A DNA stretch of 44,213 nucleotides. It comes from Candidatus Moraniibacteriota bacterium. Lineage in GTDB: Bacteria; Patescibacteriota; Minisyncoccia; Moranbacterales; UBA2206. The stretch is taken from contig DMXN01000032.1 in NCBI GenBank assembly GCA_003482885.1, forward strand, positions 97,974 through 142,186, in the 5' to 3' direction. The notes below the pieces were generated by a model. That model ran no database searches. It saw only the letters and a list, made by a program, of their open reading frames with translations, and had not been told where the DNA came from. A program made the translations under genes and the position numbers. Of this stretch, positions 1-44,213 are shown in pieces; the first letter of the stretch is position 1; each line of letters opens with the position of its first letter.

Positions 1-318
1 TTCTTTGTCGGAAAAAGTTCTTTTGTCGTTGCCTTCAAAATCAATTTGATAAACCCGCCCGCTGTTTTTGGCGTAATATTTGACGGCGTTTCCTTCGCTA
101 TTGAGTGTCGGAGAAAGCGCGGTCTCATCGGTTATGCCGGTGATCGGCGCAACGCTGATTTTTGGCGGAGTTTTAATGGGAGTTTCCGGCGTTTTGATTT
201 CCGCTGGTGGAATTATTTCCGTCGGTTTTTTAAAAGAAAGATTATAGACGCCAAAAAGCAAAAGCGAAAGAGAAAAAAGCGAAAGAGAAATTATAAAAAT
301 TTTTTTATTGATAGGCAT
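1..318 (-). CDS. partial CDS (N-terminal 106 codons, runs off the left edge): signal-anchored secreted-type protein
   Basis: Absent from the ORF track because the window edge truncates it. Minus-strand ATG at 318-316 opens an uninterrupted frame to position 1: MPINKKIFIISLSLFSLSLLLFGVYNLSFKKPTEIIPPAEIKTPETPIKTPPKISVAPITGITDETALSPTLNSEGNAVKYYAKNSGRVYQIDFEGNDKRTFSDKE. It has a hydrophobic N-terminal anchor followed by a Pro/Thr linker. It lies on the same strand, 30 nt downstream of the preceding gene. Confidence 0.55.
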   Translation of the reverse strand, partial: MPINKKIFIISLSLFSLSLLLFGVYNLSFKKPTEIIPPAEIKTPETPIKTPPKISVAPITGITDETALSPTLNSEGNAVKYYAKNSGRVYQIDFEGNDKRTFSDKE

Positions 319-348
319 AATTTTTTAGTTGCAAGTATGAACATTGAG

Positions 349-1305
349 TTATATGGCGTTTAAAGCGTAGTCGCAGCCGCAACTTATAGTTGCTCCAGAA
401 ACACTAGCATGACCATGGTTTCCTTGGTGGGGTTCATATTTTGCTCCGCATTTGCTAACAGCAGCTTCGATTTGACTGGCAGAAGCGGTGCTTCCGCCCG
501 TGGTGTTAATATCAATGGCGTAAGATTTTCCCTTGCAGTTTGTTCCTCCGTAATGGCAAGAGTTCATATCATGATGGCAACAACCAAGGGCATCGTCTTT
601 TTGACATTTGGTATTTGGGTAAAGAGTTGGACAGCTTGCTCCGCCATTATTGTCTGAGATAGAATTGATCATCATCGCCTTTGGATCATTGCCAAGTTGT
701 TGGTACATGCAAGAGATGAACGACATTAATTCTTGCGAAGCGTCTCCAGCGGTGCATTGCGCTTTTATTTTGTCTGTTTGAAAGGTGATAGTGTCGCAAG
801 AAACAGAAATCGGTGGCGTGTCTGGCGGTGTTGGTACGACAGTTGATGAGCTGGCGGTGGAGCAAGTGAATGTATCCCAGCTTTTCGCTTCCAATCCGAG
901 ATTATATTTTTCGACAGAATCTACGGGGGAAGATTTGGCGGAAAAAACATAAAAAGTTGTGTTGATAATCAGCCATGCTCCAAGCATCAAGGAAAAACCG
1001 ATTACGGTATTTACGGCAAGGCTTTTGGCCCGTTTGATCATTTCCGGATCGCCGGAAGAAACAATATACATTACTCCGGCTATGGTCATCATTGTAATTG
1101 AAAGCGCGATTAAAATATTTCTGCCCCAATCGATCAGATTTTTAAACCCAACAATAAAATGGCAAATTGTGCAGGGGTCAGTCAGGCCGTTGCCGCAAGG
1201 CACGACCCCCGCGGCATTAACTATAAAAATCGGCGCGACTAAAAATAGCAGGAAACTGAAAATTAAAACAAAAGTAGGTAGTTTATTTTTTTGGCAATAG
1301 TTCAT
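349..1305 (-). CDS. T4SS-pilin (VirB2/TrbC-like) domain protein fused to a C-terminal Cys/His-rich putative zinc cell-wall peptidase (LAS / peptidase M15-like) domain
   Basis: 318-aa ORF. N-terminal signal/TM (TFVLIFSFLLFLVAPIFIVNA) and a PCGNGLTDPCTICH motif. The two-helix membrane hairpin ILIALSITMMTIAGVMYIVSSGDPEMIKRAKSLAVNTVIGFSLMLGAWLII fits the CPR T4SS_pilin pattern. A Pro/Thr linker (VVPTPPDTPP) leads to a Cys-rich domain with SCHYGG...YAIDI and YEPHQGNHGH. These resemble the SxHxxGxAxD ... EPWH zinc site of VanY/M15 peptidases (motif-level resemblance only). Confidence 0.7.
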   Translation of the reverse strand: MNYCQKNKLPTFVLIFSFLLFLVAPIFIVNAAGVVPCGNGLTDPCTICHFIVGFKNLIDWGRNILIALSITMMTIAGVMYIVSSGDPEMIKRAKSLAVNTVIGFSLMLGAWLIINTTFYVFSAKSSPVDSVEKYNLGLEAKSWDTFTCSTASSSTVVPTPPDTPPISVSCDTITFQTDKIKAQCTAGDASQELMSFISCMYQQLGNDPKAMMINSISDNNGGASCPTLYPNTKCQKDDALGCCHHDMNSCHYGGTNCKGKSYAIDINTTGGSTASASQIEAAVSKCGAKYEPHQGNHGHASVSGATISCGCDYALNAI

Positions 1306-1323
1306 TATTTTTTTGTTATTTTT

Positions 1324-2361
1324 TTATTTTCCTCCGCATTTGGCATAAAGTCCTACTCCGTTCCATGCATAATTTATTGATTCTTCAAGACCGCCGGGAT
1401 CTACGCAACATTCAAAAGCCAAACAACCCGTTCCGCATCCGCCGCTGCCAACCGCTCCGCTTGGGCAAAGCGCGTGTTTTTCCGGACTGCAAGCTGATCC
1501 TGTGCAACCATAGCCACTGTTGTAGCCGGCAAAAATTGCGGAATTCTTATCTTTCGCGGCTCCGGCGCAAGAACTGGCTTGCTTTTGTTTAATATATTCA
1601 GCGGCTAACTTTATGGATAATTCGTCGCTATTTATTAAATCCGTACAAGACACTGTTTTTCCAGCTAAGCCGCTGGCTGTTGCTGGCAGAAGCTGCATAA
1701 GTCCGCAAGCTCCGGACGGACTGGGACCCTTATTGCTTCCGCAACTCGATTCCATTTGCGCCATCGTTCTTAGCAAACAAGGATCCACCTTAGAGCTGTT
1801 GTTATCAAAAAGAGTTTTATATTGATCGCAAGCCGAAGATAACTTTATATCTGTATCGTTGGTAGCTTTTGAATAATCGATAGGGACAGTACTATTTGAA
1901 TCGGGACAGGCTTTTTTATAGCCGGCGGTAGTTCCGCTGGGACCGTTGGGCGCTCCCGGCGTTCCGGCCGCTCCGGAAGTCGGCAAAGGATTGATTCTAA
2001 CCAAATTCGGATTGATTGTGTAAAGAGCTATGTATGAAAGCAATGCGAGAACTACGCCAATAATTGCATCGACAATGATTCCCTTAGCTTTTCCGGATTG
2101 AGAAGTGTTTCCGGCGCTGGTGATATACATAAAAGCGCCGATGGAAATCATTAGAACGGCGGAAATTCCCACCGTCCATAAACCGAATTTATAAATCGCC
2201 AAAACATAAGCTTCGTAAGTTGTCGGCTTGCCAAATCCGGGAATTTCTTCCATCGGAGTGTATTTAAATGACATTGCTTGTAATAGCAAAGGAGTAAAAA
2301 AAATCAAAAAAGCGAAAAATATTGCTGCGATTCTTTGTTTTGTTTTGATTTTAAAATTCAT
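1324..2361 (-). CDS. T4SS-pilin-like domain fused to a family-1 (SLT / VirB1-like) lytic transglycosylase domain
   Basis: 345-aa ORF. Signal/TM (IAAIFFAFLIFFTPLLLQA), an IPGFG motif, and the pilin hairpin LWTVGISAVLMISIGAFMYITSAGNTSQSGKAKGIIVDAIIGVVLALLSYIALYTI. After a Gly/Pro linker the C-terminal domain carries the three SLT motifs in order: MAQMESSCG (catalytic E-S), CGLMQLLPATA (GLMQ), FAGYNSGYG (AYNxG). It overlaps the upstream gene by 11 nt. Confidence 0.8.
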   Translation of the reverse strand: MNFKIKTKQRIAAIFFAFLIFFTPLLLQAMSFKYTPMEEIPGFGKPTTYEAYVLAIYKFGLWTVGISAVLMISIGAFMYITSAGNTSQSGKAKGIIVDAIIGVVLALLSYIALYTINPNLVRINPLPTSGAAGTPGAPNGPSGTTAGYKKACPDSNSTVPIDYSKATNDTDIKLSSACDQYKTLFDNNSSKVDPCLLRTMAQMESSCGSNKGPSPSGACGLMQLLPATASGLAGKTVSCTDLINSDELSIKLAAEYIKQKQASSCAGAAKDKNSAIFAGYNSGYGCTGSACSPEKHALCPSGAVGSGGCGTGCLAFECCVDPGGLEESINYAWNGVGLYAKCGGK

Positions 2362-5056
2362 TTGAATTAGATCTAGGTAAGATGAAAAAAATAATTTTTA
2401 CAGAGAAAATAATTACGACTCCGGAAAGAATGATGCGGAAAAGAAACGCGATATAATTGGGAATGCCGGAAGAAACAGTGGCGAATATTTTTTGCGGCGA
2501 ATTTTCTTTTTGCGCGATTTCCGCGCTCACCATTGCCACTTCAATACTGTCCGTCAATTTTTTTTCATAAAATCCATTATAGGAAACATTCCAATATTTA
2601 TTCAATACTTGTTTGACGGCGTTATTTTGCGTGAATAAATTTGAAAAAGAAATTTTATAACTTTCGCCGTAATTTTTTGGCGGAAGAATCAGTTTTCCAT
2701 AATCATTTAAGTCAATACTGTATCCGTAATCAGTAACATTGGCGGTAGTAATAATATTTCCATCGACATTCCATTTGTACGGGCAATCTTCCGGTTTGGC
2801 GAAAGTTTCGGGCGTGTCAATGCCGGAAAAAACAGGATAAAGTTCAAGATTATAACCGGTCAAAGCTTGAAACTTTGTGTTACTGCGATCTTCAAAAGAT
2901 TTGCCGTAAATATCAATATAATCTCCCAAAAGCAACCCCCGGCAAGTGTATTGGCTGGAATCGGCAGGATTGGTTTTTTCATTGGGAATGATTTTTACCG
3001 CTGGCGCGGAAACTTTGAAAACTCTAGTTAAATCCAATCTTTCGCCAGTGCCTGTATTGAGCGCGGACAAATTCACGGAATATTGATCTTCGGAAATTTT
3101 CAAGACGGGAAAATAACTTATATTTGTTTGTTTGTCGTTGGAAATACATCCCTGAAAATTTATATCCGGGCAAGTCAGATTTTCTCCGTCAAGCGTCCAT
3201 AGAAAATCAGTGTAAGCGCTATCGGCATTATCAATTTTTACCGCGATTATTTCATTTTGAGCGATTTCGCAAAGAGCGGCGGGCGTTGTTTCATCATCAA
3301 GCAAACACCTTTCTTGCGAATTATCAGGAAGACTTACAGTAGGATTTTTACCGTCAGTATCCAGCGAAACTTTAGCCGTATAAACTTTTATTCTTTTTTC
3401 CGAAGAAAAAATCGGCACGACAACATCCGTATGTCCTTCTCTTTCTCCACCTTCTGTCAAAGTGTCATTGACGGTTAATTTTATTTTCAAATATTTTTTC
3501 GACTCTTCGAAATTTAATTTGAACTTAAACGAGTTGATGCCCAATCCGGAAGTTTGTGTCGCGTCGTCCAAGGCGGATTTCGAAAGCGCGGATCCCCAGC
3601 TGTCAGGATTTGGTTCATCGTTGGCAAAAACTTCCCAAGTATAATTCAAATAAGCGGAATTGCTGGCATTAATGACGGAAGATTTAAAAGAAAGCTCATC
3701 GCCGTTTTTATTTTCGCCGGCATCGTTAATTGGATTTTCCGGCGAGTAAGAAAGCGAAACATCCAATTTTTCCGTCGCGCCGCCACCCTCGGCGGGAGTG
3801 ACAAGATTTTTATAAAGGCAATCATTGAGATTATCCACAGTCATATCTGTTGTTAAAATACTTTGGTCTGTCGCATCAGTTCCTGAGCAATCATAAGTAG
3901 TGTCATCAATGATAATAGTGGATGTTTCTGGCGGACAAGTGGAAGTTGTTTCGTCTGAAATTACGACACCGGCAAATGTAACTACAATTCTTGTTAGGGT
4001 TCTTATGGTGGCTGAATCATTAATTTGAGTGCCATCAACAATGTCTTCTGTGGTAATAGTGGTTGTTGTGTAGCCAATACTCGGAGTATTTTGTTGAACG
4101 GTTGTGGTTGTTTTCGGATAAGCATTTTGATCAGTTGACACATCGCAAGTATTCTTGGTGAGCGCCCACATCGTTTTGTATGAAGCGTCTTCGTATTGAG
4201 TCGGTTCAGTGGAAATACCTTCAATGGCTACGCCGATTTTATCGCCGGCAGTGTAAGTGAATGTAAAAACATTTTCGCCCAGTCCTGCGACATTGGCTTC
4301 ATCTGTGTTGCCTGTATTGGAGGTATCTTTGGCATAAGGATTGGTGCGCCAAAATTCTTCCTCTGTTAAACCGAATTTATTATCACCGGTTTCATCACCG
4401 GGAGCATTGGGAAAAAGATGGGCGCAGGTTTCCAGCTCATATTCATCTCCCGTTTCAACATTGTGAATATAGCAATGTTCCAGTTTTCCTTTTTGATCGT
4501 CTCCGCCAAAATAGGCTGTGTAGCCATCATTATCAGTATCAGCGGTATACGAGCTTTGATCCCAAGGGTAGTCATAATTAGCTAAAATACGCATGGCTTT
4601 TATTTTGTAATCTTCAATGTCAACTTCTCCCGTGTCGTTCAGATCGCACTTTTCAAAATCTCCCGAAGCGAATTTGTTTTTATAACCAACTCCGTCTGTT
4701 TCCCTGTCATAGCAGCGTTTATTTTTCAGATACCATGTGAAATAAAGATCCTCGGTGTTATTTAGAAAATTAGTCGGTGTAGCGATAACAGTCACTTTTT
4801 CTCCCGGCACAGGGTCAGTCGGGTCAAATGAAAGAGAAACCATCGGGGGATTTTTTTTTTGTCGGGCAACATTCATTGTTTGAATGCTGTATTTCAATTC
4901 ATTTTTATTAACGCCAAGATCATCAAGAATGGCATTCATTGCTTCCACGGGGTTGGCCAATGATTGCCAGTCCGCGCGAGTTGGCGTTATATCCAAAGAA
5001 AAAACGCCTAGACTGATAAACAGCGCGAATAATATTTTTTTTATTTTCTTTTTCAT
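2351..5056 (-). CDS. 901-aa cell-surface protein (signal peptide + C-terminal membrane anchor), no recognisable catalytic domain
   Basis: Longest ORF in the cluster. N-terminal signal peptide KKILFALFISLGVFSLDITPTRA and C-terminal TM IAFLFRIILSGVVIIFSVKIIFFIL. The sequence is rich in T/D/N with acidic DxDxDG-like patches (DTDNDGYTAYFGGDD, DLNDTGEVDIED). ATGA start/stop overlap with the upstream gene at 5053-5056. Confidence 0.75.
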   Translation of the reverse strand: MKKKIKKILFALFISLGVFSLDITPTRADWQSLANPVEAMNAILDDLGVNKNELKYSIQTMNVARQKKNPPMVSLSFDPTDPVPGEKVTVIATPTNFLNNTEDLYFTWYLKNKRCYDRETDGVGYKNKFASGDFEKCDLNDTGEVDIEDYKIKAMRILANYDYPWDQSSYTADTDNDGYTAYFGGDDQKGKLEHCYIHNVETGDEYELETCAHLFPNAPGDETGDNKFGLTEEEFWRTNPYAKDTSNTGNTDEANVAGLGENVFTFTYTAGDKIGVAIEGISTEPTQYEDASYKTMWALTKNTCDVSTDQNAYPKTTTTVQQNTPSIGYTTTTITTEDIVDGTQINDSATIRTLTRIVVTFAGVVISDETTSTCPPETSTIIIDDTTYDCSGTDATDQSILTTDMTVDNLNDCLYKNLVTPAEGGGATEKLDVSLSYSPENPINDAGENKNGDELSFKSSVINASNSAYLNYTWEVFANDEPNPDSWGSALSKSALDDATQTSGLGINSFKFKLNFEESKKYLKIKLTVNDTLTEGGEREGHTDVVVPIFSSEKRIKVYTAKVSLDTDGKNPTVSLPDNSQERCLLDDETTPAALCEIAQNEIIAVKIDNADSAYTDFLWTLDGENLTCPDINFQGCISNDKQTNISYFPVLKISEDQYSVNLSALNTGTGERLDLTRVFKVSAPAVKIIPNEKTNPADSSQYTCRGLLLGDYIDIYGKSFEDRSNTKFQALTGYNLELYPVFSGIDTPETFAKPEDCPYKWNVDGNIITTANVTDYGYSIDLNDYGKLILPPKNYGESYKISFSNLFTQNNAVKQVLNKYWNVSYNGFYEKKLTDSIEVAMVSAEIAQKENSPQKIFATVSSGIPNYIAFLFRIILSGVVIIFSVKIIFFILPRSNSNEF

Positions 5057-5715
5057 TTGGTCAAATAAATTATATAACCATCTAAAATTATTATAGCAAA
5101 AATACCGGCAAAATACGAATAGAAAAATGATTTGGTTTTATAGGACAGCACGCCTCCTGTAATGGAAAGCAAAACAAAGGGCATAGTTTGCCAAGAAAAA
5201 TTTTGGGTGAAAAATAAAACGGCGAAAAATATTCCGGCTTGCAGGGCGATTGACCAATACCGGAATTTTTCCCTGAAAACAGCCAGCAAAAAACCTTGAA
5301 AAAAGAAGCTAAAAATAAAAACAATAAAATTGACAATAATCAATTCGCGAACTAAAAACAGCCAAAAATTGTTTTTTATATAATCATCCAAGACATAGCC
5401 GGTTTTGAATTGAGTATAATTAAGCATTAAGTAAAAAATCGTTAGCGTAAAAATAGTTATAATTATTCCCCACAATAAAGCGATATTTTGGTTTTTTAAA
5501 TTCCAGCCGAAATCCGCGAGATTTTTTTTGAGAATAATTTTGATATATGCCATAGGGAGCAAAATCAGAAAAAATAAATTTTTGGTAATATCTTGCGCCG
5601 AATTTTGCGCGGGAAAAGCAACGCTTAAAAAAAGGCAAAGCAAAGCGACGGCGAGACTGATAAGTAGTTCTCGGTTGGAGGAGAAAAATAAATTTTTAGA
5701 TTTTTGTGAGTACAT
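5053..5715 (-). CDS. polytopic membrane protein (about 6 TM), function unknown
   Basis: 220-aa ORF that is almost entirely hydrophobic helices and translationally coupled to the 901-aa gene. The spacing of helices is faintly reminiscent of CPBP/Abi proteases, but the EExxxR and His motifs are not present, so no family call is made. Confidence 0.6.
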   Translation of the reverse strand: MYSQKSKNLFFSSNRELLISLAVALLCLFLSVAFPAQNSAQDITKNLFFLILLPMAYIKIILKKNLADFGWNLKNQNIALLWGIIITIFTLTIFYLMLNYTQFKTGYVLDDYIKNNFWLFLVRELIIVNFIVFIFSFFFQGFLLAVFREKFRYWSIALQAGIFFAVLFFTQNFSWQTMPFVLLSITGGVLSYKTKSFFYSYFAGIFAIIILDGYIIYLTK

Positions 5716-5820
5716 TTTTTAATTTTGTCAGCCCATCTTTTTCTGTCATCCCCGCGGAGGCTGGGATCCAGGCACCCTAGGCTAACTATTTTAACAAATC
5801 GAAATTCAAATTTTTTTGCA

Positions 5821-5951
5821 GGTTCAGGCGTCTCGCCTGAACCATTTATTTCTAGAAAAACTATCTATTTTTCAATCGCTAATTTTAAAATTATCTTTTC
5901 TAAATAATTAGTCTCGCCAGAAACGTTCGGTTCAAGCGAGACGCTTGAACC
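5821..5951. repeat. pair of 23-nt hairpin repeats in opposite orientation with a compensatory base-pair change
   Basis: ggttcaGgcg-tct-cgcCtgaacc (5821-5843) and ggttcaAgcg-aga-cgcTtgaacc (5929-5951). The loop is inverted and a G-C pair is replaced by A-T. They flank 85 nt of AT-rich sequence in the 263-nt spacer 5716-5978, which also contains catccccgcggaggctgggat (5747-5767). Confidence 0.8.
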
Positions 5952-5978
5952 TGCTGCTAGACCACGCCCCTACAATTT

Positions 5979-6491
5979 TTACGCGTATCCCCCCGTCATT
6001 CCCGCCATTTCTCTTTCTTGTTGCCGTTCTTCGGCGGCTTCTTTTCTTTCTTGCAGGATGAAAATATAAATAACAAAAGCGGTAATTGTTTCCACTGGTA
6101 TAAAATTCAAACCAAATAACATTTCAAAAATCGTTCCTCCGGCAAGCGTTCCCCATTTTTTGGCAATTTTTTCTGTTATTTTTTTTCCTTTGGATTTAGA
6201 ACTGGATCTGGATCCGCAAATAAACATAGCGGCAATAATTGTGATAGATGCCATAAAAGTTAACGCGGTTCCGATAACGGGAATTGATCCGACAGCTAAA
6301 AAATCTAAAACATCTTTTAAAACAGCAGTCATTATGGCGACAATGAAAAAGATGTCTATAATTTCAATAAAACCAATTAAGGAAAAGGCTTGTGAGGCTG
6401 CAGCCCTTTTGTTATTATCGCTGGAGAGTTTGTTTCTTGGCTGATTAGATGATCTTTCTTGATTTAGATTGTTTTTGTATTCTTGAGACAT
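5979..6491 (-). CDS. small membrane protein (3-4 TM) with polar N-terminus and E/R-rich C-terminus
   Basis: 170-aa ORF directly downstream of the VirB4 ATPase gene on the same strand. TM helices include IIDIFFIVAIMTAVL, IPVIGTALTFMASITIIAAMFI and ITAFVIYIFIL. Charged tail ERKEAAEERQQEREMA. Confidence 0.55.
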   Translation of the reverse strand: MSQEYKNNLNQERSSNQPRNKLSSDNNKRAAASQAFSLIGFIEIIDIFFIVAIMTAVLKDVLDFLAVGSIPVIGTALTFMASITIIAAMFICGSRSSSKSKGKKITEKIAKKWGTLAGGTIFEMLFGLNFIPVETITAFVIYIFILQERKEAAEERQQEREMAGMTGGYA

Positions 6492-6600
6492 ATCTAAAAA
6501 TTTTCAATTTCTAATTTCTAAACAATTTCCAATGTTTCAATGATAAAATTTTCCAAACTATTTTTTCATTAAAAATTGAGTAATTGAAACATTGTTTAAA

Positions 6601-6625
6601 AACCTGCCTGCCGGTAGGCAAGGTT
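6601..6625. repeat. hairpin repeat aacctgcct-gccggt-aggcaaggtt
   Basis: Lies in the spacer downstream of the VirB4 gene and is flanked by atttctaa-type AT-rich motifs (6505-6530) that recur at 20472-20510. Confidence 0.6.
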
Positions 6626-6649
6626 GAAAATTAGAAATTTAAAATTTGT

Positions 6650-8482
6650 CTATTCCCCTTCCCCAAACTCTCTTTTTGCCTCCTCGATTTCCAATAATTG
6701 CGACGGATCGGTCGTGATGATTTGGTCTTCGGAATAGGATGCGACGACTTTAATAGCGACATGCTTGGTGCCGGCGAAAAAGATTCCTTCTCCGACATTG
6801 CTTTCCAAAAGCAGAAATTTTTCTTGATCAGTCAAATAAAAAGTGTCGGAAATCACATCGATGCCGGCGGGAGACTGTTTGAGCAGAAGCTGTATTGATG
6901 AATTGGTAACAATGGCTTTGCCGTAGCGGGAAGACAAAAAGTCGTTGACATCCTGCGTAATGGTCGTAAGGCCGGTAAAATATTTTCGGCAGCGTTTGGC
7001 GATGCCGAATAAAAACGAGGCGGCGTCTTCATATTTCATCATCACCCACGCTTCATCCACCAACACTATCCTTTTTTTGAGATTGGTGCGCATTTCGTTC
7101 CAAATAAATTGCAAAATAATATACATCGCCACCGGCCGCAATTCTTCTTCCATATCGCGGATATTAAAAACCACTAATTGATTATCCGCTTTAATATTAG
7201 TGGAATGATTTAAGAATCCGGAAAAAATTCCTTCGGTGTATTTTTCCAAACGCACCGCCAAAACTTCTCCGCCGTCCAAGCTGCGCAAAACTTGGTACAA
7301 ATCGGACATTGTCGGAAAAGATTCTTTCGCGAGAGTATTAAAGTCCGTTTCAGCGGTTATATCTCTGATAGAATATGTTTCGCGAATGGCGCGATCTAAA
7401 ACCGAATCTTCTTCCGGCGTAATTGAGCCGAGCATAATATGCAAAAGTCCCAAAAGGTTGGCGATATTATTGCGCAAAATATCTTCCGGATCATCGTCTT
7501 CACCGACTTTCGGCAAATCAAAAGGATTAAGATGATTTTGTGAGTTTAATGAAATTTTGATAAAAGTTCCTTCGACAGTGTCGCAAAGATGGTGGTACTC
7601 ATTTTCCGGATCGATAATAATCACATCGGTGCCGAGCATCATCGAGCGCAAGACTTCCAATTTGACAGTGTAACTTTTTCCGGCGCCGGATTTGGCGAAA
7701 ACCACCATATTGGCGTTTTCCATTTCAAAACGGTCGAAAATAATCAAGCTATTGTTGTGGCGATTAATGCCGTAAAGAATTCCGGTATTAGAAGAAAGCG
7801 TGGAAGAAACAAAAGGAAAAGTGGTGGAGAGCGGAGAGCTGTTCATATTGGTGGCGATATCCAGTTCGTCATTCGCCAGTGGCAAACAAGAATTAAAACC
7901 TTGCTCGGATTTAAAAACGGCCGGCTTGACATAAACCAATTGCGCTTCCAAAATCGCTTCAATGCTTTTGATAATTTCCGTGACGGATTTTTCGCTATCG
8001 CCATAAGCGGTAATATATAATGCGAAGCGGAAAAATTTTTCCGTGCCTTGTTGCAGTTTGTCTCTCAATTCATCAATATCTTGCTGGGCGGTTTCCAGCG
8101 TTGGATTTCTGATCAGTCCTTTTTTTTGTTCAATTTGAACTTGCGACTCGACTTGCGTGGCGCTTTTTTTCAAAGTTTTCAAAATATCGTAAGTATCGAT
8201 AGGATGGACAAACATCGAAATATCAATTGGCAGATCGATATTGATAATCGGCGAAAACCAGTTGCTATGCAGAAAGCGCGGATAAGCGATAACGAAAATT
8301 GTTTGAGCGATAGTTTCTCCGACACGGATTGATTTGGGCATAATCTGAATTGCGGCCGGCGCGATAATATCGTTAAGTTTTGCCAAACCTTCTTGATAAA
8401 TTTTTTCCGACTCTAAAATCTCGTCAGTTGGAGCGAGATTTTGTTTTGCGGTGGGGTTGGTTTTTTTGAATGGGTTGAACAT
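6650..8482 (-). CDS. virB4: VirB4/TraC-family T4SS ATPase, ATPase-containing part
   Basis: Walker A VVFAKSGAGKSYTVK and Walker B IVLVDEAWVMM (the DEAW form typical of VirB4). The upstream segment DIIAPAAIQIMPKSIRVGETIAQTIFVIAYPRFLHSNWFSPIINIDLPIDISMFVHP is typical of the middle region of Gram-positive VirB4 homologues. Start placed at the internal MFNPFKK (ATG 8482); the 13 upstream codons of the track ORF (to 8521) run through a repeat array. Confidence 0.9.
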   Translation of the reverse strand: MFNPFKKTNPTAKQNLAPTDEILESEKIYQEGLAKLNDIIAPAAIQIMPKSIRVGETIAQTIFVIAYPRFLHSNWFSPIINIDLPIDISMFVHPIDTYDILKTLKKSATQVESQVQIEQKKGLIRNPTLETAQQDIDELRDKLQQGTEKFFRFALYITAYGDSEKSVTEIIKSIEAILEAQLVYVKPAVFKSEQGFNSCLPLANDELDIATNMNSSPLSTTFPFVSSTLSSNTGILYGINRHNNSLIIFDRFEMENANMVVFAKSGAGKSYTVKLEVLRSMMLGTDVIIIDPENEYHHLCDTVEGTFIKISLNSQNHLNPFDLPKVGEDDDPEDILRNNIANLLGLLHIMLGSITPEEDSVLDRAIRETYSIRDITAETDFNTLAKESFPTMSDLYQVLRSLDGGEVLAVRLEKYTEGIFSGFLNHSTNIKADNQLVVFNIRDMEEELRPVAMYIILQFIWNEMRTNLKKRIVLVDEAWVMMKYEDAASFLFGIAKRCRKYFTGLTTITQDVNDFLSSRYGKAIVTNSSIQLLLKQSPAGIDVISDTFYLTDQEKFLLLESNVGEGIFFAGTKHVAIKVVASYSEDQIITTDPSQLLEIEEAKREFGEGE

Positions 8483-8490
8483 AAGGGTTC

Positions 8491-8622
8491 TACGAAAGTA
8501 CAAAATTATACAAAAATACAAATGTACAAAAAAATAAAATATTTATAGCAACAAACTTGAGTTTATTTTTTTTTGTATTTTCGTACTTTTGTCCGCCGCG
8601 GCGGATTCGTAATTTCGTAGGG
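8491..8622. repeat. composite repeat array (tacgaa/tacaaa modules + gtccgccgcggcggat hairpin) forming the spacer between the two VirB4 ORFs
   Basis: ctacgaaagtacaaaattatacaaaaatacaaatgtacaaaaaa ... ttttgtattttcgtacttttGTCCGCCGCGGCGGATtcgtaatttcgtag. The two halves are an imperfect inverted repeat. The same module types occur at 13855-13898, 15018-15039, 20968-20999 and 37751-37790. Confidence 0.75.
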
Positions 8623-9309
8623 TCATTTTAACTCTATCTTTTCCGTGTCGATATAACCGGCGGTATTGAAAACGGTCGGGTTGTAAGAATTAAACAGCAA
8701 TTCGATCAATTCAGGAGTTTTCAGGGGAATGATTTTCACTCCGATGCCGGACAGTCCGGCGATAATATGATCAATTCTTTGGTAAAGCTGGCTTTTGCAG
8801 GTTTCAAAATTTTCTCTCTTTTCCAAAATGTTTTTTTGCGGATTGATAAGACTGCTAATGTTGCTGAAAAAAGTTTTTTCCTGATTTTCAATCGGAGAAA
8901 AAGGCACGATCAAATAAAAACTTTTGTCCATAATATCGGAAAGAGAAACCAGCTGGCTGATGAAATTTTTGTATTCGGAAATTTGCAAACGCATCAATTC
9001 TGTTTTTTGCTGTTTTTCTTTGTCGGTCAAAAAATCCAAATAAGTATTGATATTCAATTTTCGCGAGCTGATCAAAATTTGTAAAGGAAAATCAACCGAG
9101 TTGAGAAAATTTTGGTATTGACTGATAATTGCTTCCTGCTCCTCGGTCGCTTTTAGATCAAAGTTTATAGCGGAAACTTCGAGAACGGCGCGCAATGATC
9201 CGTTTTTCAAAACAATCGCATCTTCTTTTACTTCTGCTACGTCCAAATATTGCTGCGTCGGCGAGGCGGCATTTTGCTTGGCTAATTTTTTAGAATAAAG
9301 TTTTTCCAT
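8623..9309 (-). CDS. VirB4 N-terminal (CagE/TrbE/VirB-type) domain encoded as a separate 228-aa ORF
   Basis: DAIVLKNGSLRAVLEVSAINFDLKATEEQEAIISQYQNFLNSVDFPLQILISSRKL follows the conserved pattern of the VirB4 N-domain (compare the Agrobacterium VirB4 pattern IVLLEDGS....I.G..FEL......R...FN.L.R......V.I..H.VR). The ORF ends with TGA at 8623-8625 and is in a different frame from the ATPase ORF. Confidence 0.65.
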   Translation of the reverse strand: MEKLYSKKLAKQNAASPTQQYLDVAEVKEDAIVLKNGSLRAVLEVSAINFDLKATEEQEAIISQYQNFLNSVDFPLQILISSRKLNINTYLDFLTDKEKQQKTELMRLQISEYKNFISQLVSLSDIMDKSFYLIVPFSPIENQEKTFFSNISSLINPQKNILEKRENFETCKSQLYQRIDHIIAGLSGIGVKIIPLKTPELIELLFNSYNPTVFNTAGYIDTEKIELK

Positions 9310-9375
9310 AAAAATTGTCTTGAATATTAGTGGCCGACCATTGTGTTCAGGGCGACCACAAGGGTTCGCCCCTAC

Positions 9376-9774
9376 TTAACGGTTCTGACGATCTAATAAT
9401 CTTGAAACATCTTCAATATTTTTCGCGTCAATATTCTTTTTGCCAATTGTCGAAACAGCCGTTTGTTTCTTAGCGGAACTTCTGGATGTTTTTTCCGAAA
9501 TTCGACGCCAAATGTACATTTTCGGTCGGGTGGCGAACGAGATCGAGGATAAAATAAATTTAATCAGCGGTTGATTATATGGCCGGTAAAATGCCAGCGC
9601 TCCGAAAATTACGGCGATAATGATAACGGAAATCCAAAACGCGGATTGATCCAACAAACTATAGCAAACCAAAGCTATCACGCCGCCCATCGCCAGCCAG
9701 CCCATTTGTTTGGCGGTAAGCGGTCCGACGATCTTGTCTTCGATATCGATAAATTGGGGAACATTGAATAACAT
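9376..9774 (-). CDS. PrgI / VirB3-like small T4SS membrane protein
   Basis: 132 aa. The N-terminus MLFNVPQFIDIEDKIVGPLTAKQMGWLAMGGVIALVCYSLL matches the PrgI-family signature (VP..I..EDKI.G.LT.RQ followed by two TM helices). It sits immediately upstream of VirB4, as VirB3 genes do. Confidence 0.55.
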   Translation of the reverse strand: MLFNVPQFIDIEDKIVGPLTAKQMGWLAMGGVIALVCYSLLDQSAFWISVIIIAVIFGALAFYRPYNQPLIKFILSSISFATRPKMYIWRRISEKTSRSSAKKQTAVSTIGKKNIDAKNIEDVSRLLDRQNR

Positions 9775-9778
9775 AAGC

Positions 9779-10792
9779 TTATTCTTCTTTTCTCAAGTCT
9801 ATCACATTTTTCGGCATTGGTCTTTGAAAATTATTTTTTACCGTTGGTTTTTCGACAGAAAATTTTTGCGTGGAAGAAAAGCGGATATTGTTGGCACCGG
9901 ATTGATTTGTGTTGTTATTATTTTCCAGCGTTTCTTTTAGGGGTAAATTCTGCCGCCAAGCGCTTAATCTTTCTTCGTCGGACTGAAATGTTTGCGGTTT
10001 TTCCGATGGATAATTTTGGCGAGGAGCGGATTGTCCATCCAAGGCGGATTCAGCGAAAGACGGTTTTATTACGGGTCGTTCTTGATTGATCGCAGTGCTG
10101 AAAACCACTTGTCTGGTATTTGTATTGATAGCCAGCGGAGTTTTTTCTTCAAAGGATTTTAAAATTTGAGAAAGTTTGTCGCGATCTTGGGCGGAAAGTT
10201 TTTGGGCGTTTTCATTTTTGAATAAATAATTTCCGCGGACAATCGGATCATGATTGCTGATGCCGATGTTGAAAGTATAATCGGAAAGCCAATTTTTAAT
10301 GGACGGCCGGACGGGCTCAAAAAAACTTTTCAGTTTAATATAATCGGAAGTAATTAATTGTTCGCCTGTTTCCGGATATCTTTTAACCGCAACCTCAATC
10401 GGCAGTTTTTCGAGTTGGGATTGGTAAGCTTTTTCCTGCGAATCGTCGTTGATTATTTTTTGAATAATCATTTGGGAAATTTCTTTCGCTTTTGCTAGAT
10501 CAATCGGAATTTCTTTAGCGAGATAAAATGGCATATCTTCCAATGCTATTTCGCCGAAATAATAACTTCTAACTGTAATTGCGACTATTGAAATTTGCTC
10601 TGGATTTAAGTTGAATGTGTAGTTTATTCTTTTAATAACTTCTGCGGTTTTTTGTGATGTAAGTTTGCCTTTGTTAGTTTCAGATAAAGTATCAAGTTTG
10701 TCCCATTTGGCTAAAATGGAAGCAGAAGATTCATTGCCATAAGTCGCAACAATAGGGAAAAAGTAAAATTCAATTTTATTTTCTGTGTTCAT
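9779..10792 (-). CDS. hypothetical soluble protein of the T4SS-like cluster
   Basis: 337-aa ORF with no TM segment or signal peptide. Its stop lies 4 nt before the PrgI-like start. The C-terminal third is low-complexity and polar (Q/N/P/S rich). No recognisable motif. Confidence 0.6.
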   Translation of the reverse strand: MNTENKIEFYFFPIVATYGNESSASILAKWDKLDTLSETNKGKLTSQKTAEVIKRINYTFNLNPEQISIVAITVRSYYFGEIALEDMPFYLAKEIPIDLAKAKEISQMIIQKIINDDSQEKAYQSQLEKLPIEVAVKRYPETGEQLITSDYIKLKSFFEPVRPSIKNWLSDYTFNIGISNHDPIVRGNYLFKNENAQKLSAQDRDKLSQILKSFEEKTPLAINTNTRQVVFSTAINQERPVIKPSFAESALDGQSAPRQNYPSEKPQTFQSDEERLSAWRQNLPLKETLENNNNTNQSGANNIRFSSTQKFSVEKPTVKNNFQRPMPKNVIDLRKEE

Positions 10793-10902
10793 ATTTTTTA
10801 ACTGTAGCTGTTTTCATCTTCTCCAAAATGTTTATTTATTTCTTCCTTGGCTTTTTGAGCGCGTTCTTTTTGAACTTCTTCGTGGGGTCTTTTTGGTTGC
10901 GT

Positions 10903-12720
10903 TTATGTTGTAGCGTTGCTTTCTGGGTTAAGCCCTTCTTTTATATAAATTGCTCGTTGAGAAGGCGTGAGTTTTTCAAATAGTTTGGTCATATACTGGC
11001 TTCCTTTTTCTTTTGTGCCTATGGATTTTATATATCCTTGCAACTCTTTATCGTCTTCTATGCTATTATGCAAACTTCCTTGTTTAGCTAAATCATCTGA
11101 TGACATATCCAAAGTTTTTTCATATATTTTCGTTCTGTCAGTAATTTTTTTCTTTATAATTTCTCCGGTTTTTTCATCTTTTTCTTCAATTTCAATTCCG
11201 TGGGTAAGATCATAATCAAGCACGAATTTAATGTTGTTATCTTTTTTGGCTTTACCTCGTAATTCTTTTTGCAATTCTTCGTCTCCAGCGAGAGCTTTCA
11301 TTGCTAAATCAAAAGTCTTTGAACTATTAATCTTATCCTTTTTGGACAGATAAAGCGCTGCTGCCTTCTTTTCCACATCATCACCTTTTTCCATTTTGAG
11401 TTCGGCTCCTGATGCGCTTAGCCGTTCATCTTCAAACTCTTTTTGTTTAGCGGCGATTCGTTTTCTTTTCATGTTTTCAGAAGCGCCTTTAACTCCCAAT
11501 TTTCCAGCAATAATTGCTTCTCTTTCTTCTTGCCTTTTCTTTCCGAACCAGCTTTTATCTTGAATGTTTGCCCATCGTGCTTTTACTCCGCCAGTCAATC
11601 CGGATTTTTTTGATATAAATCCAGCTGAACCGCCAAGTGGATTTTTTGCCAGCCATTTTCCGGCTTTCTTTCCTGCTCCCACCACTGCTTGCGCTCCAGC
11701 GATTCCGGAACTTTGCGCTTGCAATATTCCGTACCATAAAATAATAATCGGCATTGAGAAATAGGAAACTTCGGCGATTAATTTTGCCAGTTCCGCAGTG
11801 ACTCCTTCGACTCCTCCCGGAACTTGAGTGGCGGCTATTGTTTTGATAACATCCTGAGAAGATCCGATTGCCAATAACATTTTGCTGGCGATGTAAAGAA
11901 AAAAGATTATAATCGGTCCGGCAAAACATTGTTTCATAAAATCCGTCCACCATTTGCTGGCGGCGCTGGCGAGCTCTGTGCCGGGAAGAATTGATCCCGT
12001 GAAAGCGACAGGCGAAAAAACAATTAAAATAGCTAGCGTGATTGTTCGGATAACCAAAAGAACGGCAATGACCAAAAGCGTGATGGCGAAAATAAAAGTG
12101 AAGACGACGGCGGAAAGAAGATACAGAGGATCCGAACTGGTTGTTACAAGCATATTTTGCAAGCCGCTTTTTTGAATAATGTCCATAAAAGAACCCGTGC
12201 CACCGAGGTTGTTTAGAAATCCGTACATTAGCATATTGGAAACATCAATAATAAATCGCGCGATGGGATAACTGAAATTGACCAAAAGCGCCATCAGCAC
12301 TAAGTTGAGCCAAATATTTTTGATGCCGTATTTGCTGTATTGAAAAATAGTGGAGAAAGCGGAAAACAATAAAACCATAATAAAAGCGATATTGAAAACA
12401 TCGCGCACCGTCCGCCAAGTCGTGTATATCGCGTTATTGTCCATTATAGCTTTCATATTATCCGGGTTGACAATATACACAAAAAGTGTTTCCGCTCCGG
12501 AAAGCAAAATAGTGACAAATTTCAGCACTATTTTAAGAAGAAAGATAACCAGTCCGGTAAATTGTTTTGCAAACCATCCGGGACTTTCTTCAGCCGCACT
12601 TGCTCCGTGCGAATAAAAAAAGACGAAAAATAAAACCAAGCAAAAAATCGCCAGAAAGTGGTTTTTGGAAAAATGATTTTTGAGGGATGATAGTTTTTGT
12701 TTTAGCATTTTTATTGTCAT
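10903..12720 (-). CDS. VirB6/TrbL-like polytopic T4SS channel protein with a long K/E-rich cytoplasmic tail
   Basis: 605 aa. It has an N-terminal signal-like helix and at least 6 further TM helices over about 380 aa, followed by a ~200-aa highly charged tail (KRQEEREAIIAGKLG...KEFEDERL...). The size, topology and position next to VirB3/VirB4 genes are as for VirB6/TrbL. No diagnostic sequence motif exists, so this is a context and topology call. Confidence 0.6.
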   Translation of the reverse strand: MTIKMLKQKLSSLKNHFSKNHFLAIFCLVLFFVFFYSHGASAAEESPGWFAKQFTGLVIFLLKIVLKFVTILLSGAETLFVYIVNPDNMKAIMDNNAIYTTWRTVRDVFNIAFIMVLLFSAFSTIFQYSKYGIKNIWLNLVLMALLVNFSYPIARFIIDVSNMLMYGFLNNLGGTGSFMDIIQKSGLQNMLVTTSSDPLYLLSAVVFTFIFAITLLVIAVLLVIRTITLAILIVFSPVAFTGSILPGTELASAASKWWTDFMKQCFAGPIIIFFLYIASKMLLAIGSSQDVIKTIAATQVPGGVEGVTAELAKLIAEVSYFSMPIIILWYGILQAQSSGIAGAQAVVGAGKKAGKWLAKNPLGGSAGFISKKSGLTGGVKARWANIQDKSWFGKKRQEEREAIIAGKLGVKGASENMKRKRIAAKQKEFEDERLSASGAELKMEKGDDVEKKAAALYLSKKDKINSSKTFDLAMKALAGDEELQKELRGKAKKDNNIKFVLDYDLTHGIEIEEKDEKTGEIIKKKITDRTKIYEKTLDMSSDDLAKQGSLHNSIEDDKELQGYIKSIGTKEKGSQYMTKLFEKLTPSQRAIYIKEGLNPESNATT

Positions 12721-12737
12721 TGAAAACTACCTCATCC

Positions 12738-12821
12738 GTCCCGATTGCTATCGGGACACCTTCTCCTTGTAAAGGAGAAGGGCTTGCAATTTTTTGTCCC
12801 CTCTCCTTACCAAGGAGAGGG
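12738..12821. repeat. three consecutive GC-rich hairpin modules
   Basis: gtcccga-ttgcta-tcgggac (12738-12757), ccttctcc-ttgtaaa-ggagaagg (12759-12781) and ccctctcc-ttaccaa-ggagaggg (about 12799-12821). An inverted variant of the first module lies at 34659-34678 (gtctcgactgcaatcgggac). Confidence 0.8.
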
Positions 12822-12838
12822 CTAGGGTGAGGTTCTTT

Positions 12839-13849
12839 CTATTTGTACAACGCTCCCGGTCCATATTCATTGACAGCTTTGTTGGTTTGGTTGACGGCGG
12901 AGTTGGTGATCATATCGGCTTCTCGGGTAATCGCTCTTTCCACTCCTTTAATAGTTGATTCCATCAATCCTGAAATAGCTTTGGAAACAGTGGCGGCAAC
13001 CAGTTCCGGAATAGTGGTAGCGGCGGTGATAGCTAGATTAGGCAGATTTTCCACATTAGCCTTGGCGTCTTTAAATAATATTCCGGGCTTCATAACATCC
13101 CCGCTGTCTCCATCGGTTTTTTCACTTTTCCATCCTTGATTGGCAGTTCCTTCGGTAACGGCTACAAGTGTTTCTTCTGCTTGTTTTTGCTGGTATTTTT
13201 CCGCGATGCATCTTTCAAAGTCCGACGGCATATTATTGCCTCCGTTGACATAGAGATTCATATTAGCCAGCGTTTCACTCTCAAACATATTAGCCGGTTC
13301 TTCGAAATAAGTTACTTCGCATTCTTTCGGTTCGATGGCGTTTTGTCCCACCTCCATCATATTTTGCGCGTAACTTTCAGTGGTTGGTGAATATTCATCT
13401 CCCAGCACCATTTTTTTGCTAAAAAAACCTTCGTTGCCAGCCATTGCTACTGTGCTGGCGCCGAAAACAGCGCCACTGCTGGAATAGCTGGCGCCGGATC
13501 CGCGGCCGGAAAGGGCATGGCTGATATAGTCGTTCATATATCGCTGGGCATTGCGGGTGGGATTTTTGATAAGATAATTTTCCCAGCTGGTAATAAAGCG
13601 GACGCCGTTTCGGGAAACGCCGGAAATAAAACGATCCATTTCTCTAGAAAGCAATGAAATGGCCGATTGTCTTAGTGAACCCATCACTGTGCCCTTAACG
13701 GTGTAATCAACCTGATCTTGCACATATCTCCATGTTTCCGCTGCCAGCGCATCCCACGCATTCGCTTTTTTTGTTTGCACCGGAGAAAAAGACAAAAACA
13801 TTGCCAAGAATAATATTAAGACGATTTTTTTTGATGGATAATTTTTCAT
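12839..13849 (-). CDS. secreted protein of unknown function (signal peptide)
   Basis: 336 aa. Signal peptide KKIVLILFLAMFLSFSPVQTKKANA. No further TM. Sits within the T4SS-like gene block. Confidence 0.6.
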   Translation of the reverse strand: MKNYPSKKIVLILFLAMFLSFSPVQTKKANAWDALAAETWRYVQDQVDYTVKGTVMGSLRQSAISLLSREMDRFISGVSRNGVRFITSWENYLIKNPTRNAQRYMNDYISHALSGRGSGASYSSSGAVFGASTVAMAGNEGFFSKKMVLGDEYSPTTESYAQNMMEVGQNAIEPKECEVTYFEEPANMFESETLANMNLYVNGGNNMPSDFERCIAEKYQQKQAEETLVAVTEGTANQGWKSEKTDGDSGDVMKPGILFKDAKANVENLPNLAITAATTIPELVAATVSKAISGLMESTIKGVERAITREADMITNSAVNQTNKAVNEYGPGALYK

Positions 13850-13854
13850 TGTTC

Positions 13855-13898
13855 TACGAAATTACAAAATTTTACAAAAATACAAAAGTACAAAAAAG
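13855..13898. repeat. tacgaa/tacaaa module array
   Basis: ctacgaaattacaaaattttacaaaaatacaaaagtacaaaaaag, between two genes of the T4SS-like block. Same family as 8491-8540. Confidence 0.7.
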
Positions 13899-13910
13899 AC
13901 AACCACAAAA

Positions 13911-14975
13911 TTACGGGTTTGATGTTGGAATTAATGATTGCAATCCGCTTAAATCCGCTGGTGCGTCAATTCCGTAACTTTTTAATTTCTTTTGCACGGT
14001 TTCGTCATAGGTTACGCCGTATTCGGCAAACTTGCTTTCCATTTCAGAGGCAAAGCTTGAAAAAGATGAAATAAATCCTTCCATTTTGGAAAGATTGGCG
14101 ATTTCTCCCAGCGGATCATCCGCTTTCGGCTGGATCAATTTTCCCAAATTTTCCGAATAAAGCGCGAAACGCAAAGCTTTGATATGAATATCAACTAACT
14201 CTTCCGGTACTTCCACCGTTTTTAATTGTTCCGTTATTTTTTTTTGGCTGTCCATGAGCGTTTGCAGTCCGGCGGTATTTCTGCTTGTTAACGCGTTAGT
14301 GATAGTTTTTGTTATATCGGAAAGCATATTGGGCGCGTCGGAAAGCGAAGTAATAGGCTGGGGAGAGTTGCTGGAAAAAATATAAAGAACAGCAGTAATG
14401 TAGTTCAAAAAATCTTCTTTCCTTTTTTCTTTGGCTTTAGCTTCGCTTAACTTCCCGTAATTTTGTTTCTTTATATTCAAATCTTCCTTGGCAATTTCCG
14501 GCAATGCGTTCTCGGAAACAGTGTTATTATTTATAGATTCATCAACAAGCGTTTGCACTTCTTCCATAGAAATTTGTTTATCCGTTCCTTCGGAAGACGC
14601 GACCAGCTCGGAAATTTTTTGCGCGACTTCGGAAGTAAGATTTTTTTCCTCCGAATCCCCCAATACCGCGCCGGTTTTTTCGGTATTAGCATCACCGGCA
14701 GTCGCGTTCAGTCTGTCTCCCGGGGCCGGTTTGGTCGGATCGTAGCCGCTGCGCACTTCCGCGCCGTCGGAATAACTGTCGCCGTCAGTATCAGCCTTTG
14801 CGGGATTAGTGCCGTACATTTTTTCTTCTTCATCGGATAAACCGTCCTGATCGCTGTCCAAAAAAATATTGCCGACTCCATAGGAATTGTTTTCCGCGCC
14901 GACAAAAAAAGCAAAACTTAAAACAATCAAGCTTGCAAGAATGAAAAAAGAAAGATTAATATTTTTTAATTTCAT
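13911..14975 (-). CDS. secreted protein with thrombospondin-type-3-like acidic Ca-binding repeats
   Basis: 354 aa. Signal peptide NINLSFFILASLIVLSFAFFVGA followed by DSDQDGLSDEEEKMYGTNPAKADTDGDSYSDGAEVRSGYDPTKP (DxDxDG repeats). The rest appears helical. It is the first gene of the block and is preceded by an extended -10. Confidence 0.65.
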   Translation of the reverse strand: MKLKNINLSFFILASLIVLSFAFFVGAENNSYGVGNIFLDSDQDGLSDEEEKMYGTNPAKADTDGDSYSDGAEVRSGYDPTKPAPGDRLNATAGDANTEKTGAVLGDSEEKNLTSEVAQKISELVASSEGTDKQISMEEVQTLVDESINNNTVSENALPEIAKEDLNIKKQNYGKLSEAKAKEKRKEDFLNYITAVLYIFSSNSPQPITSLSDAPNMLSDITKTITNALTSRNTAGLQTLMDSQKKITEQLKTVEVPEELVDIHIKALRFALYSENLGKLIQPKADDPLGEIANLSKMEGFISSFSSFASEMESKFAEYGVTYDETVQKKLKSYGIDAPADLSGLQSLIPTSNP

Positions 14976-14983
14976 ACAACGAA

Positions 14984-14992
14984 ATTATACCA
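14984..14992 (-). promoter_or_regulatory. extended -10 promoter element (TGGTATAAT) heading the T4SS-like block
   Basis: The minus strand reads TTGACAACTATTGTGGTATAATTTCGTTGT-ATG. The TGnTATAAT ends 8 nt before the ATG at 14975, implying a leaderless or near-leaderless transcript. The TTGACA is too close (10 nt) to serve as a -35. Confidence 0.4.
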
Positions 14993-15017
14993 CAATAGTT
15001 GTCAAATTGTGAAGGCT

Positions 15018-15069
15018 CTACGAATTACGAATTTGTACGCCAGCCAAAGGCTGGTCACCCTCTGGGTGA
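15018..15069. repeat. tacgaat modules followed by a double-hairpin module
   Basis: ctacgaattacgaatttgtacg, then ccagcc-aaa-ggctgg + tcaccc-tct-gggtga (15040-15069). The double-hairpin module recurs inside lspA at 20742-20771. Confidence 0.8.
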
Positions 15070-15237
15070 AATGTACAAAACATTTGCTGAAAAAAGAGAA
15101 TGATGATAATTTAAGATTATTATATTTTCTCTTCTCCCTTTGGGAGAAGGTGCCCGAAGGGCGGATGAGGGACGGACGAATGATATACAGAAAACTATTT
15201 TTATATTTATTTTTGACATTTAGTTCCTCCCTCACCT

Positions 15238-15274
15238 GTCCGCCGCGGCGGACATCCTCTCCCGAGGGGAGAGG
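15238..15274. repeat. hairpin modules gtccgccgcggcggac and cctctccc-ga-ggggagagg
   Basis: 15238-15253 is a perfect 16-nt palindrome with variants at 8591-8606 and 20457-20470. 15256-15274 is a second hairpin. Both lie in the divergent region between the T4SS-like block and the UbiA gene. Confidence 0.8.
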
Positions 15275-15288
15275 AGGGTTTAAAAATC

Positions 15289-16935
15289 ATGGTTCAAGAC
15301 ATTGAAAATTTCATCGACAAGATTCTCGACCAAAAGGTCGGAATTTTGGCTTGGATTGGCGGATTTTCCGGCATAATCACACTGCGGGTTTTCATCGAAT
15401 TTTTTTTGGCGTCCAAGGCTTTGTCGATTGAGTCGATTGAGTCGATTATTATCGAATTTGTTCACAACTTTTTATTTTTCGCGCTGGCGGTAATTTCCAT
15501 TTGGTCAATACTAAGTTTTTTTCTTAAAGTTAATCCGCAAAAATTATCCAAATTGCTTTTTTGGAGTTTATGGGCGATTTTGCTTCCGCCGATAATCGAT
15601 ATGGTAAAAACCGGCGGAGAAGTTTTTTGGAGTTTTTATATTATCGGCGGACCGAAATTTATTTTTAGCCAATACATATCATTTATATCCGGCTTGCCTT
15701 CCGGCATTGTTTATTTCGGCACGAAAATTATTTTCGCGCTGGCAATTTTCTTCTCGGGATTACTGGTTTTTGTTAAAACAAAAAATTTGCTCAAAACATT
15801 TTTTTCCGCGCTGGCGGTTTATTCTGTTCTTTTTATAATGGGCGCTGTGCCTTCTTTAATCAGTTTTGTTTATTATTTTTTTGATCCGTCAAAAAAAATC
15901 AGTGAAATCCAGCCTTATCAAGTTATCCAGCTTTTTGCTTCGCCCGCGCCTATTTTTGGTGTAACATTTGATAATTTGAAATACGCTTTTTCCTATAATT
16001 TGGAATTTTTATTTTTTCCGGCGCTTTTATTTCTGCTGGCAATATTATTTTTTGAGATTGATAAGCAAAAATTTATCGTTTTAATAAAAAACTTTCGCTT
16101 GCCGCAAATTATTTATCACATCGGATTATTTTTAGTAGGATTGGGCTTGGGCGCTTGGAAATACCCCGAAAATTTCGCATTGAATTTATTTTCCATATTT
16201 GCGGCGTTTGATTTGCTCTTGTCTGTTCTTTTAGCGTGGACAGCTAGCGTAGTTGTTAATGATTTGGCTGATTTGAAGATTGATAGTATTTCCAATTCAA
16301 GCCGACCACTTTTGACCGGCGAGATTTCTGAAAAAGAATATTCAGCCGTCGGATGGATTTTGTTTTTTCTTTCACTTTTTGGCGCGATTTTAATAAGCGC
16401 GAAATTCGCGGCACTGCTTTTTGTTTATCAACTTTTAGCTTTCGCATATTCCGCCAAACCGTATCGTCTGAAAAGATTTTTATTTGTCGCTACTTTCGTA
16501 AGCGCGTTGGCGTCGTTGGTCATTTTTTTCATCGGCTTTGCGCTTGTTTCCGGTGATCAAAATATTCAAGGATTGCCATGGCGCGTTATTCTTCTATTGC
16601 TTTTTTGCTACACGGTTTCTTTGCCGCTTAAAGATTTCAAAGATATTGAAGGCGATAAAGCGGACGGAATAAAAACCATCCCCGTATTTTTCGGCGAAGA
16701 AAAAGGACGATTGATTGTGGCGTCCGGAATTTTTATTTCTTTTATATTAAGCGTTTTTGCGCTCAACGAATTTCGACTTTTTTGGCCGGCAATTCTTTCC
16801 GGCAGCCTGTCTTTCATAATTCTAACCAACAAAAAAATCCACCCGAGAAACTTATTTTGGTGGATTATGGGAGTGGTAGTTTTATACGGGATGGTTTTGG
16901 TAAAGGTTGTGTTTTTGAAAAATCTTGAACTGTGA
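15289..16935 (+). CDS. UbiA-family prenyltransferase with a ~270-aa N-terminal polytopic membrane extension
   Basis: 548 aa. First Asp-rich motif VVNDLADLKIDSISNSSRPLLTG (NDxxDxxxD...RP) near residue 320. Second motif LKDFKDIEGDKADGIKTIPV (DxxDxxxD). The N-terminal ~270 aa are additional TM helices without a recognisable motif. An in-frame 9-nt tandem repeat (tcgattgag x2-3, peptide SIESIESII) lies at about 15424-15447. Confidence 0.8.
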   Translation: MVQDIENFIDKILDQKVGILAWIGGFSGIITLRVFIEFFLASKALSIESIESIIIEFVHNFLFFALAVISIWSILSFFLKVNPQKLSKLLFWSLWAILLPPIIDMVKTGGEVFWSFYIIGGPKFIFSQYISFISGLPSGIVYFGTKIIFALAIFFSGLLVFVKTKNLLKTFFSALAVYSVLFIMGAVPSLISFVYYFFDPSKKISEIQPYQVIQLFASPAPIFGVTFDNLKYAFSYNLEFLFFPALLFLLAILFFEIDKQKFIVLIKNFRLPQIIYHIGLFLVGLGLGAWKYPENFALNLFSIFAAFDLLLSVLLAWTASVVVNDLADLKIDSISNSSRPLLTGEISEKEYSAVGWILFFLSLFGAILISAKFAALLFVYQLLAFAYSAKPYRLKRFLFVATFVSALASLVIFFIGFALVSGDQNIQGLPWRVILLLLFCYTVSLPLKDFKDIEGDKADGIKTIPVFFGEEKGRLIVASGIFISFILSVFALNEFRLFWPAILSGSLSFIILTNKKIHPRNLFWWIMGVVVLYGMVLVKVVFLKNLEL

Positions 16936-16965
16936 TTTGGCTGATTGAATGACGGACTATGATTG
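16924..16965 (+). repeat. ~42-nt gene-3'-end repeat, copy 1 (overlaps the UbiA stop codon)
   Basis: cttgaactgtgatttggctgattgaatgacggactatgattg. The reverse complement of 37836-37876 is cttgaactgtgatttgtctgattgaatgataggctatgatt (about 5 mismatches). In both copies the embedded tga is the stop codon of the gene. Confidence 0.8.
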
Positions 16966-16987
16966 AAAGTTTTAAAAGTGCGTCAAA

Positions 16988-17866
16988 TTAATTTAGCAGG
17001 TTTGATAATCTTTTCCAATCCTCCACGCTCAACTCTTGCGCTCTAGCCGTTGGTTTCAATCCAACGGTTTTTATTTTTTCTTCCACAATATTTTTATCAA
17101 GTTGCAAACTATTCGCAAGATTGTTGACAAGAGTTTTTCGTTTTGCCGAAAATCCAGCCCTGATTATTTTAAAGAATCTTTTTCTTTCTTTGTTTGGCGC
17201 TTTGTGCTTTTTACATAGTACTTTTATTACTGCGCTGTCCACTTTCGGTTCTGGAAAAAAAGATTTTTTGTTGACATAAAAAAGCAATTCCGGCATGGCG
17301 TAATATTGCACAGAAACGGACAGAATGCTCATTTCGCCCGGCTTGGCGCAAATTCTTTCTGCCACTTCTTTTTGCACCATCAAAATCATTTCAGTCGGCG
17401 GGCAGGCGCTTTCTAAAAATAATCGAATAATCGCTGAAGTAATATAATACGGAATGTTGGCGATTAGTTTGTAATTTATTTGTCCGCTTCCTGCCGTAGA
17501 GACGAGGCACTGCCTCGTCTCTACGGATGTGGATATATCCGCAGTAGAGACGCCCCGCCGGGGCGTCTCTACAAATCCATCAACCAATTCCGCCAAATTT
17601 ATTTTCAAAATATCTCCCCGAATAATTTTAATTTTGTCATTCTCGTGAAAACGGGAATCCAGTTTCGCTACTAAATTATCGTCCAATTCTACGGCCAAAT
17701 TTTTTTTAGCGTACTTAGCTAATTCTTGCGTCAAAACTCCTTCTCCCGGACCGATTTCAATCACAAAATCGTCCGGTTTCAAGTCGGCGGATTGAATAAT
17801 TTTTCGCAAAACTTTTTCATCTCGAAGAAAATTTTGCCCGAGAGATTTTTTTGGTTTTGTGTTCAT
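16988..17866 (-). CDS. rsmA: 16S rRNA (adenine1518/1519-N6)-dimethyltransferase RsmA/KsgA, carrying an in-frame repeat insertion
   Basis: KKSLGQNFL N-terminal signature, SAM-binding VIEIGPGEGVLT, NIPYYITS motif and MVQKEVAERI. A ~30-aa insert (FVETPRRGVSTADISTSVETRQCLVSTAGSG) precedes the NIPY motif. Confidence 0.9.
   Translation of the reverse strand: MNTKPKKSLGQNFLRDEKVLRKIIQSADLKPDDFVIEIGPGEGVLTQELAKYAKKNLAVELDDNLVAKLDSRFHENDKIKIIRGDILKINLAELVDGFVETPRRGVSTADISTSVETRQCLVSTAGSGQINYKLIANIPYYITSAIIRLFLESACPPTEMILMVQKEVAERICAKPGEMSILSVSVQYYAMPELLFYVNKKSFFPEPKVDSAVIKVLCKKHKAPNKERKRFFKIIRAGFSAKRKTLVNNLANSLQLDKNIVEEKIKTVGLKPTARAQELSVEDWKRLSNLLN
17496..17524. repeat. 29-nt palindromic element, variant copy, in frame inside rsmA
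   Basis: gtagagacgagg-cactg-cctcgtctctac (12-bp stem). Encodes VETRQCLVST on the gene strand. Confidence 0.9.
17544..17572. repeat. 29-nt palindromic element, in frame inside rsmA
   Basis: gtagagacgcccc-gcc-ggggcgtctctac (13-bp stem). Encodes VETPRRGVST. Identical to the copy at 17885-17913. Confidence 0.9.
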
Positions 17867-17884
17867 GAATTTGTTCCCGCACCC

Positions 17885-17913
17885 GTAGAGACGCCCCGCC
17901 GGGGCGTCTCTAC
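17885..17913. repeat. 29-nt palindromic element, intergenic copy upstream of rsmA
   Basis: Identical 29-mer gtagagacgccccgccggggcgtctctac, 19 nt upstream of the rsmA ATG. Confidence 0.9.
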
Positions 17914-17947
17914 AATAACATTAATGCGTTTTTACATCGTTTATTTT

Positions 17948-18901
17948 TTAATTCAAAATTTCTTCCACTTTCACTCCAATCACTCCCGCGCCGAGTGAGG
18001 CGATTTTGGCAAAGGCGACTTTGTCGAGATCTATAATTCGATCTTTACCTTGCGGGCCGTAATCATTTATTTGCACAATAACTGATTTTCCGTTGGCTAA
18101 GTTGGTAATTTTAGCATAAGATCCGCGAGGAATGGTAGTGCTGGCGGCGAAAAGTCCGCCTTGATAGGAATACCAAGTGCCTTGTCCTGTTTTCGTATTT
18201 CCGGTTTTGACAAAAGTACCTTGCGTAATTATTTCTGTCACAGGATCTTTCGTGATATTTTTTTCCAGAGCAACGCGCGAAATTTCTTTGCCATCTTTGT
18301 AAGTAATTTTATATTTCACCTCGTGGATGCCTTTTTCTCCTTTTGTTTGAATTATTTTTTCTCGCCAGCCTGATTTCGAATCAAGCTTGGTTTCAGTTTT
18401 AAAATCAATTTCTTCAGGGATTATTTTTTCTTCCACATTGATGCGCGTGATAATAATTTCCATATTATTTTCGACAAGACTATTCTTGCTCGGGGTAATT
18501 TTATCCAATCGCCCAAGTGTAATATTATTTTCAACTAAAACTTTCGGAATATTTTTTGCCAGTGTATAATTTTCAATCTTTTCCCCATCGACTTTAATAT
18601 TTATTTTAACTGCGCGATCAACCTTAATCTGTGTTCCCGAATAAAGAAGCGTATTTTTATCAGGCATTATTTGATCGAGTTCGCTAAATTGTATTTTATT
18701 TTCTTGCAAAAATGAGTTGACAGTTTCCGCTTTCGTTATAGCTTTAAAATCAAGACCGTTGTCGTTTATGGAAATGGTTTTTGGCTTGGAAAAGTCTAAA
18801 TCAGGGTTAGCTTTATTTGGGAAAACAAAAAAAACATAACTCAGTGATATTATTATTAAATAGATAATAAATAATAATATTTTTTTAAATTTTTTAAGCA
18901 T
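17948..18901 (-). CDS. membrane-anchored cell-wall protein: 2x DUF348-like + G5 + RlpA-like double-psi beta-barrel domain
   Basis: N-terminal TM ILLFIIYLIIISLSYVFFVF and two repeats of the V..FL.EN.I.....D.I.P pattern. G5-like segment IPEEIDFKTETKLDSKSGWREKIIQTKGEKGIHEVKYKITYKDGKEISR...PVTEIITQGT. The C-terminus GQGTWYSYQGGLFAASTTIPRGSYAKITNLANGKSVIVQINDYGPQGKDRIIDLDKVAF matches the RlpA pattern (SWYG...TAA...LP.G..V.VTN..NG.SV.V..NDRGP...R.IDLS..A). Confidence 0.75.
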   Translation of the reverse strand: MLKKFKKILLFIIYLIIISLSYVFFVFPNKANPDLDFSKPKTISINDNGLDFKAITKAETVNSFLQENKIQFSELDQIMPDKNTLLYSGTQIKVDRAVKINIKVDGEKIENYTLAKNIPKVLVENNITLGRLDKITPSKNSLVENNMEIIITRINVEEKIIPEEIDFKTETKLDSKSGWREKIIQTKGEKGIHEVKYKITYKDGKEISRVALEKNITKDPVTEIITQGTFVKTGNTKTGQGTWYSYQGGLFAASTTIPRGSYAKITNLANGKSVIVQINDYGPQGKDRIIDLDKVAFAKIASLGAGVIGVKVEEILN

Positions 18902-18902
18902 T

Positions 18903-20435
18903 TTATTCTGTTTTGAATCTGTATTGAATCGCCTCGGCGATATGCGCCGGTTTTATAATTTCGGATTCTTCCAAATCGGCAATGGTTCTAGCGACTTTAA
19001 TGATGCGAAAATATGAGCGGGCGCTAAGATAAAAACGAGAAAGGGCGGTTTTCATCAGCTCGGCGCTGGGTCCGTCCAGTTGGCAATATGTTTTAATTTG
19101 TTCATTTTCCATTTCGCTGTTAGAAACCAGATTCAAATTGGCAAAGCGCTCTTTTTGAATTTGACGCGCTTTTTCTACGCGCTTTCTGATTTCTTTGGAA
19201 CTTTCTTGTTGGCTGTTTTCGGAAAGTTTTTCGAATTTCAATCTGGGAACTTCAATGTGAAGATCGATGCGATCAAGAATCGGACCGGAAATTTTTGATT
19301 GGTAGCGGATAATATTGGCCGGACTGCAAGAACAAGTTTTTTCCGGATCGGTGGCGTTTCCGCAGGGGCATGGATTCATGGCGGCGACCAAAGTAAATCG
19401 CGCGGGAAATTCCAAAGTGCCTTGGGCGCGGGAAATCGTAATTAATCCGTTTTCCAACGGTTGGCGCAGATTTTCCAAAACGGCGCGGGAAAATTCCGAA
19501 AATTCATCGAGAAAAAGAATTCCGCGGTGCGCCAGACTGATTTCCCCCGGTCGCGGAAAAGTTCCACCGCCAACCAAAGAAGCAGCGCTGGCGCTGTGAT
19601 GGGGCGAGCGAAATTGCCGCTTAGTAATGAGACTGGTTTCTTTGGGCAGATAACCGGCAACGGAAAATATTTTAGTCACTTCCAGCGCTTCTTTCACGGT
19701 TAAGCGGGGAAGAATCGATGCCATCGTTTTGGCCAATAAAGTTTTTCCCGATCCGGGCGGACCGCTCAAAAGCGCATTATGCCCTCCGGCGGAAGCGATT
19801 TCCAACGCTCTTTTGGCGTGCTCTTGACCTTTGATATAGCTCATATCAAAAATATGTTCCTCTTCTTCAAATAATTTTTCCAAATCTGTTTTTGGAAAAA
19901 AAGGCAAAATTAATCTTCCTTCTAAGTGATTTATCAATTCTTTAAGATTGGAAACTGCAATGACATTGATATCGTCTATAATCGACGCTTCTTTGGCATT
20001 TTCCAGCGGGACAAAAATCGTACTGATGTTTTTTTCTTTGGCAAGAAGCGCGACAAGCAGAACGCCCTTTACCGGTCGGATTTTTCCGTCCAAAGAAAGT
20101 TCTCCAATAAAAATTTTATCGCTGTGGTCAAAAGAAATTTGCTTGGTAGTGAGAAGAAGCCCGAGCGCTATCGGCAAATCGTAAAGCGGTCCGACTTTTG
20201 GCAAATCGGCCGGAGCAAGATTGACAGTAATTCTTCCATAACGATGCGGAGCGGTGTAGCCACTATTTTTAATGGCGGAGCTTACGCGATCTTGCGATTC
20301 TTTGATAGCAGTGTCGGGAAGACCGACAATATTAAAGCGGTGCATTCCGGCCGAAAGCGTATCAACTTCCACTTCCACCAGTGCGCTTTTCAGTCCGATG
20401 ACAGCCGCCGAAAGCACTTTTGATGACATAGACAT
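18903..20435 (-). CDS. comM: YifB/ComM-family Mg-chelatase-like AAA+ ATPase
   Basis: 510 aa. N-terminal Lon-like domain (VEVEVD...GLPD), Walker A LLSGPPGSGKTLLAK, Walker B GILFLDEFSEF, CPCG zinc-ribbon-like CPCGNATDPEKTCSC, and the C-terminal signature SARSYFRIIKVARTIADLE. Confidence 0.9.
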   Translation of the reverse strand: MSMSSKVLSAAVIGLKSALVEVEVDTLSAGMHRFNIVGLPDTAIKESQDRVSSAIKNSGYTAPHRYGRITVNLAPADLPKVGPLYDLPIALGLLLTTKQISFDHSDKIFIGELSLDGKIRPVKGVLLVALLAKEKNISTIFVPLENAKEASIIDDINVIAVSNLKELINHLEGRLILPFFPKTDLEKLFEEEEHIFDMSYIKGQEHAKRALEIASAGGHNALLSGPPGSGKTLLAKTMASILPRLTVKEALEVTKIFSVAGYLPKETSLITKRQFRSPHHSASAASLVGGGTFPRPGEISLAHRGILFLDEFSEFSRAVLENLRQPLENGLITISRAQGTLEFPARFTLVAAMNPCPCGNATDPEKTCSCSPANIIRYQSKISGPILDRIDLHIEVPRLKFEKLSENSQQESSKEIRKRVEKARQIQKERFANLNLVSNSEMENEQIKTYCQLDGPSAELMKTALSRFYLSARSYFRIIKVARTIADLEESEIIKPAHIAEAIQYRFKTE

Positions 20436-20470
20436 AAGGATAAATTTATAATTTTCTCCGCCGTGGCGGA

Positions 20471-20977
20471 CTAATTTCTAAACAATTTTTTAATGTCTGA
20501 ATTTCTAAATTCATACAATGTCATTATAACACCGATTGTGATAAAACTATCCGCAAGATTAAAAATCGGCCAAAATTTTAGTTCGATAAAATCAATTACG
20601 CAACCATAGTATAAACGATCAAGCATATTGGAAATAGCGCCTGAGAAGATGAGAATCAGTGGGAAATAACTTAATCCGTCGTGGCGGAAAAAAGCTGAAA
20701 TGAATTTTAAATTTAAAAATTTATAAATTGAAGATTGATTGCCAACCAGAGGCTGGTCCGCCTTTGGCGGAAAAATTAAAAAACCAATAAAAAAAATAAA
20801 TATAAATTCTGTCGTTAAAACTAGCCAAAACGGCAAATGCAAGCCAAAAGCAATTCCCCTGTTGTAGATATAAAATCCGCCCCAAGAGCGGACAATATAT
20901 TTGCTTAGCTGGTCAATAAGAATTAATAAGATTATCAGAAGCAATGGCTGTATTTTTTTGTTTGTATATTCGTACAT
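20471..20977 (-). CDS. lspA: lipoprotein signal peptidase (signal peptidase II) with an in-frame repeat insertion
   Basis: IDQLSKY, NRGIAFG and FNLADSFITIGV are the conserved LspA motifs. Start placed at MYEYTNKK (ATG 20977) because the longer track ORF (to 21052) overlaps the upstream zinc-finger gene. The insert PPKADQPLVGNQ derives from repeat 20742-20771. Confidence 0.8.
   Translation of the reverse strand: MYEYTNKKIQPLLLIILLILIDQLSKYIVRSWGGFYIYNRGIAFGLHLPFWLVLTTEFIFIFFIGFLIFPPKADQPLVGNQSSIYKFLNLKFISAFFRHDGLSYFPLILIFSGAISNMLDRLYYGCVIDFIELKFWPIFNLADSFITIGVIMTLYEFRNSDIKKLFRN
20742..20771. repeat. double-hairpin module in frame inside lspA
   Basis: ccaacc-aga-ggctgg + tccgcc-ttt-ggcgga. 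Same architecture as 15040-15069. Translates (minus strand) to PPKADQPLVG within LspA. Confidence 0.8.
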
Positions 20978-20999
20978 TCGTAAAATTCGTAATTCGTAG
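20968..20999. repeat. tacgaat module array overlapping the lspA start region
   Basis: attcgtacattcgtaaaattcgtaattcgtag (reverse complement ctacgaattacgaattttacgaatgtacgaat). Confidence 0.75.
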
Positions 21000-21002
21000 G
21001 CG

Positions 21003-21350
21003 CTAGCATTTAATGCAAATTCTGGCACTAGGGTTGGCGCGCAATCTTTCAATTCCTATTTCTTTTTGACAATTTTCGCAAAATCCATAAGTGCCGCTTT
21101 CAATTCTTTCAAGCGCGCTGATTACTTCTTGTAAGTTTTTTTCCAAAGTTATTTCCACCGGCAAGTTGTCGGCATATTCTTCAACCTCGGTAGTATTATC
21201 TTCGCGGTCGTTGCCGATATTTTCAAAAGTGGTTTCATAGTCCCCTTTTTCTTTGTCGACAGGTTTGGCAATTCGTTCCAAGTTTTCTTCTAAATCTTTT
21301 CTTTCTTTCAATAAAAGATTTTTTAACTCATCTAATATTTTTTTATCCAT
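21003..21350 (-). CDS. DksA/TraR-family C4 zinc-finger protein
   Basis: 115 aa. Acidic coiled N-terminal part and C-terminal CENCQKEIGIERLRANPSARICIKC (CxxC-x17-CxxC). Confidence 0.75.
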   Translation of the reverse strand: MDKKILDELKNLLLKERKDLEENLERIAKPVDKEKGDYETTFENIGNDREDNTTEVEEYADNLPVEITLEKNLQEVISALERIESGTYGFCENCQKEIGIERLRANPSARICIKC

Positions 21351-21412
21351 TTTTTTAAAATTAATTTATTATTCTTCAACTGCTTCAGTTTAGCAAGAAA
21401 ACCAAGCGCTGT

Positions 21413-21808
21413 CTATATGGATTTCAAGTGCTTGATTTTCGCTCTGCGAGAAGTCAAATTTATCCAAACGGAAATAACATCAAAGCGATAACTGCAATCA
21501 TCAAGATTGTTTTGTTTGATATAAAAATAGGCGATTTTGTCCATTTTCCGCAATTTGTGATAATTAACATTTTCTTCTGGATTAGTATCTTGAAACTTTT
21601 GCATTTCTCGCGCTTTCACTTCGACAAAAACCAACTCGTTTTTTGCCAAATCTTTGGCAATAATATCAACCTCGCCCAATCTTCGCCCGCTCGGATTGGC
21701 ATAATTCATTGCGACTATTCTATAATTTTTGCTTTGAAGATAATTAGCGGCGATAGTTTCGCCCAAATCGCCGAAAGTTTTTTTTGATATGTTTGATATG
21801 ACAGACAT
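21413..21808 (-). CDS. yraN: YraN-family (UPF0102) endonuclease-like protein
   Basis: GDLGETIAANYLQSKNYRIVAMNY...GEVDIIAKD...LVFVEVKAR is the YraN/restriction-endonuclease-like core (D...E.K). Confidence 0.8.
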   Translation of the reverse strand: MSVISNISKKTFGDLGETIAANYLQSKNYRIVAMNYANPSGRRLGEVDIIAKDLAKNELVFVEVKAREMQKFQDTNPEENVNYHKLRKMDKIAYFYIKQNNLDDCSYRFDVISVWINLTSRRAKIKHLKSI

Positions 21809-21814
21809 TTTTAA

Positions 21815-21823
21815 AGTATAGCA
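21815..21823 (-). promoter_or_regulatory. extended -10 (TGCTATACT) 6 nt upstream of the yraN ATG
   Basis: The minus strand reads TTGCTATACTTTAAAA-ATG. No Shine-Dalgarno is present. The geometry fits a leaderless mRNA. Confidence 0.4.
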
Positions 21824-22213
21824 ATTTTTTTCAGAAAAACAAAAAACACCCTTTCTTTGGTGCTTGTTTTTCTGGCTATAGAATTTAAAAATATATTTTT
21901 CTTAATCTTAATTTTTCCTGATTTCTTTTTTGTCGTAATAGGTATGGAAACCAGGGCGTTCGACGCCCAATATTTTAAAAAATTTGGCTGGAACGCCCCA
22001 GTGTTTGTCATGTATTAACATGCAACACGGAAACGCTTTAGCCGGGTGAGAGGCATCGTCGTTATGTAGTGTACATGTATTTTATATACATGAGAGAAGA
22101 TTAATATCTGTCTGACGGTTTGTTTGGCAGATATTGTTGTTTTACCATTCTCTGGCAATTTCTTGCCTTTAAATGTTTTAAAGAACTGTGCTAGCTTTTG
22201 CTAGCGTATTTTT

Positions 22214-22260
22214 TATTGTTTGTTTTTATTTTAATAAAAAATATTGTTTGTTTTTATTTT
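22214..22260. repeat. 19-nt perfect direct repeat (tattgtttgtttttatttt) x2
   Basis: Copies at 22214-22232 and 22242-22260, separated by aataaaaaa, inside the gene-free region 22012-22645. Confidence 0.8.
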
Positions 22261-22314
22261 TGGGTCTCTGATGTCAGAAATCAGAGCGGTATTCACACAT
22301 TGGCGAATACACTT

Positions 22315-22379
22315 GAACAGTAAAACAGTTTTCAATCGCAGATAGGGGGAAATTGCGATTGAAAACTGTTTTACTGTTC
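22315..22379. repeat. 65-nt hairpin with a 26-bp perfect stem
   Basis: gaacagtaaaacagttttcaatcgca (22315-22340) / loop gatagggggaaat / tgcgattgaaaactgttttactgttc (22354-22379). No U-tract follows on either strand, so it is not a canonical intrinsic terminator. Confidence 0.9.
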
Positions 22380-22645
22380 CGAAAGACAAGTTTTTAATGT
22401 TCAATATAACTATTATAGCAGGAAAAAAGAATAGCGTCAATGCGGGATGCAAAATATTATAAAATTGCTTTATTTAAACTGTTTTTTAAAATAATAAAAT
22501 TATATTATAAGACTATTCTTTATTTCGAGTTATGTGATTATTCGCAGTTTTTTTAAAGTAAATTACTTTTCTTTAGTCATTTCAAAGGCTTGTATTTACC
22601 TTTTTTTAAGTTATCCACAGGTTGTTCGATAAAGGCTACTACTTT

Positions 22646-23866
22646 TTATTTTTGTGTTTCAGAGGTATTTTCTTTTACAGTATTTGTTATTGCAATATTA
22701 TTTACGCGATCAATTATGGCTCGCAGTGTCAGTTTGGTTGTTCCGATAAGTAATTTATTTTTATCAATAGCGTAATCAACGGACAAATTATCGGGAGAAA
22801 TAATGTTCTGGAAACGAATCTTTATTCCGGCATACTCACTATCCCCGAATTTTTTTTCTATTTTATAATCCGTCGTAAAAAAAAGCGGATTGAGCTTATC
22901 AGCCAGCGTATTTTCTTCTTGCAGCAAGGTTTTCGCCAGTTTATCGTTGTCTTTTGATTCCATAGATAAATCAATAGACAAACCTATTCTTGAAACAGAA
23001 ACATCATTATAAATAAATAAACTGAAATTACTTCCCAAGTTTTTCATAACTTGTTCGGAAAGTTTCAAGCCGATTTTAGTGGCAAAATCATTGAAAGCGA
23101 GAGGCGCGTTTTGTTGATCGGTTGCTACGAATTCAATCGGCGCTGTGTAACCTTCTTGAAAAACTTTTTGAATATACTGTTGTAAGGCAGTTTTTACTTT
23201 TTCTGTGTCTGAATCCGTATTTTCCAGACGAAGATAATTGGGATTTGTTTGCGAATAAGACAGCGTTGGTTTTTCAATTGGTTTTTCGACAGGAATTTCT
23301 ATGGGGGGAATATTTTCCGGCGTTGCTATTTCTTTTGCGGGAAATAAATTTTTTAATAAACCGGATAAATCAATTTTATTTTTTGAAAAATAATAACCGG
23401 CAGAAATTATTATTGCCGCTAAAACAAAAGCGCTCACGGGAAAAAATATCAAGCGCCGGTTAATCATAGAAATAGGACGGCTTTTCGTTAAAGGGGGCGA
23501 TTCGGTATAATTATTTCTTTTGTCAGAGTCGAAGTCAACTTTAGCTGGGATATTTTCTGTTTTTAGTATTGGCTTTTCGTTTGTCGAGTTCTCGTTTTTA
23601 GGCAAATATCTATTGTCCAAATTCAAAAATGGACTGTTTCTTTGTTTCTGGGTAAAAGCTTCTTGGTTAATTGCGGGCTTTTTTTCTTGGGACGGCGATA
23701 TTGTACCATGCGAAACATTAAAGTCTGGATTTTTAAGATTTTCCAAATCTTCCCTCATTGTATGAATCGGAATTTTTTCGATGTCAAAATCTTTTTGCTG
23801 ATTTGAATTTGAAGAGTCGTTTTTATTTTCTTCCGCGGGGAAAGATTTTTTTCGCAATCCAAACAT
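22646..23866 (-). CDS. hypothetical single-pass membrane protein
   Basis: 406 aa. Polar low-complexity N-terminal ~140 aa, one TM (LIFFPVSAFVLAAIIISAGYYF), then a ~240-aa extracytoplasmic domain. No recognisable motif. Confidence 0.6.
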   Translation of the reverse strand: MFGLRKKSFPAEENKNDSSNSNQQKDFDIEKIPIHTMREDLENLKNPDFNVSHGTISPSQEKKPAINQEAFTQKQRNSPFLNLDNRYLPKNENSTNEKPILKTENIPAKVDFDSDKRNNYTESPPLTKSRPISMINRRLIFFPVSAFVLAAIIISAGYYFSKNKIDLSGLLKNLFPAKEIATPENIPPIEIPVEKPIEKPTLSYSQTNPNYLRLENTDSDTEKVKTALQQYIQKVFQEGYTAPIEFVATDQQNAPLAFNDFATKIGLKLSEQVMKNLGSNFSLFIYNDVSVSRIGLSIDLSMESKDNDKLAKTLLQEENTLADKLNPLFFTTDYKIEKKFGDSEYAGIKIRFQNIISPDNLSVDYAIDKNKLLIGTTKLTLRAIIDRVNNIAITNTVKENTSETQK

Positions 23867-23898
23867 TTTTTTATTTTTATTAAATTAAAAAATATAAG

Positions 23899-23914
23899 CG
23901 GACAGATCTGTCCG
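23899..23914 (-). terminator. candidate pnp terminator (16-nt perfect palindrome cggacagatctgtccg)
   Basis: Lies 43 nt after the pnp stop. On the minus strand it is followed by cttatatttttt. The stem is short, so confidence is low. Confidence 0.35.
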
Positions 23915-23956
23915 TTTATATAATACAACACAATTTATTTTTTGGCTAATTTTTTT

Positions 23957-26062
23957 TTATTCCGGTTGTTTTGCCATTCGGGCGGAAAGATTAATTCTGC
24001 CTTGCGAATCAATTTCTTTCACTTTCACAGCAATAACATCGCCGATCTTCAAAACATCTTCCACTTTTTCAATTCGGCGATCGGCGATTTCGGAAATATG
24101 GATAAGCCCTTCTTGTCCCGGTAAAATTTCAGCGAAAGCGCCGAACGCCATAATACGGGTGATTTTGGCGTTAAATAGTTCTCCGGCTTTCACTTCATGA
24201 GTGAGATTATCAATCCATTGTTTGGCTTTTTCAGCGGAAGCTTCGTCGGGAGAAGTGATATAAATCATTCCGTCGTCTTCAATATCAATTTGCACGCCTG
24301 TTTGATCGATGATTTCATTGATAATTTTTCCGCCGGTGCCGATAACATTTCTAATTTTTTCCGGATTGATTCGCAGAATAATAATTCTTGGCGCGTATTG
24401 CGACATTTCTTTTCTCGGTTCAGAGATAGTCTCGGTTATTTTTTTCAAAATTTCTAAACGATTTTTATGCGATTGTGTCAAAACGGCGGAAAGCATTTCC
24501 AGCGATACGCCGTCCACTTTCACATCCATTTGCATAGCGGTAATACCTTTTTCCGTTCCGGCGACTTTAAAATCCATATCGCCATAATGATCTTCAAGAC
24601 CTTGAATGTCGGTGAGAATTTTGAAATTATTATCTTTTCCGACAATAATTCCCATTGCAATTCCACTCACCGGCCGCTTGATCGGCACGCCGGCGTCCAT
24701 TAAAGATAAAGTTGATCCGCAAGTGGAAGCCATAGAAGACGAGCCATTGGAAGAAAGAATTTCAGAAACTAAAAGCATTGTGTAGGGAAATTCTTCCTTG
24801 GAAGGAAGCACGGGAACGAGCGCTTTTTCAGCGAGAGCTCCGTGGCCGACTTCACGCCGTCCCGGTCCGCGCATCGGCCGTACTTCGCCGACGGAAAATG
24901 GCGGAAAATTATAAAGGTGGATATAGCGTTTTTTCATATCGACTTCCATTGTGTCGATAACTTGCTGATCGCCGGGCGAACCAAGCGTTGTGATTGTGAG
25001 CGCTTGCGTTTCTCCGCGAGTGAATAATCCTGTGCCGTGCGTTCTTGGCAAGATTCCCGTAAGACATTCAATATTTCTGATTTCATCCAGTTTTCGTCCA
25101 TCCGGCCGCAATTCTTTTTCTAAAATATTCTTGTGCACGATTTCATCGGAAACTTCTTCAAAAACAATTTCCGCCACTTCTTTCAGTTTTTCTATTTCTT
25201 CCGGGAAATTTGTTTTAATGTATTCTTTAACTTTATCTTGAATGGCGCTTAATTTATTTTCGATTATTTTTTTATCTTTGTCATAAAGCGCTTCAGCCAA
25301 ACCTTCGGAAAGCAAAATTTCTTTGATTTTCTCTTCAAATTCGGGCGTTCCGGCTACCAGCGCGGGAGCGCTTTTTTCTTTGCCGGCTTCTTTTTGGATT
25401 TCCAGAATAAAGCCGGTGATTTTCTTGATAGCTTCTTGCCCGAAGGCGAGAGCTTTTAATATTTCTTCCTCGGGGATTTCTTTGGCTGCGGTTTCAATCA
25501 TATTGATTTTATCGGAACTGCCGGAAACCAATAAATCCAATTCGCCTTCGGTTAATTCGCCGTTAACAGGGTTTAAAATAAATTCTTCTTTATTTTTTCC
25601 TACGCGCGCAGCGGCTACGGGGCCGTTCCATGGAATATTAGAAATGGAAAGCGCGGTGGAAGCGGCGATAATTGCCAGCGTATCCGGATCATTTTCTCCG
25701 TCGTAAGAAAGAACGGTAATAATCACTTGCACATCATTGCGCATTCGGTGATTAAAAAGCGGACGGACGGTTCGATCCACCGCTCGACCGGAAAGAACGG
25801 CGTCGTCTGATGGACGACCTTCTCGTTTGATAAATCGCGAGCCTTTGATTTTTCCGGCGGCATAATATCTTTCTTCGAAATCCACCATCAAGGGAAAATA
25901 TCCGCTGATGCGCGAAGCGCCTTTGCTCATAACGGCAGTCGCTAAAACTATCGTGTCGCCATAACGAACTGTGACGGCGCCGTTAGCCTGTCCGGCAAGC
26001 AAGCCGGTTTCAATTTCCAAGATTCGTCCTCCGATTTGGAGCGACCATTTTTTTTGTTCCAT
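23957..26062 (-). CDS. pnp: polyribonucleotide nucleotidyltransferase (PNPase)
   Basis: 701 aa. Two RNase PH domains, a KH domain (IRNVIGTGGKIINEI) and a C-terminal S1 domain (GELFNAKITRIMAFGAFAEILPGQEGLIHISEI). Confidence 0.95.
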   Translation of the reverse strand: MEQKKWSLQIGGRILEIETGLLAGQANGAVTVRYGDTIVLATAVMSKGASRISGYFPLMVDFEERYYAAGKIKGSRFIKREGRPSDDAVLSGRAVDRTVRPLFNHRMRNDVQVIITVLSYDGENDPDTLAIIAASTALSISNIPWNGPVAAARVGKNKEEFILNPVNGELTEGELDLLVSGSSDKINMIETAAKEIPEEEILKALAFGQEAIKKITGFILEIQKEAGKEKSAPALVAGTPEFEEKIKEILLSEGLAEALYDKDKKIIENKLSAIQDKVKEYIKTNFPEEIEKLKEVAEIVFEEVSDEIVHKNILEKELRPDGRKLDEIRNIECLTGILPRTHGTGLFTRGETQALTITTLGSPGDQQVIDTMEVDMKKRYIHLYNFPPFSVGEVRPMRGPGRREVGHGALAEKALVPVLPSKEEFPYTMLLVSEILSSNGSSSMASTCGSTLSLMDAGVPIKRPVSGIAMGIIVGKDNNFKILTDIQGLEDHYGDMDFKVAGTEKGITAMQMDVKVDGVSLEMLSAVLTQSHKNRLEILKKITETISEPRKEMSQYAPRIIILRINPEKIRNVIGTGGKIINEIIDQTGVQIDIEDDGMIYITSPDEASAEKAKQWIDNLTHEVKAGELFNAKITRIMAFGAFAEILPGQEGLIHISEIADRRIEKVEDVLKIGDVIAVKVKEIDSQGRINLSARMAKQPE

Positions 26063-26268
26063 AAAAAAACGCGTAGCCTTAGGCTAACAGCGTTATAAAC
26101 ACGATAGTAAGTTTTTTCTTAAAAACTCATTATTGTGCCTGTTACGCACTAACCAAGGCTTAAATTAAAATTATTTAACGAACAATACAAGCGTAGCTTG
26201 TTTTTGGGGGTTTGTCAAAAAAAATCATGAAAATTCAGATTAATTTATTTGTGTCAAATTTCTTTTAT

Positions 26269-26877
26269 TGCAGGAACGGGTTTATAACCCGTTCCACATA
26301 GTTTAGGGGCAATAAATGTCATCAACCGTAATTTCACATTGCGGATTGGCGCTAGACCAGCACCAGTATTCCGGTGTGATTACATAATTTTTCTTTACGG
26401 GATTATTATGAATATAGATTGCTTTTTGAAAATAGAATTCTTCGGTTTCTATTATTTTAGGCATATTGGTTTTTTCCCAAAATTCATATTTTCCATCGGC
26501 ATCTAAAAATAATTTTAGCACATTTGGTTCTGTATTCTCAATATTTTTGCGAAATTCTTTGGAAGTGAATTTCTTGAAATCGCAGACAAAGCCGGAAACA
26601 TCGGGAGAACCGATTATTAAATGAATGTGATTCAGCATAAAAACAAAAGCGTAGATTTTCAGTTGTTTTTCTCTTTGGCAATATTTCAGCGAGTTAGCCA
26701 AAATATTCCAGCGGTATTGGCGATCAAAAAAATAATAGAGATGCTTGACGCTGAAAGTGAGAAAATAGACACCTGAATTAAATTCTTTATGTATTTTTAC
26801 CGAGGGCATTGTGAAAGCTTTGAGAAATTAAAAAGTTATTAAACCATATGGAACGGGTTGTAAACCCGTTCCTGCGG
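26269..26877 (-). mobile_element. RAYT-type (REP-associated tyrosine transposase) unit: Y1 transposase gene bracketed by inverted hairpin repeats
   Basis: Left: tgcaGGAACGGGtttataaCCCGTTCCacata (hairpin 26273-26295). Right: catatGGAACGGGttgtaaaCCCGTTCCtgcgg (hairpin 26850-26872). The right copy is the reverse complement of the left over about 30 nt with 2-3 mismatches, the layout described for REP/RAYT units. Confidence 0.6.
26303..26809 (-). CDS. IS200/IS605-like Y1 (HUH) transposase, RAYT subgroup
   Basis: 168 aa. HUH motif MLNHIHLIIG and catalytic-Tyr region AIYIHNNPVKKNYV. The size and lack of a tnpB partner fit a RAYT. Confidence 0.8.
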   Translation of the reverse strand: MPSVKIHKEFNSGVYFLTFSVKHLYYFFDRQYRWNILANSLKYCQREKQLKIYAFVFMLNHIHLIIGSPDVSGFVCDFKKFTSKEFRKNIENTEPNVLKLFLDADGKYEFWEKTNMPKIIETEEFYFQKAIYIHNNPVKKNYVITPEYWCWSSANPQCEITVDDIYCP

Positions 26878-26954
26878 AGAGTAAGCATTATATCAAAAAA
26901 CTTCTTTTTATTCTCGCTGAGGCTTGATGAAGCTATCGAGTGTTTATACAAAAC

Positions 26955-27269
26955 TTAAGCGATTTTTATGCCGGTTTTTTTGATTTCATGCGCCATTGGA
27001 TTCCAATAATCGTTGAAGTCTTCCATGGTAAAACTATGCGGTTCAATTCTATTGTCTATGTCTTCTCTAGCTCTCCATAATTTCAAAATATTGGCATCGC
27101 GATTTTTTTTAATTTTTTCAGTAATAATCGCAACATCAATGTCGCTCCATTTTGTAGGTTTTCCGTGAGCATAGGAGCCAAATAAATAAATAGCAGAAAA
27201 GGGAATTTTTTGCGCTCTTAATTTTTTGGCATATTTTGCAACTATTTTTTTTGCTTCAATTCTAGACAT
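26955..27269 (-). CDS. minimal nucleotidyltransferase (MNT) domain protein, partner of the HEPN protein
   Basis: 104 aa. IYLFGSYAHGKPTKWSDIDVAII is the GSxxxG...DxD polymerase-beta-type NTase motif. It overlaps the HEPN gene by 28 nt. Confidence 0.75.
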   Translation of the reverse strand: MSRIEAKKIVAKYAKKLRAQKIPFSAIYLFGSYAHGKPTKWSDIDVAIITEKIKKNRDANILKLWRAREDIDNRIEPHSFTMEDFNDYWNPMAHEIKKTGIKIA

Positions 27270-27649
27270 AATTTTTTATAAACACTAATCGTTTTATCAA
27301 TATGATTTTTGGCGTATTCTTTTGTAATTTGTTTGTACAAACTCAATTTATAATCGGGATAACGAGCGCGAATATTAAATTCATTGGTTGTATAAAGAAA
27401 GTCTTTTTCTTCTTTTGAAATTTCCAGTTTTGCTATTTCTTGCAAACGGACAAGATCATGAATTCTTGGTGCTTGATCTTTTGTGTGCTTAACGACATGC
27501 GCTTTTAATATTTTTTCCAAAACAATATGGGCGAAAAAAAGAGAATCAGAATATCTTTTCGATTTAAAAAGTGCGTTCATTGTTACGAAATCATGCTCGG
27601 CCGTAGCCATCCAATAGTGAATAAGTTTATTTATGCTAATTTCTTTCAT
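27242..27649 (-). CDS. HEPN domain protein (toxin-type partner of MNT)
   Basis: 135 aa. AEHDFVTMNALFKSKRYSDSLFFAHIVLEKILKAHVV...RIHDLVRLQE...NIRARYPDY follows the HEPN pattern (A..D...A.......F...Q..EK.LKA......HDL..L.....RY). Confidence 0.7.
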   Translation of the reverse strand: MKEISINKLIHYWMATAEHDFVTMNALFKSKRYSDSLFFAHIVLEKILKAHVVKHTKDQAPRIHDLVRLQEIAKLEISKEEKDFLYTTNEFNIRARYPDYKLSLYKQITKEYAKNHIDKTISVYKKLCLELKQKK

Positions 27650-27656
27650 GTGTATT

Positions 27657-28154
27657 CTATATCAAAAACTTTTTCTTATTTTCGCTAAGATTGATGAAAT
27701 CGTCGAGTTCTTCTATCAGTTTATTGCTAGTGGATTCGGAAAAAGCGGCGCCTTCTACTCGGCAACCCGTAGTTGATTGAATGTATTTTACCAGTGGAAT
27801 ATAGTCGCCGTCGCCGGAAACTAAAACAATAGCATCCAAACTTTTAGACATTTTGATAGCATCCACGGCGATGCCGACATCCCAGTCGCCTTTTTTGGCT
27901 CCGCCGGGAAATATTTGCAAGTCTTTGGTTTTCACCTCGTAGCCGACTTTTTCCAGCGCGTCGAAAAATTTTTCTTCCTGTCCTTCTAAAGTTTTGATTC
28001 CATAAGCGATGGCGCGAATCAGTTTTCGGTCGTCGACCGCGGCTTTCAAAACCTGATCAAAATTAACTTTTTTTTGGTGCAAAACTTTGGCGGAATAATA
28101 CAAATTTTGAATATCCACCAAAACCCCAATTCGTTGTTCGCTAAAAATTGACAT
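27657..28154 (-). CDS. NYN-domain (LabA-like) predicted RNase
   Basis: 165 aa. RIGVLVDIQNLYYS (first acidic motif) and VLVSGDGDYIPLV (GDxD motif) are typical of the LabA/NYN family. Confidence 0.75.
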   Translation of the reverse strand: MSIFSEQRIGVLVDIQNLYYSAKVLHQKKVNFDQVLKAAVDDRKLIRAIAYGIKTLEGQEEKFFDALEKVGYEVKTKDLQIFPGGAKKGDWDVGIAVDAIKMSKSLDAIVLVSGDGDYIPLVKYIQSTTGCRVEGAAFSESTSNKLIEELDDFINLSENKKKFLI

Positions 28155-28158
28155 AAAA

Positions 28159-28428
28159 TTATCCTTTTAATTCAAGTTTTTTAATTAAAACTTTATAACT
28201 TTTTTCGTTAGTTTTTTTTAAATAATCGAGAAGCCGTTTTCTTTTGGAAACCATCTTGAGCAGTCCGCGACGGGAATGAAAATCCTTGGCGTTTTTCTTG
28301 AGATGGGTGGTTAATTTTTTGATTGTTTCGGTAAAAAGAGCGACTTGATATTCCGGCGATCCGGTATCTTTGTCATGTCTTTTGACTTCTTTTGTCACTT
28401 TTTCCTTTTGTTTGTTGCTAAGAGCCAT
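28159..28428 (-). CDS. rpsO: 30S ribosomal protein S15
   Basis: 89 aa. DTGSPEYQVALFTETIKKLTTHLKKNAKDFHSRRGLLKMVSKRKRLLDYLKK is the canonical S15 core. Confidence 0.95.
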   Translation of the reverse strand: MALSNKQKEKVTKEVKRHDKDTGSPEYQVALFTETIKKLTTHLKKNAKDFHSRRGLLKMVSKRKRLLDYLKKTNEKSYKVLIKKLELKG

Positions 28429-28550
28429 AAAACGATTGAGGCAAAACAGAAGTTGCGTTTTTATCCGTCAACTGCAGCTTGCTAATGATGAATAATTATA
28501 CTTAAAGACTATATTAAAATTGTGGTTTTGGCAAATTTTTTTTGGAAAAT

Positions 28551-28584
28551 AAAAAAGGACGAACTCGATTGAGTCTGTCCTTTT
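28551..28584. terminator. bidirectional intrinsic-terminator-like hairpin
   Basis: aaaaaa-GGACGAACTC-gatt-GAGTCTGTCC-tttt. On the minus strand the stem is followed by ttttttatttt. It would end a minus-strand transcript coming from about 29067, just upstream of the rpsO promoter region. Confidence 0.5.
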
Positions 28585-28618
28585 AGTTTGGTTTCCTGAA
28601 ACATTTGCCAAGCTCTGC

Positions 28619-28650
28619 TTGGCAGACCATCAATTTGGCAGACCATCAAT
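28619..28650. repeat. perfect 16-nt tandem duplication (ttggcagaccatcaat x2)
   Basis: Units at 28619-28634 and 28635-28650, inside the candidate ncRNA. The second unit pairs with the downstream gatggtc. Confidence 0.85.
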
Positions 28651-28997
28651 AGGGATGGTCAATATGCTCATTTTCTAGCCGAGACAGCCGATCCGGGATT
28701 CACGCGTTTACCAACGGATTCGCGACCAAGTTTTTTAAGGAATTTGGCGAAAACCTTTTTTCCTACTTATGCTCACGCATGAGTAGTTTTGTCGGGACAG
28801 TATCTTTTTCGAATACCGCCCCGACATAAGATGTGTGAGAATATTCCTTTGAACAGAATATTCTTACAGTGTAGGTGTAAAGTTGCCTCCCCCTCACTCT
28901 TCGGGAAGGCTCTATCTCTGTGACATGCGCAGACGGATCTGCGCCGCACAGGTGACACTCCCCTATCTGACAACAACAGGGGAACTCGCTTATCTTT

Positions 28998-29226
28998 CCA
29001 TCCTCATAACGCGAATACCGTTAGGCTAACTTTGGCTTAATACAGGCGTAATTAGCATCTCTGTTTCATCTAAAATTATGTAAAAACTAGTTTATTTTTC
29101 AAAAACACCCCTATATGAAGCCAATATTAAACAAATCGAGGTTTAAAACAATTAATTAATGTATCAGATTTTGGCTTATATAAAGCATATCCAGCCTAAC
29201 GGTATTCGCGTTCATAAACAGGATGG
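28998..29226. repeat. long-range inverted repeat (20-bp perfect core + 7-bp extension) flanking a 165-nt AT-rich segment
   Basis: aacgcgaataccgttaggct (29008-29027) is the exact reverse complement of agcctaacggtattcgcgtt (29193-29212). ccatcct (28998-29004) pairs with aggatgg (29220-29226). A third, partial copy, aacggattcgcg, at 28713-28724 can also pair with the 29008-29020 arm. Confidence 0.85.
29075..29102 (-). promoter_or_regulatory. sigma70-like promoter facing the candidate ncRNA
   Basis: The minus strand reads TTGAAA-(16 nt: aataaactagttttta)-CATAAT, located inside the IR-flanked AT-rich segment. The predicted start is near 29067. Confidence 0.35.
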
Positions 29227-29239
29227 AAATCATAGGTTT

Positions 29240-29425
29240 TCATATTTTCCTCCTTTTTTTGCCCTTACCTTTCGGCTCGGGCGAGTTGTCATCCTTTGCT
29301 TTGACAGCTGCAATTGTCAAAGCGAGGAGGATGGTTATGAATAATACAACCATGACGAGTGTCATGGGTTCTTTTATTGGGTTTGCCAGGAAGTCCTGCA
29401 AAGCCCTTAACTCAAGATAGGTCAT
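29240..29425 (-). CDS. 61-aa single-pass membrane mini-protein with basic C-terminus
   Basis: MTYLELRALQDFLANPIKEPMTLVMVVLFITILLALTIAAVKAKDDNSPEPKGKGKKRRKI. A perfect Shine-Dalgarno GAGAGGAGG lies 5 nt before the ATG, which is rare in this window. Its GC-richer codon usage differs from its neighbours. The stop lies 13 nt before the right arm of the 20-bp inverted repeat. Confidence 0.45.
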   Translation of the reverse strand: MTYLELRALQDFLANPIKEPMTLVMVVLFITILLALTIAAVKAKDDNSPEPKGKGKKRRKI

Positions 29426-29631
29426 TCTTACCTCCTCTCATCTCCGCAATTCAAAATTCAAATCCTCACCCCGTCGAAACAGGATTGTTTTCTTTTTAAG
29501 CGCCGGTATATTTGCGCGCCGGAAAACAATATGATGAGTTTTGATTTTGAATCGCTTCGGCGATTTTTGTTGGAGTTTAATCTTTCACCGCAAGAGAGAC
29601 CGCCTCTCTTTTTCGGCAATATTTTTTTCAC

Positions 29632-29686
29632 TTCGCCATTTGAAAACACAAAACAAATAAATTTGCTTATGGCTTCAAATGGCGAA
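29632..29686. repeat. 13-bp perfect inverted repeat (ttcgccatttgaa / ttcaaatggcgaa) with a 29-nt loop
   Basis: Arms at 29632-29644 and 29674-29686, in the ORF-poor region upstream of pcrA. Confidence 0.8.
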
Positions 29687-29953
29687 ATGAAAGCTTAAGT
29701 TGTCAAAGTTCTGAAATTTATATTACCGTTTGTTATGATATTTTTTAGGTTTCATCATAACACTGCACGATAGCATTTTTTAGAAAACTTGTCAAACGAA
29801 ATTTTGTAAAATGCTTTAATAAAGCCGTTTTTGGACTTTAAGATTTTGTGGAATTGTTGAAAATGCCCTGCATAAGCCAAATTGTTGAAAAATCAATATG
29901 GCGGATAAAAATAAAAAAAGTTTAAATTTATTTATCCTGAAACTTTTCTTTTA

Positions 29954-29962
29954 TGCTACAAT
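29954..29962 (+). promoter_or_regulatory. extended -10 (TGCTACAAT) 6 nt upstream of the pcrA ATG
   Basis: ttaTGCTACAATgattctATG. No SD is present. The geometry fits a leaderless mRNA. Confidence 0.4.
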
Positions 29963-29968
29963 GATTCT

Positions 29969-32149
29969 ATGTCCAATATCTTGGAAAACTTAAATTCTTC
30001 TCAGCGGGAGGCGGTGGAAACTACCGAAGGGGCGGTTTTGGTGATTGCGGGAGCGGGATCGGGGAAAACGCGGGCGCTTACATATCGTACGGTTTATTTG
30101 ATTTGCGAGAAAAATATTCCTCCGAGAAATATTTTAGCTGTAACTTTTACCAATAAAGCCGCGGCGGAAATGAAAGAACGCATAGCGGGATTATTAGCCG
30201 ATTCGAATCTACGAATGGAATGCGAATCTACGAATAGTAAAAAATACGGAATGCCTATGGTGGGAACCTTTCATTCGATTTGCGCGAGAATTTTACGATC
30301 GGAAATCAAAAAGTTAGATTTTAGCAGTAATTTTAACATTTTTGACGCGCAGGATCAGCAAAGTTTAATTAAAAAAACCATGAAAGAATTAAATATTGAC
30401 ACGACGCAATTTCGTCCGCAAAGTATTTTGGGGACTATTTCCAAAGCGAAAAATGAATTGATTGACGCGCAAGCGTTTCAAAAGTCCGCTGGCGGATATT
30501 GGGAAGATATTGCGGCAAAGGTTTATGTTAATTATCAAGAAAGGTTGAAAAAAAACAACGCGTTGGATTTTGATGATATTTTAATGTTTCTTGTGGAAAT
30601 TTTTCGCAAATTTCCGGAAGTTTTGGAAAAATATCAAAATATTTTCCGCTATATTATGGTGGACGAATATCAAGACACCAACCACGCGCAATATACATTG
30701 ATTAAAATGCTGGCGGACAAACATAAAAACATTTGCGTTGTGGGTGACGATTGGCAAGGGATTTATTCTTGGCGGGGCGCCAATATTCAAAATATTTTAG
30801 ATTTTGAAAAAGATTATCCTTCCGCCAAGGTGGTGAAATTGGAACAAAATTACCGATCTTCCCAGCAAATTTTGGATGCCGCTTACGGCGTGATTTCCAA
30901 AAATGTCAATCGCAATGATAAAAAAATTTGGACGGAAAATAAAGCCGGACACTTGCTGGTTTCTTATGAAGCGGAAAATGAAGGCGATGAAGCGCGTTTC
31001 ATAGTTTCGGAAGTAATATCTTTGTGCAACAGAGGCGTGAAATTAAATAATATTGTCGTATTGTATCGGACAAACGCGCAATCGAGAATTATCGAGGAAT
31101 CGATGCTTGCCGATTCGATTCCCTATCGCATTATTGGCGGGTTAAAATTTTACCAGCGCAAAGAAATCAAAGATATTATCGCTTATTTGCGATTGATTGA
31201 AAATTTTAATGACGAAATTTCCTTGGAAAGAATTATAAATGAACCGAAACGCGGGATTGGCGAGAAAACTGTGGAGAAATGGACGGCTTTTGCTAAAAGA
31301 AATAGTTTAGATTTAATAATAGCGGGGCTTGAAATTTTAGATGACAAAATTATTAAAACTAAGGCAGAAAATATTGCTAGATTTTGCGAGTTCATTAAAA
31401 GAATGCGGGAAATAAAAAATAACTTATCTTTGGCGGATTTTATTCAGAAAGTTTTTTTGGAAAGCGGATATGAAAAACAGTTATTGGATGGAACCGATGA
31501 AGGGCAAATGCGTTATGAAAACGCGCGGGAATTATTAACTGTTGCGAAGAAATATGATGGGTATGAAAATGGCGAGGGTTTAAGTTTGTTTTTGGAAGAA
31601 GTGGCGCTGGTGGCGGATACGGACAATATTGATCAATCCAGCGAAGCGGTGCATTTGATGACGCTTCACAGCGCCAAAGGTTTGGAATTTCAGTTTGTTT
31701 TTATCGCCGGATTGGAAGAAGGAATTTTGCCGCATTCGCGCAGTTTGCTTAGCGAGCCGGAAATGGAAGAAGAACGGCGATTGATGTATGTGGGAATCAC
31801 GCGCGCCAAACAAAAAGTTTATTTATTATTCACCAAAATGCGCTCTATTTTCGGCTCCACGCAAATCAACGCGCCATCAAGATTTTTAGATGACATCCCA
31901 GAAGAATTAATCGAAAGCGCCGAACTTTCTGGGGTGAATATAAAAGCCAATGAATTTATAGCCGGGCGCAAGAAAACTGTTTTGACTGAAAATAAAGAAA
32001 CTTTCAAGGGCGGAGAAAAAATCGTTCATGAAAAATTCGGCAAAGGGCTGGTAATCGCATCCCAAGGCGACATTATTACCGTTGCTTTCCAATCAGTCGG
32101 ATTGAAAAAGCTTTCCAGCCAAGTCGCGCCGATTAAAAGAGTAGGATAA
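29969..32149 (+). CDS. pcrA: ATP-dependent DNA helicase PcrA/UvrD (SF1), with a short in-frame repeat insertion
   Basis: 726 aa. Motif I VIAGAGSGKT, Ia AVTFTNKAAAEMKER, II MVDEYQDTN, III VVGDDWQGIYSWRGA, V/VI LMTLHSAKGLEFQFVFI and YVGITRAK. Insert DSNLRMECESTNSKK lies between motifs Ia and Ib. Confidence 0.9.
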   Translation: MSNILENLNSSQREAVETTEGAVLVIAGAGSGKTRALTYRTVYLICEKNIPPRNILAVTFTNKAAAEMKERIAGLLADSNLRMECESTNSKKYGMPMVGTFHSICARILRSEIKKLDFSSNFNIFDAQDQQSLIKKTMKELNIDTTQFRPQSILGTISKAKNELIDAQAFQKSAGGYWEDIAAKVYVNYQERLKKNNALDFDDILMFLVEIFRKFPEVLEKYQNIFRYIMVDEYQDTNHAQYTLIKMLADKHKNICVVGDDWQGIYSWRGANIQNILDFEKDYPSAKVVKLEQNYRSSQQILDAAYGVISKNVNRNDKKIWTENKAGHLLVSYEAENEGDEARFIVSEVISLCNRGVKLNNIVVLYRTNAQSRIIEESMLADSIPYRIIGGLKFYQRKEIKDIIAYLRLIENFNDEISLERIINEPKRGIGEKTVEKWTAFAKRNSLDLIIAGLEILDDKIIKTKAENIARFCEFIKRMREIKNNLSLADFIQKVFLESGYEKQLLDGTDEGQMRYENARELLTVAKKYDGYENGEGLSLFLEEVALVADTDNIDQSSEAVHLMTLHSAKGLEFQFVFIAGLEEGILPHSRSLLSEPEMEEERRLMYVGITRAKQKVYLLFTKMRSIFGSTQINAPSRFLDDIPEELIESAELSGVNIKANEFIAGRKKTVLTENKETFKGGEKIVHEKFGKGLVIASQGDIITVAFQSVGLKKLSSQVAPIKRVG
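30200..30236. repeat. tacgaat-type modules in frame inside pcrA
   Basis: gattcgaatctacgaatggaatgcgaatctacgaata, i.e. two gaatctacgaat units. Translates to DSNLRMECESTN. Confidence 0.75.
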
Positions 32150-32150
32150 T

Positions 32151-32181
32151 AAAAAAAGACCTGAAAAAAAATCAGTCTTTT
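32151..32181. terminator. bidirectional terminator-like hairpin between convergent pcrA and the LysM-CHAP gene
   Basis: aaaaaaa-GACCTGA-aaaaaaa-TCAGTC-tttt. The stem is short and imperfect. Confidence 0.35.
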
Positions 32182-32196
32182 CAAATTCTTGAATTT

Positions 32197-33327
32197 TTAA
32201 TAAATAAATCCTTTAATTACCCGGCTGCCTTTGGCCATGATTCGGGTGGATTTTTTGCCCCAGCCCTTATAGTTCATTTCTGAAATCGTAAAACTGTCGG
32301 AGCTCACGCTTTCTACGATTCCCACATGCCCCCACCATGATTCGGAAGAAACCATTACCGAGCCGACGCGCGGAGTTTTTCCGGTGGCGTATCCAGACGC
32401 TTTGGCTTTATACAACCAAGTTCCCGCGTTGCCGCTCCATGGAATTTTTCTTTTTTGCGCCACATACCAAGTGCAATAGCCATAAGGGAAAATATGACCT
32501 CCTTTGCCTCCAATAAGATTCTTGCCGGTGGATTCAAATGATTCATACGGCCGTTCGGCAATATTTAAACCTCTAGCTGCCGGTTTAGGTTTGGGAAGTT
32601 CTTTTTGTCCGTTAGGGATGACAATTTCCTCGCCCTCTTCTATATCGCCATTAGCGGGAAGAGAATTAAAAGCGATGATTTTATCCGCTTCAGCTTTAAA
32701 TTCTTTGGCAATGCTTTTTATGTCATCGCCCTTTTTGACAGTATAAGAAAGTCCGGAAACGGGAAGAATAAATATTTTATCGCCGGGCATAATAGAATCA
32801 ATGTCGTCGATAGCGTTCGCCCAAAGAAGAGTATTGACGGTAATTTTATTGGCGGCGGCAATCGTACTGATCGTGTCTCCCGACCGGACTTCGTAAATAA
32901 TCACGCCACCATCTTCTTCCGGATCTTTAAGTACCGGGCAGTTTTCGGAAACTAGCGCGTTTCCTTGCATAAGCATCGGATCGGACAATGAACCCTCGTT
33001 ATCTTGCAGCGCGGGATCGGGAACAATTTTTGCTTCCGCCAAAGGCGCTAAGGCTAGAGAAGTCTTTTGATTAGCTTTCAAAAAAAATTTGTCTTCCAAG
33101 GGGTTGGCATAATTGTCAGTCGCCGCTCCGAGATAACCAAACAAAAAACCACTAGACTCTTGTCCGGCGGAAAGATTGGTGGCGGATACCAAAAGGGAGC
33201 AGGAAACTACGACAATAAAAGAGGAGTAGTTTCTGAACAGATGCAGAATTTTGACAGTGCGCCGTTCTTTTATGAATGCTACTATGCTTTTTTGTTTCCA
33301 ATGAAGCAATGTAACGATATTTTTCAA
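32197..33327 (-). CDS. peptidoglycan hydrolase: N-terminal anchor + 2 LysM domains + C-terminal CHAP (NlpC/P60-like) domain
   Basis: 376 aa. LysM repeats YEVRSGDTISTIAAANKITVNTLLWANAI and YTVKKGDDIKSIAKEFKAEADKIIAFNSL. CHAP-like catalytic region YGYCTWYVAQKR ... WGHVGIVESV (Cys...His). Confidence 0.8.
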   Translation of the reverse strand: MKNIVTLLHWKQKSIVAFIKERRTVKILHLFRNYSSFIVVVSCSLLVSATNLSAGQESSGFLFGYLGAATDNYANPLEDKFFLKANQKTSLALAPLAEAKIVPDPALQDNEGSLSDPMLMQGNALVSENCPVLKDPEEDGGVIIYEVRSGDTISTIAAANKITVNTLLWANAIDDIDSIMPGDKIFILPVSGLSYTVKKGDDIKSIAKEFKAEADKIIAFNSLPANGDIEEGEEIVIPNGQKELPKPKPAARGLNIAERPYESFESTGKNLIGGKGGHIFPYGYCTWYVAQKRKIPWSGNAGTWLYKAKASGYATGKTPRVGSVMVSSESWWGHVGIVESVSSDSFTISEMNYKGWGKKSTRIMAKGSRVIKGFIY

Positions 33328-33517
33328 GTTTTTTCGGCAAAACGGATTTCTCAGTATAGTTTGCGTTAACTTACTAATACGATTAACCTTTCTTATTGGT
33401 TTTAGTAAGAACTTAGCTGTTTCTTGGAAAATCTTCTAGCAAGCCTTAAGCCTAAAACCCTAATTTTTACCTAATGATGAGTATAGCCCCCCTGCCGATT
33501 TTTGTCAATCGCAGTTT

Positions 33518-33528
33518 TGGTATAGAAT
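33518..33528 (+). promoter_or_regulatory. -10 region (TGGTATAGAAT) 6-8 nt upstream of the xerC/D ATG
   Basis: tttTGGTATAGAATagggctATG. Either TATAGA (extended -10) or TAGAAT could serve as the hexamer. No SD is present. Confidence 0.35.
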
Positions 33529-33534
33529 AGGGCT

Positions 33535-34521
33535 ATGCTAATCAAGGAAATTAAAACCCAATTTTTAGAATATTTGGAAATTGAGAAAGGCCGCTCGCAA
33601 AAAACCATTGAAAACTATGACCATTATCTTAATCGTTTTTTGAATTGGGCGAAGGTTGCTAATCCGGCGCAAATTACCGCTGAATTGGTGAGAAATTTTC
33701 GCGTTTATCTTAATCGTTATGAAGATGAAAAAGGCCGGAAGCTGAAAAAAATCACCCAAGGTTTTTATATGATTGCCATTCGCAATTTTTTAAAATTTCT
33801 AGCCAAGAGAGATATTGCGTCCTTGCAGGCGGAAAAAATCGAGATGAGTAAATCTCCGACGCGCGAAGTGGATTTTTTGGAAATTGAAGAAATCGAGCGG
33901 ATTTTGGCGGTGGCGGGCGGGCAAGATTTCAAATCTTTGCGCGATCGGGCGATTTTAGAGTTGCTTTTTTCGGCCGGATTGCGGGTTTCGGAATTGACAA
34001 ATATTGATCGGGAAAAAATAGATTTGAAAAGACAAGAGTTGAGCGTTCGAGGAAAAGGCGACAAAGTGCGGGTGGTTTTTATTTCCGATTCCGCTTCCGG
34101 CGTGATAAAAAGATATTTGGAAAAAAGAATCGATGTCGATCCGGCGCTTTTCGTGAGAGATGTGGTTGGCTTAAAAAAATTTGAAAAAAAACAAACAATC
34201 GTAAAAACGCAACCGCTTGCAAAGACGCTCCGGCGAGGCGTTTTTGCGGGCGAGGATGTGGATAACCTGCGTCTAACGCCAAGAAGCATCCAAAGAATCG
34301 TCAAGCATTACGCGATCAAGGCGGGAATTGTAAAGGATGTCCATCCACACACGCTTCGACATAGCTTTGCCACCGATTTATTGATCAATGGCGCCGATAT
34401 TCGCTCGGTGCAAGCCATGCTCGGGCATTCATCAATTACCACTACGCAAGTTTATACCCATATTACCAACAAGCAACTGAAAGAAGTCCATAAAGCTTTT
34501 CATTCAAGGAGGAGGAAATAA
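33535..34521 (+). CDS. xerC: XerC/XerD-family tyrosine recombinase with an in-frame insertion
   Basis: 328 aa. N-terminal SAM-like domain FLEYLEIEKGRSQKTIENYDHYLNRFLNW. Catalytic region RDRAILELLFSAGLRVSEL ... HPHTLRHSFATDLLINGADIRSVQAMLGHSSITTTQVYTH. A ~35-aa insert lies before RLTPRSIQRIVKHY. Confidence 0.85.
   Translation: MLIKEIKTQFLEYLEIEKGRSQKTIENYDHYLNRFLNWAKVANPAQITAELVRNFRVYLNRYEDEKGRKLKKITQGFYMIAIRNFLKFLAKRDIASLQAEKIEMSKSPTREVDFLEIEEIERILAVAGGQDFKSLRDRAILELLFSAGLRVSELTNIDREKIDLKRQELSVRGKGDKVRVVFISDSASGVIKRYLEKRIDVDPALFVRDVVGLKKFEKKQTIVKTQPLAKTLRRGVFAGEDVDNLRLTPRSIQRIVKHYAIKAGIVKDVHPHTLRHSFATDLLINGADIRSVQAMLGHSSITTTQVYTHITNKQLKEVHKAFHSRRRK
34220..34246. repeat. degenerate copy of the gagacgcc..ggcgtctc palindrome in frame inside xerC/D
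   Basis: caaagacgc-tccggcgag-gcgtttttg. It aligns with agacgccccgccggggcgtct with about 4 substitutions and translates to AKTLRRGVFA (compare ETPRRGVST). Confidence 0.55.
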
Positions 34522-34699
34522 TTGACGGGACCGGCACAAAGGAAAGTTTTATCGAAAAAATAATCGCCATTAGGCTACGGGCTAAAAAAGATTTAAAACG
34601 ATGTATCGAGGAGAGAGATTTTATATACAAAAACCAATTCCAAATTTTTGCGGATTCAGTCTCGACTGCAATCGGGACGATCAAACAAGTTATAGATTG

Positions 34700-34771
34700 T
34701 GGGACCAGCTGGATTCGAACCAGCGACCAAACGATTATGAGTCGTCCGCTCTACCACTGAGCTATGGTCCC
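34700..34771 (-). tRNA. tRNA with CAU anticodon (elongator Met or lysidine-modified Ile2; not initiator)
   Basis: Minus strand: GGGACCA-UA-GCUC-AGUGGUA-GAGC-G-GACGA-CUCAUAA-UCGUU-UGGUC-GCUGG-UUCGAAU-CCAGC-UGGUCCC-A. This is a full cloverleaf with a G1-C72 pair and no triple G-C run in the anticodon stem. No CCA is encoded. Confidence 0.85.
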
Positions 34772-34813
34772 ATTAGTATAACTTAGATTTTTAAGGAACT
34801 CTCATATTATCTG

Positions 34814-34887
34814 TGGGCATATCCCGACTCGAACGGGAGACCTTTTCCATGTCAAGGAAACGCTCTAACCAACTGAGCTATACGCCC
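34814..34887 (-). tRNA. tRNA-Val (GAC)
   Basis: Minus strand: GGGCGUA-UA-GCUC-AGUUGGUUA-GAGC-G-UUUCC-UUGACAU-GGAAA-AGGUC-UCCCG-UUCGAGU-CGGGA-UAUGCCC-A. No CCA is encoded. Confidence 0.85.
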
Positions 34888-34894
34888 CTAAAAT

Positions 34895-35893
34895 TTATTT
34901 TTCCATCTTAATAGTTTTCACCGCGTCGGCGGTCGGCAGATGCATTAATTCTTTTTTCGGTTCCTTGATTTCTTCAACAACTTTTTCTTCTTCTTTCGGA
35001 GTGGCGATGGTGTGGAAAAATAGAACCCAAGCGATTTGGGAGAAAGCGGTAAAAGCGGAATAAAAAAGTATAATCGTAAAAGCGAAAATAATCAAGCCGA
35101 AAATGATGGCGATGATTATTCCAGTTTCTTTAAAAATAAAAAACAATATCAATCCGATCAGTCCAAAAATAATTAAAACTGCCAACGCTGCCGCAATAAT
35201 AATCAAAAAAGAAAAAATGCCCAAAGGAATAAATAATAATGACATAATGATGCCGGCGAGAATGTTTTTTTTAAAAAGAGCGTAAGCGTTTTCTATGGCT
35301 ATCCAAGGCGTTAAGTCGGCTAGAACGGCGTAAAAGCAAGCGTATGTTTGCAGAAATTTGTACAAAACCAACAAGGGAATAATAATTAAAAAGGCTAAAA
35401 TAGCCAGCGGAATGGCAATAGCATAAGATTTTGCGGCGAATAAAAACGCAATGGGCAAGACAATGACCGCCGCGCAAATTATAAAAGCCAGTCCGGAAAA
35501 TAAAATTATGCAAAATATTTTCCAAAAATATTTTTTTCCATCTTTCCAGCCCGACTTGAAATCAGCCGGCTTGTTTTTTAATAAATGCTGGGTGGACTTG
35601 ATAATTGCGCCTTGTCCAAGAAGGCTTAAAAAAATAGAAATAAAAAAAAGAATAATTAAAAAACTCAAAACAAACAAAATAACATTTGGATATGCGACAA
35701 AAAAATTCAGATCGGGTAATTTTCCGAAAATACTTTGCCATCTTTCCATAGTTTCCGGATTATCTGATAGAATATATCTAAAATTAAAAATTCCCGGCAA
35801 AAGAAAAAACAAGCCGAACCACCAAAGAAAGCGGTTTTTCCAAGTTATATTCCATGCGGCGAGGAAGATTTTTAGGTAATCAATATTTAGCAT
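34895..35893 (-). CDS. polytopic membrane protein of unknown function
   Basis: 332 aa with about 7 hydrophobic helices and a C-terminal charged tail (TPKEEEKVVEEIKEPKKE). The stop lies 5 nt after ftsH. Confidence 0.6.
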   Translation of the reverse strand: MLNIDYLKIFLAAWNITWKNRFLWWFGLFFLLPGIFNFRYILSDNPETMERWQSIFGKLPDLNFFVAYPNVILFVLSFLIILFFISIFLSLLGQGAIIKSTQHLLKNKPADFKSGWKDGKKYFWKIFCIILFSGLAFIICAAVIVLPIAFLFAAKSYAIAIPLAILAFLIIIPLLVLYKFLQTYACFYAVLADLTPWIAIENAYALFKKNILAGIIMSLLFIPLGIFSFLIIIAAALAVLIIFGLIGLILFFIFKETGIIIAIIFGLIIFAFTIILFYSAFTAFSQIAWVLFFHTIATPKEEEKVVEEIKEPKKELMHLPTADAVKTIKMEK

Positions 35894-35897
35894 GAGA

Positions 35898-37745
35898 TTA
35901 AACTGTTTTTATTGCTTCTTTATTCTCAATTTTTATTCCCATTATCTCATTAAACTCTTTTTGTTCAATAGTCTCTTTTTCTAAGAGAACATTGGAAATT
36001 TTGTCGAGCAAGTCTTTTTTCTCAATAAGTATTTTTTCAGCCACTTTGTAGGCGTTATCGATAAATTTAGTAACTTGATTGTCAATTTCTCGGGCGGTTT
36101 CTTCGGAATAATTTTTTTCTTCGCGCAGTTCTTTGCCGAGAAAAACCAATTCTTCTTTATGACCGAAAGTTCTCGGTCCCAAATCGCTCATTCCATAGCG
36201 AGTAACTAAATTTCTGGCGATAGCGGTGGATCTTTCCAAATCGTTAGATGCGCCGGTGGTAATATCATGAAAAGTTAGCTTCTCGCTGATATATCCGCCC
36301 AAATATACAGACAGTTCGTCAATAAAATAATTGCGGGAATGAAGCATCTTGTCTTTTGTCGGCGCGTTCAAAGTATAACCGCCGGCGTTGCCGCGGGAAA
36401 TAATAGAAACTTTTTGCACCGGATCGGAATGTTTAAGCGACGCGGCGATTAAAGCATGCCCGGCTTCATGATAGGCGATAATTTTCTTTTCATCTTCATC
36501 GATGCGGCGGCTTTTTCTTTCCGGTCCGAGGATAACTTTTTCGATTGCTTCGGTAAGTTCCGGCATAGCCACTATTTTTTTCTCTCGCCGGGCAGTAAGA
36601 ATAGCGGCTTCGTTTAATAAGTTGGAAAGATCCGCTCCGGAAAATCCGGGCGTTCTTTGCGCGATAACTCTCAAATCAACTTCTTTGCCCAGCGGTTTAT
36701 TTTTCGAATGAATTTTTAAAATCGCCGTTCTTTCTTCAATATCCGGCAAATTCATTATTACTCGCCGGTCGAATCGGCCGGGACGAAGAAGCGCCGGATC
36801 AAGCACATCAGGACGATTGGTGGCGGCGATAACAATAACATTAATGCTGGTATCAAAACCATCCATTTCCACTAAAATTTGGTTGAGCGTTTGTTCTCTT
36901 TCATCATGCCCTCCGCCTAAACCAGCTCCCCGATGGCGACCGACAGCATCAATTTCATCTATAAAAACAATCGCTGGCGCGTTTTTTTTGGCCTGCTTAA
37001 AAAGATCCCGTACGCGCGACGCGCCTACTCCCACGAACATTTCTACAAATTCCGATCCGGAAATATTGAAAAATGGCACATTAGCCTCCCCTGCCACCGC
37101 TTTGGCAATTAAAGTTTTTCCTGTTCCCGGAGAGCCCAAAAGCAAAACGCCTTTCGGGATTTTCGCGCCTAAGTTTAAAAACTTTTGAGGATTTTTCAGA
37201 AATTCAACAATTTCGTATAATTCTTCTTTGGCTTCCTTGGCTCCGGCGACATCGGAAAAAATAACGCGATTTTTCTTATCTTTCGGATCGATCATCCGCG
37301 CTTTAGACGAACCAAAAGAAAGCGCTTGGTTGTTGCCTCTTTGCGCTTGGCGCATTATGAACCAAATGAAACCGGCGATCAGCAGAAACGGCAAAAGAAA
37401 AGGCAAAATCGCTCCGAGCCAAAGACTGGCTCCGGTTTCGCCTTTAACTATTACATTTACAACTTTCAATTTTTCCTGATCCACGCCGTAATTTTTGAAA
37501 GTTTCCGTAATTCCCGCTTCCTTTTCTTTAACGGCTTTTTCAGTTTTTCCGTCAACCATCGTAATAGTCAGTTCATCGTTAGTTACGGAAATCTCCTTGA
37601 CTTTTTGTTCGTTAATTTGGGAAACCAAAGTGGAAAGCGAAACGGCTTCCGGTTTTTTTTCCGGGGAGCTGAAAAGAATCAAAACTCCTGTCACAAAAAG
37701 AAACAAAAACAAAACGAAGCTGATATTTTTAAGCAAATTTTTCAT
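35898..37745 (-). CDS. ftsH: ATP-dependent zinc metalloprotease FtsH
   Basis: 615 aa. Two N-terminal TMs, Walker [17 protein letters not shown], Walker [33 protein letters not shown], and the zinc motif HEAGHAL. Confidence 0.95.
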
Positions 37746-37750
37746 AATTC

Positions 37751-37790
37751 TACGAATTACGAATTTGTACGAATGTACGAATTACGAATT
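37751..37790. repeat. tacgaat module array directly upstream of ftsH
   Basis: tacgaattacgaatttgtacgaatgtacgaattacgaatt. Confidence 0.8.
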
Positions 37791-37835
37791 CAAATAAATA
37801 AAAAATAATTATAATCCATCAAAGGATTTTTGAAA

Positions 37836-37876
37836 AATCATAGCCTATCATTCAATCAGACAAATCACAGTTCAAG
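37836..37876 (-). repeat. ~42-nt gene-3'-end repeat, copy 2 (overlaps the tilS stop codon)
   Basis: See 16924-16965. This is the inverted copy and its embedded tga (minus strand) is the tilS stop. Confidence 0.8.
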
Positions 37877-38822
37877 ACAAATTGATTTTATCACCCTTTC
37901 GAATCATTTTCAACCTGGCAAAATTTATAGTTTGGTTTTTGCTTTTCGCGCTTTTGAGCGCTTTAATTATTTCTTCGCTGAAAGAGAAATCGCGTGGTGT
38001 TATTTTTGGGTTTTTTTTAAAAATTATTTTTTGCAAAACTCTTTTCTGAATGGCAGTCGGCAATTTTAAAAGCTTTTTTACGCTCAATTCTTTTTCTTTA
38101 TTATAAAATTTTTCAGTCGCGCTTTCAATCACGGCATAATCTTCCCCGCAAGATTTCGCGGTAGAAGAAAGAACTTGCTTGACGCGCGGATTGAAATTTT
38201 TTTCAATATACGGAATCAGTTTATTTCTGATTTTATTGCGCAAAAAAATGGATTGCAAATTTGTTTTGTCAATTTTATATTTTAATTTATTTGTTTTGAG
38301 ATAAATTAAAATTTCTTGGCGCGTGATATTAAGCAACGGACGAATAATTTTTCGCGAATTATTTTTAAATTGCATCGCGGAAAGTCCTTGTAAACCCGAA
38401 CCGCGAATTAATCGCATTAAAAAAGTTTCCGCTTGATCGTCCAAATTATGCGCGACGGCAATCAAATTAAAATTATTTTTTTTTCTGATTTTTTCAAAAA
38501 AATCATAACGAATATCGCGCAGATTTTCCTCTAAATTATTTTTCGCCTGAATTTTTGGTTTTAAAATTTCAATTTTCAGATCATATTTTCCCGCCAAATT
38601 GCGAACAAACTTTTCGTCCAAGTTGCTGTCTTTTCTACGAAGACCATAATTCACATGAGCGACGATAAGGCTTAAATTAGACTTTTTTTGCAGCTCCAAA
38701 AAAACATGCAAAAGACAAACCGAATCCGGTCCGCCGGAAATTCCCAAAATAATTTTATCGCCTTTTTTCAAAAGACTTTGTTGGAAGATGGTGTTTTGAA
38801 TTTTTTTGATGAGATTTTTCAT
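37872..38822 (-). CDS. tilS: tRNA(Ile)-lysidine synthase TilS
   Basis: 316 aa. PP-loop LGISGGPDSVCLLH, and AHNLDDQAETFLMRLIRGSG. The tilS-ftsH neighbourhood is conserved in many bacteria. Confidence 0.85.
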   Translation of the reverse strand: MKNLIKKIQNTIFQQSLLKKGDKIILGISGGPDSVCLLHVFLELQKKSNLSLIVAHVNYGLRRKDSNLDEKFVRNLAGKYDLKIEILKPKIQAKNNLEENLRDIRYDFFEKIRKKNNFNLIAVAHNLDDQAETFLMRLIRGSGLQGLSAMQFKNNSRKIIRPLLNITRQEILIYLKTNKLKYKIDKTNLQSIFLRNKIRNKLIPYIEKNFNPRVKQVLSSTAKSCGEDYAVIESATEKFYNKEKELSVKKLLKLPTAIQKRVLQKIIFKKNPKITPRDFSFSEEIIKALKSAKSKNQTINFARLKMIRKGDKINLS

Positions 38823-38840
38823 AAAAATTTTATTTAATTT

Positions 38841-39584
38841 TTAATTTTCATTCCATACGGCATAGAACAATCCTTTCATCATATTGTGGATGCCCTTGCT
38901 TTCAACAATCACACCGAAAAAATCTTCATCGTAAGAAAGAAAGGCTACCTTGTTGGCAAAAATTTTAAAATCTCCACTAAATATTTCTTTTTGCTCTTTC
39001 AGGATTTTTATTTCTCGAAGTTCATTTTTGGCCGAATTCATCCAATCTCTTGCCACATCGCTTTCGTGCGCGATTATTTTATTAACCACTCTTTTCCTAA
39101 TTCGTTCGCCGACATATTTTTCCAAAATTTCTTTTGGAACAAAATCATAGAAATTTTGCAGTCCGATATAGGTTAAGATGCTATCGCCCGAAGAAACGGA
39201 AGTAATAATATCTCCGTAAAATCTTTTCATCCCAATCACTCCTTCGTAAAGAATAATTCGGGGTTTTACGCGCGAAATATTGTGGAATTTTTCCAGCTCC
39301 GGAATCATTTGGCGCACTGCTTCGGTTTTTTCTTCCAACGACTGTTCAAGATTGCGAACATCGTCAATGAAATAGAATTTTCGACCTTTATTTTTGGTCA
39401 CTTTTATAAATCCCCTTCTTTGCATTTCCGGAAGCATATTATACAGCGTGGTTCTTTTGAGATTGCATCTCTTGGCAAGATCAGTAGCGGTGACCTCCCC
39501 CGCTTCCAAAAGGGTCAAATAAATGCTGGCTTCTTTCTCTGAAAAATTCATATTGTCCATCAACTCTTGTTTGCTTGGTTTCAC
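38841..39584 (-). CDS. TrmB-family transcriptional regulator
   Basis: 247 aa. N-terminal winged HTH EKEASIYLTLLEAGEVTATDLAKRCNLKRTTLYNMLPEMQRRGFI, then a coiled linker and a C-terminal effector-type domain. Confidence 0.75.
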   Translation of the reverse strand: MKPSKQELMDNMNFSEKEASIYLTLLEAGEVTATDLAKRCNLKRTTLYNMLPEMQRRGFIKVTKNKGRKFYFIDDVRNLEQSLEEKTEAVRQMIPELEKFHNISRVKPRIILYEGVIGMKRFYGDIITSVSSGDSILTYIGLQNFYDFVPKEILEKYVGERIRKRVVNKIIAHESDVARDWMNSAKNELREIKILKEQKEIFSGDFKIFANKVAFLSYDEDFFGVIVESKGIHNMMKGLFYAVWNEN

Positions 39585-39797
39585 AAATATAATCCGTCTA
39601 TATTTTTAGACGATAAATTAATAACTTAATTTCTCCCTGATTTATGCTTGTTTGAGGTAAATTTTAATATTTACCTATTTCTAGTATACACGAAATATAA
39701 AAAATGTAAACAGTCAGTTTGGTTTTTGGTAGTGTTTAATGATTGCGGTAAATGTAGTTGTTCGTTAACAAATAAACTTAGCGAGAGGAGGCATGTC

Positions 39798-44213: not shown

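What the first reader, a model, noticed from the sequence alone, without database searches (positions are those of the whole stretch)
349..14975. Stripped-down type IV secretion-like gene block without coupling protein, relaxase or VirB11
Twelve co-directional, tightly packed minus-strand genes make up this block. They encode two signal-peptide proteins (one with DxDxDG Ca-binding repeats), a VirB6/TrbL-like polytopic protein with a ~200-aa K/E-rich tail, a soluble unknown and a PrgI/VirB3-like protein. They also encode a two-piece VirB4 ATPase, two further membrane proteins, a 901-aa anchored surface protein and two VirB2/T4SS-pilin-like proteins. Nothing resembling VirD4/T4CP, a relaxase, VirB11, VirB9/10 or an integrase is in the block, and the far flank is ordinary housekeeping (UbiA, rsmA). 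It therefore looks like a chromosomal, non-conjugative, Gram-positive-type minimal T4SS in a genome with CPR/Patescibacteria hallmarks. Such organisms are episymbionts, so host-cell contact, DNA or nutrient uptake, or effector delivery are plausible roles, but none can be read from the sequence. About half of the genes have no assignable function.
Basis: partly seen in the sequence, partly recalled or inferred. Interest (0 to 1): 0.75.

Follow-up and report, generated by a model that had tools for sequence, protein, structure and literature searches.

The report
Patescibacteria-type type IV secretion locus
This gene block is real, but it is one more copy (in a groundwater Moranbacteria genome) of the relaxase-less, chromosomal type IV secretion system already described across Patescibacteria in 2023-2025; the one detail I did not find in the papers I read is that its two "pilins" carry cell-wall-cutting domains.

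Summary
Twelve co-directional minus-strand genes (349-14975) encode VirB4, a separate TrsD-like VirB4 N-terminal piece, PrgI/VirB3, an extended VirB6, two T4SS_pilin-domain proteins and six unassigned proteins. No T4CP, relaxase or VirB11 lies in the block, in the other 29 kb of the window, or in 10 kb past the window start. A 13th co-directional gene runs off the window start. Wzy, Jag, YidC, RnpA, dnaA and dnaN follow it, so the block lies about 8 kb from the dnaA-dnaN region.

The organism is a Candidatus Moranbacteria (Parcubacteria). All 13 genes and both flanks are syntenic across related species, so the locus is inherited vertically and is not an ICE.

Wang 2023 showed such a system is essential for epibiotic growth. 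Quinonero-Coronel 2025 surveyed 3,035 genomes and reported the same parts list, the missing relaxase and the dnaA/ksgA neighbourhood.

Additions here:
- Both pilin-domain proteins carry extracellular C-terminal domains. One is an SLT lytic transglycosylase; the other may be a LAS-type zinc hydrolase.
- The soluble unknown belongs to a large unannotated family with a confident fold that matches nothing in the PDB.
- Four intergenic spacers fold into strong hairpins.

Function remains inferred.

The parts
1..318 (-). First 106 codons of a 13th co-directional gene (381 aa in full): an N-terminal membrane anchor followed by a probable extracellular beta-propeller.
   Evidence: Called as a 381-aa gene 30 bp after the 318-aa gene in five assemblies. 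Conserved downstream of VirB4 in 36 of 80 related loci. A profile of the family gives weak WD40/TolB matches in the PDB, E 0.006-0.02. No Pfam hit.
349..1305 (-). Pilin-domain protein (318 aa): signal peptide, VirB2-like two-helix hairpin, Ser/Thr/Pro linker, then a Cys-rich extracellular alpha/beta domain with an invariant SCHYGG...S-x-A-x-D...H-x-H-x-S signature. This may be a LAS/hedgehog-type zinc hydrolase.
   Evidence: T4SS_pilin 1.6e-5, 25.3 bits against a gathering score of 26.6. 35 of 51 family members hit T4SS_pilin, best 1.1e-17. AlphaFold2 mean pLDDT 83.5, hairpin H47-82/H87-123, C-terminal domain pLDDT above 90. Invariant residues. The family profile matches the Sonic hedgehog N-domain across its zinc ligands, but only at E 0.16. 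Foldseek and hhalign did not confirm the fold.
1324..2361 (-). Pilin-domain protein (345 aa) fused to an SLT lytic transglycosylase. This supplies a VirB1-like activity.
   Evidence: SLT PF01464 4.1e-11 over residues 189-291; T4SS_pilin 1.1e-3 over residues 63-108. The ES (204), GLMQ (220) and AGYNSG (278) motifs are present. PHROGs transglycosylase and endolysin families match. A family pilin HMM scores 2.3e-28.
2351..5056 (-). 901-aa surface protein with an N-terminal signal-like segment and a C-terminal membrane anchor. It is a candidate adhesin.
   Evidence: Hydrophobic segments at residues 5-23 and 875-893. No hit in Pfam, NCBIfam, PHROGs or PDB sequences. Present at the same position in 21-25 Moranbacteria loci, with the N- and C-terminal halves conserved separately.
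5053..5715 (-). 220-aa polytopic membrane protein, weakly CPBP/Rce1-like. It contains no histidine, so it cannot be an active CPBP metalloprotease.
   Evidence: Pfam Rce1-like E 0.022; NCBIfam ABC_perm_CPBP 4.3e-4. Five hydrophobic segments. Zero His residues. Conserved in 25-26 loci.
5716..5978 (-). Structured intergenic spacer: a nearly perfect hairpin of about 135 nt, built from two copies of GGTTCARGCG....CGCYTGAACC.
   Evidence: RNA fold -95.9 kcal/mol, z = -7.8, none of 200 shuffles as stable. The motif occurs only at these two places in the window. The corresponding genes abut in relatives.
5979..6491 (-). 170-aa membrane protein with three hydrophobic segments, unassigned.
   Evidence: Conserved in 24-25 Moranbacteria loci.
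6650..8482 (-). VirB4 ATPase (610 aa from ATG 8482).
   Evidence: conju_CD1110 1e-113, above cut-off; VirB4_plasma 8.6e-91; P-loop_TraG 1.9e-30. Walker A GAGKS at 266 and Walker B VDEAW at 475. 55-90% identical to VirB4 of 80 Patescibacteria genomes. Start codon taken.
8623..9309 (-). TrsD-like protein (228 aa), homologous to the N-terminal domain of VirB4. It is a separate gene, not a frameshift.
   Evidence: TrsD 1.5e-7; VirB4_plasma 6.5e-11 against profile positions 92-253; precomputed PF26593 TraC-like hit. Present as its own ORF just upstream of VirB4 in 80 of 80 loci. The same arrangement occurs in Pontibacillus (29% identity, 6e-27).
9376..9774 (-). PrgI/VirB3-like membrane protein (132 aa).
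   Evidence: PF12666 3.4e-12, above the gathering score; TcpE 1.8e-4. Present in 79 of 80 loci.
9779..10792 (-). 337-aa cytoplasmic protein of a large unannotated family: an alpha-helical core (residues 10-230) and a disordered tail.
   Evidence: No TM segment and no Pfam, NCBIfam or PHROGs hit. 140 homologues, all unnamed or 'hypothetical' apart from one JGI label ('flavodoxin'), none with a Pfam domain. 2,574 representative clusters at E<=1e-3 and 680 at <=1e-30. AlphaFold2 pLDDT above 93 over residues 11-230. No PDB fold match, best E 0.63. No match in 72,556 plasmids.
10903..12720 (-). Extended VirB6-like polytopic protein (605 aa): at least six hydrophobic segments, then a hydrophilic tail of about 250 aa that is 32-44% charged.
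   Evidence: Hydropathy and composition. Homologous to L030:4903-7161 (E 1.7e-37), which hits TrbL/VirB6 at 6.8e-10, 39.5 bits against a gathering score of 25.9. 4 of 31 aligned homologues hit TrbL. The window protein itself has no hit.
12839..13849 (-). 336-aa secreted or anchored protein, unassigned and specific to this lineage.
   Evidence: N-terminal hydrophobic segment. 30 homologues in the word-seeded search, those named being Moranbacteria, none with a Pfam domain. No PDB hit with the family profile.
13911..14975 (-). 354-aa secreted or anchored protein with bacterial TSP3 calcium-binding repeats. It is the first gene of the block.
   Evidence: TSP3_bac 8.3e-11, two repeats. Hydrophobic N-terminus. 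Found in 17 Moranbacteria loci.
14984..15013 (-). Best sigma-70-like promoter match in the first 17 kb of the window, 9 nt upstream of the first gene.
   Evidence: TTCACA-18-TATAAT, 11 of 12 positions, with TG. This is a consensus match only; the total number of such sites in the region is no higher than in shuffles.
8487..8533 (-). 47-nt element that ends 5 nt before the VirB4 ATG. A second copy lies at 13851-13897.
   Evidence: 94% identical direct repeat. The 28-nt core occurs only at these two places, with 0 expected by chance. Absent from 80 related loci.
13851..13897 (-). Second copy of the 47-nt element, ending 1 nt before the ATG of the 336-aa gene.

Best explanation
The block is the chromosomal, vertically inherited Patescibacteria-type type IV secretion system. 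This lineage is related to monoderm MPF-FATA conjugation machines but has no relaxase or coupling protein at the locus. Here it sits in a groundwater Candidatus Moranbacteria.

Shown by the tests here:
- The locus encodes VirB4, a separate TrsD-like N-terminal piece, PrgI/VirB3 and an extended VirB6.
- It also encodes two pilin-domain proteins, one of them fused to an SLT transglycosylase, plus seven lineage-restricted envelope or cytoplasmic proteins.
- It lies between rsmA/UbiA and the Wzy...Jag-YidC-RnpA-dnaA-dnaN region.

Inferred mechanism:
- VirB4/TrsD, docked on VirB3 and VirB6, extracts the membrane-embedded pilin-domain proteins and assembles them into a surface filament or short conduit.
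- The muralytic C-terminal domains of these proteins open peptidoglycan, in the cell's own wall and possibly in the host's.
- The 901-aa anchored protein, the TSP3 protein and the propeller protein make or stabilise host contact.
- The structure serves epibiotic attachment and exchange with the host. Uptake of host material seems more likely than DNA export, because no substrate receptor (T4CP) is present.

My estimates: identity as this kind of system about 0.95; non-conjugative about 0.8; pilus or conduit for host interaction about 0.45. Direction and cargo are not readable from sequence.
For: -
- The best VirB4 matches are 80 Patescibacteria genomes. The top ones are Moraniibacteriota at 89-90% identity.
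- All 13 genes keep the same order across Moranbacteria species down to about 67% VirB4 identity. The PrgI-TrsD-VirB4 triad is present in 79-80 of 80 loci.
- Both flanks are conserved across species, and dnaA is adjacent in more distant genomes.
- No T4CP, relaxase, VirB11 or integrase is found in the block, in 29 kb on one side, or in 10 kb on the other.
- Published work matches feature by feature. PMC12102498 reports the VirB4 clade nested in MPF-FATA, adjacent TrsD, PrgI, VirB6, PF18895 pilins, no relaxase, a dnaA/dnaN/rnpA/ksgA neighbourhood, and VirB1 associated with virB4 in Paceibacteria.
- PMC10633639 shows the T4SS and its pilin array are essential for epibiotic growth of Southlakia and lack T4CP and relaxase.
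- PMC12857230 proposes a pilus conduit for uptake.
- bioRxiv 10.64898/2026.06.21.733656 reports tubular structures reaching into the host, together with RNA uptake.
- On the muralytic domains: the SLT motifs are intact, and pilin+SLT, pilin+SLT_3, pilin+VanY and pilin+M15 fusions recur in relatives.
Against: - No experiment bears on this organism.
- Only about 55 kb around the block could be inspected. PMC12102498 reports VirD4-like genes far from virB4 in most Patescibacteria genomes, so a coupling protein encoded elsewhere cannot be excluded.
- The pilin assignment of the two window proteins rests on sub-threshold Pfam scores plus family context. Foldseek found no VirB2/TraA match for the hairpin.
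- The LAS-hydrolase reading of the 318-aa protein is not supported by Foldseek or hhalign.
- No VirB8-like component was identified.
- A globular domain of about 200 aa on every subunit may be incompatible with a canonical VirB2 helical pilus.
Confidence: 0.62

Rival explanations
1. A working conjugation or DNA-export machine whose coupling protein and relaxase are encoded elsewhere in the genome, as in systems where the t4cp gene sits next to the relaxase and far from virB4.
For: PMC12102498 found 5,713 VirD4-like proteins in 2,918 Patescibacteria genomes, mostly far from virB4. Only part of this genome could be inspected. VirB4 passes the cut-off of a model named for conjugal transfer, conju_CD1110.
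Against: Relaxases were found in only 103 of 3,035 genomes. The distant t4cp gene of Southlakia is not essential while the T4SS is. The locus occupies a fixed chromosomal position across species and has no mobile-element boundaries.
Confidence: 0.1
2. A T4CP-independent exporter of proteins (effectors or toxins) into or onto the host cell, analogous to the Ptl or Brucella VirB systems.
For: Wang 2023 suggests protein export as one option. T4CP-less protein-secreting T4SSs exist. Several Sec-dependent proteins of unknown function are encoded at the locus.
Against: In a monoderm, Sec substrates are already outside the membrane, so a T4SS adds little unless it injects them. No recognisable toxin or effector domain was found in the block.
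Confidence: 0.18
3. A nucleic-acid import machine, working like the archaeal Ced system, that draws host RNA or DNA in through a pilus-like tube.
For: The VirB4 has weak similarity to CedB and CedD (1.8e-12 and 1.6e-5). A cultivated Patescibacterium takes up host RNA and shows tubes entering the host, and VirB4 and PNPase are both ancient in the phylum. No export receptor is present at the locus.
Against: The CedB score (46.7 bits) is far below that family's cut-off of 700. Competence in Southlakia depends on ComEC and type IV pili, and comEC is dispensable for growth while the T4SS is not. No nucleic-acid-binding domain was found in the block.
Confidence: 0.15
4. The pilin-domain proteins are not pilus subunits. 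They are cell-wall hydrolases held in the membrane by a two-helix anchor, and the system is a wall-remodelling and surface-display apparatus that builds no filament.
For: All pilin-domain proteins at this locus carry domains of about 200 aa. 44 of 49 in relatives have C-terminal extensions of at least 60 aa. No short stand-alone pilin occurs in the window or in the 10 kb past its start.
Against: Saccharimonadia have arrays of VirB2-like pilins that are essential. Tubular structures have been seen in a cultivated relative. The hairpin domain is the most conserved part of these proteins.
Confidence: 0.2
5. A decaying remnant of an integrated conjugative element with no current function.
For: The T4CP, relaxase and integrase are missing.
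Against: All 13 ORFs are intact and syntenic across many species, with protein identities from 25 to 90%. The catalytic motifs of VirB4 and SLT are intact. The homologous system is essential in Southlakia.
Confidence: 0.02

Closest known systems
Patescibacteria T4SS as surveyed by Quinonero-Coronel et al. 2025 (PMC12102498), with the Ca. Southlakia epibionticum ML1 locus SEML1_0006-0019 (Wang et al. 2023, PMC10633639) as the experimentally studied example
   Same: VirB4 with an adjacent TrsD-like gene, PrgI/VirB3, VirB6, PF18895 pilin-domain genes and muralytic enzymes at the locus. No relaxase or T4CP nearby. Chromosomal, next to dnaA, dnaN, rnpA and ksgA. Monoderm-type parts list with no VirB7, VirB9 or VirB10.
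   Different: This locus has two pilin-domain genes, not an array of six pilins. Both are fused to extracellular domains of about 200 aa (SLT in one, a Cys-rich possible zinc hydrolase in the other). The papers describe the Southlakia peptidase and lysozyme as separate genes downstream of virB4. Several accessory genes here were found only in Moranbacteria-type loci: the 901-aa, 336-aa, 354-aa, 220-aa and 170-aa proteins. Essentiality is not known for this organism.
MPF-FATA conjugative T4SSs of monoderms: pGO1/pSK41 Trs (TrsC, TrsD, TrsE, TrsG), pCF10 Prg/Pcf, Clostridioides difficile CTn (CD1110 family) and Mycoplasma ICE (Mbov_0395 pilin-like, Mbov_0397 VirB4)
   Same: The VirB4 passes the CD1110-family cut-off and matches the Mycoplasma ICE VirB4 model. 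A separate TrsD-like gene sits before VirB4, as in pGO1. A PrgI-type VirB3 and a VirB1-like SLT hydrolase are present. The 318-aa protein gives a weak hit to the Mbov_0395 pilin-like model.
   Different: There is no relaxase, T4CP, oriT or mobile-element context. No PrgB-type LPXTG adhesin or VirB8-like PrgL/TraM was found. The chromosomal position is fixed across species.
Unnamed VirB4 cluster on the 898-kb non-mobilizable replicon of Pontibacillus sp. ALD_SL1 (NZ_CP062975.1, 351-361 kb). It holds the closest VirB4 in the plasmid collection.
   Same: VirB4 is 36% identical. A TrsD-like gene lies directly upstream (29% identity, 6e-27). Two pilin-like genes are present, along with a 779-aa hypothetical protein and a small one in the VirB6 and VirB3 positions, and a large peptidoglycan hydrolase after VirB4. 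No T4CP or relaxase is annotated within 12 kb.
   Different: Its pilin-like proteins are short (145-151 aa), and the hydrolase is a separate 1,050-aa M23 protein. The flanks are chemotaxis and flagellar genes. It has no counterpart of the 337-aa cytoplasmic protein. Nothing in the record's annotation indicates a function.
Archaeal Ced DNA-import system (CedA, CedB)
   Same: A VirB4-family ATPase works without a relaxase or T4CP, and transport is proposed to run inwards.
   Different: Similarity to CedB is weak only (46.7 bits against a cut-off of 700). No CedA-like protein was identified. The lineage and envelope differ.

Membership tests
Patescibacteria-type T4SS (PMC12102498) | VirB4 belongs to the Patescibacteria VirB4 lineage | tested here: met
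   The 80 best genome hits are Patescibacteria MAGs (some carry other auto-assigned names) at 55-90% identity, topped by Moraniibacteriota. The best non-Patescibacteria matches reach only 29-36%. No formal tree was built.
Patescibacteria-type T4SS (PMC12102498) | A TrsD-like gene next to virB4, plus PrgI/VirB3 and VirB6 | tested here: met
Patescibacteria-type T4SS (PMC12102498) | VirB2-like (PF18895) pilin genes near virB4 | tested here: met
   Two pilin-domain genes. Their own scores fall just below the gathering score, but 35 of 51 family members hit T4SS_pilin at E<=1e-3, best 1.1e-17.
Patescibacteria-type T4SS (PMC12102498) | No relaxase and no T4CP at the locus; chromosomal, near dnaA and ksgA | tested here: met
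   The dnaA gene begins about 8 kb past the 318-aa gene. The rsmA/ksgA gene lies 2 kb upstream of the block.
Patescibacteria-type T4SS (PMC12102498) | Required for epibiotic growth | not testable with these tools
   Shown only for Ca. Southlakia epibionticum.
Conjugative MPF-FATA T4SS (ICE or plasmid) | VirB4, VirB3, VirB6 and VirB1-like core | tested here: met
Conjugative MPF-FATA T4SS (ICE or plasmid) | Type IV coupling protein (VirD4/TcpA family) | tested here: not met
   VirB4 is the only T4SS-type ATPase in the block or the rest of the window. No FtsK/VirD4/TraG-D family hit appears in the window or in the 10 kb past its start. The rest of the genome was not seen.
Conjugative MPF-FATA T4SS (ICE or plasmid) | Relaxase and oriT | tested here: not met
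   No relaxase family hit in the same stretch. No oriT search was possible without a relaxase type.
Conjugative MPF-FATA T4SS (ICE or plasmid) | Mobile-element context (integrase, variable insertion site) | tested here: not met
   The same flanks occur in 15-19 related species. The only tyrosine recombinase is Xer-like and lies 18.5 kb away.
Conjugative MPF-FATA T4SS (ICE or plasmid) | VirB8-like component (PrgL/TraM/TcpC fold) | tested here: inconclusive
   No sequence or profile hit for any block protein. Only two proteins were modelled, and neither is VirB8-like.
VirB2/TraA conjugative pilin | Signal peptide followed by two hydrophobic helices forming a hairpin | tested here: met
   Hydropathy. 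AlphaFold2 hairpin H47-82/H87-123, with block-mean pLDDT of 86-96 over residues 51-120. Weak TrbC/VirB2 PF04956 hits in relatives, E 0.008.
VirB2/TraA conjugative pilin | Small mature subunit, little more than the hairpin | tested here: not met
   The proteins are 318 and 345 aa with C-terminal domains of about 200 aa. 44 of 49 relatives also have extensions of at least 60 aa.
VirB2/TraA conjugative pilin | Polymerises into a pilus | not testable with these tools
   No multimer modelling or imaging was available.
LAS (lysostaphin / D-Ala-D-Ala peptidase / hedgehog) zinc hydrolases, for the C-terminal domain of the 318-aa protein | H-x(n)-D and H-x-H zinc-ligand motifs | tested here: met
   H251, D265, H297 and H299 are invariant in 10 homologues. 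They align with the hedgehog N-domain zinc ligands.
LAS (lysostaphin / D-Ala-D-Ala peptidase / hedgehog) zinc hydrolases, for the C-terminal domain of the 318-aa protein | LAS fold or significant family-level similarity | tested here: inconclusive
   The profile hit to hedgehog reaches only E 0.16. Foldseek on the full-length model gave no significant match against PDB or BFVD and no LAS enzyme among the matches listed. hhalign against the VanY domains of pilin fusions gave probability 0.2.
Family 1 lytic transglycosylase (SLT, VirB1-like), for the 345-aa protein | SLT domain with the ES, GLMQ and AYNxG motifs | tested here: met
   PF01464 4.1e-11, 42.9 bits against a gathering score of 21.3. 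Motifs at residues 204, 220 and 278.
CPBP/Rce1 intramembrane protease, for the 220-aa protein | Conserved catalytic histidines | tested here: not met
   The protein contains no histidine. Family scores are below the cut-offs.

The most novel reading that the evidence does not exclude
In this lineage the only VirB2-like subunits are fused through flexible Ser/Thr/Pro linkers to extracellular peptidoglycan hydrolases. One is an SLT transglycosylase; the other may be a LAS-type zinc peptidase. Relatives carry pilin+lysozyme-like (SLT_3), pilin+VanY and pilin+M15 versions. If these proteins polymerise as VirB2 does, the product would be a filament coated with muralytic enzymes, which could cut through the host's cell wall to reach its membrane. 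That would be a mechanism not described for any T4SS. Alongside it, the widespread 337-aa cytoplasmic protein with an unmatched fold, encoded between VirB6 and VirB3, could be the lineage's substitute for a coupling protein.
Probability: 0.15. Interest if true: 0.7.

Novelty: new member of a known kind. Interest (0 to 1): 0.3.

Why it matters
Patescibacteria may make up a quarter of bacterial diversity and live attached to other microbes. In the one genetically tractable species, this T4SS is essential for that lifestyle, yet what it transports, and in which direction, is unknown.

This locus adds no new kind of system. It does give a clean, complete Moranbacteria example with three testable features:
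- pilin domains fused to cell-wall hydrolases;
- a large family of cytoplasmic proteins with a confident but unmatched fold, encoded next to VirB3 and VirB6;
- a close, equally relaxase-less counterpart on a Pontibacillus megaplasmid, in a cultivable Firmicute where such a module might be studied.

Tried and rejected
- **LAS fold of the 318-aa protein's C-terminal domain.** Foldseek of the full-length AlphaFold2 model against PDB and BFVD returned only helical-hairpin matches, best E 0.5-0.7. An HMM of the domain did not find the VanY-containing pilin fusions. hhalign against them gave probability 0.2. The assignment therefore stays a motif-level hypothesis. The model could not be cropped, so the hairpin may have dominated the search.
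- **Profile searches of the PDB.** The 336-aa, 337-aa and VirB6-like families gave nothing meaningful, and neither did a single-sequence search with the 901-aa protein. The VirB6 profile matched only low-complexity charged tails.
- **First attempt to locate the TrbL-positive VirB6 homologues.** I scanned ten distant ones and none hit. A second set found L030.
- **PHROGs.** Nothing beyond the SLT domain.
- **The 47-nt upstream element.** A search with up to 6 mismatches in 80 related loci found nothing. Relatives show no equivalent shared upstream sequence.
- **ICE hypothesis.** Rejected because both flanks are conserved across species and no integrase, relaxase or T4CP was found.
- **Frameshifted VirB4.** Rejected because the two-gene arrangement is universal in 80 loci and in Pontibacillus.
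- **Walking further along the contig.** Assemblies break at the IS110 copy, so only about 2.5 kb was gained, with no T4SS gene in it.
- **Literature.** One search timed out.

Full report
**1. The observation**

The window carries twelve co-directional minus-strand ORFs between 349 and 14975. Identical gene calls appear in several independent groundwater metagenome assemblies of the same sequence (PRJNA292723 and JGI 3300009285/3300009296).

Pfam and NCBIfam confirm the recognisable parts.
- 6650-8521 is a VirB4 ATPase: NCBIfam conju_CD1110 at E 1e-113 and 381 bits against a cut-off of 325, VirB4_plasma 8.6e-91, and Pfam P-loop_TraG 1.9e-30. Walker A (GAGKS) and Walker B (VDEAW) are intact.
- 8623-9309 matches only the N-terminal part of VirB4 models and the TrsD family.
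- 9376-9774 is PrgI/VirB3 (PF12666, 3.4e-12).
- 13911-14975 has bacterial TSP3 calcium-binding repeats (8.3e-11).
- 349-1305 and 1324-2361 carry the T4SS_pilin domain, at 25.3 and 19.4 bits against a gathering score of 26.6.

The pilin assignment gains weight from the family. An HMM built from the two window domains finds 49 ORFs downstream of VirB4 in related loci. Of the 51 proteins (these 49 plus the two from the window), 35 hit T4SS_pilin, the best at 1.1e-17.

The 605-aa polytopic protein (10903-12720) has no hit of its own. It is homologous (E 1.7e-37) to L030:4903-7161 of another Moraniibacteriota genome, and that protein matches TrbL/VirB6 at 6.8e-10, above the gathering score. In all, 4 of 31 aligned homologues hit TrbL. 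Its C-terminal 250 residues or so are 32-44% charged, which makes it an 'extended VirB6'.

**2. Corrections to the description**

- A 13th co-directional gene (381 aa) starts 30 bp after the 318-aa gene, at window 318, and runs off the window start. It is conserved downstream of VirB4 in 36 of 80 related loci and gives weak beta-propeller matches.
- VirB4 most likely starts at ATG 8482 (610 aa). That is the start called in the public assemblies, and relatives align from that residue.
- The 'two-piece VirB4' is not a frameshift. A separate TrsD-like ORF precedes VirB4 in all 80 related loci and in the nearest Firmicute relative. PMC12102498 reports 1,664 such pairs.
- The two 'pilins' are long fusion proteins, described in section 5.
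- Gaps between genes run from -11 to 263 bp.

**3. What surrounds the block**

Past the window start lie the 381-aa gene, two Wzy-type genes, a GT2 glycosyltransferase, a polysaccharide flippase, Jag, YidC, RnpA, dnaA and dnaN. On the other side come UbiA, RsmA/KsgA and a G5-DPBB protein, and then 25 kb of housekeeping genes: ComM-like Mg-chelatase, LspA, PNPase, UvrD/PcrA, FtsH, TilS, Cmk and S1. That stretch also holds an IS200-like and an IS110 transposase, a HEPN/NYN pair, a LysM-CHAP hydrolase and one Xer-type recombinase 18.5 kb from the block.

Nothing resembles a T4CP, relaxase or VirB11. The window holds three tRNAs and no other Rfam family.

**4. Organism and inheritance**

The best VirB4 matches among 185,579 species genomes are Candidatus Moraniibacteriota/Moranbacteria MAGs at 89-90% identity. 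They are followed by other Parcubacteria, Falkowbacteria and Komeilibacteria at 55-60%.

All 13 genes occur in the same order in Moranbacteria loci down to about 67% VirB4 identity. The flanks are conserved too: G5-DPBB, RsmA and UbiA on one side and two Wzy on the other, in 11-19 loci each. In more distant genomes Jag-YidC-DnaA follow the block directly.

This is a vertically inherited chromosomal locus beside the dnaA-dnaN region, not an integrated element. Outside Patescibacteria, the closest VirB4 proteins in 72,556 plasmids come from Bacillota and Actinomycetota at 29-36% identity. That is the monoderm type.

**5. The pilin-domain proteins**

Each has a signal peptide, two hydrophobic helices and a Ser/Thr/Pro-rich linker. 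The predicted topology places the C-terminal domain of about 200 aa outside the cell.

In 1324-2361 that domain is an SLT lytic transglycosylase (4.1e-11) with the ES, GLMQ and AGYNSG motifs, which is a VirB1-like activity.

In 349-1305 it is a Cys-rich alpha/beta domain. AlphaFold2 gives pLDDT above 90 for the domain and shows a long helical hairpin for the pilin part. Ten homologues share an invariant SCHYGG...S-x-A-x-D...H-x-H-x-S signature. A family profile matches the Sonic hedgehog N-terminal (LAS zinc hydrolase) domain exactly across its zinc ligands, but only at E 0.16. Foldseek and hhalign do not confirm the fold. I therefore rate the hydrolase reading at about 0.5.

The fusion theme is general in this group. 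Of the 49 pilin-domain ORFs in relatives, 44 have C-terminal extensions of at least 60 aa. Recognisable domains among the 51 proteins scanned are SLT (6), SLT_3 (5), VanY (3), Peptidase_M15 (1) and Peptidase_C39_2 (1). Explicit examples are L055:16251-17612, L052:14178-15398 and L064:8637-9920.

No short stand-alone pilin exists in the window or in the 10 kb past its start. I did not find this fusion mentioned in PMC12102498.

**6. The remaining proteins**

The 337-aa protein between VirB6 and PrgI has no membrane segment and no family hit. It belongs to a large family with 140 word-seeded homologues, all unnamed or 'hypothetical' apart from one JGI label ('flavodoxin'), and none with a Pfam domain. 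The family spans 2,574 representative clusters at E<=1e-3. The protein is modelled with pLDDT above 93 over residues 11-230. It matches no PDB fold, best E 0.63, and no plasmid.

The 336-aa and 354-aa secreted proteins, the 901-aa anchored protein and the 170-aa and 220-aa membrane proteins were found only in Moranbacteria-type loci and remain unassigned. The 220-aa protein is weakly CPBP-like but has no histidine, so it cannot be an active CPBP protease. No VirB8-like protein was identified.

**7. Comparison with what is known**

The system is published.
- Wang et al. 2023 (PMC10633639) found by Tn-seq that the T4SS locus of Ca. Southlakia epibionticum (SEML1_0006-0019), including its pilin array, is essential for epibiotic growth. 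They noted the lack of a coupling protein and relaxase.
- Quinonero-Coronel et al. 2025 (PMC12102498) searched 3,035 Patescibacteria genomes. VirB4 was present in 2,417 of them and forms a clade nested in MPF-FATA. They reported adjacent TrsD, PrgI/VirB3, VirB6 and PF18895 pilins, relaxases in only 103 genomes, T4CP homologues rarely near virB4, and a neighbourhood rich in dnaA, dnaN, rnpA and ksgA in Paceibacteria and Microgenomatia. VirB1 homologues were associated with virB4 mainly in Paceibacteria.
- A 2025 review calls these systems unique among monoderm T4SSs and speculates on a pilus conduit for uptake (PMC12857230).
- A 2026 preprint on a cultivated member reports tubes entering the host together with host RNA uptake.

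The window's block matches this description feature by feature. It is therefore a further member of a known kind.

**8. Mechanism**

Shown: the parts list, intact catalytic motifs, conservation and chromosomal context.

Inferred:
- VirB4/TrsD, docked on VirB3 and VirB6, extracts the pilin-domain proteins from the membrane and assembles a surface filament or short conduit.
- The fused muralytic domains open peptidoglycan.
- The large anchored protein, the TSP3 protein and the propeller protein mediate host contact.
- The structure supports attachment to and exchange with the host.

VirB2, VirB3, VirB4, VirB6 and VirB1 together are essentially the pilus-biogenesis subset of a T4SS (established knowledge of VirB/F systems). 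No substrate receptor is present, so I favour a pilus or uptake role over DNA export. Cargo and direction cannot be read from sequence. The rivals are trans-encoded conjugation functions, T4CP-independent effector export, Ced-like nucleic-acid import, and membrane-anchored hydrolases that form no filament. Each is listed in the report with its own test.

**9. Verdict**

Novelty is low (new member of a known kind) and interest is about 0.3.

The most novel reading still open is a pilus studded with cell-wall hydrolases, with the 337-aa family as a lineage-specific cytoplasmic partner. I give it a probability of about 0.15.

Noticed in passing
window 8487-8533 and 13851-13897 (minus strand): A 47-nt AT-rich element (TTTTTTGTACATTTGTATTTTTGTATAATTTTGTACTTTCGTAGAAC) occurs twice at 94% identity. 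One copy ends 5 nt before the VirB4 ATG and the other 1 nt before the ATG of the 336-aa gene. It occurs nowhere else in the window (0 expected by chance) and is absent from 80 related loci. It could be an internal promoter or regulator site, or a small inserted element.
   Followed up: partly
window 5716-5978, 6496-6645, 8483-8622 and 12721-12838 (minus strand): Four intergenic spacers inside the block fold into unusually stable hairpins (z = -7.8, -4.1, -7.1 and -7.5; none of 200 shuffles as stable). In relatives the corresponding genes abut or overlap at two or three of these junctions, which suggests species-specific palindromic insertions, or RNA processing or stability elements. Two other spacers (10793-10902 and 13850-13910) are unstructured.
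   Followed up: partly
L090 (Pontibacillus sp. ALD_SL1, NZ_CP062975.1, 351-361 kb): The closest VirB4 in the plasmid collection (36% identity) sits in a similar cluster with no relaxase or T4CP within 12 kb. The cluster holds two short pilin-like genes, a 779-aa and a 116-aa hypothetical protein, a TrsD-like gene, VirB4 and a 1,050-aa M23 peptidase. It lies on an 898-kb replicon typed as non-mobilizable, between chemotaxis and flagellar genes. It could be a cultivable model for this kind of module.
   Followed up: partly
window 5053-5715 (minus strand): The 220-aa membrane protein resembles CPBP/Rce1 proteases weakly but contains no histidine at all. If the similarity is real, it is a catalytically dead relative.
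   Followed up: partly
window 43178-44155 (+) and 26303-26809 (-): An IS110-family transposase and an IS200-like Y1 transposase are present. Several public assemblies of this genome end at or just after the IS110 copy, which suggests it is repeated in the genome.
   Followed up: partly
window 27242-28154 (minus strand): Adjacent HEPN (135 aa) and NYN/LabA-like (165 aa) genes lie just downstream of a probable rpsO gene (28159-28428, identified by eye only). They may form a toxin-antitoxin or RNA-processing pair.
   Followed up: no
window 28430-29968: A stretch of about 1.5 kb has no ORF longer than 67 aa and no Rfam match better than E 0.05. A 26-nt-arm inverted repeat lies at 29626-29692.
   Followed up: partly
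window 22315-22379: A perfect inverted repeat with 26-nt arms and a 13-nt loop lies in the ORF-free gap between the UPF0102 gene and the 406-aa unknown gene.
   Followed up: no
window 33535-34521 (+), 34699-34887 (-) and 32197-33327 (-): A Xer-type tyrosine recombinase sits beside tRNA-Met and tRNA-Val, with a LysM-CHAP cell-wall hydrolase nearby. All are 17-20 kb from the T4SS block and show no sign of belonging to it.
   Followed up: no

Follow-up and report, generated by a model that had tools for sequence, protein, structure and literature searches.

Probable double-foot REPs inserted in frame in the rsmA gene of a groundwater CPR bacterium

The rsmA gene of a groundwater CPR bacterium carries two perfect 29-nt palindromes that are read in frame without loss of the coding sequence, and with a probability of about 0.75 we interpret these palindromes as double-foot REPs of the RAYT subclass 2.4 type that were inserted into a tolerant loop of the RsmA protein. 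They lie in a stretch of 44,213 nt, referred to here as the window, whose initial annotation had likened them to the palindromic elements of Rickettsia and suggested an analogous new family. The first part of that comparison is supported, in that an intact essential gene has received an in-frame insertion (a related locus has an empty site, the ORF is intact and the insert is modelled as a loop). The element nevertheless belongs to a published class and not to a new family, since it fits the double-foot REPs already described (PMC6006769), and REPs inserted in frame have also been published (PMC3733652).

Palindromic elements in the window

When the window was scanned with the pattern GTAGAGACG-N(5-25)-CGTCTCTAC, exactly three matches were found (the two copies in rsmA and the one immediately upstream of it; Table 1), and none of 100 dinucleotide-preserving shuffles of the window gave a match to this pattern. 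All three are perfect palindromes of the form GTAGAGACG-N11-CGTCTCTAC, with arms that were confirmed by an inverted-repeat search. The initial annotation was correct as to the two intragenic palindromes and their 19 nt separation, and essentially so as to the identical 29-mer upstream of the gene, for which it gave a gap of 19 nt rather than 18. The variant that it placed near 40842-40867 is a 28-nt copy with one mismatch. The feet are GTAG...CTAC in three of the window copies and GTAG...CTAA in the fourth, the inner stem of which (CGATT/AATCG) recurs in cyanobacterial and Methylococcales copies and also upstream of rsmA in the closest relative (L246, described below). The palindrome of copy 2 lengthens to CC...GG at 17494-17526, and the intergenic 29-mer is followed in gene orientation by gggtgcggg. 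As single-stranded DNA each element is predicted to form a 13-bp hairpin (-12 to -15 kcal/mol, z about -6 to -7), and the length of 28-29 nt with a 13-bp stem is that of the short hairpin by which a double-foot REP is recognized.

The inner 5-bp stems of the two rsmA copies differ at four of five positions and every change is compensated, as the initial annotation had recognized. On either strand the element reads as VET....VST in frame 1, meets a TAG stop in frame 2 and reads as RDA....RLY in frame 3; it does, as had been proposed, encode the same peptide in both orientations, and the plus-strand ORF 17726-17998 gives VETPRRGVST across the upstream copy. There are four copies at three loci within the 44 kb, and more copies are found in syntenic relatives. 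A relaxed DNA scan allowing up to three mismatches, together with searches for the peptide patterns, found no further intragenic or decayed copy in the window, and rsmA is therefore the sole element-carrying gene within it, contrary to the earlier statement that several genes were affected. Rfam and tRNA scans gave no match at or near the elements. The CGTCTC within the element is the BsmBI/Esp3I site, and a reading of the palindromes as type IIS restriction sites was dropped because it leaves both the variable complementary inner stem and the RAYT association unexplained.

Table 1. Positions of the REP copies and associated features in the window
Feature	Position	Strand	Remarks
rsmA/ksgA	16988..17866	-	16S rRNA A1518/A1519 dimethyltransferase; 292 aa, intact; hosts two in-frame REPs
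REP copy 2 (gene order)	17496..17524		Inner segment AGGCACTGCCT; inner stem AGGCA/TGCCT; encodes VETRQCLVST, RsmA residues 115-124
Spacer between rsmA REPs	17525..17543		19 nt; holds small palindrome GGATATATCC; encodes ADISTS
REP copy 1 (gene order)	17544..17572		Inner segment CCCCGCCGGGG; inner stem CCCCG/CGGGG; encodes VETPRRGVST, RsmA residues 99-108
Intergenic REP	17885..17913		Inner segment CCCCGCCGGGG; identical to copy 1; 18 nt upstream of rsmA ATG and 34 nt past the stop of the G5/DPBB gene
Putative remnant of older REP, degenerate	17919..17935		gtaaaaacgcattaatg in gene orientation; from comparison with sister genome L246
RAYT of another subclass	26303..26809		NF047646, 81.9 bits (cutoff 80); HIH and YIHNNP motifs
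Intergenic 28-nt variant	40841..40868		GTAGAGACGCGATTAATCGCGTCTCTAA; inner stem CGATT/AATCG; right foot CTAA, one mismatch; has an S1-domain gene (40888-42366, -) on one side and the next minus-strand gene on the other

The host gene and the position of the insert

The product of the host gene matches Pfam RrnaAD and has the features expected of RsmA, namely a Rossmann methyltransferase domain with a GxGxG SAM motif, an N(L/I)PY motif IV and a C-terminal helical domain, and all columns that are invariant in an alignment of 27 orthologues are kept. It aligns with the Bacillus subtilis KsgA structures (E 2e-47) in two blocks, query residues 6-96 and 134-290, leaving residues 97-133 unaligned opposite only ten residues of the solved protein. 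In the 27-orthologue alignment the extra residues sit between a 'DILKINL' segment and 'YK.IANIPYY', and the inserted segment amounts to about 26 aa (VETPRRGVSTADISTSVETRQCLVST, 78 nt), placed after motif III and before the NIPY motif; the insertion is thus in frame and in the position first proposed for it, although somewhat smaller than the 30 or so residues then estimated. An AlphaFold model built on the same alignment (mean pLDDT 82.5, pTM 0.80) has internal pLDDT values below 50 only at residues 100-127, which lie between a helix (91-99) and a strand (133-136), and the insert is therefore predicted to form a disordered loop at the surface, immediately ahead of motif IV. Alignment to orthologues and to the solved KsgA thus agrees with the suggestion that the segment was added at a surface loop.

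The host is a groundwater CPR bacterium. At least 11 contigs, from groundwater samples of JGI and ENA, encode an identical RsmA protein, and its relatives are annotated as Candidatus Moranbacteria, Parcubacteria or Patescibacteria. One database gene call for the same protein (P0242) is 236 aa long and shorter at the N-terminus.

Empty, single, decayed and double sites in related genomes

The window was compared with four syntenic orthologous loci, L246 (RsmA protein P0002, the closest relative), L247 (P0012), L248 (P0072) and L249 (P0019), in all of which the gene order is PNPase ... ComM-like ... G5/DPBB gene, rsmA, UbiA. The L248 locus has an empty site in rsmA and lacks the element in the spacer as well; L247 has one perfect GTAGAGACGAGGCACTGCCTCGTCTCTAC in rsmA, and L249 has a copy of the L247 type with a decayed left foot (gccAAGACG...) and no element in the spacer. 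In L246 the rsmA gene contains one perfect 29-mer of the CCCCG type, and the window has both the AGGCA and the CCCCG types. The initial annotation had pointed to presence or absence in related genomes as a mark of insertion, and such variation is evident among these loci, which are empty, single, decayed or double, but it is not seen within the population, since the dimer is retained in each of the three members clustered at 90% identity. With the dimer present in every sampled population variant, there is no sign of ongoing mobility at the rsmA site.

The AGGCA copy of the window (copy 2) is identical to the L247 copy at 28 of 29 positions, the only difference being the unpaired central base, whereas the two rsmA genes share 69% nucleotide identity overall and 53% at third codon positions. 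By our own arithmetic the chance of at least 28 matches in 29 at 69% per site is roughly 3e-4, and it follows that constraint or homogenisation acts on the hairpin as DNA, irrespective of the protein. This match, together with the paired inner stems described below for other genomes, favours the earlier proposal that the hairpin itself is constrained, although the perfect pairing may be owed to recent transposition or homogenisation no less than to selection on this copy.

The flanks give some indication of the order of events. In a MAFFT alignment the right flank of the window AGGCA copy is homologous to that of the L246 CCCCG copy (AGSGQINYK and GNAGSINYK, respectively). In the spacer upstream of rsmA, L246 has GTAGAGACGCGATTAATCGCGTCTCTAC right after a shared 'aaacgat', and the window has at this point the degenerate sequence at 17919-17935 and then the intact CCCCG copy; from comparison of these two sequences the degenerate segment is probably the remnant of an older REP. 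The AGGCA copy within the gene, being shared with L247 and L249, may be the older of the two, with the CCCCG copy added beside it to give the dimer, and the L246 arrangement would fit collapse of such a dimer through recombination between the identical right feet.

The RsmA loop as a recurrent site

In 108 close orthologues with recognisable anchors the loop is between 12 and 68 aa long. A basal loop of 12-18 residues is found in about 45 of these, and in the remainder (over half of the 108) the loop holds recognisable products of palindromic repeats belonging to at least five palindrome families, including VET..VST (intact or decayed), HSERSE...LRMT, IPAQAGIQ...RGND, NPSP..GEG, TRHPLP and several others. 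The loop could be either the most tolerant spot under random hits or a preferred target, and the data fit both descriptions. A more ambitious proposal is that in CPR bacteria the loop before motif IV is a place where hairpin elements preferentially land or are exchanged, with REPs being swapped as cassettes. Such a swap in place is conceivable because a double-foot REP has a cleavable foot at each end, and the inner stems of the window and L246 do differ at two shared positions, but we consider the proposal speculative and rather unlikely. If it were true, short loops on the surface of essential CPR proteins would be continuously rewritten by RAYT-type enzymes, which would also take their own REP, inside their own gene, across phyla.

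Distribution of the element family

A scan of 596 Gb of genome sequence, with one genome per species, using the pattern GTAGAGACG-N7-15-CGTCTCTAC found at least 120 stretches with matches, in Bacteroidota, Cyanobacteria, Chloroflexota, Spirochaetales, Omnitrophota, Geobacter, Acidobacteriota, Zixibacteria, Ignavibacteriales, Rhodothermales and others, although with 18 fixed bases tens of chance matches are expected in 596 Gb and the number of matches alone proves nothing. The inner part of the element was left unspecified when 130 copies from other genomes were picked by the outer 9+9 nt only, yet 89 of them have a fully complementary inner stem and a further 27 an inner stem with one mismatch, with 38 distinct inner half-stems represented; the unit is 28 nt long in 91 copies and 29 nt long in 32. 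The palindromes thus form a real family, present in many phyla, in which the 9-bp outer stem is conserved and the 5-bp inner stem varies yet stays paired, and the compensatory changes seen between the two rsmA copies are a general property of it.

The exact CCCCG 29-mer is found in at least 120 metagenome stretches, on contigs that range from 32 to 75% GC. Around 131 copies of this 29-mer there is no conserved flank, tail or target duplication, and only a weak depletion of A before the element and of T after it can be discerned; among these copies the gggtgcggg tail is common only to the window copy at 17885-17913 and to L250/L251 (see below). With nothing shared in the flanks the unit is the palindrome itself, and without a target-site signature the chemistry of insertion is not visible in the sequence. 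In-frame copies are also present elsewhere, in a Pfam-verified UvrB (L132) and in a homologue of holA, encoding the DNA polymerase III delta subunit (L208).

It might be argued that the hairpins are retained as host RNA or DNA signals for rsmA, acting in mRNA stabilisation or translation attenuation, as a processing site or as a barrier between the upstream gene and rsmA, with their mobile origin being secondary. The rsmA mRNA segment does fold far better than shuffled sequences (-62.2 kcal/mol, z -7.1), forming two independent 13-15-bp hairpins with a small third hairpin between them; the 29-mer is conserved beyond the background of the gene; in the window and in L246 alike there is an element in the short spacer just ahead of the rsmA start, though with different inner stems; and roles in mRNA stability and termination have been proposed in the REP literature. 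However, close orthologues do without the element, in both gene and spacer in L248 and in the spacer in L249, unrelated palindrome families occupy the same loop in other orthologues, and the identical 29-mer is found in unrelated genes and intergenic sites over the whole of the GC range given above. No Rfam family is matched, and a role for the upstream copy as an intrinsic terminator was dropped because no T-run follows the hairpin. A host signal as the main reason for the presence of these elements therefore seems improbable to us.

Association with RAYT transposases

The interpretation as double-foot REPs draws much of its strength from the genes with which the palindromes are associated, those of the REP-associated tyrosine (HUH/Y1) transposases or RAYTs. 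In L027, L059 and L110 a GTAGAGACG-type hairpin lies on either side of an ORF with HUH and Y..NP motifs, and in L025 the palindrome lies in frame inside a gene of this type. These proteins match the NCBIfam model NF047646, 'REP-associated tyrosine transposase', at E 1e-9 to 1e-18, with a weaker match to Pfam Y1_Tnp, and the palindrome-linked RAYTs share the clade motifs MPNH.H ... WQ.R.HDH ... YI.NNP. These agree with the motifs NH[IFV]H, WQ and YIxNNP given for TnpA-REP subclass 2.4 in the study by Quentin, Siguier, Chandler and Fichant (2018, PMC6006769), which describes the subclass as abundant in Cyanobacteria and Bacteroidetes with scattered members elsewhere; its clade corresponds to group 4 of Bertels (PMC5581495). 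When the metagenome stretches were searched for RAYTs with the ten element-coded residues masked, the exact 29-mer was found inside a RAYT gene of this subclass in 16 among the 120 stretches listed, always after the MPNH.H strand.

A low-GC subclass 2.4 RAYT used as a query has 2,927 relatives at E<=1e-10. Named CPR members are P0197 (Candidatus Moranbacteria), P0232 (Candidatus Falkowbacteria) and P0235 (Patescibacteria group), each of which has VETPR.GVST within it. In L250/L251 the ATG of the P0197 RAYT is preceded, at a distance of 60 nt, by a perfect CCCCG 29-mer, which is followed by gggtgcggg, and L251 comes from the same BioProject as the ENA contigs of the window. No subclass 2.4 RAYT is encoded within the 44-kb window, but to judge from these sequences a cognate RAYT in the same or a closely related genome is plausible.

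From these associations we infer the mode of movement and the type of mobilising enzyme in this genome. The elements would have arrived by RAYT-catalysed single-strand cleavage and joining, and the insert would have survived because two of its three frames are open, its 78 nt keep the reading frame and the loop tolerates extra residues. Stems would be kept perfect by RAYT recognition, re-insertion or homogenisation and not by any need of RsmA, and the identical 29-mer in unrelated genomes could be accounted for by travel inside or beside the transposase gene in horizontal transfer. We note that transposition of REPs in vivo is poorly documented for any RAYT in the part of the RAYT literature accessible to us, and that group 4 RAYTs, although known from 17 bacterial classes, have flanking repeats of only modest abundance (Bertels et al., 2017, PMC5581495).

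An obvious candidate for the mobilising enzyme, in place of one of subclass 2.4, is the RAYT encoded in the window itself, which is bona fide by its score and motifs (Table 1), lies only 8.4 kb away from rsmA and is present at the same syntenic position in the element-bearing L246. The hairpins that flank this gene, however, have the form GCAG-GAACGGGTT(N)AACCCGTTC-CTGC and show no similarity to GTAGAGACG, the GTAGAGACG palindromes elsewhere flank or sit in members of a different RAYT clade, and L247 has the element in rsmA with no RAYT at that syntenic position, so that mobilisation by the window RAYT is unlikely. Least credible of all is that the segment is an ordinary ancestral, fast-evolving RsmA loop with incidental palindromy, or the product of a pseudogene or an assembly artefact, since, for all the variability of loop length among orthologues and the one N-terminally shorter gene call, the perfect 29-mers have identical copies in many unrelated contigs and are not expected by chance, empty-site orthologues exist, the ORF is intact with all conserved motifs and a confident model outside the insert, and independent assemblies from several samples gave the same sequence on at least 11 contigs.

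Comparison with known palindromic elements

[quoted passage not shown] The published examples are mainly from Cyanobacteria and Bacteroidetes, and the part of that paper available to us makes no mention of CPR or Patescibacteria, the group that hosts the window elements. The assignment follows the published definition of double-foot REPs and not sequence identity of GTAGAGACG with the families described there; a literature search for the literal GTAGAGACG returned primer sequences only.

There is also a close likeness to the GTAG-tagged REPs of Di Nocera, De Gregorio and Rocco (2013, PMC3733652), which are short GC-rich palindromes with alternative complementary stem residues according to sub-family, and which form dimers with a spacing of 20-100 bp. 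Those that are intragenic and in frame are mostly dimers that add 20-30 aa, often to DNA repair or replication genes, just as the dimer described here adds 26 aa to rsmA and further copies lie in uvrB and holA homologues. In that group, however, GTAG is an unpaired tag at one end, whereas in the window elements it pairs with CTAC to give a symmetric element. The survey covered eight phyla and is older than the CPR genomes; its supplements contain neither the string GTAGAGAC nor the VET/RVST peptides by which our element might have been placed in one of its 24 GTAG families.

The Rickettsia palindromic elements behave similarly, as palindromic in-frame inserts in the surface loops of intact and often essential genes, but they have no sequence relation to the window elements, and RPE-1 is much longer. 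Membership of the RPE family (RPE-1 to RPE-8) was rejected because the foot is GTAG/CTAC rather than a terminal CGTC with a CCA tail and because the host is a CPR bacterium. RPE-4 and RPE-6 have been equated with CGTC-tagged REPs, a superfamily for which no dedicated transposase is known (PMC3733652). A REP doublet is thought to be the mobile unit of RAYTs (Bertels & Rainey, 2011, PMC3116915), and the rsmA insert is a doublet, but a REPIN consists of two inverted copies of one REP that pair into one long hairpin, whereas the two rsmA REPs have unlike inner stems and fold as two separate hairpins, and this identification was therefore rejected. REPINs go with RAYT groups 2 and 3 and not with group 4 (PMC5581495). 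A MITE, with a length of 70-300 bp, terminal inverted repeats and target-site duplications, was likewise rejected, since the unit is 28-29 nt long and there are neither duplications nor conserved ends around the 131 copies.

Implications

In-frame hairpins of this kind have already been described in other phyla. In the searchable literature we found no account of a CPR host of these elements, of one exact 29-mer in contigs of 32-75% GC, or of recurrent occupation of the RsmA loop by palindrome-encoded peptides or the apparent turnover of elements in place. The present observations extend a known class of selfish hairpins, together with its in-frame residence within essential genes, to CPR/Patescibacteria, whose genomes are reduced. 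Where predicted proteins contain peptides such as VETPRRGVST, RDAPPGRLY, HSERSEE...LRMT and IPAQAGIQ...RGND, these come from repeats and should not be taken for functional motifs or signals of homology, and the element can also serve as a marker for finding its transposase. The rsmA locus, with its empty, single, double and decayed sites, is a compact natural series for the gain, homogenisation and loss of REPs, and since intergenic space is scarce in CPR genomes, such elements may find a major refuge in coding loops.

Palindromes in the RsmA loop

More than half of the 108 CPR orthologues of RsmA (among P0001-P0120) carry peptides derived from palindromic repeats in a single loop, that before the ANIPYY motif, and the repeats represented there across these proteins belong to no fewer than five distinct palindromic families, examples of the encoded peptides being HSERSE..LRMT, IPAQAGIQ..RGND, NPSP..GEG, TRHPLP and GSTFG..KVEPS. 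Two other positions of the protein also hold inserts in some orthologues. P0242, a member of the 90 % identity cluster of the window RsmA, is 236 aa long in one NCBI assembly, with its start at residue 57 (MAVELDD...); the loop insert is still present. The shorter gene call reflects either another choice of start or, in that assembly, a defect at the 5′ end of the gene.

Among the loci found by the palindrome scan, half-elements are present in tandem (e.g. gtagagacgttcaat repeated) immediately adjoining full palindromes in L029, L035, L070, L094 and L116. In L051, L087, L110 and L118 the palindrome forms the centre of short tandem-repeat arrays, the two sides of which are inverted copies of each other.

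The window RAYT and other features

The window RAYT gene and its flanking inverted hairpins (26270-26875) constitute a second kind of REPtron-like unit, and no further copies of the flanking hairpin were found elsewhere within the window. The gene, which adjoins a HEPN/nucleotidyltransferase pair, is present at the matching syntenic position in the closest relative (L246) and absent there in the other three (L247-L249). The type IV secretion-like cluster is conserved downstream of rsmA-UbiA in all of these relatives. Rfam gave no match at the perfect 26-nt inverted repeat, nor did Rfam and tRNA searches of the ORF-poor region match anything.

Features of the window outside rsmA
Feature	Position	Strand	Remarks
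Type IV secretion-like gene cluster	5000-12720		PrgI, TraC-like, VirB4/TraG-like ATPase, TrbL
Two adjacent hairpins of another type	12759-12821		CCTTCTCCTTgtaaAGGAGAAGG and CCCTCTCCTTaccAAGGAGAGGG; spacer between two minus-strand genes
Perfect 26-nt inverted repeat	22315-22379		13-nt spacer; within 840 nt without long ORFs
Inverted hairpin	26270-26295		GCAG-GAACGGGTTTATAACCCGTTCC; flanks RAYT gene
RAYT gene	26303-26809	minus	168 aa; scores above the NF047646 cutoff; carries the motifs HIH and YIHNNP
Inverted hairpin	26850-26875		GGAACGGGTTGTAAACCCGTTCC-TGC; flanks RAYT gene on opposite side
HEPN/nucleotidyltransferase pair	26955-27649		
Region of ~1.8 kb without ORF ≥100 aa	28154-29969		
Imperfect 26-nt inverted repeat	29626-29692		inside the ORF-poor region

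Palindromes within RAYT genes

Subclass 2.4 RAYT genes themselves contain an in-frame palindrome at one fixed position, directly after the HUH strand, as seen in L025 (1541-2209), L149, L155, L165, L182, L208, L222, L232 and others, with two or three copies in the genes of L155 and of Candidatus Falkowbacteria (P0232). Such an arrangement is consistent with PMC6006769. The contigs bearing these genes differ widely in GC content, and carriage of the palindrome in the RAYT gene may be the route by which one exact 29-mer has entered unrelated genomes.

Follow-up and report, generated by a model that had tools for sequence, protein, structure and literature searches.

A hairpin-dense segment upstream of rpsO in a Moraniibacteriota genome as the candidate tail of a small-gene cassette split by a MITE

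The GC-rich, hairpin-dense segment upstream of rpsO in a Candidatus Moraniibacteriota genome is plausibly, at what we judge to be about an even chance, the tail of a strain-specific, hairpin-rich small-gene cassette that has been split by a 203-bp MITE. It had been annotated as a discrete noncoding RNA gene of ~0.5 kb with its own promoter, a description that we no longer uphold: the promoter lies in a polymorphic MITE, the MITE-free unit is continuous with a 61-aa ORF, and only 71 of the ~460 nt are conserved. The segment would constitute the 3' two-thirds of an accessory minus-strand transcription unit extending from ~29.6-29.8 kb down to the terminator (Table 1; all positions refer to the window, the whole 44,213-nt stretch of DNA that was analysed). 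The intact unit would consist, in order, of a structured leader, ORF1 (61 aa, membrane-type), ORF2 (90 aa), a spacer of ~32 nt, a conserved 71-nt motif, two hairpins and an intrinsic terminator, with ORF2 coupled to ORF1 through an ATGA overlap and its own AGGAGG. Insertion of the MITE at ORF2 codon 10/11 would have made the stretch look gene-free in the assembled genome and supplied the apparent promoter.

Table 1. Positions of the features of the rpsO-pcrA spacer and its neighbours
Feature	Position	Strand	Remarks
rpsO (ribosomal protein S15)	28159-28428	-	downstream neighbour, outside the element; 89-aa ORF
Conserved rpsO leader and promoter region	28429-28536	-	aligns with all same-genus rpsO upstream regions up to ...GTTTTGGCAA
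Strain-specific variable spacer, 1.4 kb	28537-29945		between the conserved rpsO and pcrA promoter regions
Intrinsic-terminator-like hairpin	28545-28584	-	10-bp stem with one mismatch, then UUUUUUAUUUU; 3' end of unit
Hairpin UGCCAAGC-AGA-GCUUGGCA	28606-28624	-	analogues GGGCAAG...CUUGCCC in L050 and L053
Perfect 16-nt tandem duplication	28619-28650		TTGGCAGACCATCAAT x2
Hairpin directly after the 71-nt motif	28641-28660	-	position kept, sequence variable among homologues
Conserved 71-nt motif	28661-28731	-	alignment A1, 8 sequences, 5 contexts
GC-rich, hairpin-dense core	28763-29003	-	ORF2 codons 11-90 plus stop in the MITE-free allele; fold z -7.1
Target-site duplication TCATA	29004-29008 (left), 29212-29216 (right)		
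MITE, 203 bp	29009-29211		perfect terminal inverted repeats (ACGCGAATACCGTTAGGCT)
Start of candidate ORF2	29212-29243	-	ATG 29243-29241 overlaps the ORF1 TGA (ATGA); AGGAGG 6 nt upstream
ORF1, 61 aa	29240-29425	-	one predicted TM helix, Lys/Arg-rich tail; Shine-Dalgarno GAGAGGAGG
Structured 5' leader of ORF1	29426-29593	-	up to the upper end of the 809-nt contig; fold z -2.5
26-bp imperfect hairpin	29626-29692		upstream of ORF1 leader
Best promoter-like site outside the MITE pointing into the unit	29767-29795	-	TTGACA-17-TATCGT, upstream TG; 10/12 matches, consensus match only
pcrA/UvrD-type helicase	29969-32149	+	divergent neighbour, outside the element

Results

A variable and strongly folding spacer

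What lies between rpsO and pcrA elsewhere in the genus? The rpsO product is 88-92% identical to that of 13 same-genus genomes, and in 13 such genomes the gap between the two genes is either 160-340 bp long or filled by a different gene of 198-360 aa. The near absence of coding capacity had been thought anomalous for so compact a genome, an impression that dissolves with a spacer that is variable across the genus; an obligatory adjacency to rpsO, which had been proposed for checking, was not found either, the element being unlinked to rpsO in relatives. At its lower end the strain-specific insert begins where the conserved rpsO leader and promoter region stops. A search of 60 relatives gave no homologue of either 29212-29945 or 28545-29006 except for the 71-nt motif, and 390 of the ~460 nt of the segment are without a counterpart in any genome or metagenome searched. 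HEPN and NYN genes are neighbours of the locus, and a Y1 transposase gene is situated 2 kb from it. The promoter-like sites on the plus strand of the locus are all weak. The imperfect hairpin upstream of the ORF1 leader resembles those of related cassettes by eye only, and we do not claim homology.

The GC-richer core of the initial annotation is borne out: the GC content is 0.43-0.49 across 28600-29099, whereas the AT-rich flanks have 0.26-0.33 and the genome as a whole 0.372. The sequence from 28550 to 29105 folds at -193 kcal/mol versus -143 +/- 6.3 for shuffled sequences (z of -7.9 for the minus strand, -7.6 for the plus strand), and 60 random 240-nt control windows taken from long genes of the genome gave a z of -0.38 +/- 1.39 with a minimum of -3.8. 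The local helices named in the initial annotation are all present in the minimum-free-energy fold, the perfect 16-nt tandem duplication was found as described, and so was the closing hairpin with its U-tract, on the minus strand (hairpin at 28553-28584), the whole terminator-like structure being absent from the list produced by a simple terminator scan. A pile-up of REP-like repeats was ruled out by a blastn search of the unit against the whole genome, in which the hairpins are unique.

The segment belongs to no known RNA family, as had been supposed. A scan of the window with all 4227 Rfam models, including those for RNase P, tmRNA, SRP, 6S, group I and II introns, OLE, GOLLD, ROOL, HEARO and riboswitches, gave no match in 28400-29970 at gathering scores, and a scan of that interval at E<=10 gave only chance matches of the microRNA hairpin type, far below threshold; seven related loci likewise gave none. 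A divergent housekeeping RNA was rejected: RNase P RNA is encoded on contig C7 and tmRNA on C27, the SRP models are without a match in this region, and the small SRP model finds nothing in the genome, which is 96% complete. ARAGORN reports three tRNAs only within the window. Literature searches turned up no account of a comparable element in Patescibacteria.

A recent MITE insertion

The MITE is non-coding and without an ORF, its terminal inverted repeats of 19-20 nt are 100% complementary, and the genome (G000) holds two copies. The second copy (G000:C9:128-330) is 100% identical to the first, carries the target duplication TAATA and splits an XRE-type HTH ORF that is restored when the copy is removed. 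Because the two copies are identical, we regard the insertion as recent. Contigs with an empty site, obtained in the same groundwater study as the source genome, join 29003 to 29212, a skip of 208 nt that equals 203 + 5. One of them is in DNA run X1, and another, of 809 nt, is in X3/X4 and consists of 29593-29212 plus 29003-28577 in one piece with the MITE absent; in run X2 the MITE-bearing allele is the sole form listed. An inverton, or a switch by alternative pairing, at the 20-bp inverted repeat was considered and, given the empty-site contigs, the target duplications and the C9 copy, discarded for a MITE. A search of 70 family genomes gave no further copies, and neither the genome (by blastn) nor the family yielded an autonomous IS with matching terminal repeats.

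None of the runs listed is recorded as RNA. In two runs labelled metatranscriptomic, which come from one sample and are judged to be probably DNA, the only contig on 26000-32000 is the 809-nt one, and the flanking genes are uncovered. This contig is not counted as evidence of transcription because contigs show neither level, ends nor strand.

The consequences for the noncoding RNA gene are considerable. The promoter ascribed to it, TTGAAA-16-CATAAT on the minus strand at 29102-29075, does exist as a promoter-like site, although it sits within the polymorphic 203-bp MITE and is not the segment's own, and it is the one good promoter-like site directly upstream of the segment. The right end reported for the segment, 29067, also falls inside the MITE. 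The long-range pairing that had been noted between the 5' and 3' parts of the segment turns out to have the conserved motif as one partner and a terminal repeat of the MITE as the other, and is for that reason foreign to the original unit.

Two reading frames in the MITE-free allele

Is the segment ORF-less, as it had been described? It is so in the assembled allele, where no ORF longer than 67 aa is found in 28430-29968, but this is true of the MITE-bearing allele only. The assembled ORF2 frame ends after 15 codons within the MITE repeat, and in the MITE-free allele it opens for 90 codons across the GC-rich core and would encode a Cys-rich product of 90 aa. The last eight codons and the stop form a perfect hairpin, CUACUCAUGCGUGAGCAUAAGUAG, with the stop inside it. 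Because the 809-nt contig spans the 29003/29212 joint, ORF1, ORF2 and the 3' region are one continuous sequence without the MITE.

The hydrophobic stretch of ORF1 comprises residues 22-41, and with a codon model trained on this genome ORF1 scores 0.089, the 5th percentile of real genes, with the other frames at -0.19 to -1.4. ORF2 scores -0.064, the best of its six frames yet short of the 0.087 that marks the 5th percentile of real genes; for both ORFs the sense frame beats all five others. From base composition, the chance of a given frame being open over 90 codons is roughly estimated at <1%. On its other strand the MITE-free allele likewise has an open frame, of 109 codons, and long frames therefore arise fairly easily in the palindrome-rich DNA found here. 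A shared-word search among 5.8 billion clusters gave no credible homologue of ORF1 or ORF2, and a HMMER search of 1.84 billion representatives gave none for ORF2, its single match being a translated tandem repeat. ORF1 has a sub-threshold match to DUF4006 only; ORF2 has no Pfam match, low scores in an Atlas look-up, and a protein-language-model recognition score within the range of shuffled sequences. A pseudogene of a known protein was ruled out by the absence of Pfam matches and k-mer homologues and by the spurious nature of the one HMMER match.

Can protein-coding sequence be as hairpin-dense as this? In related cassettes the ORFs fold with z of -4.3 to -9.2. For one of them, the 182-aa ORF of L039, an unrelated metagenome contig encodes a protein homologue with 59% identity, and the gene for this homologue folds with a z of -5.4; the two genes have 18 compensatory pairs in common, and their consensus (alifold) energy is -87 versus -55 +/- 6 for codon-shuffled controls. 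Strong folding is thus no argument against coding here, since a conserved protein gene of a related cassette is equally hairpin-dense. In the explanation that we favour, extreme hairpin density is a common trait of such cassettes in the genus, coding parts included, with structure overlying coding sequence and not taking its place. The leader CGCTCGGAnnCGAAGCGnnAGTCGGG common to related cassettes does not occur in this genome at <=3 mismatches.

The whole MITE-free unit of ~1 kb could instead be a noncoding multi-hairpin RNA in which ORF1 and ORF2 are chance frames and the 71-nt motif is the functional core, which we think rather unlikely. This comes near the original proposal, but with a longer RNA and with the MITE promoter unused. 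Sub-segments of the unit do fold beyond the coding controls (z of -7.1 for the ORF2 part, -5.3 for the ORF1 region and -6.1 for 29594-29800 upstream, versus a minimum of -3.8), neither ORF has a protein homologue, the codon and language-model scores of ORF2 are low, the antisense frame demonstrates that long frames can occur by chance, and in L042 a reading frame of only ~40 codons precedes the corresponding hairpin-rich stretch (z of -10) ahead of the motif. Against this, both ORFs are preceded by strong Shine-Dalgarno sequences at the correct spacing, an overlap of the ATGA kind is what coupled genes typically show, for each ORF the sense frame outscores the five others, and beyond the 71 nt there is no conservation of sequence or structure; the hairpin density itself does not discriminate, given the equally dense conserved gene of the related cassette.

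A conserved 71-nt motif

The motif is single-copy in five of 14 genomes of the genus and is found in five independent contexts, in each of which it is preceded, at 8-180 nt, by the stop codon of a different small ORF and followed by a hairpin and a terminator. The distance of 32 nt from the ORF2 stop is in keeping with this pattern. A 5-bp stem, P1, closes an invariant 19-nt loop (U[U/C]GGUAAACGCGUGAAUCC), a 3-bp stem, P3, comes next, and a CGCG/CGCG pseudoknot is possible. P1 has compensatory changes at three of its five pairs, and its covariation score of 0.348 was reached by none of 500 shuffles, for which the corresponding value is 0.135, and slid partners score at most 0.036; P3 covaries at one pair. 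One U-G pair in P1 is compatible with the minus-sense strand only. Conservation and covariation, proposed as checks on the segment as a whole, are therefore seen in the motif and its P1, and the rest of the ~460 nt is unconserved. The lack of conservation that had been named as telling against a novel RNA applies, accordingly, to most of the segment and not to the motif.

Beyond these sequences, a weak match to the motif model in genome G025 is spurious, lying inside a glycosyltransferase-like coding region, and another in G090 is intergenic and uncertain. Searches of viral contigs with both motif patterns gave no true match, the hits consisting of the seed word alone, and a phage origin was rejected on that ground. 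A riboswitch or attenuator finds no support in the downstream genes, which are unrelated to one another (rpsO, which has a promoter of its own, a gene for a methyltransferase-domain protein, and unknown ORFs), and no anti-terminator pairing was seen by eye. The motif is a new, narrowly distributed 3' RNA motif that is absent from Rfam.

Might the unit be no more than decaying foreign DNA without present function, the remnant of a horizontally acquired cassette that is being broken up by the MITE? The locus is strain-specific and of foreign GC content, its ORFs are orphans, one of them is already interrupted, and the assembled allele, alone in being listed for run X2, is the MITE-bearing one. 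However, the MITE-free allele keeps both frames open and its Shine-Dalgarno sequences and terminator intact, the motif retains its invariant loop and shows compensatory changes relative to its homologues, and the identity of the two MITE copies indicates a recent insertion, all of which makes decay a distinctly improbable account.

A covarying stem with an invariant loop is the classical form of Rep or relaxase nick sites. It is nevertheless very unlikely that the hairpins act at the DNA level, in a unit that is or derives from a mobile element with a single-stranded DNA stage (of the HUH/Y1-transposase or rolling-circle type) and with the motif as recognition or nicking hairpin: the nick-site shape of the motif, its presence at different chromosomal loci beside non-homologous cargo, the breaks of metagenome contigs L047 and L050 within it, the nearby Y1 transposase gene and the near-equal folding of the two strands would fit such an element, but the motif is single-copy per genome with the insert boundary ~125 nt further on, at 28537, it always points the same way as the upstream ORF and precedes a U-tract terminator, as an RNA element would, no gene for a Rep, relaxase or transposase is consistently found beside it, and the hairpins are unique sequences belonging to no repeat family.

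Discussion

A 0.5-kb novel noncoding RNA gene beside rpsO, as first described, would have notably enlarged the small set of large bacterial RNAs whose function is unknown. What the evidence leaves is more ordinary and threefold: a small operon masked by a recent MITE insertion, a variable spacer that contains an orphan accessory cassette, and a short conserved RNA motif whose covariation is real but limited. The bona fide coding sequences of these cassettes fold as strongly as ribozymes or rRNA fragments, which calls for caution in CPR noncoding RNA screens that use GC content and folding z-scores.

What might the motif do in the split cassette that we favour? From their position, the motif and the hairpins trailing it would work at the RNA level as a 3'-end module, which may be a binding site or stabiliser for the mRNA 3' end, or a 3'-derived small RNA. 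In a more speculative scheme, which we consider unlikely, GC-rich accessory cassettes would form a class in this genus of Moraniibacteriota, with mRNAs that are saturated with local hairpins even in their coding parts (z of -4 to -10) and end in the undescribed 71-nt stem-loop/pseudoknot motif; the saturation would have been selected at the RNA level, for example to shield mobile-element transcripts from the host's many single-strand-specific RNases (such as those of the HEPN and NYN genes next door), and a dedicated factor would bind the motif. If the folding is indeed selected, it bears on the RNA metabolism of these organisms.

The segment is reminiscent of several known systems. Like the large Rfam noncoding RNA classes of AT-rich or reduced genomes (RNase P RNA, tmRNA, SRP RNA, OLE, GOLLD, ROOL, HEARO and group II introns), it is GC-rich, strongly folding and hundreds of nucleotides long, but unlike them it matches no model, even at E<=10. 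The Staphylococcus aureus RNAIII, a dual-function RNA that also encodes a small peptide, is similarly a multi-hairpin RNA of 0.5-1 kb with a small ORF; this is an analogy only, and the hairpins here are unconserved. The highly structured mRNAs of small membrane-toxin genes in type I toxin-antitoxin loci, such as hok/sok and txpA/ratA, offer a parallel to ORF1, which is small, with a single predicted TM helix and a basic tail. At this accessory, strain-specific locus ORF1 would be carried on an mRNA that is long and folds strongly, and base-pairing covers its Shine-Dalgarno region in the predicted fold. The locus differs in having no similarity to the known families, a second, coupled ORF downstream, and a length of ~1 kb rather than 0.2-0.4 kb. 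The insertion resembles the MITEs found in bacterial genes and intergenic hairpins in its perfect terminal repeats, 5-bp target duplication, two identical copies and empty site, and also in lacking an ORF and carrying an outward-facing promoter-like site, although neither a parent autonomous IS nor extra copies were found for it (70 family genomes). Finally, the placement of a conserved structured element between a stop codon and an intrinsic terminator recalls the 3'UTR modules and 3'UTR-derived small RNAs of enterobacteria, such as CpxQ and SroC. Unlike in those systems, the upstream genes here are non-homologous, and it is the 3' element that is the constant part.

Composition and setting of the segment

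The segment 28550-29067, which lies within the 1.5 kb separating rpsO from pcrA in an 823-kb genome (37 contigs, 96% complete), may be the 3' part of a ~1.0-1.2-kb accessory minus-strand unit in a variable spacer that was recently hit by a MITE, an explanation to which we give an even chance. The initial annotation had proposed a GC-rich, hairpin-dense, ORF-less structured RNA. The composition and folding were described accurately: GC content across 28600-29099 is 0.43-0.485, compared with 0.26-0.33 in the flanks and 0.372 in the genome, and 28550-29105, read as minus-sense RNA, has a folding energy of -193 kcal/mol versus -143 +/- 6.3 in dinucleotide shuffles (z -7.9). Control folds of 60 random 240-nt windows in long genes of the same genome gave z -0.38 +/- 1.39, the lowest value being -3.8. 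The named helices all appear in the computed fold, the tandem duplication, terminator-like hairpin and promoter-like site are present as claimed, and there is also a 20-nt perfect inverted repeat. Rfam gave no match at gathering scores and none credible at E<=10; RNase P RNA and tmRNA genes sit elsewhere in the genome.

Features of the segment, its surroundings and compared loci (window coordinates unless a contig or locus is named)
Feature	Position	Strand	Remarks
rpsO	28159-28428	minus	
Conserved rpsO leader and promoter	28536		upper limit
Terminator-like hairpin and U-tract	28553-28584	minus	
16-nt tandem duplication	28619-28650		
Conserved motif	28661-28731	minus	~71 nt
ORF2 stop	28765-28763	minus	TAG
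MITE	29009-29211		203 bp; 19-nt perfect terminal inverted repeats
Promoter-like site	29102-29075		TTGAAA-16-CATAAT
ORF2 start	29243-29241	minus	ATG
Conserved pcrA -10 region	near 29950		begins
pcrA	29969-32149	plus	
Second MITE copy (locus L002)	C9:128-330		
Hairpin-dense ~180-aa protein gene	L039:6746-7291	minus	z -9.2
Homologous gene	L104:879-1418		z -5.4

rpsO is present in each of the 13 other genus genomes; it is followed by divergent pcrA after 160-340 bp in seven, a different gene (198-360 aa) separates the two in five, and the locus is truncated by a contig end in one. Everything between the conserved rpsO leader and the pcrA -10 region is variable across the genus. The insert is strain-specific: BLAST of 28545-29006 and 29212-29945 against 60 relatives recovered one short piece only. 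The same spacer in a relative (G010, locus L032, ~1870-2090) carries another, unlike GC-rich insert, ~230 bp long and bounded by imperfect terminal inverted repeats (TGTTATCCTGAGCGAAGTC... / ...GCGTTACGCTCAGAATGACA); the spacer looks like a hotspot where small mobile DNA inserts. Elsewhere in the window, 26303-27649 holds an IS200/RAYT-like Y1 transposase ORF (168 aa) between pnp and an NYN-domain gene, together with an overlapping nucleotidyltransferase/HEPN-type pair; in relatives this position is taken by other small membrane-protein genes.

A MITE interrupts a candidate reading frame

The stretch 29007-29212 is repeated at 100% identity near the start of contig C9, each MITE copy being flanked by 5-bp target duplications (TCATA in the window, TAATA on C9), and neither this genome nor 70 family genomes yielded a third copy. 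The C9 copy interrupts an XRE-type helix-turn-helix ORF, which is restored (...KLARLADIANNTIIKIEAGKNQNPTLNTLNKIAKALGISVDDLIG*) by excising the element and one TAATA. In empty-site contigs from the same groundwater study, 29003 abuts 29212, with 208 (203 + 5) nt missing; one coexists with the filled form in DNA run X1, and an 809-nt contig in runs X3/X4 spans 29593-29212 plus 29003-28577. The insertion is recent and polymorphic, as the identical second copy and the empty-site contigs attest. Together with the target duplications, these features favour a MITE over an inverton or switch at the inverted repeat. The promoter that had been assigned to the segment lies inside this element, as does one arm of the proposed long-range pairing.

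The region is ORF-less in the assembled allele, where no ORF exceeds 67 aa, but not in the MITE-free allele, where a 90-codon frame (ORF2) is open on the minus strand. Its ATG lies 6 nt after an AGGAGG and shares two bases with the TGA that ends the 61-aa ORF1 (ATGA), and the frame crosses the GC-rich core. Insertion at codon 10/11 shortens the product to 15 residues; small genes are broken by both known MITE copies. With codon usage modelled from 402 long ORFs of this genome, ORF1 scores 0.089 and ORF2 -0.064 per codon, each the highest of its six frames; because these values fall between real genes (mean 0.30, 5th percentile 0.087) and off-frames (95th percentile -0.31), both are intermediate, as might be expected for foreign genes. 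Their GC content is 0.44-0.46.

Coding is opposed by several results: sequence-cluster searches found no homologues of either ORF, exhaustive HMMER searching with ORF2 matched only a translated tandem repeat, Pfam and Atlas look-ups gave nothing useful, and the MITE-free allele opens a 109-codon frame on the opposite strand as well. A fully non-coding multi-hairpin RNA, the strongest alternative, is unlikely, at roughly one chance in four. We lean slightly towards ORF2 being a real gene. In the accessory unit as we prefer to read it, leader, ORF1, ORF2, motif, hairpins and terminator would follow one another on a single transcript, with both ORFs presumably translated and the motif acting as an RNA 3'-end module.

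A conserved 71-nt motif

The motif has matches on three metagenome contigs and, at different loci, in four genomes of the genus; nothing else of 28545-29006 matched in 60 relatives. Database genomes with the motif are only MAGs that bear the title Candidatus Moraniibacteriota or unclassified bacterium, and no copy was found in viral contigs. A covariance model detected exactly one copy in each of 5 of the 14 genus genomes and, among 57 other genomes of the family, a single uncertain intergenic match. The latter (L061:1501-1567 in G090, of another genus; 25 bits) is AT-rich, retains GUAAgCGuGUGAAUCCC within a UUAG/CUAA stem, and may be a distant relative or a chance match.

The alignment comprises eight sequences from five independent contexts, several from close relatives. 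P1 (5 bp) encloses an invariant 19-nt loop, U[U/C]GGUAAACGCGUGAAUCC, and occurs as AGCAG/CUGCU, AGUAG/CUACU, AGUCG/CGACU and AUCCG/CGGAU, with compensatory double changes at three of five pairs; P3 (3 bp) has one compensatory change, in the window's copy. Paired cells make up 94.8% overall, and the covariation score is 0.348 versus 0.135 +/- 0.043 in shuffles (0/500 as high) and <= 0.036 with pairing partners slid 1-3 columns. Since the sequences are few and related, this covariation is suggestive rather than proof. RNAalifold favours another pairing, without covariation, and a CGCG/CGCG pseudoknot is possible, both elements being invariant. All three forward frames contain stops.

In every context the motif lies on the same strand as a different small ORF, 8-180 nt past its stop, and is followed after 4-8 nt by a variable-sequence hairpin and then a terminator. 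The ORF2 stop, 32 nt upstream, fits this pattern; that of ORF1 is about 300 nt away. Decaying foreign DNA without function is improbable beside the compensatory changes and invariant loop of the motif; it would accord with the orphan status of the 61-aa and 90-aa predicted products.

Two further observations concern small ORFs at other loci. In 6 of the genus's 14 genomes, small ORFs that are not homologous to one another begin after a ~45-nt conserved leader, CGCTCGGAnnCGAAGCGnnAGTCGGGCAGGAGG..ATG (L038:2263-2300, L039, L042, L048, L065, L068, L069; twice in one genome); several of these loci are without the 3' motif, and the leader was not found in the window's genome at up to 3 mismatches. 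On metagenome contig L047 a 69-aa, weakly ThiS-like ORF (Pfam E 0.0017, below threshold) precedes the motif, and upstream of it a ~300-nt GC-rich stretch (L047:250-700) folds with only z -2.1 and has no Rfam match.

Hairpin density in the cassettes

Strong folding extends through the accessory unit (upstream region z -6.1, ORF1 -5.3, ORF2 part -7.1, 3' region -3.6). The plus sense of 28550-29105 folds at z -7.6, as might a hairpin element that acts at the DNA level within a mobile element dependent on single strands, and this reading, set against the motif's constant strand relative to its ORFs, is the least probable, at about one chance in ten. In relatives, small ORFs beside the motif or shared leader give z -4.3, -4.8, -8.5, -8.9 and -9.2, and one stretch ahead of the motif, mostly non-coding, goes down to -10. 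The 182-aa ORF of L039 has a full-length homologue (59% identity) on an unrelated metagenome contig, L104, which carries neither motif nor leader, and by this comparison is clearly a real protein gene; as it is nonetheless hairpin-dense, strong folding is no argument against coding in this lineage. This conserved gene contains perfect in-frame palindromes, e.g. ATGGAGGAAGAATATTCCTCCATG. At 61% nucleotide identity, the pair has a consensus fold of -87 kcal/mol versus -55 +/- 6 when codon-shuffled, with 18 compensatory pairs in common, suggesting that selection acts on RNA or ssDNA structure inside the coding sequence. Hairpin density is a trait of these cassettes across the family, their coding parts included, and strong folding seems to be selected or generated over coding sequence within them.
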